DNA from: Sedimentisphaerales bacterium
GTDB taxonomy: Bacteria; Planctomycetota; Phycisphaerae; Sedimentisphaerales; Anaerobacaceae
Assembly: GCA_046760285.1 (NCBI GenBank)
Contig: JBHIDV010000011.1
Location: forward strand, 1-18,934
Length of the DNA stretch: 18,934 nt
Reading direction: 5' to 3'
Shown here: in pieces, positions 1 to 18,934 of the stretch
Layout: every line of letters begins with the position of its first letter
How positions within the stretch are numbered: position 1 is the first letter of the stretch
Made by a program: the position numbers and the translations under genes
Notes under the pieces: model-generated
The model's input: the letters and a program-made list of their open reading frames with translations, nothing else
Databases searched by the model: none
What the model was told of the DNA's origin: nothing

Positions 1-2
1 TG

Positions 3-458
3 AGCAAGAAGATGCTCAAGATTGCAAAAAAGCTGATGGAGCAAAATAACGGGGCGTCCGCCCCGCACCAATTAGTCCGAGGAGATGTGCAAAATCTTCC
101 TTTCCCTGACGGTGCATTTGATCTGGTGGTGAGCACGCTCTCTTTGCATCACTGGCGCTCGCCTGCCGACGGAATCCGAGAGTGTTGGCGAGTGACGGCC
201 CCTGGAGGCCAATGTTGGATTTACGATTTGCGAAGTGACGTCCCGGCAAGTGCGCATGCAAAACTGCTCGCAGGGGAAGGACTCAGTCACTTATTGTTGA
301 GCTGGATATTTAAATTTCATGGCGTTAATCCCAAGGAATTTGAGTCAGGAACCGTTTTGGCCTGGCTGAGCAGCGACGCGACAGTACAGACGGAGGTGCA
401 CGCCGCATATTTGAAGCTTAACGTAGAAAAACCACTCTGCGAGTTACCGGTGGTGTAG
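3..458 (+). CDS. Class I SAM-dependent methyltransferase (Methyltransf_11-like), 5'-truncated at window edge
   Basis: Reading frame is open from position 3 (first in-frame ATG at 12). The translated segment LPFPDGAFDLVVSTLSLHHW is the typical post-motif-II region of Rossmann-fold SAM methyltransferases of the UbiE/UbiG type. The N-terminal SAM-binding motif I must lie upstream of the window. Confidence 0.65.
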   Translation, partial: SKKMLKIAKKLMEQNNGASAPHQLVRGDVQNLPFPDGAFDLVVSTLSLHHWRSPADGIRECWRVTAPGGQCWIYDLRSDVPASAHAKLLAGEGLSHLLLSWIFKFHGVNPKEFESGTVLAWLSSDATVQTEVHAAYLKLNVEKPLCELPVV

Positions 459-556
459 TCTGCTATGGAGGCGACCCAGAGGCAACTGCCGAGAGCACCA
501 ACTGACTTGAGAAAGCTGAAGGTTCATCTTAAACTTGATATAATAAGGAAAGTGGT

Positions 557-1903
557 GTGGGAGTTCTAAGACTTCTAAGCCCAGCGCTAATACCGGAGAA
601 ACCAGCCACAAGGATACAATGGTTTATTAGACTCCGATGGTTGGCAGCTTCCGGGGTTCTTGTTTTCACAATTGTCGGTCGGTTCCTGCTCCAGCTACAG
701 TTTGAAGTTGCTCCGCTGATATTTGTCTGTATCTGCATAGCTCTATATAACACGGTGTTTTTCATTCTGGCTTATAGAACTCAACCAGAGGGTAAGTGGG
801 GTGAGAAGTTCTCTTTTATACAGGTAGGAACGGACATTTTGGCGCTTACTATTCTTATGCACTTTGGCGGAGGCATTGAAAATCCATTTATTTCCTACTA
901 TTTGTTCCATACAATTATTGCGGCCATTCTGCTGCCATGGTGGAAGGTGGCCTTGCAGGTCCTATTGGCATCGTCTTGTATTGCCGGTTTGGCGATAGCA
1001 GAATTGGTAGGCCTCTTAACTCATCGCCATGTCAGAGGGCTTTTGCCCTTTGAGCTATATGATAACTTCAAGTTTGTGATGGTCACCGTCCTGGCAATCA
1101 TCACCACGCTTTGTATTAGTGCTTTGCTTGCGGCCTCTATATCCCAGAGACTGCACGAAAGGGAAGAGCAACTGTCGGCGGCAAACGAAGACCTCAAAGA
1201 GCAGGACCGCATAAAATCACAATATGTTATGAGGGTAGCACATGACTTGGGCGGACCTGCTGGTACGATCACCAGCTGTCTCAAGTTGGTGACTCTGGGC
1301 CTGACTGGCCCGATCCCTGAAAAAGCCCTGGACATGGTCCAGCGAGCGCAACGTAAGAGCGAATATCTGGGACATCTGATCAGAGACTTGCTCAGCCTTT
1401 CCCGGATCAAGGCCGCGAAAGAAATCCCAAAGACCGCAGTCGAATTGCCGAAAATAATCAATCAAGTGTTCGAGGCATTACAGCCACAGGTAACGGACAA
1501 GAGCCTGGTTCTGGAGCAAAAACTTCCTGCTGCCTTGCCAGCAGTTTACGGCAATGCAGAAGCAATCTACGAGCTTTTCGATAACCTCGTGACAAACGCT
1601 GTCAAATACACGCCAATAGGCGGACGAGTGGAACTGGCCGTGTCGAATACGGGCGATAAAGTTCTGGTTAAGATACAAGACAATGGTGTCGGGATTCCCG
1701 CAGAAGCAGTCCCGCACATCTTCGAGGAGTTTTACCGTGCTGATAATGTTAAGGCCGAGGGTATGGAAGGGACTGGACTGGGGCTGGCGATCGTCAAACA
1801 GATTCTCCATGCGCACGAGGCAAAGTTCTGGGTTGAAAGCGAGCAAGGCAGTGGGACCACGTTTTCATTTACTCTACCGATAATGAGAAAATCGTATGTA
1901 TAG
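557..1903 (+). CDS. Sensor histidine kinase with polytopic membrane N-terminus
   Basis: GTG start after AGGAAAG. The first ~190 aa contain five or six hydrophobic helices. An H-box-like MRVAHDLGGP follows a coiled-coil stretch. The C-terminal HATPase_c domain has an N box (LVTNAVKYT), G1 (DNGVGIP) and G2 (GTGLGLAIV). The stop codon overlaps the next start (ATGTATAG). Confidence 0.85.
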   Translation: MGVLRLLSPALIPEKPATRIQWFIRLRWLAASGVLVFTIVGRFLLQLQFEVAPLIFVCICIALYNTVFFILAYRTQPEGKWGEKFSFIQVGTDILALTILMHFGGGIENPFISYYLFHTIIAAILLPWWKVALQVLLASSCIAGLAIAELVGLLTHRHVRGLLPFELYDNFKFVMVTVLAIITTLCISALLAASISQRLHEREEQLSAANEDLKEQDRIKSQYVMRVAHDLGGPAGTITSCLKLVTLGLTGPIPEKALDMVQRAQRKSEYLGHLIRDLLSLSRIKAAKEIPKTAVELPKIINQVFEALQPQVTDKSLVLEQKLPAALPAVYGNAEAIYELFDNLVTNAVKYTPIGGRVELAVSNTGDKVLVKIQDNGVGIPAEAVPHIFEEFYRADNVKAEGMEGTGLGLAIVKQILHAHEAKFWVESEQGSGTTFSFTLPIMRKSYV

Positions 1904-2948
1904 TGAGAAAAAGATTCAACTGAATGCCCCTGCAGGCAACCTGCCATCCTTCATTGCGGCGGTAGATGCCGGCGCCGATCTGGTGTATATGGGATTCAGG
2001 TCACCAACAAATCTGCGAAATTTGCCCGGCCTGAATTTTTCTGTCGAACAAGCTCAAAAAGCAGTACAATATGCCCACCAACACGGAAGGGGCGTCCATG
2101 TTACCGTGAACACTTATCCTACCGATACCCAACTCAAAGAGTGTTTCCGAGCTGTTGATTACGCTCATGACATTGGCGCCGATGCCGTGATAGCGGCAGA
2201 CTGGGCGGTGCTGGACTATACTCGAAACAGATATCCAGATATGGAGATTCATCTTAGCTGTGTCGCTGGGGTAGCCGATCCTGCTGCCATTCATTTCTAC
2301 CGTAAAGAATTTGGTATAAACTGTGTTGTACTTCCCAGAGTCCTTTGCCTTGAACAAATAGCTGCTCTGCGTAGGCAAACGGATGTGCTCCTGGAGGTAA
2401 TGGTCTTCGGTGTTTTATGTGCCAATTATGACGGTAGGTGTTGTCTGTCGTCTTTCATCACCGGAGCCAGCGCACACAGTATCGGCGCCTGTGCGCCAGC
2501 AGAATTTGTGCAGTTCAAAGAAACTGAGGAAGGTCGCCTAAGTCTGAAGCTCAATGGCATCGTCATCAACAGCTTTGCCGCCACGGAAAAGCATACGTAT
2601 CCAACGCCATGCAAAGGAAAGTATTATAATCCTGCTGTGGGTCGCTGGCTGCACGCTTTTCAGGACCCTTGTTGCCTCAACGCTTTGTCCGTCTTGGGCA
2701 AACTCGCAGCAGCCGGCGTAGACATAGTGAAAATTGAAGGCAGGCAAAGGTCGCTGGCATACATTCAGTTAGTTACAAGCGCCTGGCGCGAGGCGATCGA
2801 TTCACTCAGTCAACGAGAAAACTTTGACCCCCAGAAACATAAGGGACCCCAGCCGAAAAAGATGTCGGCTGGGAGCCCTAAAAATATGTCGCTGGACTCT
2901 ATCCTGGAGGGGACGGCAGGCTCGCTTGGAGCACTTGGTAGAGGTTAG
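1896..2948 (+). CDS. Peptidase U32 family protein, UbiU-like O2-independent hydroxylase subunit
   Basis: The N-terminus IQLNAPAGNLPSFIAAVDAGADLVYMG matches the hallmark ELLAPAGN...DAVY start of U32 proteins. Four Cys residues spaced C-x6-C-x16-C-x39-C match, from memory, the 4Fe-4S ligands C169/C176/C193/C232 of E. coli UbiU. The C-terminal tail carries an in-frame 36-nt palindromic element (2843-2878). Confidence 0.8.
   Translation: MYSEKKIQLNAPAGNLPSFIAAVDAGADLVYMGFRSPTNLRNLPGLNFSVEQAQKAVQYAHQHGRGVHVTVNTYPTDTQLKECFRAVDYAHDIGADAVIAADWAVLDYTRNRYPDMEIHLSCVAGVADPAAIHFYRKEFGINCVVLPRVLCLEQIAALRRQTDVLLEVMVFGVLCANYDGRCCLSSFITGASAHSIGACAPAEFVQFKETEEGRLSLKLNGIVINSFAATEKHTYPTPCKGKYYNPAVGRWLHAFQDPCCLNALSVLGKLAAAGVDIVKIEGRQRSLAYIQLVTSAWREAIDSLSQRENFDPQKHKGPQPKKMSAGSPKNMSLDSILEGTAGSLGALGRG
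2843..2878. repeat. 36-nt GC-rich palindromic element, copy A, inside the UbiU-like CDS
   Basis: GGGACCCCAGCCG-aaaaagatgt-CGGCTGGGAGCCC with complementary arms, flanked by TAA on both sides. It encodes GPQPKKMSAGSP in frame. Confidence 0.85.
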
Positions 2949-2951
2949 AAT

Positions 2952-4385
2952 ATGAAAATATCTGTTGGGCCTGCCCCGTCACATTGGGGTAGGGAAAGAA
3001 TTGAAAGTTTCTATCGTGAGCTGTGCCAAAGTCCCGTGGATTATGTGTATCTCGGAGAGATTGCTTGTCCAGAGCGTTCATGCTTTACACCTGATTTTTT
3101 TAATAGGCTCTGCGATGAGCTTTCACAGGCGGGCAAAAAGGTGTACGCATCCTCGTTAATCCTCGTTAGAGATGAGAAGCAATATCGTGCCTTTGAAGAG
3201 ATGGCACAACGATTACAGCGTGTAGAGATCAATAGCCCTGCGTTTCTGGGCCTCGCCCGGCGCTGGCCTTGCGTGACCGGCACGTTTCTTAACGTATATA
3301 ACTCAGCCGCTGTGAATATTCTGGCAAAACATATGGTTGAAAGGATAGTATTATCTCCTGAACTTAGCTTTCAATCAATCACCTCCATTACCAAGAGGTG
3401 CACAGTGGCCACGGAGCTTATAGTCCACGGATACGTACCAATTGCGATGTCCGGCACTTGCCAGACGGCACGCTCACTCGGACAGAATGGCCACGGATGT
3501 GGAAAGTCCTGTCAGTGTTATCCCGAAGGAATGGTATTAATGGCAGGTGACCGGTCTCTGTTTCGTATTGAGGGACCACAGACACTCTCAGCCGCAATCT
3601 ATTGCCTGGTAGAGTATCTGCCGTGGTTGGAAAAGGCAGGCATCGATACAATACGCATACTGCCTCAGTGGAATCATACTGGTCGTATTGTGAATATCTA
3701 TCGGGATGTGTTGCATAATCGCAGAGATTGTCGAGATGCCGTAGAAGAGCTAAAAGCAATTACGCCGGTGGAACTCTGCAATGGTTGGCTCTTAGGCAAA
3801 GCTGGGTGGCTTTATGAATCACCAGACAGAACTCAGAAGTCAGAAGACAGAAATCAGAAAACAGAAGTCAGAAATCAGAAGTCAGAAGTCCGTCTTCTGT
3901 CGTCTGTCTTCTGTCGTCTGTCTTCTGTCGTTTGTCCTCTGCCATCTGTCCTCTGTCGTCTGTCCTCTGTTGTCTCTTCGAAGGATTGTCGCCGTGCTTG
4001 GTCTACTAATGACATCATTCGTGAGGTGAATCAGCTTTTAGAGGTAATGCATGATGACCCCCAATTCATCAAGAAGATTGCTGGGTTTAAAGGGGTGGTG
4101 GTTGTGCTTAGTGCCTCAGATACTGGACGAGAGTTCATAATCGAATTAAATAAGCAAGGCGTGCGGGTCCGACCCTATAGCGGCCAGCCCTTCGATGTCA
4201 ATATTCAAGCTACTGAACAGGTTCTTTGGGCGGTCCTCTCAGGTCAGATGGATGCAGACACAGCGTTCTTTAGCGGTAAGGTCCGCATTTGTGGCTCCAT
4301 AGCCACAGCATTTCGTGTTAAAAACAGTTTTCTAAGCCTCCTTCAAAGGCATCTGAGTCAAACCATGAAAGCTAACACAAGTTAG
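2952..4385 (+). CDS. U32 family UbiV-like protein fused to a C-terminal SCP2 (UbiT-like) lipid-binding domain
   Basis: The N-terminus MKISVGP...VDYVYLGEIACPERS parallels E. coli YhbV/UbiV (MKYSLGP...VIYLGEAVCSKRR). The Cys cluster C-x12-C-x3-C (SGTCQTARSLGQNGHGCGKSCQC) plus the N-terminal Cys matches the UbiV 4Fe-4S ligand pattern. The last ~120 aa (VVVVLSASDTGREFIIEL...FFSGKVRICGSIATAFRV) look like an SCP2 sterol-carrier fold. The two parts are joined by a repeat-encoded low-complexity linker. Confidence 0.8.
   Translation: MKISVGPAPSHWGRERIESFYRELCQSPVDYVYLGEIACPERSCFTPDFFNRLCDELSQAGKKVYASSLILVRDEKQYRAFEEMAQRLQRVEINSPAFLGLARRWPCVTGTFLNVYNSAAVNILAKHMVERIVLSPELSFQSITSITKRCTVATELIVHGYVPIAMSGTCQTARSLGQNGHGCGKSCQCYPEGMVLMAGDRSLFRIEGPQTLSAAIYCLVEYLPWLEKAGIDTIRILPQWNHTGRIVNIYRDVLHNRRDCRDAVEELKAITPVELCNGWLLGKAGWLYESPDRTQKSEDRNQKTEVRNQKSEVRLLSSVFCRLSSVVCPLPSVLCRLSSVVSSKDCRRAWSTNDIIREVNQLLEVMHDDPQFIKKIAGFKGVVVVLSASDTGREFIIELNKQGVRVRPYSGQPFDVNIQATEQVLWAVLSGQMDADTAFFSGKVRICGSIATAFRVKNSFLSLLQRHLSQTMKANTS
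3823..3977. repeat. Heptamer tandem array (CAGAAGT-like, ~10 units) followed by its inverted complement (GTCTTCT-like, ~12 units): a long imperfect hairpin inside the CDS
   Basis: Direct reading gives cagacag aactcag aagtcag aagacag aaatcag aaaacag aagtcag aaatcag aagtcag aagtc, then c gtcttct gtcgtct gtcttct gtcgtct gtcttct gtcgttt gtcctct gccatct gtcctct gtcgtct gtcctct gttgtct. The symmetry centre is at ~3890/3891. Confidence 0.9.
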
Positions 4386-4423
4386 CTAATAGAATCAACT
4401 CTTAACATATAAAGGAGACCGAT

Positions 4424-5158
4424 ATGAAAAAAAATAAAAAAACTAATGCTGTACAGTATAGCACAGCGCGCAGGGGCCCATTTGGACGGCGTAAAATGCT
4501 GAAAGTCGGCGCTTTAGGTGCGTTGGCTGGTTACACTGGCACAGCGAAAGCCCTGGCCAGCAGCAAATCCACTATTAAACAAAAACGCTATGCCATGGTG
4601 ATTGATTTGCGAAGGTGTATTGGCTGCCATGCCTGCTCGGTAGCCTGCAAATCGGAGTTTAGCGTGCCTCTGGGGGTATGGAGGTCCTGGGTCAAGCAGG
4701 CCGAACGCGGCAAGTTTCCGAACACTCAGCGTCATTTCCTGCCGCGTCTATGCAACCACTGTGAGTACCCCACGTGCGTAGAGGCCTGCCCGACCAAGGC
4801 GTCGTACCAGCGGGACGATGGAATTGTTCTGGTCCGCGAAGAGCGATGTATCGGTTGTAGGCTATGTGTTTCAGCCTGTCCGTACAATGCACGCTTCTTT
4901 CACCCAGATGAGAAGATTGCTAACAAGTGTACTTTTTGTGTGCATCGTGTGGACCAGGGCCTGGTCCCCGCGTGCGTCAACACATGCCAGGGCAGAGCAC
5001 GTATTTTCGGTGACCTGAATGACCCAACGAGTGAGGTCGCTAAGCTCGTCGCCAGAGAACCTGTCCAGGTACTCAAACCAAAACTCGGAACTGAGCCCCG
5101 CGTTTTTTATATCGCCTCAGATACAGGGCTGATGGGGCGCATTAGAAAGGAGATCTGA
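4424..5158 (+). CDS. Four-cluster 4Fe-4S ferredoxin-type electron-transfer subunit of a molybdopterin oxidoreductase (TtrB/PsrB/PhsB-like) with Tat signal
   Basis: Strong SD AAAGGAGA. A twin-arginine motif GRRKMLKVGALGALA precedes an AxA cleavage site. There are four ferredoxin Cys clusters: CIGCHACSVAC, CNHCEYPTCVEACP, CIGCRLCVSACP and CTFC...C...C. Confidence 0.85.
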   Translation: MKKNKKTNAVQYSTARRGPFGRRKMLKVGALGALAGYTGTAKALASSKSTIKQKRYAMVIDLRRCIGCHACSVACKSEFSVPLGVWRSWVKQAERGKFPNTQRHFLPRLCNHCEYPTCVEACPTKASYQRDDGIVLVREERCIGCRLCVSACPYNARFFHPDEKIANKCTFCVHRVDQGLVPACVNTCQGRARIFGDLNDPTSEVAKLVAREPVQVLKPKLGTEPRVFYIASDTGLMGRIRKEI

Positions 5159-5159
5159 A

Positions 5160-6023
5160 ATGGAACAAGTAATCTATTACAATATCCACCACCATGAGGC
5201 AATGGGTCCACTAATTGTTCTGTACTTTTTCCTGAGTGGTTTAGGGGCGGGTGCTTTTCTGACGGCGGTGGGCTTGCAAATTTTCGGCAGCGAAAAGTAC
5301 GAAAAAATCGCCAGAACTGCTGCCATTGCCGCACCTGTCATGCTTATTCCGGGGCTGCTATGCCTTCTTTTGGACCTGGGTAAGCCTTTGCGGTTTCTCA
5401 ACCTGTTTTTTTACTTCAATCCCTCCAGCGTTGCTTCTTGGGGGGTGTGGATAATAAATATCTTCTTGGTGATTTCTGTGCTCTACGCATTTTCGCACGT
5501 GATAGGCAAAGCCCAAAGAGCAAAGCCGTTAGCCTATCTGGGCCTCGTTTTTGCCTTGGCAGTAGGGTTTTACTCTGGCCTGCTCTTGTACCAGATGCAC
5601 GGCTATGTTCTATGGCACTCGGCGCTGCTGCCGATGCTCTTTTTAGTCTCCGCTATTGCCTCTGGGCTTGCGGTGGTGCTGCTTCTCTCGGGCTCGGCTG
5701 AGCCTGACCAAACTCGTGTACTTTCCAAAGTTCTCGCTGTCGTGGTCGGTATAGATTTGGTACTGGCTTTGACTGAGGTGCTGACCCTGGCGGTCAGTAG
5801 TGGTGAAAAAGCAGAAATCGCCAATGTCATTCTGTCAGGTGGCTATGGCTTTTTGTTCATCGTGGTATACATAATTGCTGGTTTGGCCCTACCACTGTTC
5901 GTGTTGGTACAGCGGCAGGTGACCCGTAATGTTCAAGTGGGTGCTTGCGTTCTGGTTTTGGTGGGAACTCTGGCCATGCGTTATGTAATTGTGGTGGGCG
6001 GACAAGCTCTGCCGTTAAGTTAA
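5160..6023 (+). CDS. NrfD/PsrC-family integral membrane quinol-interacting anchor subunit
   Basis: Strong SD AAAGGAGAT, starting 1 nt after the previous stop. The protein is highly hydrophobic with ~8 predicted helices, and its length and N-terminus resemble PsrC/NrfD. Confidence 0.8.
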   Translation: MEQVIYYNIHHHEAMGPLIVLYFFLSGLGAGAFLTAVGLQIFGSEKYEKIARTAAIAAPVMLIPGLLCLLLDLGKPLRFLNLFFYFNPSSVASWGVWIINIFLVISVLYAFSHVIGKAQRAKPLAYLGLVFALAVGFYSGLLLYQMHGYVLWHSALLPMLFLVSAIASGLAVVLLLSGSAEPDQTRVLSKVLAVVVGIDLVLALTEVLTLAVSSGEKAEIANVILSGGYGFLFIVVYIIAGLALPLFVLVQRQVTRNVQVGACVLVLVGTLAMRYVIVVGGQALPLS

Positions 6024-6038
6024 TCAGCCGATTGGTAA

Positions 6039-6074
6039 GGGTTCCCAGCGGCAATACATCGCCGCTGGGGTCCC
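6039..6074. repeat. 36-nt GC-rich palindromic element, copy B, intergenic and in inverted orientation
   Basis: GGGTTCCCAGCGGC-aatacatc-GCCGCTGGGGTCCC flanked by TAA/TAA. It lies between the NrfD-like stop and the catalytic-subunit RBS. Confidence 0.85.
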
Positions 6075-6093
6075 TAATGAAAGGGAAAGAACC

Positions 6094-8631
6094 ATGTCAA
6101 ATATAACACGACGTGATTTCTTAAAGCTGGGCACGGCCAGCTCAACTCTCGCTGCTGCCGGGCTGGGTGCGGGAGCTACCCTTGCTGGCAGTATCAAGCT
6201 GACTGAAGGGGGTAGGAACTTTTCGGTCCGAACTGGTAAACAGCTAAAAGCCATCCCCTCGGCTTGCTGGCAATGCGTGACTCGTGATGGGATTATTGGA
6301 TACGTGGAAGATGGACGCCTGGTCAAAATCGAGGGCAATCCTAAGCTGCCTCGCACCAATGGCAAGCTTTGCTCCCGTGGCCAAGCTGGAACCAATATAC
6401 TTTACAACCCAGACCGTCTCCTCCATCCTTACAAACGTGTGGGTAAGCGTGGAGAGGGAAAATGGCAGCAAATATCGTGGGAGCAGGCCCTGGACCTGCT
6501 CGTCAACGGAGGCGAGATAGCCGGGCATAAGGTTAAAGGTCTGAAAACCCTTCTCGACGAGGGACACCCCGAAAAATTCATGTTCCACTATGGCCGGATG
6601 AAGGGCAGCGATAGCAAAATCATCAAAGACTACTTTCTGGCCGCATACGGCACTGGGACCGTTGGTAACCACACAGGCATTTGCGAGTCTGCCAAATGGA
6701 CGGCTCACGAGCTTACCTGGGGCAGCCACTATGACAACTGGGATTTTGAGAATACAAAGTTTATCCTGAACTTTGGAAGCAATGTTTTAGAGTGCCATAC
6801 CAATCATGTGCCTGAAGCACAGCGGTGCATCGACGCGATGGCAAAAGGTGTCCCCATGTACACTTTCGATGTGCGTCTGTCCAACACAGCAGCCAAGTCT
6901 ACGGAGTGGATTCCTATCAAGCCTGGCACGGACCTTGCGGTTGTCCTTGCTATGTGCAACGTCCTTCTGCAGAACGGCATTTGTGACAAGCAGTTCATCG
7001 AGACTTATACAAACGTAACTTGTGACGAACTAAAGAGCCATCTGGCGCAGTACACACCGCAGTGGGCCGAGCAGATTAGCGGTGTGCCGGCTGAGAAGAT
7101 CCGTACTATCGCCCTTGCTTATGGTCGAACGAAGCCGAGCGTATGTATCAGCTATCGTGGCGCCGTCATGCACTACAACGGTGTCCAAACGGAGCGGGCG
7201 ATACTTATGCTCGAGGCAATCGCCGGCAATATCGACTGTCCCGGCGGCCGCTGTCGGGCCGTGGGTGCAAAGTGGAAGTTTACCTTTGCCAAACCTACGA
7301 CGAAGGCCAAGAAGCTGCATATCCTTGATGGCGAAGAAGGCGCCTATGCGTATCCGACACACCACACCTCGCACCAAGTTTTCCATATGATCAACAAGGG
7401 CCCGGAACGTCCCGAAATCTACATGATATATTGTTACAACCCTATTTATGTCAATGGTGAGATACAGGCTAATATCGACCTTATGAAGGACGAGCAGAAG
7501 ATGCCTTTCATCGTGGCTGTTGATGTAGCGATCTCGGAAAGTGCGGAACTCGCTGACCTTCTGCTTCCTGACGCAACGTATCTGGAGCGCTGGACTGCTG
7601 ACGATATGGTCTGTCCGAGTCAAGTCCCTGAGTATTATATACGCCAACCACTGGTCAAGCCTTTAGGTGAGGCACGTAACTTTTGCGACGTGGTCTGTGA
7701 CATTGCCAAGCGACTCGGTCTGGACCTTGGATTCAACTCGGCGGAGGAGTTCGTCAGGAACGGCTGTGAGAACACCCCAGGTGTGAAGGAAGCAGGTGGA
7801 TTTGAGTACATGAAGAAGCACGGCGCCTGGTACGATAAGAGTGCCAAGCCGGCCTATTTCAGCCACACCAAAGAGGTGGATGTGACCGGAGCTACCCTGG
7901 ACGAGGCCACAGGGGTTTACTACAAGAAGCAGCCTGAAGACACAGACTATTCTTCACTCGATAGCAAACACGCCGCCGCCCAGTACGTCGCCCAGCGATG
8001 TGGCGACGGAGTTGCGCGAAAGGGTTTCCCACCCGACAAGCACAGATGGAAAACAGGTCTCTTTGAGATCCGCTCGAAAGCGCTCGCTGATAAAAGCTTC
8101 GATGCATTGCCCTCATGGATGCCCATCCCCGAACATGAAAAGATGGGGCCGGATGATTTGATCCTGACCACCTTCAAGGTCAATGTTCAGACCCACTCGC
8201 GCAGTCAGAACTGCAAGTGGCTCACAGAAATATTTCACGAAAATCCAGCGTGGATCCATCCGGCCACGGCAATGGCACGAGGCATCAAAGATGGAGATAT
8301 GATAAAAGTGATCTCGGCGATTGGTGAGATCACTACCAAGGCCAATGTGACTGAAGGTGTTGTTCCCGGAGTTGTAGCGATCTCAAACCACATGGGACAC
8401 TGGGCGTATGGCGGTTACGCCTCCGGTAAGTCATGCCAGGAACTCTTTAGCCACGAATGTGAGATCGACTGCCACCACAAGTGGTGGGGCAAGAATGCCA
8501 AAGACCGAGGTACCAAGGTATGGCGCGACGGAAGGGGCGTACACGTGAACTGGATAATTCCCAACGTTGGTGATCCTATTGGAGGCGCACAACGATGGAT
8601 GGATACAGTTGTGCGGGTGACTAAGGTGTGA
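6094..8631 (+). CDS. Molybdopterin (Mo/W-bisPGD) oxidoreductase catalytic subunit with Tat signal (TtrA/PsrA/SrdA-like)
   Basis: Twin-arginine motif TRRDFLKLG. The N-terminal Fe-S (FS0) motif C58-x2-C61-x3-D65-x27-C93 follows. The 845-aa length fits the DMSO reductase superfamily. The gene lies directly downstream of the ferredoxin and NrfD subunits. Confidence 0.9.
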   Translation: MSNITRRDFLKLGTASSTLAAAGLGAGATLAGSIKLTEGGRNFSVRTGKQLKAIPSACWQCVTRDGIIGYVEDGRLVKIEGNPKLPRTNGKLCSRGQAGTNILYNPDRLLHPYKRVGKRGEGKWQQISWEQALDLLVNGGEIAGHKVKGLKTLLDEGHPEKFMFHYGRMKGSDSKIIKDYFLAAYGTGTVGNHTGICESAKWTAHELTWGSHYDNWDFENTKFILNFGSNVLECHTNHVPEAQRCIDAMAKGVPMYTFDVRLSNTAAKSTEWIPIKPGTDLAVVLAMCNVLLQNGICDKQFIETYTNVTCDELKSHLAQYTPQWAEQISGVPAEKIRTIALAYGRTKPSVCISYRGAVMHYNGVQTERAILMLEAIAGNIDCPGGRCRAVGAKWKFTFAKPTTKAKKLHILDGEEGAYAYPTHHTSHQVFHMINKGPERPEIYMIYCYNPIYVNGEIQANIDLMKDEQKMPFIVAVDVAISESAELADLLLPDATYLERWTADDMVCPSQVPEYYIRQPLVKPLGEARNFCDVVCDIAKRLGLDLGFNSAEEFVRNGCENTPGVKEAGGFEYMKKHGAWYDKSAKPAYFSHTKEVDVTGATLDEATGVYYKKQPEDTDYSSLDSKHAAAQYVAQRCGDGVARKGFPPDKHRWKTGLFEIRSKALADKSFDALPSWMPIPEHEKMGPDDLILTTFKVNVQTHSRSQNCKWLTEIFHENPAWIHPATAMARGIKDGDMIKVISAIGEITTKANVTEGVVPGVVAISNHMGHWAYGGYASGKSCQELFSHECEIDCHHKWWGKNAKDRGTKVWRDGRGVHVNWIIPNVGDPIGGAQRWMDTVVRVTKV

Positions 8632-9524
8632 AAAGACAAAGCCAGAAAAACCCTTTAGGTTGGCCAGCGGTTAGAGAGCAGTGGCGTGAGCAGGCCATCA
8701 GCCGCAGTAATTGCTATGGTCTCTTGGCGCTTGTATTCCGAGGGCCACCGACTCGCGATGTTGTTGAGCGGCTCAGGACCCCATCATTGGCCCAGGCCCT
8801 CAACTACTTAGGATACGACGTCACACAGGAGCTCGCTGGCGAGCTTGAAGCATTGACGGAGCGCCTCCGCCAGCAATATACACGTATCTTTAGTGGTCCA
8901 GGGCCCCACGTCTCCCTCTATGCTTCGGTACACTATGCTAAGGGACCCCAGCCGCAAAAAATGGCGGCTGGGAGCCCTAATGAGGGGCGGTTCTGGGGTG
9001 ATTCTACTGTGTGGGTGAAACACTTTATCGAAACGACAGGACTTTCCTTCACAGGTAACTGGGACAGCATACCCGACCACATAGCAATCGAGCTTGAACT
9101 GATGCAACGGCTTACTGCCTACGAGGCTCAGCTATGGGCAAGCTTACCGGAACAATCGCATAATAAGAACAACATGGGCAAGCAAATCTGCCAATGTCTT
9201 CAGACACAAGAGCAGTTCCTCCGTGACCATCTGTGTTTATGGATTCCTCGATTCTGTAAGTGTGTATTAGAGACATCCACCGGTACTTTTTACCAGAAAA
9301 TGACGAAACTAACGAAGTTTCTCGTCCTCTCTGACGTTGAAAATGTAGTGGCTGCTCAAAGCATACTATCTGACTCATCTACAAAACGTCGACAACGCAA
9401 CGGTCTGTCCCAGCAGGAACCTAATATGGTAGGGACCCCGCTCCGCGGGAACCCAGCCAAGCCATTGGGTTCCCAGCCGCCATTTTTCGCGGCTGGGGTC
9501 CCATTCCAGGAGGAAAAGACATGA
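8628..9524 (+). CDS. TorD/DmsD/NarJ-family redox-enzyme maturation chaperone-like protein, with repeat-derived insertions and C-terminal extension
   Basis: GTG start overlapping the upstream stop (GTGA). Family motifs YTRIFSGPGPHVSLYASVH and IPDHIAIELELM are present. The gene contains palindromic element copy C in frame and ends with a ~70-aa tail encoded by the nested palindrome D. Confidence 0.6.
   Translation: MKRQSQKNPLGWPAVREQWREQAISRSNCYGLLALVFRGPPTRDVVERLRTPSLAQALNYLGYDVTQELAGELEALTERLRQQYTRIFSGPGPHVSLYASVHYAKGPQPQKMAAGSPNEGRFWGDSTVWVKHFIETTGLSFTGNWDSIPDHIAIELELMQRLTAYEAQLWASLPEQSHNKNNMGKQICQCLQTQEQFLRDHLCLWIPRFCKCVLETSTGTFYQKMTKLTKFLVLSDVENVVAAQSILSDSSTKRRQRNGLSQQEPNMVGTPLRGNPAKPLGSQPPFFAAGVPFQEEKT
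8942..8977. repeat. 36-nt GC-rich palindromic element, copy C, inside the TorD-like CDS
   Basis: GGGACCCCAGCCG-caaaaaatgg-CGGCTGGGAGCCC flanked by TAA/TAA. It encodes GPQPQKMAAGSP in frame. Confidence 0.85.
9432..9502. repeat. Nested palindromic element D (short palindrome D1 9432-9454 plus 36-nt copy D2 9467-9502) immediately upstream of the receiver gene RBS
   Basis: D1 is GGGACCCCGC-tcc-GCGGGAACCC. D2 is GGGTTCCCAGCCGC-catttttc-GCGGCTGGGGTCCC. The outer arms 9432-9439 and 9495-9502 and the inner arms 9447-9454 and 9467-9474 are complementary. D2 is flanked by ATT/ATT. Confidence 0.8.
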
Positions 9525-9985
9525 GCAGTCAACCAAAGAAGGTGCTTGTGGTAGATGATGACCAGAGTGCTATAGCGTTCGTGAAGGCTGCGCTCGAGCC
9601 AGAGAAGTACACCGTTATAGGCGCAGGTGACGGACTGGCCGGGCTGGAGCAAGCTCGCCAGGAACCTCCCGACCTTATCATACTTGATGTGTACATGCCT
9701 CGTCAGCCAGGATTTTACACGCTACGGGATATAAAAAACGACCCTAAAACTAAAGATATCCCTGTCATCATGCTTACTGGGGTCGGGGAGCGACTGGGCA
9801 TTACATTTTCTACGCAGGACATCTACGACTTCCTTGGGATTGAGCCTGATGTCTACCTCGAAAAACCGGTTGACCCGCTGTTCTTACGCAGGGTAGCAGA
9901 CAGACTCTCAGGAATAAATTCTGCTGCCAACGGCCGCGCAACCCCAAAGGACGTAAAAGATGGCAACAGCAAGCAACATTCTTAA
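9521..9985 (+). CDS. Stand-alone response regulator receiver (CheY-like REC) protein
   Basis: Strong SD AGGAGGA. It has the acidic pocket VLVVDDD, the phospho-acceptor Asp in IILDVYMP and no output domain (154 aa). Confidence 0.85.
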   Translation: MSSQPKKVLVVDDDQSAIAFVKAALEPEKYTVIGAGDGLAGLEQARQEPPDLIILDVYMPRQPGFYTLRDIKNDPKTKDIPVIMLTGVGERLGITFSTQDIYDFLGIEPDVYLEKPVDPLFLRRVADRLSGINSAANGRATPKDVKDGNSKQHS

Positions 9986-11051
9986 GTGGGCTGGACAACT
10001 CAACTGCAATATACCGTTGTTACATACGAAGATGGCGCAAGCTGCCTGTCGAAAACTGGCGGCGGATAAGAGTCCTCAAGCGGTGCCTTTCTTGGTGTCG
10101 GCCCTTGCCCACAACGATGAACAGGTAAGAATGATTGCTGAGAATGGGCTCAAATCACTGAGTGACCCGCAGGCCATCGATGCTCTTCTATTGGGTTATG
10201 TTTTTACCAAACAAGAGTCTGTCCGCAGAATCCTCACAGCCCTTGGACGTAAAGTGACAGAGGCTGCTGAGCTGCCCGCCCCGTCGTCCGAGTCTGCACC
10301 CGCAACTGCAGTGCAAGCATGGCAATTTCGCAACGATAAGGATGGGTCAATTTTAGCCTTTGTGCCAGAGGGAGACTTCCTGGCCGGTAAGGATAACTTC
10401 TCTGTGCATCTGCGGCCATATTACCTGGCTCTTACGTGTGTGACTAATGCCCAGTATGCACGGTTTCTGACGGAGCGAAGACCAAATTCGGCAAAACTAA
10501 CCAGTTGGATTAATCTCCGGCAGGCCTCGGCTGCTATTCAAAAAGAAGGGCACGCATATCAGGTGGACCCCGAAAAGGCAGAGTTACCGGTCATATGGGT
10601 TACCTGGGAGGGTGCAGCGGCATACTGCAAATGGGCTGGCTTACGGCTGCCCAGCGAACTGGAATGGGAGAAGGGTGCAAGAGGAGTTGACGGAAGGCTG
10701 TATCCGTGGGGCGATGAGTGGGAGGCAGGAAGACCCATGCTATCGGCAGGAGAGCGAAAACCGGAGGAAATAAGTAGTGTTTGGGCACACCCAGCCGCCC
10801 GCAGTCCATACGGACTTTATCAAATGATCGGAAACGTCTACGAGTGGTGCGCCGACCCGTACGAAGAAAATGTATATCAGCGTTATTCACAAGGCGACCT
10901 GAGGCCGCCACTCCAAGGAGAGCACAGGGTGTTGCGAGGCGGACCTTGGCGTTTTGGCACCCCCGCCCATTTGAGGACGGAATATCGCAAGGGTACTGTC
11001 TGGCGCGCCGGTACATTTCTCTGCGGTTTTAGATGTGCCAAGTCTCTGTGA
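9960..11051 (+). CDS. HEAT-repeat plus FGE-sulfatase (formylglycine-generating-enzyme-like, SUMF1/EgtB fold) domain protein
   Basis: N-terminal PBS-lyase-type HEAT repeats (AVPFLVSALAHNDEQVRMIAENGL). C-terminal FGE-family signatures WEGAAAYCKWAG, GNVYEWCADPY and RGGPWRF. The 9960 start overlaps the REC gene by 26 nt, so a later start is possible. Confidence 0.75.
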   Translation: MATASNILKWAGQLNCNIPLLHTKMAQAACRKLAADKSPQAVPFLVSALAHNDEQVRMIAENGLKSLSDPQAIDALLLGYVFTKQESVRRILTALGRKVTEAAELPAPSSESAPATAVQAWQFRNDKDGSILAFVPEGDFLAGKDNFSVHLRPYYLALTCVTNAQYARFLTERRPNSAKLTSWINLRQASAAIQKEGHAYQVDPEKAELPVIWVTWEGAAAYCKWAGLRLPSELEWEKGARGVDGRLYPWGDEWEAGRPMLSAGERKPEEISSVWAHPAARSPYGLYQMIGNVYEWCADPYEENVYQRYSQGDLRPPLQGEHRVLRGGPWRFGTPAHLRTEYRKGTVWRAGTFLCGFRCAKSL

Positions 11052-11082
11052 TGTTTCGACAAAGGCGAAATGAGCAGAAGCG

Positions 11083-12258
11083 ATGTTGCTGTTTGACAAA
11101 GCTCTGAGGATTGTTCTAAAATCCGCTCGCTTCACCGGCACCGAACGTGTTGACATTGCTCATGCGGTGAATCGGATATTGGCGGAGGATGTCAAATCGG
11201 ACATTGACATGCCTCCTTTCAATAAAGCAGCCATGGATGGCTACGCTTGTCGCAGAGAAGACCTTGCCAAGGAACTAACCGTAATAGAAACAATTCCTGC
11301 AGGTGTGTCCCCCAAGCGAACAATCGGGGCGAATCAATGCGCTAAAATCATGACTGGTAGTGTGGTGCCGGTCGGTGCCAACTGTGTGATTATGAAAGAG
11401 TATGCAGAAACTCGGACGAAGAACACTGTTTCTTTTGTCGGCGAAAAGACCGCCGACAACATTTGCCCAAAAGGTGAAGACATCAAGGCTGGTGATGTTG
11501 TCTTGCACAAGGGTACCTTGTTACGTCCACAGCACATTGCGGTTCTCGCATGTGTGGGCAGCGCCCGGCCAATGGTGGCGAAAAGGCCAAAGGTGGGGAT
11601 ATTCGCAACGGGTAATGAGCTGATTGAGCCAGCATCCCAGCCTGGACCATCCCAGATAAGAAACAGCAACAGCTTTCAGCTTGCCGCGCAGGTTGAAAGT
11701 ATAGGTGCGGTTGTAAGAAATTACGGTATTGCCAAAGACACCCACCAGGCTATTGACAATATGTTCAAAAAAGTTGCTGAAGAAAATCACGTTGTCATCG
11801 TCTCTGGCGGTGTTTCGGTAGGTGAATTCGACATTTTACCGACAATTCTTAGGCAAAACAATGTCGAGTTATTGTTCGAGAATATCGCCTTAAAGCCGGG
11901 AAAACCTACGGTCTTTGGCATATCGGAAAAGGCCTATTGTTTCGGCCTGCCCGGAAACCCCGTAGCATCCTTTGTATTATTCGAACTGATGGTTAAACCA
12001 TTTCTTTATAAGCTGATGGGCCATGATTACGCACCGCCTGATATTCAGATGCCTCTTGGAGAATCTATCAAGCTCAAGAAAGTGAAAAGGCAAAGTTGGG
12101 TCCCAGTTGCAATAACAGGGGTAGGCACATTAAAGCCGGTTGAATATCATGGGTCGGCGCACATCGGTGCTTTGTGTAAGGCGGATGGCTTGGTCAGTGT
12201 CGATGTTGGTGTGGCAGAAATTGCAGCGCCAACGGTGGTTCGAGTCAGGCTGATTTGA
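11083..12258 (+). CDS. moeA: Molybdopterin molybdotransferase MoeA
   Basis: The ~390-aa length, N-terminal L.F.EAL-like start and PFNKAAMDGYA motif fit the MoeA/gephyrin-E family. The gene is adjacent to moaA. Confidence 0.88.
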   Translation: MLLFDKALRIVLKSARFTGTERVDIAHAVNRILAEDVKSDIDMPPFNKAAMDGYACRREDLAKELTVIETIPAGVSPKRTIGANQCAKIMTGSVVPVGANCVIMKEYAETRTKNTVSFVGEKTADNICPKGEDIKAGDVVLHKGTLLRPQHIAVLACVGSARPMVAKRPKVGIFATGNELIEPASQPGPSQIRNSNSFQLAAQVESIGAVVRNYGIAKDTHQAIDNMFKKVAEENHVVIVSGGVSVGEFDILPTILRQNNVELLFENIALKPGKPTVFGISEKAYCFGLPGNPVASFVLFELMVKPFLYKLMGHDYAPPDIQMPLGESIKLKKVKRQSWVPVAITGVGTLKPVEYHGSAHIGALCKADGLVSVDVGVAEIAAPTVVRVRLI

Positions 12259-12288
12259 ACGTCAAGCAGCTCTGGTGGTTTGCAGGTC

Positions 12289-13245
12289 ATGCATGTGGAT
12301 GTTGATTATTTGAGAATTTCTGTTACCGACAGATGCAATCTACGGTGTATTTACTGTAATCCTTTAGGCCGTTGCGATTTTATAGAACATAAAGAGATTT
12401 TAAGATTTGAAGAGATATACCGTATTGTCAGACTTTTTGTCGAATGCGGCATCAGAAAGGTTAGGCTTACCGGAGGTGAGCCATTGGTCAGAAGAAATAT
12501 TGTTCAGTTGGTCCAAACACTGGCAGCGATACCACTTGATGATCTGGCGCTTACAACTAATGGAGTGCTTCTGGAACGAATGGCAGAAGAGCTCAAAGCC
12601 GCGGGGCTGAAACGCGTTAACATAAGTGTTGACTCTGCAGAGAGGGAAAGTTACAGACAGATTACCGGCTTTGACTTGTTGCCAAAGGTAACCAAAGGCA
12701 TTTATAAGGCCATAAAAGTTGGTCTCATGCCTGTCAAGACCAACAGCGTCATAATAAGAGACATCAATGTTTGCCAGATATTATCGCTTGCACAGATGAG
12801 TATTTATTTGCCGGTCATGGTCAGATTCATTGAATATTGCCCAGCCTGCAAGCATACGAAGCCAGCGAAATACTATGTACCTAACAGTGAAGTCCGCGAA
12901 ATTATTGAACGCAAATTCGGACCACTTTCAAACCTTTTGGCAGGCGGTACGAATGGTCCAGCTCTTTATTTCAAGATTAGAAATTCAGCCGGGGCCATAG
13001 GTTTCATAAACGGTAGATCTTCGGTATTTTGCCATTCGTGTAATCGGCTTCGGCTGACCAGCGACGGAAAACTCAAACCCTGCCTGTACTCAGCTCACCA
13101 CTATGACTTAAAAAAACTCATCAGAAGCGATGCTACTGACGGACAGATACTGGCTTTGCTAAAAAAAATAATTGCAGAAAAGTCCAGGTTCACAAAGCTG
13201 AATTCGTTTAGAGACGAATTCTCTATGCGCAAAGTTGGAGGTTGA
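12289..13245 (+). CDS. moaA: GTP 3',8-cyclase MoaA (radical SAM)
   Basis: YLRISVTDRCNLRCIYC radical-SAM CxxxCxxC motif and the C-terminal second cluster FCHSCNRLRLTSDGKLKPC are present. The ATG at 12289 follows GGTGG; the ORF track extends the frame to TTG at 12280. Confidence 0.88.
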   Translation: MHVDVDYLRISVTDRCNLRCIYCNPLGRCDFIEHKEILRFEEIYRIVRLFVECGIRKVRLTGGEPLVRRNIVQLVQTLAAIPLDDLALTTNGVLLERMAEELKAAGLKRVNISVDSAERESYRQITGFDLLPKVTKGIYKAIKVGLMPVKTNSVIIRDINVCQILSLAQMSIYLPVMVRFIEYCPACKHTKPAKYYVPNSEVREIIERKFGPLSNLLAGGTNGPALYFKIRNSAGAIGFINGRSSVFCHSCNRLRLTSDGKLKPCLYSAHHYDLKKLIRSDATDGQILALLKKIIAEKSRFTKLNSFRDEFSMRKVGG

Positions 13246-13341
13246 GAACCGTGGTAATTGACAGAGATATAATAATAGATAGATGTACGCATCAATGATG
13301 TTATTGTAAAGTTTGCTGCATACTTTTAAAATGATATGTAT

Positions 13342-13375
13342 CTGTAAACATCAATAACCGAGAGTTGTAAACATG
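13342..13375 (+). promoter_or_regulatory. Direct repeat YTGTAAACAT x2 (23-nt period) in the AT-rich leader upstream of the porin gene; candidate regulator binding site
   Basis: ctgtaaacat at 13342-13351 and ttgtaaacat at 13365-13374 lie in a 217-nt AT-rich intergenic region. The two copies resemble winged-helix direct-repeat operators such as Pho boxes, but there is no exact consensus match. Confidence 0.25.
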
Positions 13376-13462
13376 AAAAATTCAGAAAGGAGGTGAAACA
13401 AAGCAACGACGTACTAATGTACTTGGTAAACAGTAAAAGGAAATTTTTGAAAGGAAGTTTAA

Positions 13463-14791
13463 ATGAAGGAGAAAAGTTTTGATGTGTTAGTAAAATCGTT
13501 GCTCATCGCAACCACGCTTTGGCTGTTAATGCCCTCAATTGTATGGGCCGCGCAGGACACTGATGCCCGGATAAAGAAATTTGAAGCGCAGCTTCAAGCC
13601 TTGCAAACAGAACTGGCAAAATTAAAACCTGATCTGGGCCCTTCCGATTTTCGCGTGTTCTGGAAAGAAGGGCTACGTTTTGAGAGCCAAGATGGAAATT
13701 TCAAACTAAAGTTTGGTGGCCGAATCCAGAACGACTGGATGTGGATAAGCGAAGACGATGACCTTAAGAGGGACGTAGTGGGCGGTAGCGCCTTAGGTGA
13801 CCAGCAAGATGGCACTGAGTTCAGGCGAGCTCGGTTTTACACCAGTGGCCTGATTTACAATAACGTAGAGTACAAGCTGCAATTTGATTTTGCTGGTGGA
13901 GACGCCGACTTAAAGGATGCCTACCTTGGTCTGACAGACTTTCCCATCGGAAAGCTCAGATTTGGTCACTTCAAAGAACCGTTTAGTCTTGAGGAGTTGA
14001 CCAGCAGCAAGTATATCACCTTCCTGGAGAGAGCTCTGCCGAACGTTTTTGCGCCGGGCCGTAACGCCGGTTTTATGCTTCATGGCACCGCCCTGGCCGC
14101 TTCTGACCCCCGGATGACCTGGGCTGCAGGTATATTTAGAGATACAGACGGCTACGGCGAGGGCCAGGATGATGGTGGGTATAACCTCACGGGTCGTGTG
14201 ACGGGGCTACCGTGGTACGAGGATAATGGGGCCTCCTTGCTGCATGTCGGTGTCGCCTATAGCCACCGAAATCCTAATAATGAAACCGTCAGTTTTGCTA
14301 CAGAACCCGAGGCACATTTGGCTGATGACTTTGTTAGTACAGGTTCGGTCGGAAGCGACCGTATAAACCTGGTGGGTCTCGAGGCCGCCTGCGTGGCAGG
14401 ACCTTTCTCTCTGCAGGGTGAATTTATACACTCTAATGTGGACTTGACTTCATCCAGCGCAGACTTAGACGGCTATTATGTCCAGGCCAGCTATTTCCTG
14501 ACCGGCGAACATCGCAAATATAAAACTTCGACCGGCACTTTTGACCGGGTAAAACCGAAAGAGAACTTTCTCTTTGGCGATGGTCCGGGTGCCTGGGAAC
14601 TTGCTGGGCGGTATTCAAACGTTGACCTTGACGATGGCACTATAAGCGGAGGTGAATTAGACAATGTGGCGTTAGGCTTGAATTGGTATCTGAATCCAAA
14701 TATGAGAATAATGTGGGACTACGTGCATTCTAGTAAAGACAATGTGGGCAACGCAGATATGCTTCTAATGCGGCTGCAGGTCGATTTCTAA
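13463..14791 (+). CDS. Phosphate-selective porin O/P (OprO/OprP) family outer-membrane porin
   Basis: Signal peptide with a VWA-AQ cleavage site, an N-terminal coiled-coil (KKFEAQLQALQTELAKLK) and a beta-rich body carrying the family motif FGHFKEPFSLEELTSSKYITFLERAL. SD GAAAGGAAG. Confidence 0.8.
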   Translation: MKEKSFDVLVKSLLIATTLWLLMPSIVWAAQDTDARIKKFEAQLQALQTELAKLKPDLGPSDFRVFWKEGLRFESQDGNFKLKFGGRIQNDWMWISEDDDLKRDVVGGSALGDQQDGTEFRRARFYTSGLIYNNVEYKLQFDFAGGDADLKDAYLGLTDFPIGKLRFGHFKEPFSLEELTSSKYITFLERALPNVFAPGRNAGFMLHGTALAASDPRMTWAAGIFRDTDGYGEGQDDGGYNLTGRVTGLPWYEDNGASLLHVGVAYSHRNPNNETVSFATEPEAHLADDFVSTGSVGSDRINLVGLEAACVAGPFSLQGEFIHSNVDLTSSSADLDGYYVQASYFLTGEHRKYKTSTGTFDRVKPKENFLFGDGPGAWELAGRYSNVDLDDGTISGGELDNVALGLNWYLNPNMRIMWDYVHSSKDNVGNADMLLMRLQVDF

Positions 14792-14865
14792 TATCTTGCG
14801 GTCTGGTTATGCCTATAATGTGCAAAACGAACTGACGCATCTCCTTAAAAATCTTTTTATATGTA

Positions 14866-14903
14866 GCACGTCCACAGTTTTCTACTGTGGGCGTGCTTTT
14901 TAT
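14866..14903. terminator. Rho-independent terminator hairpin between the convergent porin and flotillin genes
   Basis: gcacgtccacagt-tttct-actgtgggcgtgc is a 13-bp stem with one G.U pair, followed by TTTTTAT on the + strand. Confidence 0.6.
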
Positions 14904-14948
14904 CTATGCTTAACATTCCTGGCACGTGCAGAGCATCATGGTGGCGTT

Positions 14949-16229
14949 CTAAAGCTCTTTTCCTACTCTACTGTTATGCCTAACTGCCTCCGCTCTGGCT
15001 TGGAGGATCTCCGGGATGTCCAATCCCGTGGCGTTTTTAATCTGTTCCATAATTGCCACTATCGACCCGGTCACACCCCTTACAAATGTAGGTATACCGT
15101 CTCCGTTACCGCCATCTACAATAGTAAGTTTTTCGATAGATAAGTTATCAGAGACCACTCTGGTCATCTTATCAATAATGTCGGGTAGTTGTTGTAGCAG
15201 AAACAGTTCTCGTGTGTCTCCTTCCTGCCACTCTTGGCGCATAAGCCTGACTGCTTCAGCGGTTGCTTTTCCATCTTCAATGATTCTCGCTGCCTGCCCC
15301 ACGGCCCTTAACTGGTGCGCCTCTTTTTCGGCTTGAGCTGGTATCACTACTTCAGCTTGGTATCTCTTATCATTCAATTCAATCCTATATTCTTCCAGCA
15401 GCTTTTCTTCTTCGACCCTGGCAATCTCACCGGCTACTTTTGCTTTTGCTTCGGCCTGATTACTTATAGCAGCTAAATCAGCTTTCTTGACTCGCAGCTT
15501 ATTTTCAGCCTCCACCGTTATCATCTCAGCTTCGGCTTCAGCTATACTGCCAGCCTTTTTTGCCTCTGCAGCTACTTTCCTCGCTTGTGCCTCTGATTCA
15601 GCTTCGGCAATCTTTGCGTCCCGTTGAACTTCGGCATTTTTCTTTCGTCCAATCGCTTCTAAATACGCCTGAGTATCGGAGATGTCCTGAATCTTAAACG
15701 TATCTAACACTAACCCTAATCTTTTCAAATCATTGGCTGCCTCTTGCGTAACGTCTTGAGCGAATTGCAGCCGTCGCGTATTAGCTTCTTCGGGCGTTAA
15801 AGTAGCTAAAACACCTCGGAGACTGCCTTCCAAAGTTTCTCTGGCCACGCGAGATATTTCCTCTCGGGACTTGTCTAAGAATCTTTCCACGGCATTAAAC
15901 ATGCCTTCCTCTTCGGTTCCGGCAATCTTGATGTTGGCAATGCCTTTTAAATTGATGGGAATAATCCCTTTAGAAAGCGCGCCCGATAGGTCTATTTCTA
16001 TAGGCATCGTCTCCAGAGACATGCAACTGACCGACTCGACGATAGGAATCTTAAAAGCTCTACCTCCCTTTATGATGCGGTAGCCTACCTGCGTTCCATC
16101 TTTAAGTTTTCTTTTCCTGCCAGAAAAGATTAGTATCTCATTGGGCGGACAAATCCTCAGGTTACTCTTTATAAAGGCAAGCCCTACGAGTACCACAATT
16201 ACAACTGCTGTTATGTATATTGGCAACAT
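14949..16229 (-). CDS. Flotillin/SPFH (band 7) domain protein, YqiK-like
   Basis: N-terminal TM helix, then an SPFH domain, then a long Ala/Glu-rich coiled-coil (AEAESEAQARKVAAEAKK...). Start is placed at the internal ATG (MLPIYI...) because it is preceded by a perfect AAAGGAGG SD; the ORF track's longer frame (to 16259) would overlap this SD. Confidence 0.82.
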   Translation of the reverse strand: MLPIYITAVVIVVLVGLAFIKSNLRICPPNEILIFSGRKRKLKDGTQVGYRIIKGGRAFKIPIVESVSCMSLETMPIEIDLSGALSKGIIPINLKGIANIKIAGTEEEGMFNAVERFLDKSREEISRVARETLEGSLRGVLATLTPEEANTRRLQFAQDVTQEAANDLKRLGLVLDTFKIQDISDTQAYLEAIGRKKNAEVQRDAKIAEAESEAQARKVAAEAKKAGSIAEAEAEMITVEAENKLRVKKADLAAISNQAEAKAKVAGEIARVEEEKLLEEYRIELNDKRYQAEVVIPAQAEKEAHQLRAVGQAARIIEDGKATAEAVRLMRQEWQEGDTRELFLLQQLPDIIDKMTRVVSDNLSIEKLTIVDGGNGDGIPTFVRGVTGSIVAIMEQIKNATGLDIPEILQARAEAVRHNSRVGKEL

Positions 16230-16291
16230 TGCAACTACCTCCTTTCTAAACGAGGCCACTTACTATTTCAATATCTATATGGATGTGCTCA

Positions 16292-17707
16292 TTAAGTATC
16301 ATAATACAACGCAAACTCGGCGGGATGCGGTCGCAATCTTACTATGTCAATCTCTCTTTTTCGTTTATAATCTATCCACATCTTTATCAGGTCTTCGGTA
16401 AAGACATCTCCTTTCAACAAATATTCGTGGTCCCGTTCTAAAGCGTTGATTACCTCTTCTAAGGAGCCGGGTGTCGATTTAACTTTAGCCTTATCCTCTG
16501 GCCCTAATTCATACAAATCTTTGTCGATTGGCTCAGGCGGTTCGATTCTGTTGTCAATACCATCGATACCAGCCAGCAGCATAGCGGAGAAAGCAAGGTA
16601 AGGATTACAGGATGGGTCCGGCGGACGAAATTCTATCCTCTTGGTCTTCTCGTTCTCTGAATACATAGGAATTCTCACGCAGGCGCTGCGGTTTCTCTGC
16701 GAGTAAATGAGGTTGATAGGAGCTTCATATCCCGGCACCAGTCTTCTATATGAGTTAGTAGTAGGAGCACAAAAAGCTAAAAGACTTGCTGCATGACGGA
16801 TTAATCCGCCGATATAATATTCAGCCAGTCTGCTGACCTGTCCATAGCGGCCACGCTCATAGAATAGGTTTCGCCCATCCTTCCATAGACTCTGGTGCAC
16901 GTGCATTCCGGAACCATTGTCCATAAAGATGGGCTTGGGCATGAAGGTGACTGTCTTATTGTACCGACGTGCAACATTCTTAACCACGTATTTATACTTC
17001 ATGAGGCTGTCTGCCGTGCTTACGAGTGTATCATATTTCATGTCGATCTCTGCCTGGCCACCAGTGGCTACCTCGTGATGATGTAGCTCAGCTTCTATTC
17101 CAATATCTAACATTACTTTAACCATCTTAGACCGGAGGTTTTGGAAGCTATCCATAGGCGGAGCAGGGAAATATCCTTCTTTATATCTCGGCTTATACCC
17201 GAGATTGGGTTTTTCATCCTTACCTGAATTCCAAAAACCTTCCTGAGAGTCTATATAGTAGAAGCCTTGATTATAGGTTTGATCGAATCGCACATCATCG
17301 AAGATATAGAACTCCGCTTCCGGTCCAAAGTACGCCGTATCAGCGATGCCTGAGATCGACAGATACTTTTGCGCTTTCTGGGCAATACTTCGAGGGTCAC
17401 GTGAATATATCTTTAAGGTTATTGGGTCCTTGACGTTACAAATAAAGCTTAAAGTTACATCATCCATAAAAGGGTCGATAAAAGCTGTGTTCATATCGGG
17501 CTTTAGCAACATATCACTTTCATCGATGGACTGAAACCCCCTGATGGATGAGCCATCAAAACCTATTCCGTCAATAAACAATTCTTCAGAGAACTCCTTT
17601 ACCGGCAGAGTAAAATGTTGTAATAGACCAGGAAGATCAGTAAATTTTAGGTCTATAAACTCGACCTTTTTCTCCTTTATAAGTTTCACTAAATCTCTTA
17701 TAGCCAT
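16292..17707 (-). CDS. glnA: Glutamine synthetase type I
   Basis: The 471-aa protein has the GS catalytic motif [18 protein letters not shown] and an N-terminal beta-grasp. SD AAGAGG. Confidence 0.9.
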
Positions 17708-17722
17708 ATTTATTTACCTCTT

Positions 17723-18064
17723 TTATCCGATGGCCTTGCTGCCTCGCTCTCCGGTTCTTATCCTTATGCACTCAGGCAAATCTAAGATAAAGATTTTGCC
17801 ATCGCCGATTTGTCCTGTCCATGCGCCTTTGATAATGGCATCTATGGTCGGTTCAACAAAGTCTTCATTCACCGCGATTTCAAGTCTTACCTTCTTCAGT
17901 AAGTTCACTTCCTCTCTTACTCCTCGGTAGGTTTCGGTATAGCCCTTCTGCTCCCCACATCCTACAGCATTGGTAACTGTCATCTTATAGACCTGTGCGT
18001 CATAAAGAGTTTTTTTGACATCAGGCAATTTGTGAGGCTGAATCATTGCGATTATGAGTTTCAT
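17723..18064 (-). CDS. glnK: Nitrogen regulatory protein P-II (GlnK/GlnB)
   Basis: The 113-aa protein has a T-loop [12 protein letters not shown] and sits directly downstream of amtB. SD AGGATGA. Confidence 0.88.
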
Positions 18065-18091
18065 TTTCTCATCCTTTTACCGAAGTTCAAA

Positions 18092-18934
18092 TTATTGCGT
18101 AGTAAATATCTGGAACCCAGCGTAAGATTCCATGCCGTGCTCACCAACGTCAAGTCCGCGCAATTCTTCTTCTCTGTCCACCCTCAGACCTACCAGATTC
18201 TTAATAACATAGAACAGGACAAATCCTGCACCCATACACCAGACAAACACCGAAACTACCCCTAAGACTTGTGCGCCGAGCAACTTGGCGCCACCACCAA
18301 AGAGCAAACCATTGCCGGTAGTGCCCGGAGAAAAGACGTCCTGGGCAAACAGTCCCACAGAAAGTGTTCCCCAGACCCCACAGGCTGCATGAGCAGAAAT
18401 CGCACCTACGGGGTCATCTATGTGGAGCACCTGATCAAAGAAAACCACTGACAAGACTACTAAGACCCCTGCCACCAGCCCAATCAACACAGCGCTTGCT
18501 AACGACACGAATGCACAAGGCGCGGTTATAGCTACCAATCCTGCGATAGCTCCGTTAAGTGCCATACTGGTATCTGGTTTCTTAAACATCTTCCAAGCGG
18601 TAAGCATCGCTGCTACTGCCCCTGCCGCAGCAGCAATATTGGTAGCTGCGGCGATGTGGGCGATGTCCGGCACCGCTCCCATCGTACTTCCAGGGTTGAA
18701 TCCGAACCAACCGAACCATAGGATAAATACACCGATGGTAGCCAGAGGGATACTATGTCCAGGAATGGCGTTAGACGAACCGTCAGGATTGTATTTGCCA
18801 ATTCTCGGACCCAGCATCACTGCCCCTGTAAGTGCCAGCCAGCCACCTACAGAATGGACCACTGTGGAACCCGCAAAATCCCACATGCCTATTTCTGCTA
18901 ACCAACCACCACCCCATATCCAATGGCCTACTAC
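18092..18934 (-). CDS. amtB: Ammonium transporter AmtB, N-terminus beyond window edge
   Basis: The frame stays open to the window end. It translates ...VVGHWIWGGGWLAEIGMWDFAGSTVVHSVGGWLALTG..., which holds the AmtB signature, followed by multiple TM helices. Confidence 0.85.
   Translation of the reverse strand, partial: VVGHWIWGGGWLAEIGMWDFAGSTVVHSVGGWLALTGAVMLGPRIGKYNPDGSSNAIPGHSIPLATIGVFILWFGWFGFNPGSTMGAVPDIAHIAAATNIAAAAGAVAAMLTAWKMFKKPDTSMALNGAIAGLVAITAPCAFVSLASAVLIGLVAGVLVVLSVVFFDQVLHIDDPVGAISAHAACGVWGTLSVGLFAQDVFSPGTTGNGLLFGGGAKLLGAQVLGVVSVFVWCMGAGFVLFYVIKNLVGLRVDREEELRGLDVGEHGMESYAGFQIFTTQ

Follow-up and report, generated by a model that had tools for sequence, protein, structure and literature searches.

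A UbiU/UbiV/UbiT-like hydroxylase module conserved beside a Psr/Phs-like molybdoenzyme in an uncultured planctomycete

Why would genes resembling those for anaerobic quinone hydroxylation, familiar from proteobacterial ubiquinone synthesis, lie among the genes of a periplasmic molybdoenzyme? The question arises from an 18.9 kb contig of an uncultured anaerobic planctomycete (Sedimentisphaerales), which we analyzed over its full 18,934 nucleotides (hereafter the window). An initial annotation had described eleven + strand genes as an operon coupling a UbiU/UbiV/UbiT-like module to a TtrBCA-type enzyme. An open reading frame scan and Pfam profile searches of each protein agree with this gene list, placing all eleven (557-13245) as proposed and recovering every predicted domain. 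The features of the locus are as follows.

12-458, +, UbiE/MenG-like class I SAM methyltransferase (MT), C-terminal 148 aa, cut by the contig start (Pfam Methyltransf_11/25, Ubie_methyltran)
557-1903, +, sensor histidine kinase (HK) with RegB/PrrB/ActS-type six-helix membrane domain (6TM_PilS, HisKA, HATPase_c)
1896-2948, +, UbiU-like U32 Fe-S protein, 350 aa (Peptidase_U32; NCBIfam UbiU)
2840-2881, no strand, palindromic REP-like element copy 1, in frame within the UbiU-like ORF, -26.5 kcal/mol
2952-4385, +, UbiV-like U32 Fe-S domain fused to a UbiT-like SCP2 domain (Peptidase_U32, SCP2)
4424-5158, +, four-cluster ferredoxin subunit (FeS) of PsrB/TtrB/NrfC/DsrO type (Fer4_11), twin-arginine signal GRRKMLKVG
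5160-6023, +, NrfD/PsrC-type integral membrane quinol-interacting anchor (NrfD, 156 bits)
6036-6077, no strand, palindromic element copy 2, a stable hairpin in the NrfD/Mo intergenic gap
6094-8631, +, periplasmic Mo/W-bisPGD catalytic subunit (Mo), Psr/Phs/Arr branch (Molybdop_Fe4S4, Molybdopterin, Molydop_binding)
8628-9524, +, TorD/DmsD/NarJ-family maturation chaperone (Nitrate_red_del)
8939-8980, no strand, palindromic element copy 3, in frame within the TorD-like ORF
9467-9502, no strand, palindromic element copy 4, in the C-terminal extension of the TorD-like ORF
9521-9985, +, stand-alone CheY-like receiver (REC) without output domain (Response_reg)
9960-11051, +, protein with HEAT repeats and an FGE-fold domain (HEAT_2, FGE-sulfatase)
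11083-12258, +, MoeA molybdopterin molybdotransferase (MoeA_N, MoCF_biosynth, MoeA_C; NCBIfam MoeA 301.6 bits)
12280-13245, +, MoaA GTP 3',8-cyclase, radical SAM (Radical_SAM, Mob_synth_C)
13463-14791, +, OprO/OprP-type anion-selective outer-membrane porin (Porin_O_P, 206 bits)
14865-14897, +, intrinsic-terminator-like hairpin, the strongest on this strand (14-bp stem, then a T-run)

The genes are closely packed. The junction strings ATGTATAG at 1896-1903, GTGA at 8628-8631 and ATGA at 9521-9524 are exactly as first read and give translational overlaps at HK/UbiU, Mo/TorD and TorD/REC, and the receiver and FGE-fold ORFs overlap by 26 nt. Junctions had been described throughout as overlaps or gaps of 1-38 nt, which holds except between NrfD and the catalytic subunit, where the gap is 70 nt (6024-6093) and contains one of the palindromic elements; the 38-nt and 70-nt gaps lie on either side of the FeS-NrfD pair. 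The element matches four times, against an expectation of zero. It accounts for a 13-aa in-frame insertion in the UbiU-like ORF (orthologues, 337 aa), and two such insertions lengthen the TorD-like protein (orthologues, 204-237 aa), in which alignment shows 13 inserted aa and about 50 extra aa at the C-terminus.

The unit is larger than the eleven genes suggest. It begins upstream with the contig-cut methyltransferase, which is 61-62% identical to orthologues in the related loci L001, L009 and L014; orthologues (206-246 aa) lie directly 5' of the kinase or U32 genes in L001, L009, L010, L008 and L095. It probably ends after the porin gene, which would be its last, at the only strong terminator-like site on the + strand. 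Porin_O_P genes also lie directly 5' of FeS/Mo genes in L002, L003, L007 and L097. The conserved core is MT-HK-UbiU-UbiV-UbiT-FeS-NrfD-Mo-TorD-REC(-FGE), and moeA and moaA follow it only in this contig: moeA is not at the equivalent position in L001, L009 or L015, and in L008/L097 and L095 a moeA gene adjoins the U32 genes. GC content is 0.41-0.46 around moaA versus 0.50-0.54 in the core. The single transcription and translation unit proposed earlier fits the spacing and synteny; because promoter-like and terminator-like matches in the window show no excess over shuffle expectation, it is from these two lines that we infer co-transcription.

The U32 family also includes the RNA hydroxylases RlhA and TrhP, and TrhP is the second-best NCBIfam match of the UbiU-like protein. 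An RNA-hydroxylating pair without a quinone role is nevertheless scarcely credible here, since the protein scores 372.8 bits on the UbiU model (cut-off 440) versus 148.5 bits for TrhP, and is 44.6% identical to E. coli UbiU versus 27-31% to RlhA and TrhP. The pair reaches 279/110 bits against E. coli UbiU/UbiV and 102-119/22-35 bits against RlhA and TrhP, and a neighbor-joining tree places the U32 protein within the UbiU group, far from both. By alignment, all eight Fe-S cysteine ligands defined for UbiU/UbiV (PMC6747719) are kept, as equivalents of C169/C176/C193/C232 in the UbiU-like protein and C39/C180/C193/C197 in the UbiV-like domain. The two U32 genes are arranged as in ubiUVT loci, with U before V and an SCP2 partner (PMC11707229). 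In the second gene, the UbiV-like region (aa 1-287; 28% identical to E. coli UbiV) is joined by a repeat-encoded linker (nt 3817-3987) to the SCP2 domain (aa 360-458; nt 4029-4325), a fusion also present in L014 and L015; in L001 and L009 the two parts are encoded separately, by overlapping genes. UbiT is the sole model that the SCP2 domain matches. Scores for all three stay under the NCBIfam equivalog cut-offs (UbiV 222 of 275 bits, UbiT 42.9 of 46.9), with the L008 orthologue above that for UbiT. On sequence grounds, the pair is thus UbiU/UbiV-type, as first annotated, and forms a separate clade.

Compared with the UbiU-UbiV-UbiT systems for O2-independent ubiquinone hydroxylation in E. coli, P. 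aeruginosa and the Desulfobacterota class GWC2-55-46, the locus shares gene order and cluster ligands. It also has an adjacent UbiE-like methyltransferase gene, and in Magnetococcia and GWC2-55-46 such loci are likewise linked to ubiE. It differs in its planctomycete host, in the UbiV-UbiT fusion of one sub-lineage, in being embedded in a molybdoenzyme operon, and in having a RegB-like kinase in place of the FNR sites predicted for Pseudomonadota ubiTUV loci. None of ubiA, ubiD, ubiX or ubiG was seen at the locus, nor UbiA/UbiD/UbiX/UbiG-type genes in any of the related loci compared. The prenyltransferase found in relatives is MenA-like, so the product may not be ubiquinone.

The reductase had been called TtrBCA-type, and this description fits its B-C-A gene order and its FeS subunit, which carries a Tat signal and scores best as TtrB (243.6 bits, versus 216 for DsrO and 203 for NrfC). 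It does not fit the catalytic subunit, an 845-aa protein. The TtrA cut-off is 1750 bits and this protein reaches 139, versus 374 for PhsA, 279 for DmsA and 202 for ArrA; sequence comparison classes it as Psr/Phs-like rather than TtrA-like. This subunit has a Tat signal (SNITRRDFLKLG), as TtrA does, and a predicted Mo ligand, Cys197 (nt 6682-6684), that aligns with PsrA Cys173. Among solved structures, Thermus PsrA (2vpw) and ArrA (6cz7) come closest to it. No TtrS/TtrR-type sensor is present at the locus, whereas distant homologues have PhnD-like/HK/NarL-type sensors. PsrABC (Thermus thermophilus, Wolinella) and PhsABC (Salmonella), the best PDB and NCBIfam matches, share the Tat-exported Mo-bisPGD subunit, Cys ligand, four-cluster ferredoxin and NrfD/PsrC anchor. 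In contrast to them, the genes here run B-C-A and are accompanied by an OprO/P-type porin, a separate Tat signal is present on the B subunit, a feature of Ttr, Nrf and Dsr as well, and the PhsA score lies below its cut-off of 694. The FS0 motif is an unusual C-x2-C-x3-D instead of C-x2-C-x3-C, with Asp at the third position in 113/120 homologues, and an Arg occupies the position of PsrA His145, like ArrA Arg165. The NrfD orthologues of L001, L009, L014 and L015 are 66-76% identical.

A neighborhood search recovered the MT-HK-U32-U32-SCP2-FeS-NrfD-Mo-TorD-REC(-FGE) linkage in all close relatives found (L001, L009, L014, L015), and none of 78 control loci with canonical UbiU has FeS, NrfD or Mo neighbors, so the arrangement exceeds chance. 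Could the two modules and their regulators nonetheless have stayed adjacent by descent in one lineage, with no functional coupling? The gaps around the FeS-NrfD pair, a single transcript that promoter and terminator scans cannot prove, and the many homologues of the Mo enzyme without U32 neighbors would suit such a history. We consider it highly improbable, because a distant lineage (L008/L097; 55% identity in UbiU, 61% in Mo) retains U32-U32-SCP2, MoeA, porin, FeS, NrfD, Mo, TorD, REC and a GGIENPF kinase in another order, and because of the translational overlaps, the empty controls and the enclosure of U32 and reductase genes by one two-component system, with the kinase at one end of the string and the receiver after TorD. 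Every U32-linked Mo locus carries NrfD, and Mo homologues without NrfD (L002, L003, L007) have no U32 genes. Since most members of the Mo family, including the NrfD-bearing L006 and L094, are without U32 neighbors, the reductase in general needs no such module. The Mo and UbiU match lists also had eight pairs of equal-sized longest contigs in common, which were counted for linkage.

The kinase offers a further connection to quinones. Searched by itself, its membrane domain hits no models other than ActS/PrrB/RegB (E 4.6e-16) and RegB (E 7.5e-11), and its GGIENPF motif (aa 105-111; nt 869-889) corresponds to GGXXNPF, the ubiquinone-binding motif of RegB (PMC3000548), which is invariant among the kinase orthologues. 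As in the RegB/PrrB/ActS kinases of Rhodobacter and other Proteobacteria, the six-helix domain with its TM1 Arg precedes a HisKA/HATPase core. Differences are the non-proteobacterial host, a Val at the position of RegB Q38, the lack of an obvious Cys265 redox box, and a gene position within the operon that the kinase presumably controls. Its partner is a receiver-only protein, whereas that of RegB is RegA, with an HTH domain; profile searches found no DNA-binding output domain in the receiver, whose orthologues are 74-81% identical and which adjoins the kinase in L097 too.

With moderate confidence we read the locus as an anaerobic module that makes or tailors a quinone and is coupled to a quinol-dependent reductase of oxyanions or polysulfide. 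A cytoplasmic Fe-S hydroxylase of the UbiU-UbiV heterodimer type would hydroxylate the head group of a polyprenyl quinone or quinol in a reaction independent of O2 and presumably dependent on prephenate; the SCP2 domain would be its lipid-binding part, and the UbiE-like enzyme would then methylate the head group. The NrfD anchor would oxidize the quinol and pass electrons through the exported ferredoxin to the catalytic subunit, whose maturation would involve the TorD-like chaperone, MoeA and MoaA. An anionic substrate, probably polysulfide, thiosulfate or an As/Sb/Se-type oxyanion, would enter the periplasm through the porin and be reduced, and the kinase would sense the quinone pool and signal to the receiver. 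Coupling of quinone or isoprenoid hydroxylation to a quinone-dependent Mo reductase had been suggested initially; the U32 identity and conserved linkage support it, and the kinase, the methyltransferase and, in relatives, a MenA-like prenyltransferase and polyprenyl synthase beside the triad add to it. The hydroxylated molecule and a quinone 'dedicated' to the reductase are what we infer. The literature searched held no description of this combination, in line with the initial annotation; it is a new arrangement of known components, and the recurrence of one gene set in different orders suggests a respiratory module around its own quinone. We count against this reading the sub-cut-off UbiU/V/T scores, the many Mo-family members without U32 neighbors, the Val at Q38, the output-less receiver, the chance-level promoter and terminator scans and the 70-nt hairpin gap. 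Planctomycetota are known for menaquinone, whose biosynthesis requires no ring hydroxylation, which also counts against it.

Alternatively, the UbiUVT-like genes may make a bulk anaerobic quinone (a UQ/PQ-like benzoquinone or another) and adjoin the reductase through shared anoxic respiratory induction only. The prenyltransferase and polyprenyl diphosphate synthase beside the triad in L008/L097 and L095 have the look of a core pathway, the triad adjoins cytochrome b/c genes in Nitrospirota, Pseudomonadota ubiTUV genes are co-regulated with anaerobic respiration via FNR (PMC11707229), and one Desulfobacterota class has a complete O2-independent ubiquinone pathway (bioRxiv 10.1101/2025.09.17.676790). 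We regard this as unlikely, given a link to one specific Mo enzyme family that outlasts rearrangement, the position of the L008 triad between two different molybdoenzyme operons, and loci with a MenA-like prenyltransferase and no UbiA/D/X/G-type genes.

Distinctly unlikely is that the U32 pair hydroxylates an SCP2-bound hydrophobic substrate other than a quinone (another isoprenoid or an aromatic lipid). In this reading the electrons of the two-electron oxidation that U32 hydroxylation requires would go either to the respiratory chain, made up of the quinone pool, NrfD and the Mo reductase, or to an Hdr/sulfhydrogenase-like complex encoded upstream in relatives. In its favor are the explicit statement in PMC10990095 that what accepts electrons from UbiU-V has yet to be identified, and hydroxylase scores below the UbiU/UbiV equivalog cut-offs. 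A cluster of HdrA2-like, MvhD and ShyB/ShyC-like FAD/NAD Fe-S genes lies directly 5' of MT-U32 in L001, L009, L010 and L095, tightly coupled in L010 and L095, where 1-3 nt separate the end of the ShyC-like gene from MT and the MT and U32 genes overlap by 8-13 nt; the L008 locus edge has a ShyC-like gene only. Against it stand the polyprenyl quinone precursor used by the nearest characterized relatives, the specific match of SCP2 to UbiT, the prenyltransferase and polyprenyl synthase next door in relatives, and the quinone motif of the kinase.

The protein with HEAT repeats was described as FGE-like, which is true of its fold. Alignment puts WRFGTPAH, in it and likewise in its orthologues, where S. 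coelicolor FGE (2q17) has LCHDSYC; with both catalytic Cys missing, we reject it as a formylglycine-generating enzyme, and it may be a non-catalytic partner. No signal peptide is visible at its N-terminus, and its gene was not found in the L097 lineage.

Wolinella polysulfide respiration uses 8-methylmenaquinone, tailored by radical-SAM C-methylation (MenK/MqnK). The concept of a Psr-type reductase dependent on a purpose-modified quinone with a shifted potential would be shared with the module favored here, in which tailoring would instead proceed by U32-type hydroxylation and class I SAM methylation, genetically fused to the reductase.

The window is an entire contig of 18,934 bp from a Sedimentisphaerales (Planctomycetota) MAG. 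An ORF scan and Pfam searches recovered all eleven plus-strand genes of the initial annotation, from the kinase gene to moaA, at their coordinates and with the expected domains, and the three overlap strings that it quoted matched the window sequence exactly. A truncated methyltransferase gene precedes this string and a porin gene follows it:

12-458, plus strand: UbiE-like methyltransferase (MT), C-terminal part, truncated by the contig start (Pfam)
557-1903, plus strand: kinase (HK)
1896-2948, plus strand: UbiU-like protein
2952-4385, plus strand: UbiV-SCP2 protein
4424-5158, plus strand: FeS subunit
5160-6023, plus strand: NrfD
6094-8631, plus strand: Mo subunit
8628-9524, plus strand: TorD-like protein
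9521-9985, plus strand: receiver (REC)
9960-11051, plus strand: HEAT/FGE-like protein
11083-12258, plus strand: moeA
12280-13245, plus strand: moaA
13463-14791, plus strand: Porin_O_P gene (Pfam)
14865-14897, plus strand: terminator-like hairpin 3' of the Porin_O_P gene, the sole strong one on this strand

The junctions are less uniform than the 1-38 nt gaps or overlaps first proposed: the NrfD and Mo genes are separated by 70 nt and the REC and FGE-like genes overlap by 26 nt. Nor did the eleven-gene extent survive comparison with related loci: moeA and moaA lie at the 3' side of the core in this contig only, and are absent from the post-core position in the close relatives L001, L009 and L015. 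Within the window, moaA has a lower GC content. Because promoter-like and terminator-like matches in the window showed no excess over shuffle expectation, leaving the transcript bounds undefined by the scan, we infer a single transcript for the gene string from spacing and synteny. An Rfam scan of the window returned no riboswitch, Moco riboswitch included, and a tRNA scan of the window found no tRNA. No family matched the plus-strand ORF at 14796-15143, which overlaps both the terminator and the SPFH gene and probably does not represent a gene. The minus strand at 14949-18886 carries an SPFH/flotillin-like gene, glutamine synthetase (GlnA), a PII protein and a truncated ammonium transporter, an ordinary nitrogen assimilation cluster with no relation to our finding.

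The UbiU-like protein matched Peptidase_U32 (Pfam) at 166.5 bits, and its top NCBIfam model was UbiU at 372.8 bits, far ahead of TrhP at 148.5 bits. Compared with E. coli K-12 proteins, it was 44.6% identical to UbiU (279 bits), with scores of 102 and 119 bits for RlhA and TrhP, respectively; the UbiV-like protein, whose gene starts 3 nt past the UbiU-like stop, scored 110 bits against UbiV and at most 35 bits against the other references. In a neighbor-joining (NJ) tree of U32 proteins, calculated without support values, three sister groups formed at a great distance from TrhP and RlhA, one of canonical Pseudomonadota UbiU, one of Nitrospirota type, and one that joins the window clade with that of the related loci L008, L095 and L010. 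Membership of the pair in the clades of the RNA-hydroxylating enzymes RlhA and TrhP, which the initial annotation had raised as an outcome that would overturn it, was rejected on the NCBIfam scores, the E. coli comparison and the NJ tree. We use the label UbiU/UbiV-type because the proteins are not RlhA/TrhP-like, yet also fall below the equivalog cut-offs (372.8 vs 440 bits for UbiU, NF047963; 222.1 vs 275 bits for UbiV, NF047965). The [4Fe-4S] ligands have been experimentally defined, in E. coli numbering, as UbiU C169/C176/C193/C232 and UbiV C39/C180/C193/C197 (PMC6747719). All eight cysteines are kept in an alignment of the window with five relatives, and the UbiV-like pattern C39...C180-x12-C193-x3-C197 is encoded by the gene directly after ubiU-like. 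Together with UbiT, UbiU-V carry out O2-independent, prephenate-dependent hydroxylations in ubiquinone (UQ) biosynthesis (PMC6747719; PMC10990095).

The UbiV-like protein of the window continues into a C-terminal SCP2 domain, which among SCP2-family models matched only UbiT (NF047962), at 42.9 bits vs a cut-off of 46.9; the orthologue in the distant lineage L008 exceeds this cut-off at 49.1 bits. A low-complexity linker joins the two domains:

3817-3987: 7/14-nt tandem repeat (AGAAGTC / GTCTTCT types) with inverted symmetry, between the UbiV and SCP2 domains

In L001 and L009 the UbiV-like and SCP2 proteins are encoded by two genes with a 17-nt overlap. The close relatives L014 and L015 encode both in one ORF, as in the window, and since their linkers are unrelated to the window's, it is unlikely that misassembly at the 7-nt repeat created the fusion. 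The sole Rfam match in the window, of the linker hairpin to mir-641, was below threshold and spurious.

The initial annotation had called for a search for the same linkage in related genomes, and the linkage does recur there. L001 (Mo subunit 80% identical) and L009 (UbiU-like protein 66% identical) carry MT-HK-U32-U32-SCP2-FeS-NrfD-Mo-TorD-REC-FGE in window order, and the L014 and L015 fragments agree over their whole extent. Eight pairs of Mo and UbiU-like matches also agreed in the size of their longest contig. In the distant lineage, L008 and L097 are one 43-kb contig (UbiU-like 55%, Mo 61% identity) that retains the gene set in changed order. It reads MT...DmsA-like Mo enzyme-FeS-TorD-DmsC-U32-U32-SCP2-small peptide-PqqD-rSAM-MenA-like prenyltransferase-polyprenyl synthase-?-MoeA, and is followed by ...-Porin_O_P-FeS-NrfD-Mo-TorD-REC-RegB-like HK-TatA-TatC-MobA. 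L095 has the order MT-U32-U32-SCP2-DUF169-PqqD-rSAM-MenA-like-polyprenyl synthase-porin-like-MoeA. As controls we used 78 metagenomic loci with canonical UbiU (41-50% identity), obtained from an alignment-based metagenome scan whose very generic peptide patterns returned mostly canonical UbiU, and none of these had a FeS, NrfD or Mo neighbor. Because the gene set survives rearrangement, and because the hydroxylase and reductase genes sit between the halves of the two-component system, these data argue for functional coupling of hydroxylase and reductase over chance adjacency.

In seeking the Mo substrate of the reductase, we weighed NCBIfam, PDB, a plasmid homologue from an Azoarcus arsenic island and the literature. 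The Mo subunit (845 aa) carries a twin-arginine signal and three Mo-bisPGD domains, and its NCBIfam ranking was PhsA (374.3 bits), DmsA/YnfE (279), ArrA (202) and TtrA (139.4), all far short of the equivalog cut-offs (PhsA 694; ArrA, NF041714, 1600; TtrA, NF011567, 1750). The closest solved structures are Thermus PsrA (2vpw) and Shewanella ArrA (6cz7); Cys197 aligned with the PsrA Mo ligand Cys173, and an Arg occupies the site of PsrA His145 / ArrA Arg165. The FeS subunit is TtrB/DsrO/NrfC-like with its own Tat motif (TtrB model 243.6 bits vs a cut-off of 416), and the membrane anchor is of the NrfD/PsrC type, a class of proteins that exchange electrons with membrane quinones. Of the features of Psr/Phs-type enzymes, a Tat-exported Mo-bisPGD subunit with a Cys ligand, a four-cluster FeS protein and an NrfD/PsrC anchor are present. 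The description of the catalytic subunit as TtrBCA-type had to be given up, as it is 845 aa vs about 1020 aa for TtrA and scores 139.4 vs 1750 bits; what the window shares with TtrBCA is only its order of genes and a FeS subunit resembling TtrB. Judged from its sequence, the window enzyme is a Psr/Phs-branch molybdoenzyme with Ttr-like gene order, outside every characterised equivalog. We rejected assignment of the Mo substrate by match to a characterised enzyme, since the ArrA, TtrA, DmsA and YnfE/F models all scored far below their cut-offs.

The FS0 motif of the Mo subunit (aa 58-65) is C-x2-C-x3-D rather than the canonical C-x2-C-x3-C, and the Asp is present in 113 of the 120 best homologues, which suggests a family signature with an Asp-ligated or otherwise unusual cluster. 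This family is large and uncharacterised and crosses phyla at 57% identity or more, with members in Planctomycetota, Aminicenantia, Glassbacteria, Nitrospirae, Deltaproteobacteria and others. Distant members form a Porin_O_P-FeS-Mo-TorD operon, often with a second outer-membrane barrel, or with a PhnD-like binding protein, an HK and a NarL- or sigma-54-type regulator; NrfD is missing from the operons of L002, L003 and L007. A FeS-NrfD-Mo-TorD operon on Azoarcus sp. KH32C plasmid pAZKH (59931-65091; 40% identity) shows the same B-C-A-D order and adjoins arsA/arsB (ACR3) and a divergent PhnD-like/HK/sigma-54 set. Its catalytic subunit scored 176 bits on the ArrA model and is not ArrA/ArxA-like, and the operon may encode an uncharacterised metalloid-oxyanion enzyme. 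The family contexts and the window porin together point to an anionic periplasmic substrate for the Mo enzyme, and the family, with its Asp FS0, oxyanion porins and PhnD-like sensors, may matter in sediment S, As, Sb or Se cycling. Separately, in L002 (13200-14567) and L003 (13216-14616) the TorD gene is followed by a gene for a 455-466-aa protein with no Pfam match, outer-membrane beta-barrel-like with a C-terminal aromatic residue, giving two porin-like proteins per operon.

When searched alone, the N-terminal 205 aa of the kinase matched only the ActS/PrrB/RegB (E 4.6e-16) and RegB (E 7.5e-11) models, whereas the whole protein scored 134.5 bits on the RegB-family model vs a cut-off of 350. 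RegB is a sensor of the quinone pool, and its GGXXNPF motif between TM3 and TM4 binds ubiquinone (PMC3000548). In the window kinase, GGIENPF is found at aa 105-111 within a six-TM domain, and the surrounding MHFGGGIENPF segment is invariant in orthologues and present even in the distant L097 kinase. TM1 retains the R31-equivalent Arg (RLRW), and the Q38 equivalent is Val in 4/4 orthologues. The receiver has no output domain, so that the RegA-type HTH partner of RegB is lacking. The window system shares the six-TM GGXXNPF domain and the R31 equivalent with RegB/PrrB/ActS, but differs at Q38 and in its receiver-only partner.

Formylglycine-generating enzymes (FGE) have two catalytic, copper-binding cysteines in a C-terminal loop. 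In the HEAT/FGE-fold protein of the window, 'WRFGTPAH', with no Cys, aligned with 'LCHDSYC' of S. coelicolor FGE (2q17), and the Cys pair is also lacking in the L001, L009 and L015 orthologues. With both catalytic cysteines missing, an FGE function was rejected; the protein shares only the fold with FGE/SUMF1, as do pFGE/SUMF2, PorK and PvdO. The L097 lineage has no such protein. The FGE-like gene of L001 is followed by a gene (14914-15561) that combines Put_DNA-bind_N and CoA_binding, which we take to be the architecture of Rex, an NADH/NAD+-sensing repressor; a Rex-like regulator here would be in keeping with redox control of this part of L001.

From these data we infer anaerobic quinone synthesis or tailoring coupled to a quinol-dependent reductase. 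The locus would hydroxylate and then methylate an isoprenoid quinone anaerobically, the tailored quinol would feed the quinol-dependent periplasmic reductase, and the module would be under quinone-responsive control. A modified naphthoquinone is a possible product, because the prenyltransferases of the L008 and L095 relatives are MenA-like and not UbiA-type, at a sub-threshold 110-112 bits vs a cut-off of 277, and because menaquinone (MK) synthesis needs no hydroxylation.

Directly upstream of the MT gene, four relatives carry FrhB-like, HdrA2-like, MvhD/FlpD, Fe-S and sulfhydrogenase beta/gamma (ShyB/ShyC, AsrA/AsrB)-like genes (L001 1-3754; L009 1-7836; L010 1-9384; L095 1-9364), and in L010 and L095 this set shows translational coupling with MT and U32. 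The window begins too far 3' to reveal whether they are present there. These Hdr/Shy-like genes are a candidate electron partner of the U32 hydroxylase or a candidate link to sulfur metabolism. As the electron acceptor of U32 hydroxylases is still unidentified (PMC10990095), the conserved upstream Fe-S flavoprotein genes provide concrete candidates for it. One main rival to the quinone reading is a general quinone pathway that shares only its regulation with the reductase. In the other, the hydroxylase acts on a non-quinone substrate, and electrons from the U32 proteins pass either to the respiratory chain or to the Hdr/Shy-like complex encoded upstream. Returning to the quinone reading, its most complete version is in our view unlikely to hold in every part. 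There, anaerobic Sedimentisphaerales, together with one or more further uncultured lineages, would make a new isoprenoid quinone, its head group hydroxylated O2-independently by UbiU/UbiV-type enzymes and then methylated, as a specific carrier for a new Psr-family oxyanion/polysulfide reductase. A RegB-type kinase would sense it, and the HdrA/MvhD/sulfhydrogenase-beta-gamma-like complex would be the electron acceptor of the U32 hydroxylases. The MenA-like prenyltransferase in relatives suggests that this quinone would be naphthoquinone-derived.

UbiU, UbiV and UbiT have been described as confined to UQ-producing Proteobacteria (PMC6747719; PMC11707229), and in 2025 ubiTUV was also reported from a single Desulfobacterota class, which has a full UQ pathway (bioRxiv 10.1101/2025.09.17.676790). 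Among open-access papers and bioRxiv preprints, we found nothing relevant that links U32 proteins or UbiU to polysulfide reductase or to Planctomycetota. A conserved UbiUVT-like clade that Planctomycetota share with allied uncultured lineages, in which UQ genes are not visible, widens the reach of prephenate-type O2-independent hydroxylation and hints at a quinone not recognised so far. With hydroxylase, NrfD-anchored molybdoenzyme and RegB-like sensor physically fused, the locus makes a compact, testable system for studying the co-evolution of respiratory enzyme, quinone and regulator.

A contig search with the UbiU-like protein alone found two Nitrospirae loci only, which served as outgroup but were of no help for synteny. 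In Nitrospirota-type loci (L005 8389-12244, L096 8474-12377 and L004), a U32-U32-SCP2 triad with 48-49% identity to the window UbiU-like protein lies directly 3' of cytochrome b(C-terminal)/petD-like and FixO-like cytochrome c genes. For the methyl-plastoquinone pathway of Nitrospirota, the C1 hydroxylase is reported to be unresolved (bioRxiv 10.1101/2024.07.27.605408), which makes this triad a possible candidate for it in low-oxygen lineages. In L008 (12165-13782) and L095 (12092-14343), a RiPP-like set separates the SCP2 gene from the gene for the MenA-like prenyltransferase; it consists of a small peptide, a PqqD-like chaperone (best match WgkC) and a radical SAM/SPASM maturase. The peptide has a conserved C-terminus (...W-x-K-P-x-LEDVSGK-x-MAQPYIRFT); in L095 the longest ORF merges it with the end of the SCP2 reading frame, the SCP2 gene as called being 194 aa.

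Lastly, a palindromic element of about 40 nt (GGGWYCCCAGCSG-N10-CSGCTGGGRWCCC) occurs in the window in four copies and two orientations, with none expected by chance:

2840-2881: palindromic element, folding at -26 to -29 kcal/mol, as does each copy
6036-6077: palindromic element
8939-8980: palindromic element
9467-9502: palindromic element

Three of the four copies lie in frame within ORFs. Relative to orthologues, the UbiU-like protein gains 'KGPQPKKMSAGSP' from them, and TorD gains 'KGPQPQKMAAGSP' as well as part of its C-terminal extension, which is about 50 aa long. The element looks like a REP/MITE-like sequence that is tolerated within coding DNA.

Follow-up and report, generated by a model that had tools for sequence, protein, structure and literature searches.

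A UbiU-type U32 subunit (gene 1) and a UbiV-type U32 subunit that carries a UbiT-like SCP2 lipid-binding domain in the same reading frame (gene 2) are encoded side by side in a Sedimentisphaerales metagenome-assembled genome, within the 18,934-nt stretch of DNA analyzed here as a whole (the window; Table 1). The two proteins would each supply one subunit of a [4Fe-4S] hydroxylase of the UbiU/UbiV type that works without oxygen, and the most likely function predicted for them is O2-independent hydroxylation of a prenylated quinone-like lipid for a respiratory enzyme encoded in the same gene string. As an explanation of the whole, a fused U/V-SCP2 hydroxylase tailoring the quinone pool of this co-encoded branch is put forward with moderate confidence, and the interpretation offered by the initial annotation was partly supported.

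Table 1. Features of the window, with the evidence for each.
Feature	Position	Strand	Evidence
Class I SAM methyltransferase, C-terminal part, cut by contig end	12..458	+	Pfam Methyltransf_11, weak Ubie_methyltran match
Histidine kinase, PilS-like 6-TM domain	557..1903	+	Pfam, spacing, conserved synteny
UbiU-type U32 subunit (gene 1)	1896..2948	+	350 aa; Pfam, NCBIfam, E. coli UbiU alignment, tree
Palindromic repeat element, 42 nt, in frame within gene 1	2840..2881	+	Repeat counts, homologue alignment
UbiV-type U32 domain, gene 2 aa 1-291	2952..3824	+	NCBIfam, E. coli UbiV alignment, pLDDT, tree
Disordered linker, gene 2 aa ~292-351	3825..4004	+	TRF, repeat finder, RNA fold, pLDDT
SCP2 lipid-binding domain, UbiT-like, gene 2 C-terminus, aa ~352-474	4005..4385	+	Pfam, NCBIfam, PDB, Foldseek
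4x[4Fe-4S] subunit, PsrB/TtrB/DsrO-like, own Tat-like N-terminus	4424..5158	+	Pfam, NCBIfam, N-terminal sequence
NrfD/PsrC-type membrane quinol-interacting subunit	5160..6023	+	Pfam NrfD 156 bits
Tat-exported Mo-bisPGD catalytic subunit, Psr/Phs/Arr branch	6094..8631	+	Pfam, NCBIfam, PDB, RRDFLK motif
TorD/NarJ-type chaperone	8628..9524	+	Pfam, repeat copies, alignment
Response-regulator receiver, FGE-sulfatase/HEAT protein, MoeA, MoaA (tail of the string)	9521..13245	+	Pfam, NCBIfam

Both open reading frames (1896-2948, 350 aa; 2952-4385, 477 aa) were borne out as first described; they are spaced by 3 nt, and the first 8 nt of gene 1 are shared with the end of the kinase gene upstream. Gene 1 matched Pfam Peptidase_U32 with 166 bits and E. 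coli K-12 UbiU with 45% identity (E 1e-96), and gene 2 matched U32 with 77 bits, SCP2 with 45 bits over aa 360-458, and E. coli UbiV with 28% identity (E 3e-31). The conserved Fe-S cysteine spacing proposed initially also held: Cys175, Cys182, Cys199 and Cys239 of gene 1 (C-x6-C-x16-C-x39-C; x6/x16/x38 in E. coli UbiU, PMC6747719) align with UbiU C169, C176, C193 and C232, and Cys39, Cys170, Cys183 and Cys187 of gene 2 (C-xn-C-x12-C-x3-C) align with UbiV C39, C180, C193 and C197, all eight E. coli residues being proven ligands. Their invariance, in a 10-sequence alignment including E. coli UbiU for gene 1 and among 50 homologues for gene 2, together with these alignments points to both sets as candidate [4Fe-4S] ligands. 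AlphaFold gave the U32 domain of gene 2 a pLDDT of mostly 86-98, falling to 60-77 at aa ~161-220 around the Cys motif. The SCP2 fold previously suggested for the C-terminus was recovered by structure prediction (pLDDT 75-91 over residues 352-474); the best PDB matches of this part in Foldseek were SCP2 proteins and UbiJ-SCP2, with TM 0.63-0.78 on the target, and phmmer aligned residues 351-460 with rabbit SCP2 1c44 (E 2.5e-8).

The in-frame V-SCP2 fusion is real. Approximately 36 clusters (90% identity) of fused homologues, spanning 390-477 aa with the shortest looking truncated, were found in NCBI, ENA, JGI and Logan, and the architecture is no artefact because these independent protein clusters share it. 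The fused forms constitute essentially one clade, and unfused relatives have, at the same place, V and a separate, overlapping 169-aa SCP2 gene. Four fused and four unfused loci, all from contigs other than the window's, were aligned; the fused ones (L002, L004, L005 and L009) differ by a 4-nt deletion that takes out the stop codon, missing exactly TGAC/TGAT at the end of V, and this deletion is likely to be the origin of the fusion.

In the window's copy, the linker, with a pLDDT below 50 at residues 282-347, derives from repeats that can form a hairpin, a feature missed by the initial annotation. TRF and a repeat finder resolved nt 3827-3890 as (CAGAAGT)x9 and nt 3888-3975 as (GTCTGTC)x12.6, and the two arrays are opposed, which makes a long hairpin possible (RNA fold -62.1 kcal/mol, z = -5.9). 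As nt 3824-3975 consist of 7-nt tandem repeats, the in-frame state of this copy hangs on the repeat count, and one heptamer unit more or fewer ends the protein at approximately aa 355. An artefact of assembly or a frameshift, already raised as a possibility in the initial annotation, would leave the real genome with separate V and SCP2 genes or with a truncated V; approximately 150 nt of such repeats in two inverted arrays is error-prone in short-read assembly, and a single contig is the only known source of the exact gene 2 protein. However, this is highly unlikely, since the closest relatives (66-69% identity) are all fused and free of any repeat, the linker of relatives being approximately 15 aa shorter, unconserved and repeat-free, the fused clade is coherent with a clean deletion to explain its origin, and the arrays are degenerate (77-84% matches, arms 73% complementary), unlike a chimeric fold-back.

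A separate observation, likewise absent from the initial annotation, concerns the 42-nt palindromic element within gene 1, an in-frame insertion that adds 'GPQPKKMSAGSPK', residues that no relative has; every homologue, even one that is 77% identical, shows a 13-aa gap opposite the insert. The window holds four copies of this element (0 expected by chance), two of which lie in the chaperone gene (8939-8980 and 9467-9502), and in the chaperone alignment a 13-aa insert and a C-terminal extension were found solely in the window's copy.

With regard to family placement, UbiU, UbiV and UbiT were the best-scoring NCBIfam models of the three modules, each below its equivalog cut-off (372.8 bits vs 440 for gene 1, 222.1 vs 275 for gene 2 and 42.9 vs 46.9 for its SCP2 part). 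In bootstrapped NJ trees, built on few taxa, gene 1 fell within the UbiU-type group (99%) and gene 2 within the UbiV-type group (100%), both away from TrhP and RlhA, and the window proteins formed their own Planctomycetota clade inside these groups. The earlier designation as UbiU/UbiV orthologues is too strong because all three modules are sub-cut-off and form a separate Planctomycetota clade. Sedimentisphaerales are not among the known ubiquinone-producing lineages, and a literature search on their quinone content yielded nothing. It seems quite improbable that the genes are true UbiU, UbiV and UbiT in a host that makes ubiquinone without oxygen, with ubiA, ubiD, ubiX, ubiG and ubiE elsewhere in the genome. 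Such a reading would accord with a gene 1 product that resembles E. coli UbiU and keeps every ligand, with the top-ranking models, and with the precedent of split loci and a ubiquinone pathway outside Pseudomonadota (bioRxiv 10.1101/2025.09.17.676790; L008), whereas the same cut-offs are passed by validated-class Desulfobacterota UbiV and by the ubiD-linked UbiU/UbiV-UbiT of L014, and a node with 91% bootstrap unites the V subunit with sequences from Spirochaetales and L007, separate from validated UbiV. Moreover, approximately 20 kb around eight related loci contains no further ubi gene (no ubiA, ubiD or ubiG in the relatives' retrieved flanks of up to 10 kb), the adjoining methyltransferase is neither UbiE nor UbiG by score, and, according to a 2025 survey, Desulfobacterota represent the first case outside Pseudomonadota.

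The Pfam family name, Peptidase_U32, and the second rank of TrhP among the NCBIfam matches of gene 1 might suggest a TrhP/RlhA-like RNA hydroxylase or a U32 'collagenase-type' peptidase with an incidental SCP2 domain. This is hardly credible: TrhP scored 148 bits against 373 for UbiU, with a TrhP cut-off of 534, genes 1 and 2 split from TrhP and RlhA at 99-100% bootstrap, no DUF3656 or PrtC C-terminal domain was detected by Pfam, and paired U and V genes with a lipid-binding domain misfit an RNA or protein substrate.

Packing is operon-like across 557 to 13245, with gaps of at most 31 nt, or overlaps, from the response regulator to MoaA. The same 17-18-gene order (HdrA/Flx-like genes, methyltransferase, kinase, U, V(-T), Psr-type molybdoenzyme BCA, chaperone, regulator) recurs in seven Planctomycetota loci at 57-85% identity, and this synteny and the tight gene spacing support the connection in function that the initial annotation drew with the molybdoenzyme downstream. 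The Mo catalytic subunit, 79-85% identical among relatives, scored 374 bits with NCBIfam PhsA (cut-off 694) and matched PsrA (PDB 2vpw) with E 1e-59. The methyltransferase is always upstream of the U32 pair, in the seven Planctomycetota loci, one Spirochaetales locus and L019, and a core of methyltransferase, U, V and SCP2 without the Mo enzyme was found in the Spirochaetales MAG and L019.

Related U32 or U32-SCP2 genes undoubtedly occur in isoprenoid-quinone contexts, including L018 (genuine UbiE/MenG and a long-chain prenyl-diphosphate synthase), L007 (MqnE/C-like, MqnP-like and HemN-like genes), L008 (ubiVKBE-SCP2) and L014 (ubiD). Against the favored explanation stand the sub-cut-off modules, the weak UbiE/MenG likeness of the methyltransferase (59-79 bits for full-length homologues in L002, L011 and L015 vs a MenG/UbiE subfamily cut-off of 158) and the lack of quinone-pathway prenyltransferase, decarboxylase and O-methyltransferase genes in the window and in the relatives' flanks of up to 10 kb; nor does a simple biosynthetic role explain the association with HdrA/Flx-like genes. 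The fused system might instead act on a non-quinone hydrophobe (another isoprenoid or a membrane lipid), or run reductively with the upstream HdrA/Flx-like flavoprotein module as a low-potential electron partner. In every Planctomycetota locus, HdrA-FlpD-Fer4-Fer4_22-FAD/NAD genes come immediately before those for the methyltransferase and the U32 proteins, the Spirochaetales locus has HdrA/Flx-like, methyltransferase and U32 genes spaced by 3 nt or overlapping in the absence of the Mo enzyme, the specificity of the methyltransferase is uncertain, and SCP2 domains bind many lipids. Nevertheless, this alternative appears rather unlikely, as all related loci with interpretable neighbours indicate prenyl-quinone biosynthesis and the methyltransferase is the sole lipid-biosynthesis gene in the island.

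With the E. coli UbiU-UbiV heterodimer and UbiT, which hydroxylate ubiquinone precursors independently of O2 (Pelosi et al. 2019, PMC6747719; Arias-Cartin et al. 2023, PMC10470549), the window shares adjacent U/V genes, a 4+4 pattern of cysteines in which each residue aligns with its counterpart, an accessory module of the SCP2 type, the best-scoring families for the three parts and an association with anaerobic respiration. In E. coli, ubiT is a separate gene, as noted initially, and is divergently transcribed, whereas here T is fused to V, scores are sub-cut-off, the host is an anaerobic planctomycete, other ubi genes are not nearby, and the genes lie inside a Psr-type molybdoenzyme/two-component operon with HdrA/Flx-like genes upstream. 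A ubiT-ubiU gene fusion in Zymomonas mobilis, cited as support for shared function (PMC6747719), similarly attaches an SCP2 carrier covalently to a U32 hydroxylase subunit, but its partner is U in the order T-U, whereas in the window the partner is V and SCP2 is C-terminal; the two arose independently, in separate phyla. Databases contain at least four further lineages with a U32-SCP2 fusion, including a bona fide UbiV-UbiT, and the architecture is therefore recurrent, while no paper describing the V-SCP2 fusion was found in a literature search. The bona fide case, from uncultured L014 (541 aa), has the same V-linker-SCP2 architecture but shares only 27% identity with gene 2; as it passes the cut-offs (UbiU 553, UbiV 373 and UbiT 126 bits), adjoins ubiD and branches with E. 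coli UbiV, it represents an independent fusion in a real ubiquinone pathway. Desulfobacterota class GWC2-55-46 (L008) has UbiTUV genes in a two-locus arrangement that complement E. coli (bioRxiv 10.1101/2025.09.17.676790) and resembles the window in being a UbiUV-type system of anaerobe-rich lineages outside Pseudomonadota with methyltransferase and SCP2 genes in the locus; its V passes the UbiV cut-off (282.7 vs 275) in a ubiV-K-B-E-T locus, whereas the window has no ubiK or ubiB, sub-threshold scores and a separate clade. UbiJ SCP2 (PDB 6h6o/6h6p), one of the closest structures (TM 0.72-0.78 on the target), binds polyprenyl-quinone intermediates; it is 16-18% identical to the window SCP2, serves an O2-dependent pathway and is unfused to a hydroxylase. 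Precedent for a tailored quinone serving a Psr-type reductase exists in Wolinella succinogenes, with 8-methylmenaquinone and polysulfide reductase, although tailoring there is radical-SAM methylation (MqnK/MenK), not U32 hydroxylation, and the genes are outside the psr operon.

Since E. coli UbiUV activity needs UbiT (PMC10470549), a tether between T and V makes functional sense. The 4-nt deletion would have taken the V stop codon and put the overlapping SCP2 gene in frame, thereby extending V at its C-terminus with the accessory protein that presents the lipid, the counterpart of UbiT in E. coli. Riding on a floppy tether of approximately 60 residues, the SCP2 domain may withdraw its hydrophobic substrate, probably a polyprenylated molecule of the quinone type, from the membrane and hand it to the catalytic U/V dimer, and the neighbouring methyltransferase may then alter the hydroxylated product. 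The module would be co-expressed with the quinol-dependent, Psr/Ttr-type periplasmic molybdoenzyme, and its most likely role is to tailor the quinones on which that respiratory branch draws in a strictly anaerobic planctomycete.

The product of gene 1, a U32 protein of the UbiU type (U), shares 45% identity with UbiU of E. coli K-12 (E 1e-96), and residues 1-291 of the gene 2 product, a UbiV-type U32 domain (V), share 28% identity with E. coli UbiV (E 3e-31). The initial annotation had described cysteine spacings that reproduce the Fe-S ligands of the two E. coli proteins, which was borne out by alignment. C175/182/199/239 of gene 1 correspond to C169/176/193/232 of UbiU, the proven [4Fe-4S] ligands in E. 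coli (C-x6-C-x16-C-x38-C; PMC6747719), with a last spacing of x39 in place of x38, and are invariant across 10 aligned UbiU-type sequences. Similarly, C39/170/183/187 of gene 2 correspond to C39/180/193/197 of UbiV, the ligand pattern being defined as C39 plus C-x12-C-x3-C (C180/193/197 in E. coli), and these four residues do not vary among 50 homologues. A PDB sequence search with gene 1 gave no match. In a bootstrapped neighbor-joining (NJ) tree, the UbiU-type clade took in gene 1 (99%) and the UbiV-type group took in gene 2 (100%), and both proteins lay apart from TrhP and RlhA of E. coli, which are U32-family RNA hydroxylases. Membership of the TrhP/RlhA group was judged by equivalog score, C-terminal extension domains, and single-gene arrangement; scores were 148.5 and 31.4 bits (TrhP cut-off 534), the clade is separate, and Pfam detected no DUF3656 domain. 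A role in RNA modification or as a peptidase keeps a small residual probability.

The proposal that these genes are orthologues of UbiU and UbiV was not supported by comparison with curated models. The best NCBIfam equivalog models for the three modules are UbiU, UbiV, and UbiT, and each module scores under its curated cut-off: 372.8 bits vs 440 for UbiU (NF047963), 222.1 vs 275 for UbiV (NF047965), and 42.9 vs 46.9 for UbiT (NF047962, SCP2 part of gene 2). The same cut-offs are passed by UbiV of a Desulfobacterota metagenome-assembled genome (MAG; L008, 282.7 bits) and by all three modules of the ubiD-linked locus L014 (552.7, 372.6, and 126 bits for UbiU, UbiV, and UbiT). The ubiV-K-B-E-SCP2 arrangement of Desulfobacterota has been validated (bioRxiv 10.1101/2025.09.17.676790). 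In the NJ tree, the Planctomycetota U and V sequences form clades of their own (bootstrap 99-100%); V groups with sequences of Spirochaetales and of locus L007 (91%) and not with validated UbiV, and the placement of the U clade relative to bona fide UbiU has a bootstrap of 30%. True UbiUVT orthology was dropped as unsupported by the curated cut-offs, and the gene 1 and gene 2 proteins are not classed as members of the ubiquinone equivalogs; by every sequence criterion testable here, they are predicted to work like UbiU, UbiV, and UbiT. Ubiquinone itself as the product is regarded as improbable; ubiA, B, D, E, G, and X are all absent from the 18.9-kb contig and from the relatives' flanks of up to 10 kb.

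The gene 2 product continues beyond the V domain through a linker into a C-terminal domain that had been annotated as SCP2, and several lines of evidence back this fold. The Pfam SCP2 model passed its threshold at residues 360-458 (45.1 bits vs 21.3), and rabbit SCP2 was matched in a PDB sequence search (E 2.5e-8) by the SCP2 part alone. The AlphaFold model, built with an alignment of 50 sequences as input, comprises a U32 barrel (residues 1-281), confident for the most part and weaker at about 161-220 (pLDDT 60-77), a disordered stretch (282-347, pLDDT <50), and a well-formed alpha/beta domain (352-474); SCP2 proteins including UbiJ-SCP2 were its top PDB structural matches.

The in-frame fusion reported earlier is real, and its origin can be read from related loci. 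In a protein search, fused homologues made up about 36 clusters (54-67% identity; 390-477 aa, of which the shortest are apparently truncated), and about 27 further clusters (285-318 aa) were unfused and end directly past the motif YESPN. A scan of genome contigs yielded just 5 loci. In four of the unfused loci (L006, L011, L012, and L013), the V stop codon is overlapped, in the +1 frame, by a separate 169-aa SCP2 gene. Junction DNA was aligned for four fused and four unfused loci, the window contig being left out because repeats replace its junction. Exactly four bases (TGAC or TGAT) are missing from each of the four fused genes, namely the stop codon plus one base, and this loss removes the V stop and joins the SCP2 frame to the V frame. 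The linker of the fused proteins would therefore be the former N-terminal tail of a stand-alone SCP2 protein, an origin that accounts for its lack of conservation and its predicted disorder. When the U32 domains were placed in an NJ tree, the fused forms fell into essentially one clade within the unfused Planctomycetota forms, with one basal fused pair in addition. The gene 2 protein itself was matched at 100% identity from one contig only; an assembly or frameshift artefact was rejected as the source of the fusion in view of the many independent fused clusters and the clean 4-nt deletion, and is left with a small share of probability. An origin by repeat insertion was also rejected, as the fused relatives carry no repeats.

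In the window, the linker is unlike those of the relatives, a feature missed in the initial annotation, and consists entirely of two opposed heptamer arrays, the second approximately the reverse complement of the first, which are predicted to fold as a long hairpin (-62 kcal/mol, z = -5.9). The tract starts right past the last conserved U32 residue and stops about 8 codons before the first conserved SCP2 residues, and has therefore replaced a pre-existing linker. Because the unit is 7 nt long, gain or loss of one unit would truncate gene 2 at about residue 355, and loss of three units keeps the frame; the unit count is as assembled and confirmable by reads alone. Hypothetically, slippage in this tract might switch the tethered SCP2 carrier on and off, with a single-unit change uncoupling the domain.

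A second repeat likewise missing from that annotation, a 42-nt palindromic element of the structure TAAGGGACCCCAGCCG-N10-CGGCTGGGAGCCCTAA, occurs in four copies in the window, where none is expected by chance. The three copies inside open reading frames all keep the frame, and the element is reminiscent of in-frame palindromic elements known from Rickettsia. It was found in none of 15 loci, all related Planctomycetota loci among them, its exact pattern had 0 matches in the metagenome collection, and the insert of gene 1 is present in no relative. The TorD-like ORF is longer than its counterparts in relatives (222-255 aa); one inserted element accounts for part of the surplus, and the rest is a C-terminal extension of about 45 aa in which the inverted copy lies and which overlaps the receiver gene.

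Features of the window and their coordinates
Feature	Coordinates	Strand	Description
Gene run	557-13245	+	Twelve genes, spacing <=70 nt or overlapping
Gene 1	1896-2948	+	UbiU-type U32 protein, 350 aa
42-nt element, copy 1	2840-2881		In gene 1, in frame, adds GPQPKKMSAGSPK
Gene 2	2952-4385	+	UbiV-type U32 domain, linker, and SCP2 domain, 477 aa
Heptamer arrays, hairpin	3824-3975		In gene 2 linker
Heptamer array 1	3827-3890		Nine copies of CAGAAGT
Heptamer array 2	3888-3975		12.6 copies of GTCTGTC
Molybdoenzyme	4424-8631	+	Psr/Phs/Ttr type
42-nt element, copy 2	6036-6077		Intergenic
TorD-like ORF	8628-9524	+	298 aa
42-nt element, copy 3	8939-8980		Within TorD-like ORF
42-nt element, copy 4	9467-9502		Within TorD-like ORF
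Porin gene	13463-14791		OprO/OprP-type, anion-selective
Nitrogen-assimilation cluster	14949-18886	-	Flotillin/SPFH protein, glutamine synthetase, PII protein, ammonium transporter (cut by contig end)

The window is an entire contig of 18,934 bp from a Sedimentisphaerales (Planctomycetota) MAG. Genes 1 and 2 belong to a tightly spaced gene run, which follows a truncated SAM methyltransferase gene at the contig start and is ordered as histidine kinase, gene 1, gene 2, 4x[4Fe-4S] protein, NrfD-type membrane protein, Mo-bisPGD subunit, TorD-type chaperone, receiver protein, FGE-sulfatase/HEAT protein, MoeA, and MoaA. According to Pfam, NCBIfam, and Tat motifs, the FeS subunit, NrfD membrane subunit, and Tat-exported Mo-bisPGD subunit constitute a Psr/Phs/Ttr-type molybdoenzyme, which reached no substrate-specific equivalog cut-off in NCBIfam; its catalytic subunit is nearest to PsrA/PhsA and ArrA, within the Psr/Phs/Arr branch. 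The gene order is B-C-A and the FeS subunit has a Tat-like leader of its own, an arrangement which we take to be that of ttrBCA and srdBCA, not of psrABC. Directly past the Mo-cofactor genes lies a porin gene, whose product could allow entry of an oxyanion substrate into the periplasm; no such porin was seen in the matching position in relatives with downstream genes listed. The minus-strand genes at the end of the contig form an ordinary nitrogen-assimilation cluster unrelated to the U32-SCP2 finding.

A common gene order at 57-85% identity was observed in 7 related Planctomycetota loci: HdrA-like, FlpD, two FeS proteins, FAD/NAD protein, methyltransferase, kinase, U, and V(-SCP2), followed by PsrB-, PsrC-, and PsrA-like, TorD-like, receiver, and FGE-like genes, the Mo subunit being the most conserved (79-85% identity). 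A Spirochaetales MAG (L015 1-11324) has tightly packed HdrA/Flx-like genes, methyltransferase, U, V, and a separate SCP2 gene and lacks the Mo enzyme, and locus L019 has the methyltransferase, U, and a V-SCP2 fusion alone, implying that the recurrent core is methyltransferase, U, V, and SCP2. The core methyltransferase is distantly UbiE/MenG-like, and its identity as UbiE/MenG was rejected as unsupported (59-79 bits vs the subfamily cut-off of 158). The HdrA-like (~1000 aa)/FlpD/FeS/Fer4_22/FAD-NAD (Flx-like) set, often with FrhB-like genes, was always directly upstream of the core (L015, as well as L002, L005, L009, L011, and L012). It is possible that these genes provide the electron partner of the U32 hydroxylase.

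For other relatives, the neighbouring genes are clearly those of prenyl-quinone metabolism. In an uncultured bacterium (L018 8001-12453), a distant U32-SCP2 fusion of 433 aa precedes a slr0320-like radical SAM gene with B12-binding domain, a genuine UbiE/MenG (230 bits vs cut-off 216), and a long-chain polyprenyl-diphosphate synthase, with no separate UbiU-like gene in view at the locus. In 'bacterium Dive96_bin10.214' (L007 8718-19388), two UbiU-like genes and one UbiV-like gene are interspersed among two MqnE/MqnC-like radical SAM genes, an MqnP-like prenyltransferase, a HemN-like radical SAM gene, an SDR, and an FAD/FeS oxidoreductase, which looks like an undescribed anaerobic quinone pathway employing U32 hydroxylases. 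The L014 locus (7227-11626) combines ubiD with a bona fide ubiU and with an equally bona fide UbiV-UbiT fusion of 541 aa, a type of fusion not mentioned in the literature searched.

On the basis of these observations, U and V would form an O2-independent [4Fe-4S] hydroxylase with a lipid carrier, SCP2, welded onto the V subunit; the substrate would be a polyprenylated quinone-type molecule, and the set would be co-expressed with a Psr/Ttr-type quinol-dependent reductase and would probably supply its quinone pool. Such tailoring of a quinone is the best supported reading, to which we assign about an even chance, the quinone being a putative substrate; against it, the DNA read shows no further gene of a quinone pathway. 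Action on another lipid, or a reductive reaction, is rather unlikely; the conserved HdrA/Flx-like neighbours hint at a different chemistry, or else at an electron partner. UbiUV function in E. coli needs UbiT (PMC10470549), a dependence that makes repeated independent V-T fusions understandable, and a T-U fusion in Zymomonas was likewise taken by Pelosi et al. as a sign of shared function (PMC6747719).

The kind of protein and the idea of a carrier fusion are already known; novelty lies in the lineage, its status as a sister clade, the setting in a respiratory island, and a fusion mechanism that can be demonstrated. Before 2025, UbiU and UbiV were thought to be restricted to ubiquinone-making Pseudomonadota, and the Desulfobacterota pathway was the first outside that phylum according to a 2025 survey, whose supplements hold no entry for Sedimentisphaerales or Phycisphaerae. 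In the literature searched, neither UbiU/V-type genes from Planctomycetota or Spirochaetota nor a V-T fusion had been reported, and there was nothing relevant beyond the cited papers on U32 proteins with menaquinone or on Sedimentisphaerales quinones. Tentatively, and at well under even odds, an undescribed sister family of UbiUVT (methyltransferase, U, V, and SCP2) may occur in strictly anaerobic Planctomycetota (Sedimentisphaerales and other Phycisphaerae), in some Spirochaetota, and in further uncultured bacteria; it would make a new tailored quinone or other redox lipid without O2 and would be wired genetically to an HdrA/Flx-type flavoprotein module and, in planctomycetes, to a dedicated Psr-type reductase as a self-contained respiratory island with a custom electron carrier. 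If so, this would concern lineages thought to have menaquinone at most.

To our knowledge, no enzymes other than UbiU and UbiV are known to hydroxylate quinone rings in the absence of oxygen, and we know of no in-vitro assay or structure of UbiUV so far. The natural V-SCP2 fusion offers a ready-made single-chain construct for both, and the HdrA/Flx-like neighbours suggest candidate electron partners for U32 hydroxylases. The V-SCP2 fusions, independent in several lineages, are genetic evidence for a lipid carrier acting at the V subunit. A coherent U/V/SCP2 set, strongly conserved among anaerobic planctomycetes and spirochaetes and locked here in an operon with a quinol-dependent molybdoenzyme, would extend the range of O2-independent hydroxylation by new phyla and, probably, a new substrate.

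Follow-up and report, generated by a model that had tools for sequence, protein, structure and literature searches.

Four copies of a 36-nt GC-rich imperfect palindrome lie in the window (the whole stretch of 18,934 nt analysed here), which confirms as real a four-copy repeat noticed in a preliminary description of this DNA. The palindrome is repeated and forms a hairpin, resides in frame within real genes, is bordered by target-site duplications (TSDs), is missing from the matching sites of relatives and is spread over several genomes. We consider it likely that the copies represent a non-autonomous miniature mobile element of Planctomycetota, mainly of Phycisphaerae-type sediment bacteria, that is REP-sized and behaves like a MITE. 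The 36-mer is a new, unusually small variant among the known bacterial palindromic mobile repeats, and a search of the literature found no description of the family.

Copies, hairpin architecture and coding capacity

Searching the window for GGGACCCCAGC-N10-18-GCTGGGANCCC returned exactly four sites, two on each strand, and the same pattern had no match in 200 shuffles of the window (0/200). These sites are copies A, B, C and D2 (Table 1), recovered in the places and with the sequences first given for them. All are 36 nt long and fit GGGACCCCAGC-N14-GCTGGGANCCC, and D2 equals the family consensus without a single difference. For the source MAG, this copy count covers one 18.9-kb contig only. 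Located 12 nt upstream of D2 and in the opposite orientation, D1 forms a doublet with it; this short variant has the termini of the 36-nt family, is directly preceded by GGTA and has no flanking duplication. A second, D1-like 23-nt variant was found at positions 683-705 of another locus (L067). The DNA surrounding D1, in the tail of the TorD-like gene, does not align with that of relatives. Successive window copies follow one another at distances of 3196, 2903 and 525 nt, occur in either orientation and lie inside genes, on which grounds a CRISPR repeat was rejected.

Table 1. Palindrome copies, flanking repeats and host genes in the window.
Feature	Position	Strand	Description
Copy A	2843-2878	+	36-nt hairpin element GGGACCCCAGCCGAAAAAGATGTCGGCTGGGAGCCC; pattern match
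TSD of copy A	2840-2842, 2879-2881		TAA, repeated on the other side
Copy B	6039-6074	-	Inverted 36-nt element; pattern match; flanks TAA 6036-6038 and 6075-6077
Copy C	8942-8977	+	36-nt element; pattern match; flanks TAA 8939-8941 and 8978-8980
Copy D2	9467-9502	-	Inverted 36-nt element; pattern match; flanks ATT 9464-9466 and 9503-9505
D1	9432-9454	+	23-nt short variant GGGACCCC-GCTCCGC-GGGAACCC
Host gene of A	1896-2948	+	Peptidase-U32 family (UbiU-like), 350 aa versus 337 aa in relatives
Host gene of C, D1 and D2	8628-9524	+	TorD/DmsD-type chaperone (Nitrate_red_del), 298 aa versus about 230-270 aa in relatives

From its ends inwards, the 36-mer consists of an outer stem of 3 bp, a 2x2 mismatch that is invariant, an inner stem of 9 bp and a loop of 8 nt. 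Its two 14-nt arms, GGGACCCCAGCCGC and GCGGCTGGGAACCC, are complementary at 12 of 14 positions, which places them among terminal inverted repeats (at least 10-15 bp). In the common orientation the element is asymmetric, with the 5' end GGGACCCC and the 3' end GGGA[A/G]CCC, and the conserved 2x2 mismatch results from this asymmetry. The folding energy of the element as a single-stranded DNA hairpin ranges from -12.6 to -14.2 kcal/mol (z about -5). Compensatory changes are found at 5 of the 12 stem pairs, and the inner-stem pairs covary. The core consensus proposed earlier (GGGWYCCCAGC...GCTGGGRWCCC) stood only in part: it does not fit copy A exactly, the inner stem of which pairs AGCCGA with TCGGCT, and on the right both A and C end in GGGAGCCC.

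No stop codon is present in any of the six frames of the 36-mer, and all six are observed within long ORFs. Copies A and C had been described as adding near-identical 12-residue peptides in frame; the frame and the near-identity held, while the insert is one residue longer. Indeed, together with the duplicated triplet, copy A adds KGPQPKKMSAGSP to the C-terminal region of the U32 protein and copy C adds KGPQPQKMAAGSP to the TorD-like protein (residues 105-117), i.e., 13 residues in each case. The lysine codon is composed of the duplicated TAA and the first G of the element. The intergenic placement also proposed applies to copy B only, which occupies the 70-nt spacer between the NrfD-like stop (6023) and the ATG of the molybdopterin oxidoreductase (6094). 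D1 and D2 lie inside the C-terminal tail of ORF 8628-9524, the stop of which overlaps the ATG of the next gene. This makes D2 the third copy to lie in frame, translated in a different frame as GSQPPFFAAGVP. In an AF2 model of the TorD-like protein, predicted from a 120-sequence alignment, the copy C insert forms a coil loop with a pLDDT below 60 between confident helices, an outcome in favour of the preliminary interpretation, and the tail carrying D2 is predicted to be disordered.

Target-site duplications, empty sites and spread

Identical trinucleotides flank every copy in the window, as had been reported (Table 1), and the same feature extends to copies elsewhere. Perfect 3-nt flanking repeats accompany 17 of the 34 distinct copies overall, in 13 different sequences (GAT, AAA, CTC, ACG, AGA, TCT and others, with TAA or TTA in 6 of the 17), and the flanks of 12 more copies match at 2 of 3 positions. 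Shifted control flanks yielded 0-4 perfect repeats (binomial p about 3e-19). This number of perfect triplets of varied sequence indicates that they are true TSDs. The modal length is 3 nt, the exceptions being one copy with 4 nt, one with 5 nt and a few with 2 nt. The reconstructed target sites reveal no clear motif, only a mild A/T preference.

The empty sites expected in orthologues were found: they are insertion-free and contain one copy of the triplet instead of two. All 119 TorD-like homologues lack residues in the 13 insert columns of copy C, and the 13 columns of copy A are vacant in 116 of 117 U32 homologues, a 13-aa gap being present in all close ones. Clean gaps of about 39 nt also appear at the DNA level, in the syntenic loci L071, L072, L075 and L076. 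The copy A site corresponds to a 39-nt gap in L075 and L076, where a single TAA or TAG is left, and the copy C site likewise to a 39-nt gap; in L072, L075 and L076 the copy B spacer is reduced by 37-38 nt, and D2 is missing from L071, L072 and L075.

As anticipated, the family extends beyond the window: sediment metagenomes and further Planctomycetota MAGs together contributed at least 30 additional copies of the 36-mer. Its identical sequence was recovered from a Pirellulales-labelled MAG, where 12 fetched loci carry 16 copies, from a Phycisphaerae MAG and from 16 marine-sediment metagenome contigs. Among its Pfam-confirmed hosts at these other loci are MurE, with two copies, RsmB, YidC, trigger factor, an NtrC-like regulator and a DUF5060 hydrolase, and the insertions lie between or outside the domains, in loops, linkers and tails. 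Both MurE insertions correspond to 13-residue gaps in a solved MurE-like protein chain (the second listed). Two loci that are 95-97% identical (L059 and L062) have one insertion in common, which points to vertical persistence. The 36-mer had no match in plasmid and phage collections, and the U32 protein of the window had no exact match in a contig index. A scan of viral contigs returned an unrelated terminator together with a single, possibly related hairpin. Sister families with composite dimers are also present.

Movement of the element and rival explanations

On this likely reading, insertion takes place with little target-sequence preference and usually duplicates 3 bp, so that each event brings a net gain of 39 bp, or 13 codons. 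A gain of this length keeps the reading frame and, since none of the six frames contains a stop, insertions in loops, interdomain linkers and tails survive selection; others are presumably purged. As the element encodes nothing, it must be moved in trans. The mover could be a transposase for which the two 14-bp arms serve as terminal inverted repeats to bind; its DDE-type cuts in the target would be staggered by 3 nt, and gap repair would then produce the duplication. The identity of this enzyme, a double-stranded DNA intermediate and the choice between cut-and-paste and copy-in are points that we can only infer. A Pfam search of all window ORFs found no transposase, no multi-copy ORF emerged when the 668 ORFs of the element-bearing loci (about 0.2 Mb) were compared all-against-all by BLAST, and the fetched loci contained neither solo ends nor longer elements with matching ends. 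Moreover, TSDs of 2, 4 and 5 nt beside those of 3 nt would be unusual for a single DDE enzyme and count against one, and the inner-stem covariation and the asymmetric mismatch fit an enzyme reading a single-stranded DNA hairpin better than one binding double-stranded terminal repeats.

These last features bear on the alternative that the copies are strict REPs or REPINs, that is, hairpins of single-stranded DNA whose movement depends on a domesticated Y1 (HUH) RAYT with a single gene elsewhere in the genome. The 36-nt size and the imperfect GC-rich hairpin fit this explanation, as do the mismatch that marks one strand, the covarying inner-stem pairs, the inverted D1/D2 doublet and the composite dimers of the sister families. 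GTAG REPs, some of them intragenic, are documented in Planctomycetes and Verrucomicrobia (PMC3733652), and the GGTA that precedes D1 and three sister-family copies reads GTAG when joined to the first G of the element. However, a conserved GTAG/CGTC tag was found at neither end in any of the 34 copies, the flanks of which vary, and half of the copies have perfect 3-nt TSDs of variable sequence, which the Y1 route does not make. The variable TSDs and the missing tag argue against a classical RAYT mechanism. In the IS200/IS605 family, Y1 transposition is directed to the side of a fixed tetranucleotide and leaves the target unduplicated. No RAYT (PF01797) or IS200/IS605 gene was detected in the 18.9-kb contig or in windows of up to 13 kb from the other genomes and metagenome contigs, and a crude motif scan of the limited sequence of the element-bearing loci revealed no HUH/Y1-like ORF. 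We regard strict REPs as an unlikely explanation.

Could the host instead have selected a functional motif, for example one that stabilises or terminates mRNA, is bound by a protein or supplies a useful peptide module? Copy B separates two genes of an operon, and a stable RNA hairpin at that position could influence mRNA decay; REP co-option of this kind is known (PMC3733652). Nevertheless, relatives have the fully syntenic operon without the elements, no T-run follows any copy, and an Rfam search of the element gave no family. An intrinsic terminator was likewise rejected, as the copies are followed by TAAAAAT, TAATGA, TAATGA and ATTCCA and none is among the terminator-like sites. The near-identical peptides of A and C would suit a peptide module, but all six frames are used and give unrelated peptides, on which basis a selected peptide motif was rejected, and the insertions fall in variable loops, linkers and tails. 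Functional selection as the origin of the copies is thus largely refuted already and strikes us as very improbable. Still more remote is an assembly or sequencing artefact, to which we give almost no weight: the window is a single metagenome-assembled contig, but assemblies made independently, in several projects and from several samples, contain the same 36-mer with different flanks, and its copies leave long ORFs open and carry compensatory substitutions.

A bolder, rather doubtful proposal is that, among the transposable elements described in bacteria, the 36-mer, a mismatched hairpin of 36 bp and nothing more, may be the smallest to generate TSDs. Its enzyme would read the hairpin and the strand-marking mismatch but would cut almost any sequence with a short stagger, a mechanism that would be neither RAYT/IS200-like nor that of a classical IS-derived MITE. 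If this were true, the 36-mer could be a bacterial counterpart of mitochondrial GC clusters, and its six-frame-open design could be an adaptation to life in essential genes.

Comparison with known palindromic repeats

The likeness of the 36-mer to REPs, MITEs and Rickettsia palindromic elements, drawn in the preliminary description, proved apt. REPs are GTAG- or CGTC-tagged repetitive extragenic palindromes mobilised by RAYT (PMC3733652), and intragenic in-frame REPs were reported in Opitutus terrae, Rickettsia conorii and Rhodopirellula baltica (Di Nocera et al. 2013, PMC3733652); the supplementary tables of that study do not contain the 36-mer. Like REPs and REPINs, the 36-mer is a GC-rich imperfect hairpin in the 20-40-nt range, dispersed and sometimes arranged in inverted doublets, with sub-families that have alternative complementary stems. 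In contrast to them, it has no conserved terminal tetranucleotide, generates variable 3-nt TSDs and has a large intragenic share.

The 36-mer resembles MITEs, prokaryotic examples of which are Correia/NEMIS, Nezha and Chunjie, in its terminal inverted repeats (10 bp or more) and in its short TSDs, which lie within the 2-10 bp used to define such elements. Both are non-coding, presumed to be moved in trans and occasionally in frame. However, prokaryotic MITEs measure 50-800 bp and are about 90% intergenic (PMC11602168), whereas the 36-mer falls under this size range and has its arms separated by an 8-nt loop only. The element blurs the boundary between REPs (tagged, without TSDs, extragenic) and MITEs (at least 50 bp, with TSDs), which makes it a useful test case for the movement of very short palindromes. 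MAG-rich phyla probably contain more such elements than have been counted, since these fall below the size handled by standard MITE finders and bear no REP tag. The insertions amount to a natural 13-residue linker scanning that marks permissive sites in essential proteins such as MurE, YidC, trigger factor, RsmB, the U32 protein and the TorD-type chaperone. For annotation, they explain odd indels and extended ORF tails of Planctomycetota proteins.

Rickettsia palindromic elements resemble the 36-mer in that they are palindromes inserted in frame into permissive regions of many unrelated functional genes, where they encode a family-specific peptide. They are about 100-150 bp long and add 30-50 residues (PMC10969869), whereas insertion of the Planctomycetota 36-mer brings 13 residues and occurs in all six frames; the lengths differ, the sequences are unrelated, and Rickettsia belongs to an unrelated lineage, the Alphaproteobacteria. 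The 36-mer is not a member of Rickettsia palindromic element families 1-10, and the likeness is confined to the in-frame insertion behaviour.

Yeast mitochondrial GC clusters, such as GC42, are GC-rich hairpins of roughly 40 bp with TSD-like direct repeats of 2-3 nt (Wu and Hao 2015, PMC4478555). In both systems conservation is higher in stems than in loops and presence/absence polymorphism is observed. The flanking repeats of the GC clusters are fixed (AG or ACT), whereas those of the 36-mer vary from copy to copy, and the former reside in AT-rich fungal mitochondrial genomes, the latter in a bacterial chromosome of about 50% GC. The mobilising enzyme of the 36-mer, if found, may illuminate mitochondrial GC clusters too. 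The best reading, by analogy, is that the 36-mer may be viewed as a bacterial analogue of both the Rickettsia palindromic elements and the yeast mitochondrial GC clusters.

The copies and their gene context

The window holds four 36-nt hairpins, A, B, C and D2, whose positions as given in the preliminary description were borne out by direct reading of the sequence and by pattern search, each copy having the same trinucleotide on both sides. Indeed, the pattern GGGACCCCAGC-N(10-18)-GCTGGGANCCC matches exactly these four copies in the window and nothing in 200 dinucleotide-preserving shuffles, and short-word BLAST revealed no further decayed copies there. The copies had been assigned to two genes and intergenic DNA; this holds for A, B and C, but D1 and D2 lie in the TorD-like tail. 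Since the stop codon of that ORF overlaps the next start codon, D2 is read through too, in another frame.

Positions and surroundings of the copies in the window
Copy	Position	Strand	Form	Flanks	Location
A	2843-2878	+	pattern match	TAA/TAA	inside U32 gene (1896-2948)
B	6039-6074	-	pattern match	TAA/TAA	spacer between NrfD-like and oxidoreductase genes
C	8942-8977	+	pattern match	TAA/TAA	inside TorD-like gene (8628-9524)
D1	9432-9454		23-nt mini-version, termini as in the 36-nt element		C-terminal tail of TorD-like ORF
D2	9467-9502	-	pattern match	ATT/ATT	C-terminal tail of TorD-like ORF

The window spans the whole of an 18,934-bp contig from an NCBI metagenome assembly labelled Sedimentisphaerales bacterium (Planctomycetota). 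Pfam searches of its ORFs identified a sensor kinase, two U32 proteins (one SCP2-fused), a PsrB/PsrC/PsrA-like molybdoenzyme, a TorD-type chaperone, a response regulator, and molybdenum-cofactor and nitrogen-assimilation genes. No transposase was present among the window genes, and no Rfam family matched. The adjoining peptidase-U32 genes (1896-4385, the second with the SCP2 fusion) resemble the UbiU/UbiV/UbiT module, which hydroxylates quinones independently of O2. The molybdoenzyme follows them directly, a UbiE-like methyltransferase and a PilS-like kinase lie upstream of them, and the synteny of the whole U32/molybdoenzyme block is kept in two relatives (L075 and L076).

The TorD-like ORF ends in a TGA that shares bases with the ATG of the response-regulator gene (9521-9985), as ATGA. 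Its C terminus, FQEEKT, is similar in some relatives (FQEKET and FREENT in L071 and L072); in L075 the ORF ends sooner and an 84-nt spacer follows it. The heptamer CCAAGCC occupies positions 9456-9462 between D1 and D2. All five copies, D1 included, are gathered in a 6.7-kb section of the molybdoenzyme/U32 operon, with none in the window's other 12 kb; in CAZEPI01, a metagenome-assembled genome (MAG) labelled Pirellulales, the strict pattern occurs about once per 100 kb of listed contigs, so the window is unusually copy-dense.

Target duplications and empty sites

Searches of one genome per GTDB species (symmetric pattern) and of JGI metagenomes (strict pattern) both recovered the 36-mer, often base-for-base identical to D2: 16 copies in 12 fetched loci of CAZEPI01, and others in a Phycisphaerae MAG (L022) and in 16 marine-sediment contigs. 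Plasmid and phage collections gave no match to it. Duplicated flanks, as reported for the window, recur at other copies. Perfect 3-nt direct repeats border 17 of 34 distinct copies and comprise 13 different sequences (TTA and TAA three times each; GAT, AAA, CTC, GAG, ACG, AGA, TCT, TCG, CAA, CAG and AAT once each), against 0-4 matches in shifted-triplet controls (binomial p ~3e-19); the flanks are thus target-derived duplications and lie outside the element. Twelve of the other 17 copies agree at two of the three positions, and a few carry 2-, 4- or 5-nt repeats (TGAC at L057, TATAG at L065). The reconstructed targets show a mild A/T preference only, and the family lacks a conserved GTAG or CGTC tag. 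Two loci that are 95-97% identical (L059 and L062) have one insertion in common, indicating vertical persistence of copies.

The preliminary description had proposed looking for empty sites in orthologues, and these were found. The window U32 protein has 350 residues versus 337 in nearly all close homologues, aligning with a single clean 13-residue gap facing KGPQPKKMSAGSP; the insert columns are empty in 116 of the 117 homologues covering the region. The 13-residue TorD-like insertion, KGPQPQKMAAGSP, is missing from all 119 homologues. At the DNA level, no copy occurs in the syntenic loci L071, L072, L075 and L076, of which L075 is fully syntenic, with ~72% nucleotide identity over the operon. 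Site A aligns as a gap of precisely 39 nt, the empty site keeping a single TAA (L075) or TAG (L076), and site C is likewise a 39-nt gap; at site B, in a short spacer, the gap is 34-38 nt depending on the alignment. D1-D2 is missing from the relatives, whose tail region is poorly alignable. The window's lineage has thus gained the 36-nt element together with 3 nt of duplicated target.

Residence in genes, hairpin structure and similar repeats

All six frames of the family consensus are free of stop codons, and each of them is found inside long ORFs. Judged by spanning ORFs, ~40% of copies are intragenic. Host genes confirmed by Pfam are ordinary ones: MurE (two copies), RsmB (between the ferredoxin-like and methyltransferase domains), a DUF5060 hydrolase, trigger factor (C-terminal tail), YidC (N-terminal region) and an NtrC-like regulator. 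The latter, a sigma-54-dependent response regulator, carries in the linker ahead of its HTH a 51-nt variant (L054, 2719-2769) with a 15-nt internal insertion, CCTGGGGCCAAGCCC, that keeps the frame; this variant also contains CCAAGCC. Against solved MurE structures both MurE insertions align as gaps, and in the second alignment shown each gap measures exactly 13 residues. The question of whether the encoded loops are exposed was addressed with an AlphaFold model of the TorD-like protein (120 homologues, mean pLDDT 77.9), in which residues 105-117 are predicted as low-confidence coil (pLDDT ~54-59, below 50 at 110-113) between confident helices (87-97). The variable tail bearing D1/D2 is predicted to be disordered.

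In a common orientation the element is an imperfect palindrome running from GGGACCCC at the 5' end to GGGA(A/G)CCC at the 3' end. Its fold as ssDNA (-12.6 to -14.2 kcal/mol, z ~ -5) has an 8-nt loop on a 9-bp inner stem, which a 2x2 internal mismatch separates from a 3-bp outer stem. Among 32 distinct 36-mers from these genomes and sister families, a set pre-filtered for palindromy and hence with an inflated percentage of pairing, no variation is seen at A32 or in the six terminal pairs, and the C5-A32 mismatch is maintained with a lone exception (T5); this uncorrected mismatch looks to be under selection. Compensatory double changes affect five inner-stem pairs (AGCCGC/GCGGCT versus AAACGC/GCGTTT, ACCGGC/GCCGGT, AGCGGC/GCCGCT and AGCCGA/TCGGCT), with one compensated change each in copies A and B. 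Quasi-palindromes are known to self-correct through template switching; compensation could reflect this or, equally, selection on a hairpin intermediate, and fitting either origin it does not decide the mechanism. Small inversions between short inverted repeats also happen, and roughly one copy in four has its loop turned round with respect to the asymmetric termini (GCGAAAAATGGC versus GCCATTTTTCGC), so the family exists in two flip-flop states. The inverted 8-12-nt loop was seen at L009 4624, L054 4013, L055 874, L058 3488, L061 4039 and L063 1855.

A sister 36-nt hairpin, GGGTCCCCAGCCGCATAATTCCGCGGCTGGGAGCCC, occurs in other Planctomycetota MAGs (L002 3030, L008 899, L013 5675, L033 935, L035 6288), where a second hairpin from another sub-family, CCAAACGCG...CGCGTTTGG, is joined to it head to tail; the resulting conserved ~85-nt composite dimer is reminiscent of BIMEs or REPINs. 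GGTA precedes three sister-family singletons (L033 2841, L052 1951, L052 1257) and D1 (9428-9431), reading GTAG with the element's first G, and these four have no flanking duplications. An IMG/VR viral contig (L074, 610-645) carries GGGTTCCCAGCCAGTCAGGGGACTGGCTGGGGTCCC, flanked by GAC and GAT, with the family's length and asymmetric termini and a different inner stem. In Sphingopyxis and relatives, an apparently separate ~52-nt palindrome, GCGAAAGC-GGGRACCCAGC...GCTGGGTTCCC-GCTTTCGC (L003, L016, L018, L019, L021, L030, L031, L038, L040), has the CCCAGC/GCTGGG core in common with the planctomycete element and is possibly a Sphingomonadaceae family of CGTC/REP type.

Probable mobilization and comparison with known elements

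The element is a repeated, structured, non-coding unit that has inserted at many unrelated sites, where ~3 bp of target are duplicated and orthologous sites are empty. A mobile miniature transposon with target-site duplications is the probable explanation. A trans-acting enzyme would then move the 36 nt, and we give a roughly even chance that it is a DDE-type transposase, which would make a staggered cut and work on the two 14-bp arms. Such a cut fits the variable duplications, as does the fact that the flanks carry no fixed tetranucleotide. In the ISfinder descriptions, 3-bp duplications are a feature of insertion-sequence families such as IS3, IS30 and the IS1031/ISL2 groups of IS5. The main alternative, RAYT-driven transposition of a REP/REPIN system, is unlikely: the mismatch that marks one strand, the element size, the inverted D1-D2 pair, the composite dimers of the sister families and the GGTA/G flank at D1 and three duplication-less sister copies speak for it, but the duplications and the absence of a tag in the main family speak against it. 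The limited sequence of element-bearing loci contained no RAYT-like or multi-copy ORF.

Repetition, duplications, empty sites and in-frame residence support the likeness to REP/MITE-type elements and Rickettsia palindromic elements (RPEs) drawn in the preliminary description. Palindromic repeats in frame are not new: RPEs are documented in Rickettsia (PMC10969869), and GTAG/CGTC REPs lying inside genes are known from Opitutus, Rickettsia and Rhodopirellula (PMC3733652). We found no published description of the 36-nt family, and its sequence is missing from the supplements of the REP catalogue (PMC3733652). The GC clusters of yeast mitochondria are ~40-bp hairpins with 2-3-nt flanking repeats (PMC4478555). 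MITEs have similarly variable duplications. Published surveys place ~10% of them inside genes (PMC11602168), against the ~40% seen here. The combination of REP size, MITE-like variable duplications, no tag, six open frames and frequent residence in essential genes is unusual in a bacterium.

Follow-up and report, generated by a model that had tools for sequence, protein, structure and literature searches.

Gene organization of the locus

The window analyzed here, the whole 18,934-nucleotide stretch of a metagenome-assembled genome, encodes a putative three-subunit oxidoreductase on its forward strand. The catalytic subunit A (6094..8631, + strand) is an 845-residue protein carrying the signal MSNITRRDFLKLG, consistent with Tat export. 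Judged by its sequence, it is a Mo/W-bisPGD (DMSO reductase/MopB) complex iron-sulfur molybdoenzyme, with matches to PsrA and ArrA and the Pfam domains Molybdop_Fe4S4 (PF04879, residues 52-105, 9.6e-10), Molybdopterin (PF00384, 6.9e-32) and Molydop_binding (PF01568, 3.4e-20). An AlphaFold2 model built without cofactors reached a pTM of 0.83, with a pLDDT of about 70-78 in the FS0 region, and its best fold matches were ArrA (6CZ7) and PsrA (2VPW). Subunit B (4424..5158, +) is a four-cluster ferredoxin with a Fer4_11 domain and a Tat-like leader, GRRKMLKVG, scoring 243.6 bits with TtrB and 216.1 with DsrO; its four cluster motifs, at residues 65, 110, 142 and 169, are all-Cys. The twin-arginine motifs read RRDFLK in A and RRKMLK in B. 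Subunit C (5160..6023, +), 287 residues long, is an NrfD/PsrC-type membrane quinol-interacting anchor (PF03916, 2.4e-45) in which a simple hydropathy scan finds about eight hydrophobic segments. Downstream of A lies a maturation chaperone of the NarJ/TorD family (8628..9524, +; PF02613, 8.3e-21), in which two palindromic elements lying in frame, one at 8939-8980 and the other at 9467-9502, add to the length. In our genome survey, which covers the best 80 of about 530 species-level genomes with the subunit A family, subunit B adjoins A in 72 of the 80 loci and the chaperone is found in 68.

The same gene string includes MoeA and MoaA (11083..13245, +), assigned to molybdenum cofactor biosynthesis by Pfam-type domain matches. 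The window also encodes an anion-selective outer-membrane porin of the Porin_O_P family (13463..14791, +; PF07396, 1.2e-60), through which an oxyanion substrate might enter; homologs of this porin occur near subunit A in three other loci (L005, L006 and L073). A sensor histidine kinase, recognized by domain match upstream of the cluster (557..1903, +) and, in L001 and L003, conserved together with the operon, and a receiver protein (9521-9985) are candidate regulators. A truncated methyltransferase (12-458) was considered as ArsM and rejected, as it looks MenG/UbiE-like.

Aspartate at the third FS0 ligand position

In this superfamily, activity is modulated by the potential of FS0, the relay that directly precedes the molybdenum site. 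In subunit A, the FS0 cluster-binding motif (6265..6372, +), located within the PF04879 domain, reads C58-x2-C61-x3-D65-x27-C93; the three cysteines are each encoded by TGC (6265-6267, 6274-6276 and 6370-6372), and Asp65 by GAT (6286..6288, +). The phmmer alignments with Thermus thermophilus PsrA (2VPW, 1.2e-59, the strongest match by sequence to any solved structure) and with ArrA (6CZ7, 1.2e-50) are gap-free in this region, 'CWQCVTRDG' standing opposite 'CEGCFWRCG' and 'CQGCTSWCA', respectively, and D65 therefore falls in the third-ligand column. Across a 237-sequence alignment, this column holds Asp in 125 cases and Cys in 97. An earlier note on this DNA had placed Asp at the third FS0 ligand, a reading that the codons and the alignments confirm, and had named a shifted register, with another Cys in the ligand position, as what would overturn it; no Cys occurs between residues 62 and 92 of the protein. 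The canonical Psr/Phs motif is C-x2-C-x3-C-x27-C, from which subunit A deviates at Asp65, and the FS0 motifs of the Arr, Psr and 'Unk' clades are all-Cys (Duval 2008). Our literature search found nothing relevant on a CX2CX3D motif or on an FS0 with aspartate, and no Mo-bisPGD member with a carboxylate-ligated [4Fe-4S] cluster.

A distinct family between Psr/Phs and Arr

In a neighbor-joining tree, the subunit A family is monophyletic with 100% bootstrap support. It is widespread, spanning about 530 species genomes of anoxic marine and subsurface bacteria that are nearly all uncultured, and no cultured member was found among the 240 clusters listed or the best 80 genome loci. Subunit A reaches none of the NCBIfam equivalog cutoffs, its best match being PhsA (374.3 bits, cutoff 694), with lower scores for ArrA (202 against 1600), TtrA (139 against 1750) and AioA (41.8 against 359). 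Nor do seven other Asp-bearing cluster representatives exceed any NCBIfam equivalog cutoff, so that the other outcome that would have undermined the earlier note, an Asp shared widely within a named clade, TtrA for instance, is not what we see. By these comparisons, the family is an uncharacterized one, placed between Psr/Phs and Arr. Its proteins are routinely mis-annotated as thiosulfate or polysulfide reductases. The 'uncharacterized clade' of Barnum and Coates was considered as well and is unrelated to it.

Like PsrABC and PhsA, the enzyme combines a Tat-exported Mo-bisPGD subunit having a Cys as predicted Mo ligand, a four-cluster subunit B and an NrfD-type subunit C. By contrast, the third FS0 ligand of those systems is Cys rather than Asp and their genes are ordered A-B-C rather than B-C-A; in addition, the PsrA pocket has G-H where subunit A has G-R, and subunit A is about 80 residues longer. 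ArrA of Shewanella sp. ANA-3 (ArrAB, 6CZ7), the best fold match to the subunit A model (Foldseek 2e-43), shares with it the C-terminal motif GHWAYG-YAS-K, but has an all-Cys FS0 (CQGCTSWC) and a tyrosine, Y166, at the position of M169. ArrAB also differs in gene order and in its partner, which in the present family is NrfD or a multiheme cytochrome. Two hallmarks of Ttr are seen here, namely genes in the order B-C-A and a Tat leader on each of subunits A and B (PMC12949373). However, TtrA is about 1020 residues long compared to 845 for subunit A, and the Ttr equivalogs of NCBIfam are not reached (TtrB 244 against a cutoff of 416, TtrC 49.5 against 314). The nine helices of TtrC may also differ from subunit C, for which the simple hydropathy scan gives about eight segments. 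True Ttr enzymes are further characterized by the absence of Gly-Arg, and G167-R168 is invariant in the family. The clade of Ttr-like arsenate reductases (Anaeromyxobacter PSR-1, Pyrobaculum, Melioribacter) came into consideration through the gene order, the two Tat leaders and the GR motif. Judged by TtrA-model score, membership was rejected for subunit A, which scores 139 against 568 for P0265, a Ttr-clade representative with an all-Cys FS0.

Aspartate and cysteine exchange repeatedly at residue 65

Among the best 80 of the roughly 530 species genomes, residue 65 is Asp in 58 (GAT in 29, GAC in 29), Cys in 21 (TGT in 11, TGC in 10) and Ser in a single one, L027, while C58, C61 and C93 are invariant. 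Asp is also present in 113 of the 116 top homologs (protein clusters). These frequencies, the use of both codons and the invariance of the other three cysteines indicate that Asp65 is under selection and is neither a chance nor an error state. GAT is two base changes away from TGT or TGC, from which the earlier note had concluded that a simple base-call error was not at play, and the 58 Asp genomes agree. Because the window comes from a metagenome-assembled genome, one could still suspect that Asp65 stems from faulty sequencing or assembly, or that the gene is a pseudogene in decay whose FS0 no longer works. Given the recurrence of Asp in independent species genomes and protein clusters, the intact open reading frame, in which the Tat signal, the Mo ligand and every domain are kept, and the complete operon including chaperone and cofactor-biosynthesis genes, we consider the chance of either being correct negligible.

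The base of the family is Asp and the outgroups are Cys in the neighbor-joining tree, with Cys-type members nested inside the family at least five times and eight state changes by Fitch parsimony. L062 (Asp) shares 85-88% identity with L043, L065 and L068 (Cys), and L045 (Cys) shares 78% with L017 (Asp); in the closest Asp/Cys pairs, a tandem GA-to-TG change lies between conserved flanks. The NrfD and multiheme cytochrome partner modules are each found with Asp-type and Cys-type members, and the pocket residues G167-R168, H193, T194, C197, K201 and Y213 do not differ between the two types. From the sequence record, Asp and Cys are thus interchangeable at this site in evolution.

A scan for positions co-varying with Asp or Cys returned the adjacent residue (G, A or S after Asp, mostly P after Cys) and phylogenetic noise, with no compensating residue or other Cys separating the two types. 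A replacement ligand is therefore unsupported, since no other conserved Cys sets Asp-type members apart. This bears on the proposal that another cysteine, brought in by a register shift or from a remote part of the protein, serves as the fourth FS0 ligand and that Asp65 is incidental. Candidates for such a role do exist: in a minority of homologs, Asp is followed four residues later by a Cys (RDxIxC; for example P0026, P0030 and P0059), an additional Cys is seen at position 63 of L027 and P0121, and the family has three additional conserved cysteines of its own, C447, C558 and C707. Yet the last three are equally conserved in Cys-type members and hence do not compensate for Asp, the +4 Cys is missing from most members, and neither the gap-free register nor the Cys-free interval that follows C61 leaves room for a shift in the window protein. 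We regard this proposal as quite improbable.

The Asp motif is not confined to this family. A second, independent family keeps C-x2-C-x3-D-x27-C in 116 of 120 proteins, with Ala (P0406) and Thr (P0386) among the exceptions at the site; it includes the cultured Hydrogenophilus and Sulfuricystis, among them Hydrogenophilus thermoluteolus and Sulfuricystis multivorans, and adjoins an AioX-like sensor. The motif is also present in several other 50%-identity clusters. In some relatives (P0412, P0427, P0180 and P0181), FS0 is lost entirely, showing that full FS0 ligation is not always needed. Because Cys-type members are nested repeatedly, the pocket is the same and the motif recurs independently, Asp does not behave as a substrate marker. 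The earlier note had proposed that it marks a distinct subclade with potentially distinct substrate chemistry. The chemistry part is not supported by these observations or by the 78-88% identical pairs; as to the subclade, the family is indeed distinct and monophyletic, but Asp does not mark it, as Cys-type members lie within it.

Nature of the FS0 cluster

How the cluster is held at this site is suggested by the residues that evolution allows there. Since only iron-binding residues occur at position 65, one Ser aside, Asp65 probably acts as a ligand. We favor, with modest confidence, the interpretation that Asp65 truly replaces the third Cys and is maintained by selection, most likely giving a Cys3-Asp [4Fe-4S] FS0, and that it tunes the electron wire rather than the substrate. 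FS0 would pass electrons between the four-cluster subunit B and the Mo-bisPGD active site, in an A-B-C enzyme that would be exported by Tat, face the periplasm and be joined to the quinone pool via the NrfD-type subunit. The Asp carboxylate would bind the fourth iron of the cluster, yielding a site-differentiated cluster whose potential, spin state and/or proton coupling would be altered, and the two ligands would have been swapped to and fro in near-identical orthologs with the same pocket and the same partner proteins.

Clusters of this kind are established elsewhere, with Asp ligation at Asp8 of NsrR (PMC5411485) and Asp/Glu-type ligation of a [4Fe-4S] cluster in NfnSL (PMC9503767), and the literature does not agree on how cluster potential responds to a non-Cys ligand (PMC9503767). 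NsrR Asp8, NfnSL and Asp14 of the Pyrococcus furiosus ferredoxin provide the same three-Cys-plus-carboxylate cubane as proposed here, although the folds and roles of these proteins are unrelated to those of subunit A. Ferredoxins with Asp in the ligand place switch easily from one to the other of the 4Fe and 3Fe forms.

The main alternative is a [3Fe-4S] FS0 held by C58, C61 and C93, in which Asp65 would not be a ligand but would be kept for a hydrogen bond, for its charge or for excluding the fourth iron, and the potential would be raised substantially. Asp-containing ferredoxins have been found as 3Fe forms. Ser, Ala and Thr, which would not ligate, are sometimes seen at the site, and a higher-potential relay would be plausible if the substrate were an arsenic oxyanion couple. 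A natural 3Fe FS0 is known in the arsenite oxidase AioA and the iodate reductase IdrA (PMC10100899). However, a vacant site should accept many residues, yet all 58 members with neither Cys nor Ser have Asp, encoded by both codons, and 22 of 23 departures from Asp go to Cys. Moreover, a switch between 3Fe and 4Fe forms would impose a large jump in potential on Asp/Cys pairs of 78-88% identity that share partners and pocket, the wire being otherwise unchanged. The features of the Aio type, namely the motif C-x2-C-x3-C-x70-S, a Rieske partner and a ligand-free Mo, are all absent. Of the two readings, we consider the 3Fe cluster the less likely.

Mo-bisPGD enzymes are naturally tuned at the ligand set of FS0, as the variants of the NarG and AioA/IdrA types illustrate. 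Subunit A matches neither of them. NarG-type FS0 has His-x3-Cys-x3-Cys, whereas the first ligand of subunit A is Cys and the third is Asp. AioA and IdrA hold a [3Fe-4S] cluster in which the fourth ligand is missing, while C93 is present in subunit A, and the Rieske partner of AioA has no counterpart in the window. Finally, Mo is bound by Asp or by no residue in the Nar and Aio types, as opposed to the predicted Cys197 of subunit A.

An ArrA-like pocket and a possible link to arsenic

The protein ligand of Mo is predicted to be Cys197 (6682..6684, +), which aligns to Cys173 of PsrA and to the cysteine of 'SSVC' in ArrA, and which 124 of the 126 family members retain; the alignment called for in the earlier note thus points to a Cys at this position. 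The 'GR' motif G167-R168 (6592..6597, +) aligns to G164-R165 of ArrA. This motif is found in As-metabolizing enzymes and absent from true Ttr, and ArrA R165 binds As(V) (PMC12949373). H193, T194, K201 and Y213 of subunit A align to ArrA H189, S190, K198 and Y210. We take these four ArrA residues to be arsenate-binding; substrate-binding residues of ArrA beyond R165 were reportedly described by Glasser et al. in 2018.

Neighboring sensors point in the same direction. ArrX-like sensors adjoin 17 Asp-type loci of the family (for example L013 and L017), and none is present inside the window. One Cys-type alphaproteobacterial member lies beside an AioX-type sensor, and no sensor was found near three further proteobacterial Cys-type loci. 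A pairing of Asp with ArrX and of Cys with AioX is weak, since it has one Cys-type example and L045, a Cys-type member, retains an ArrX-like sensor. With a pocket that fits the arsenate-binding positions of ArrA and 17 ArrX-like neighbors, the family may be an unrecognized arsenate reductase. More speculatively, and in our estimate with less than an even chance, the family could be a new class of oxidoreductase that respires arsenic oxyanions, most likely by reducing arsenate, with a Cys3-Asp FS0 in its relay. Switching between Asp and Cys would then adjust this relay to the redox or oxygen regime or to the catalytic direction, the ArrX-type sensors going with Asp-type anaerobes and the AioX-type sensor with the Cys-type alphaproteobacterium, and the second Asp-FS0 family would be a related, arsenite-linked enzyme.

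Implications

If true, a conserved Cys3-Asp (or 3Fe) FS0 would constitute a third natural way of tuning this relay, after the His of the Nar type and the 3Fe cluster of Aio/Idr. Orthologs that are 78-88% identical yet differ at the FS0 ligand offer a ready natural experiment, and the independent Asp-type family is available in cultured, growable bacteria. The Arr-like pocket, the ArrX-like sensors and the anion porin suggest a possible role for the subunit A family in sediment arsenic cycling. Should this hold, surveys based on arrA would miss the family's contribution to arsenic transformation.

Aspartate occupies the third ligand position of FS0

The catalytic subunit A (845 aa, ORF translation; 6094-8631, + strand) opens with a twin-arginine signal, MSNITRRDFLKLG, and carries Molybdop_Fe4S4 at residues 52-105, then Molybdopterin and Molydop_binding (Pfam). 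Its closest solved structures are PsrA polysulfide reductase (2VPW, 1.2e-59) and ArrA arsenate reductase (6CZ7, 1.2e-50), and a cofactor-free AlphaFold2 model (pTM 0.83) confirmed the ArrA/PsrA fold. The residues of the motif for FS0, the iron-sulfur cluster proximal to the Mo-bisPGD site, are C58, C61, D65 and C93. Because CWQCVTRDG of the window protein aligns ungapped to CEGCFWRCG (PsrA) and CQGCTSWCA (ArrA), D65 falls in the third ligand column, and it is improbable that a remote or shifted Cys serves as the fourth ligand. Codons read from the ORF and these alignments upheld the position and the C-x2-C-x3-D-x27-C motif put forward in the earlier note, together with its remark that the Asp codon (GAT, 6286-6288) is two substitutions away from Cys. 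The Mo ligand Cys173 of PsrA corresponds to C197 of A. After its GHWAYG motif, A contains a Cys/His-rich insert, SCQELFSHECEIDCHH (8443-8490, residues 784-799, model pLDDT <50), limited to the Planctomycetota subgroup, a shorter C-E-x-D-C being found in a wider subgroup.

The third FS0 site is conserved as Asp and exchanges with Cys

C-W-x-C-V-x-R-D was present in 113 of the 116 homologs covering the N-terminus (from the best 120, 57-100% identical, many phyla), and an artefactual Asp is next to impossible. A scan with one genome per species recovered relatives in 530 genomes. Among the 80 top-ranking loci, C58, C61 and C93 were invariant, and the third site was Asp in 58 (GAT 29, GAC 29), Cys in 21 (TGT 11, TGC 10) and Ser in one. 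The equal use of GAT and GAC indicates that selection acts on the amino acid. A neighbour-joining tree with Cys-bearing outgroups as its root recovered the family as monophyletic (100% bootstrap). Asp lies at its base, and Cys is nested within it several times, namely in L045, L049+L078, P0121, a Scalindua-type group and a proteobacterial clade with 84% bootstrap; eight state changes were required under Fitch parsimony. Judged from sequence identity, the switches are recent: the Asp-type locus L062 is 85-88% identical to the Cys-type L043, L065 and L068, from which it differs by a tandem GA-to-TG change with flanks otherwise conserved, and L017 (Asp) and L045 (Cys) share 78% identity. These results show that one FS0 ligand position is held as Asp, exchanging with Cys.

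We lean towards Asp ligation of a 4Fe cluster, in which the carboxylate would bind the unique iron of a [4Fe-4S] FS0 (Cys3-Asp), since an unoccupied position should accept a wide range of residues, whereas in 22 of the 23 cases where Asp was replaced, Cys took its place. The main rival, an FS0 of the [3Fe-4S] type known from Aio and Idr (PMC10100899), would fit the rare Ser, Ala and Thr variants at the site and the complete loss of FS0 in some relatives; it is nevertheless less likely, as a 3Fe/4Fe switch between 85%-identical, identically wired orthologs would shift the potential drastically. Cubanes with an Asp or Glu ligand are well documented in other proteins (PMC5411485, PMC9503767), and the potential shift caused by such a ligand is not predictable (PMC9503767). 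The cluster type and potential of the window enzyme are offered as sequence-based proposals.

Asp does not mark substrate chemistry

Subunit A scored below the cutoffs of the PhsA (374 bits, cutoff 694), TtrA (139, 1750) and ArrA (202, 1600) models; no named family fits, and the protein therefore belongs to a distinct, unnamed lineage, as had been anticipated. The further suggestion that Asp marks distinct substrate chemistry was not borne out. Asp-type and Cys-type members share the pocket (G167-R168, M169, H193, T194, C197, K201, Y213) and the family-specific Cys447, Cys558 and Cys707, each of two kinds of electron-transfer partner was found with both types, and a co-variation scan against the Asp/Cys state returned no second site apart from the adjacent residue, which indicates that Asp does not mark the substrate. 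Duval et al. 2008 give the all-Cys motif alone for Arr, Psr/Phs and the 'Unk' clades, and the Asp variant did not turn up in literature text searches. We conclude that Cys-to-Asp in the FS0 ligand set of Psr/Arr-like molybdoenzymes is an unreported variant, both conserved and recurrent.

The Asp motif also occurred in several other 50%-identity clusters (P0138, P0151, P0156, P0164/P0218, P0244), none of them a named family. One of these lineages represents a second, independent large family, ~37% identical to the window protein, which carries C-H-V-C-N-I-Q-D-x27-C in 116 of 120 proteins, with gene order B-C-A-chaperone and pocket G-R, H-T and K as in the window family (L081 7001-9634, Sulfuricystis multivorans AP018718.1; also P0431, P0434, P0447, P0495). 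Its cultured carriers, which include Hydrogenophilus thermoluteolus, H. thiooxidans, S. multivorans, S. thermophila and a Ferrigenium strain, provide an experimental handle. In other relatives (P0180, P0181, P0185, P0247, P0412, P0427, P0136) the FS0 motif is degenerate or absent, and P0136 also has Gly in place of the Mo-ligand Cys. Like QrcB or ActB, such proteins may have become non-catalytic.

Operon surroundings

On a contig from a Sedimentisphaerales (Planctomycetota) MAG, a same-strand string runs histidine kinase, UbiU-/UbiV-/UbiT-like, B, C, A, chaperone, receiver, HEAT+FGE-sulfatase, MoeA, MoaA and porin. It includes the four-cluster ferredoxin B with its own Tat-like leader (4424-5158), the NrfD-type membrane subunit C (5160-6023) and a NarJ/TorD-type chaperone (8628-9524). 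Upstream of this quinol-linked operon lies a MenG/UbiE-like methyltransferase fragment (12-458), and directly upstream are UbiU-like (1896-2948; 373 bits, cutoff 440) and UbiV-like plus UbiT-like domains (2952-4385; UbiV 222, cutoff 275; UbiT 43, cutoff 47), kept with the operon in L001 and L003. The Ubi-like genes amount to a set for oxygen-independent quinone hydroxylation, here in a planctomycete MAG instead of the proteobacteria where it is usual. The HEAT-repeat + FGE-sulfatase (SUMF1-like) gene (9960-11051), between receiver and MoeA, is kept with the operon solely in L002 and L003, both close relatives within Planctomycetota. In Desulfobacterota and Nitrospirota, NrfD is replaced, with the conserved order 11-haem cytochrome c, B, A, chaperone, 8-haem cytochrome c, the last with an MtrC/MtrF-like domain (L017, 5326-6939 and 11355-12644; genes are arranged alike in L018-L026, L033, L037, L045, L049, L055, L060, L078).

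Four copies of a ~40-nt palindromic element, TAAGGGACCCCAGCCG-N8-CGGCTGGGAGCCCTAA, occur in both orientations (2840-2881, 6036-6077, 8939-8980, 9467-9502). One precedes the start codon of A by 17 nt, and three are in frame within coding sequences: two in the chaperone ORF (298 aa versus 221-224 aa in orthologs) and one at the C-terminal end of the UbiU-like ORF. The copies resemble REP/RPE-type elements, which insert into genes with frame preserved. Tandem 7/14-nt repeats (CAGAAGT... then GTCTTCT...) at 3817-3987 form an inverted repeat with 48-nt arms within ORF 2952-4385, between the UbiV-like and SCP2/UbiT-like domains, and encode a linker of low complexity. What looks like a UbiV-UbiT fusion may therefore be a pair of genes that a hairpin has come to connect.

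A possible link to arsenate

The operon has hallmarks of Ttr, the B-C-A order and Tat leaders on A and B, but A has the Gly-Arg motif, which is found in all arsenic-metabolising relatives and absent from true Ttr (2026 study, PMC12949373). G167-R168, H193, T194, K201 and Y213, each conserved in 120-126 of the 126 family members, align with ArrA G164-R165, H189, S190, K198 and Y210, among which R165 is documented to bind As(V) (PMC12949373); these columns are highly variable among other Psr-like representatives. A periplasmic binding protein, in many cases accompanied by a σ54 regulator, adjoins the enzyme at 17 Asp-type loci, among them L005 and L006, the window's closest relatives outside Planctomycetota. 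These proteins are closest to the arsenate sensor ArrX (6X6B, 8e-44 to 1.3e-56), whereas matches to PtxB, which binds phosphite, reach 1e-14 to 1e-20. ArrX/AioX-subfamily proteins lie upstream of A in L005, L006, L008, L012, L013, L017, L019, L021, L022, L024, L025, L033, L045 and L055, with others at L034 and L081 (4234-5091); such sensors usually come with a σ54 regulator, sometimes with a kinase. Since those of the Cys-type alphaproteobacterial L034 and the Sulfuricystis locus are AioX-like (arsenite-sensor-like), no sensor lies near the enzyme in three more Cys-type loci of proteobacteria and the Cys-type L045 retains an ArrX-like one, it is speculative to tie the Asp/Cys state to the direction of catalysis.

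The window holds no ArrX/AioX-type sensor. Its string of reductase and Moco genes includes a phosphate-selective/anion-selective outer-membrane porin (Porin_O_P, 13463-14791, 1.2e-60), with homologs at L005, L006 and L073; such a porin would be well suited to taking up arsenate or another oxyanion resembling phosphate. The uncharacterised family may thus be an arsenate reductase, which we regard as a lead, not a result.
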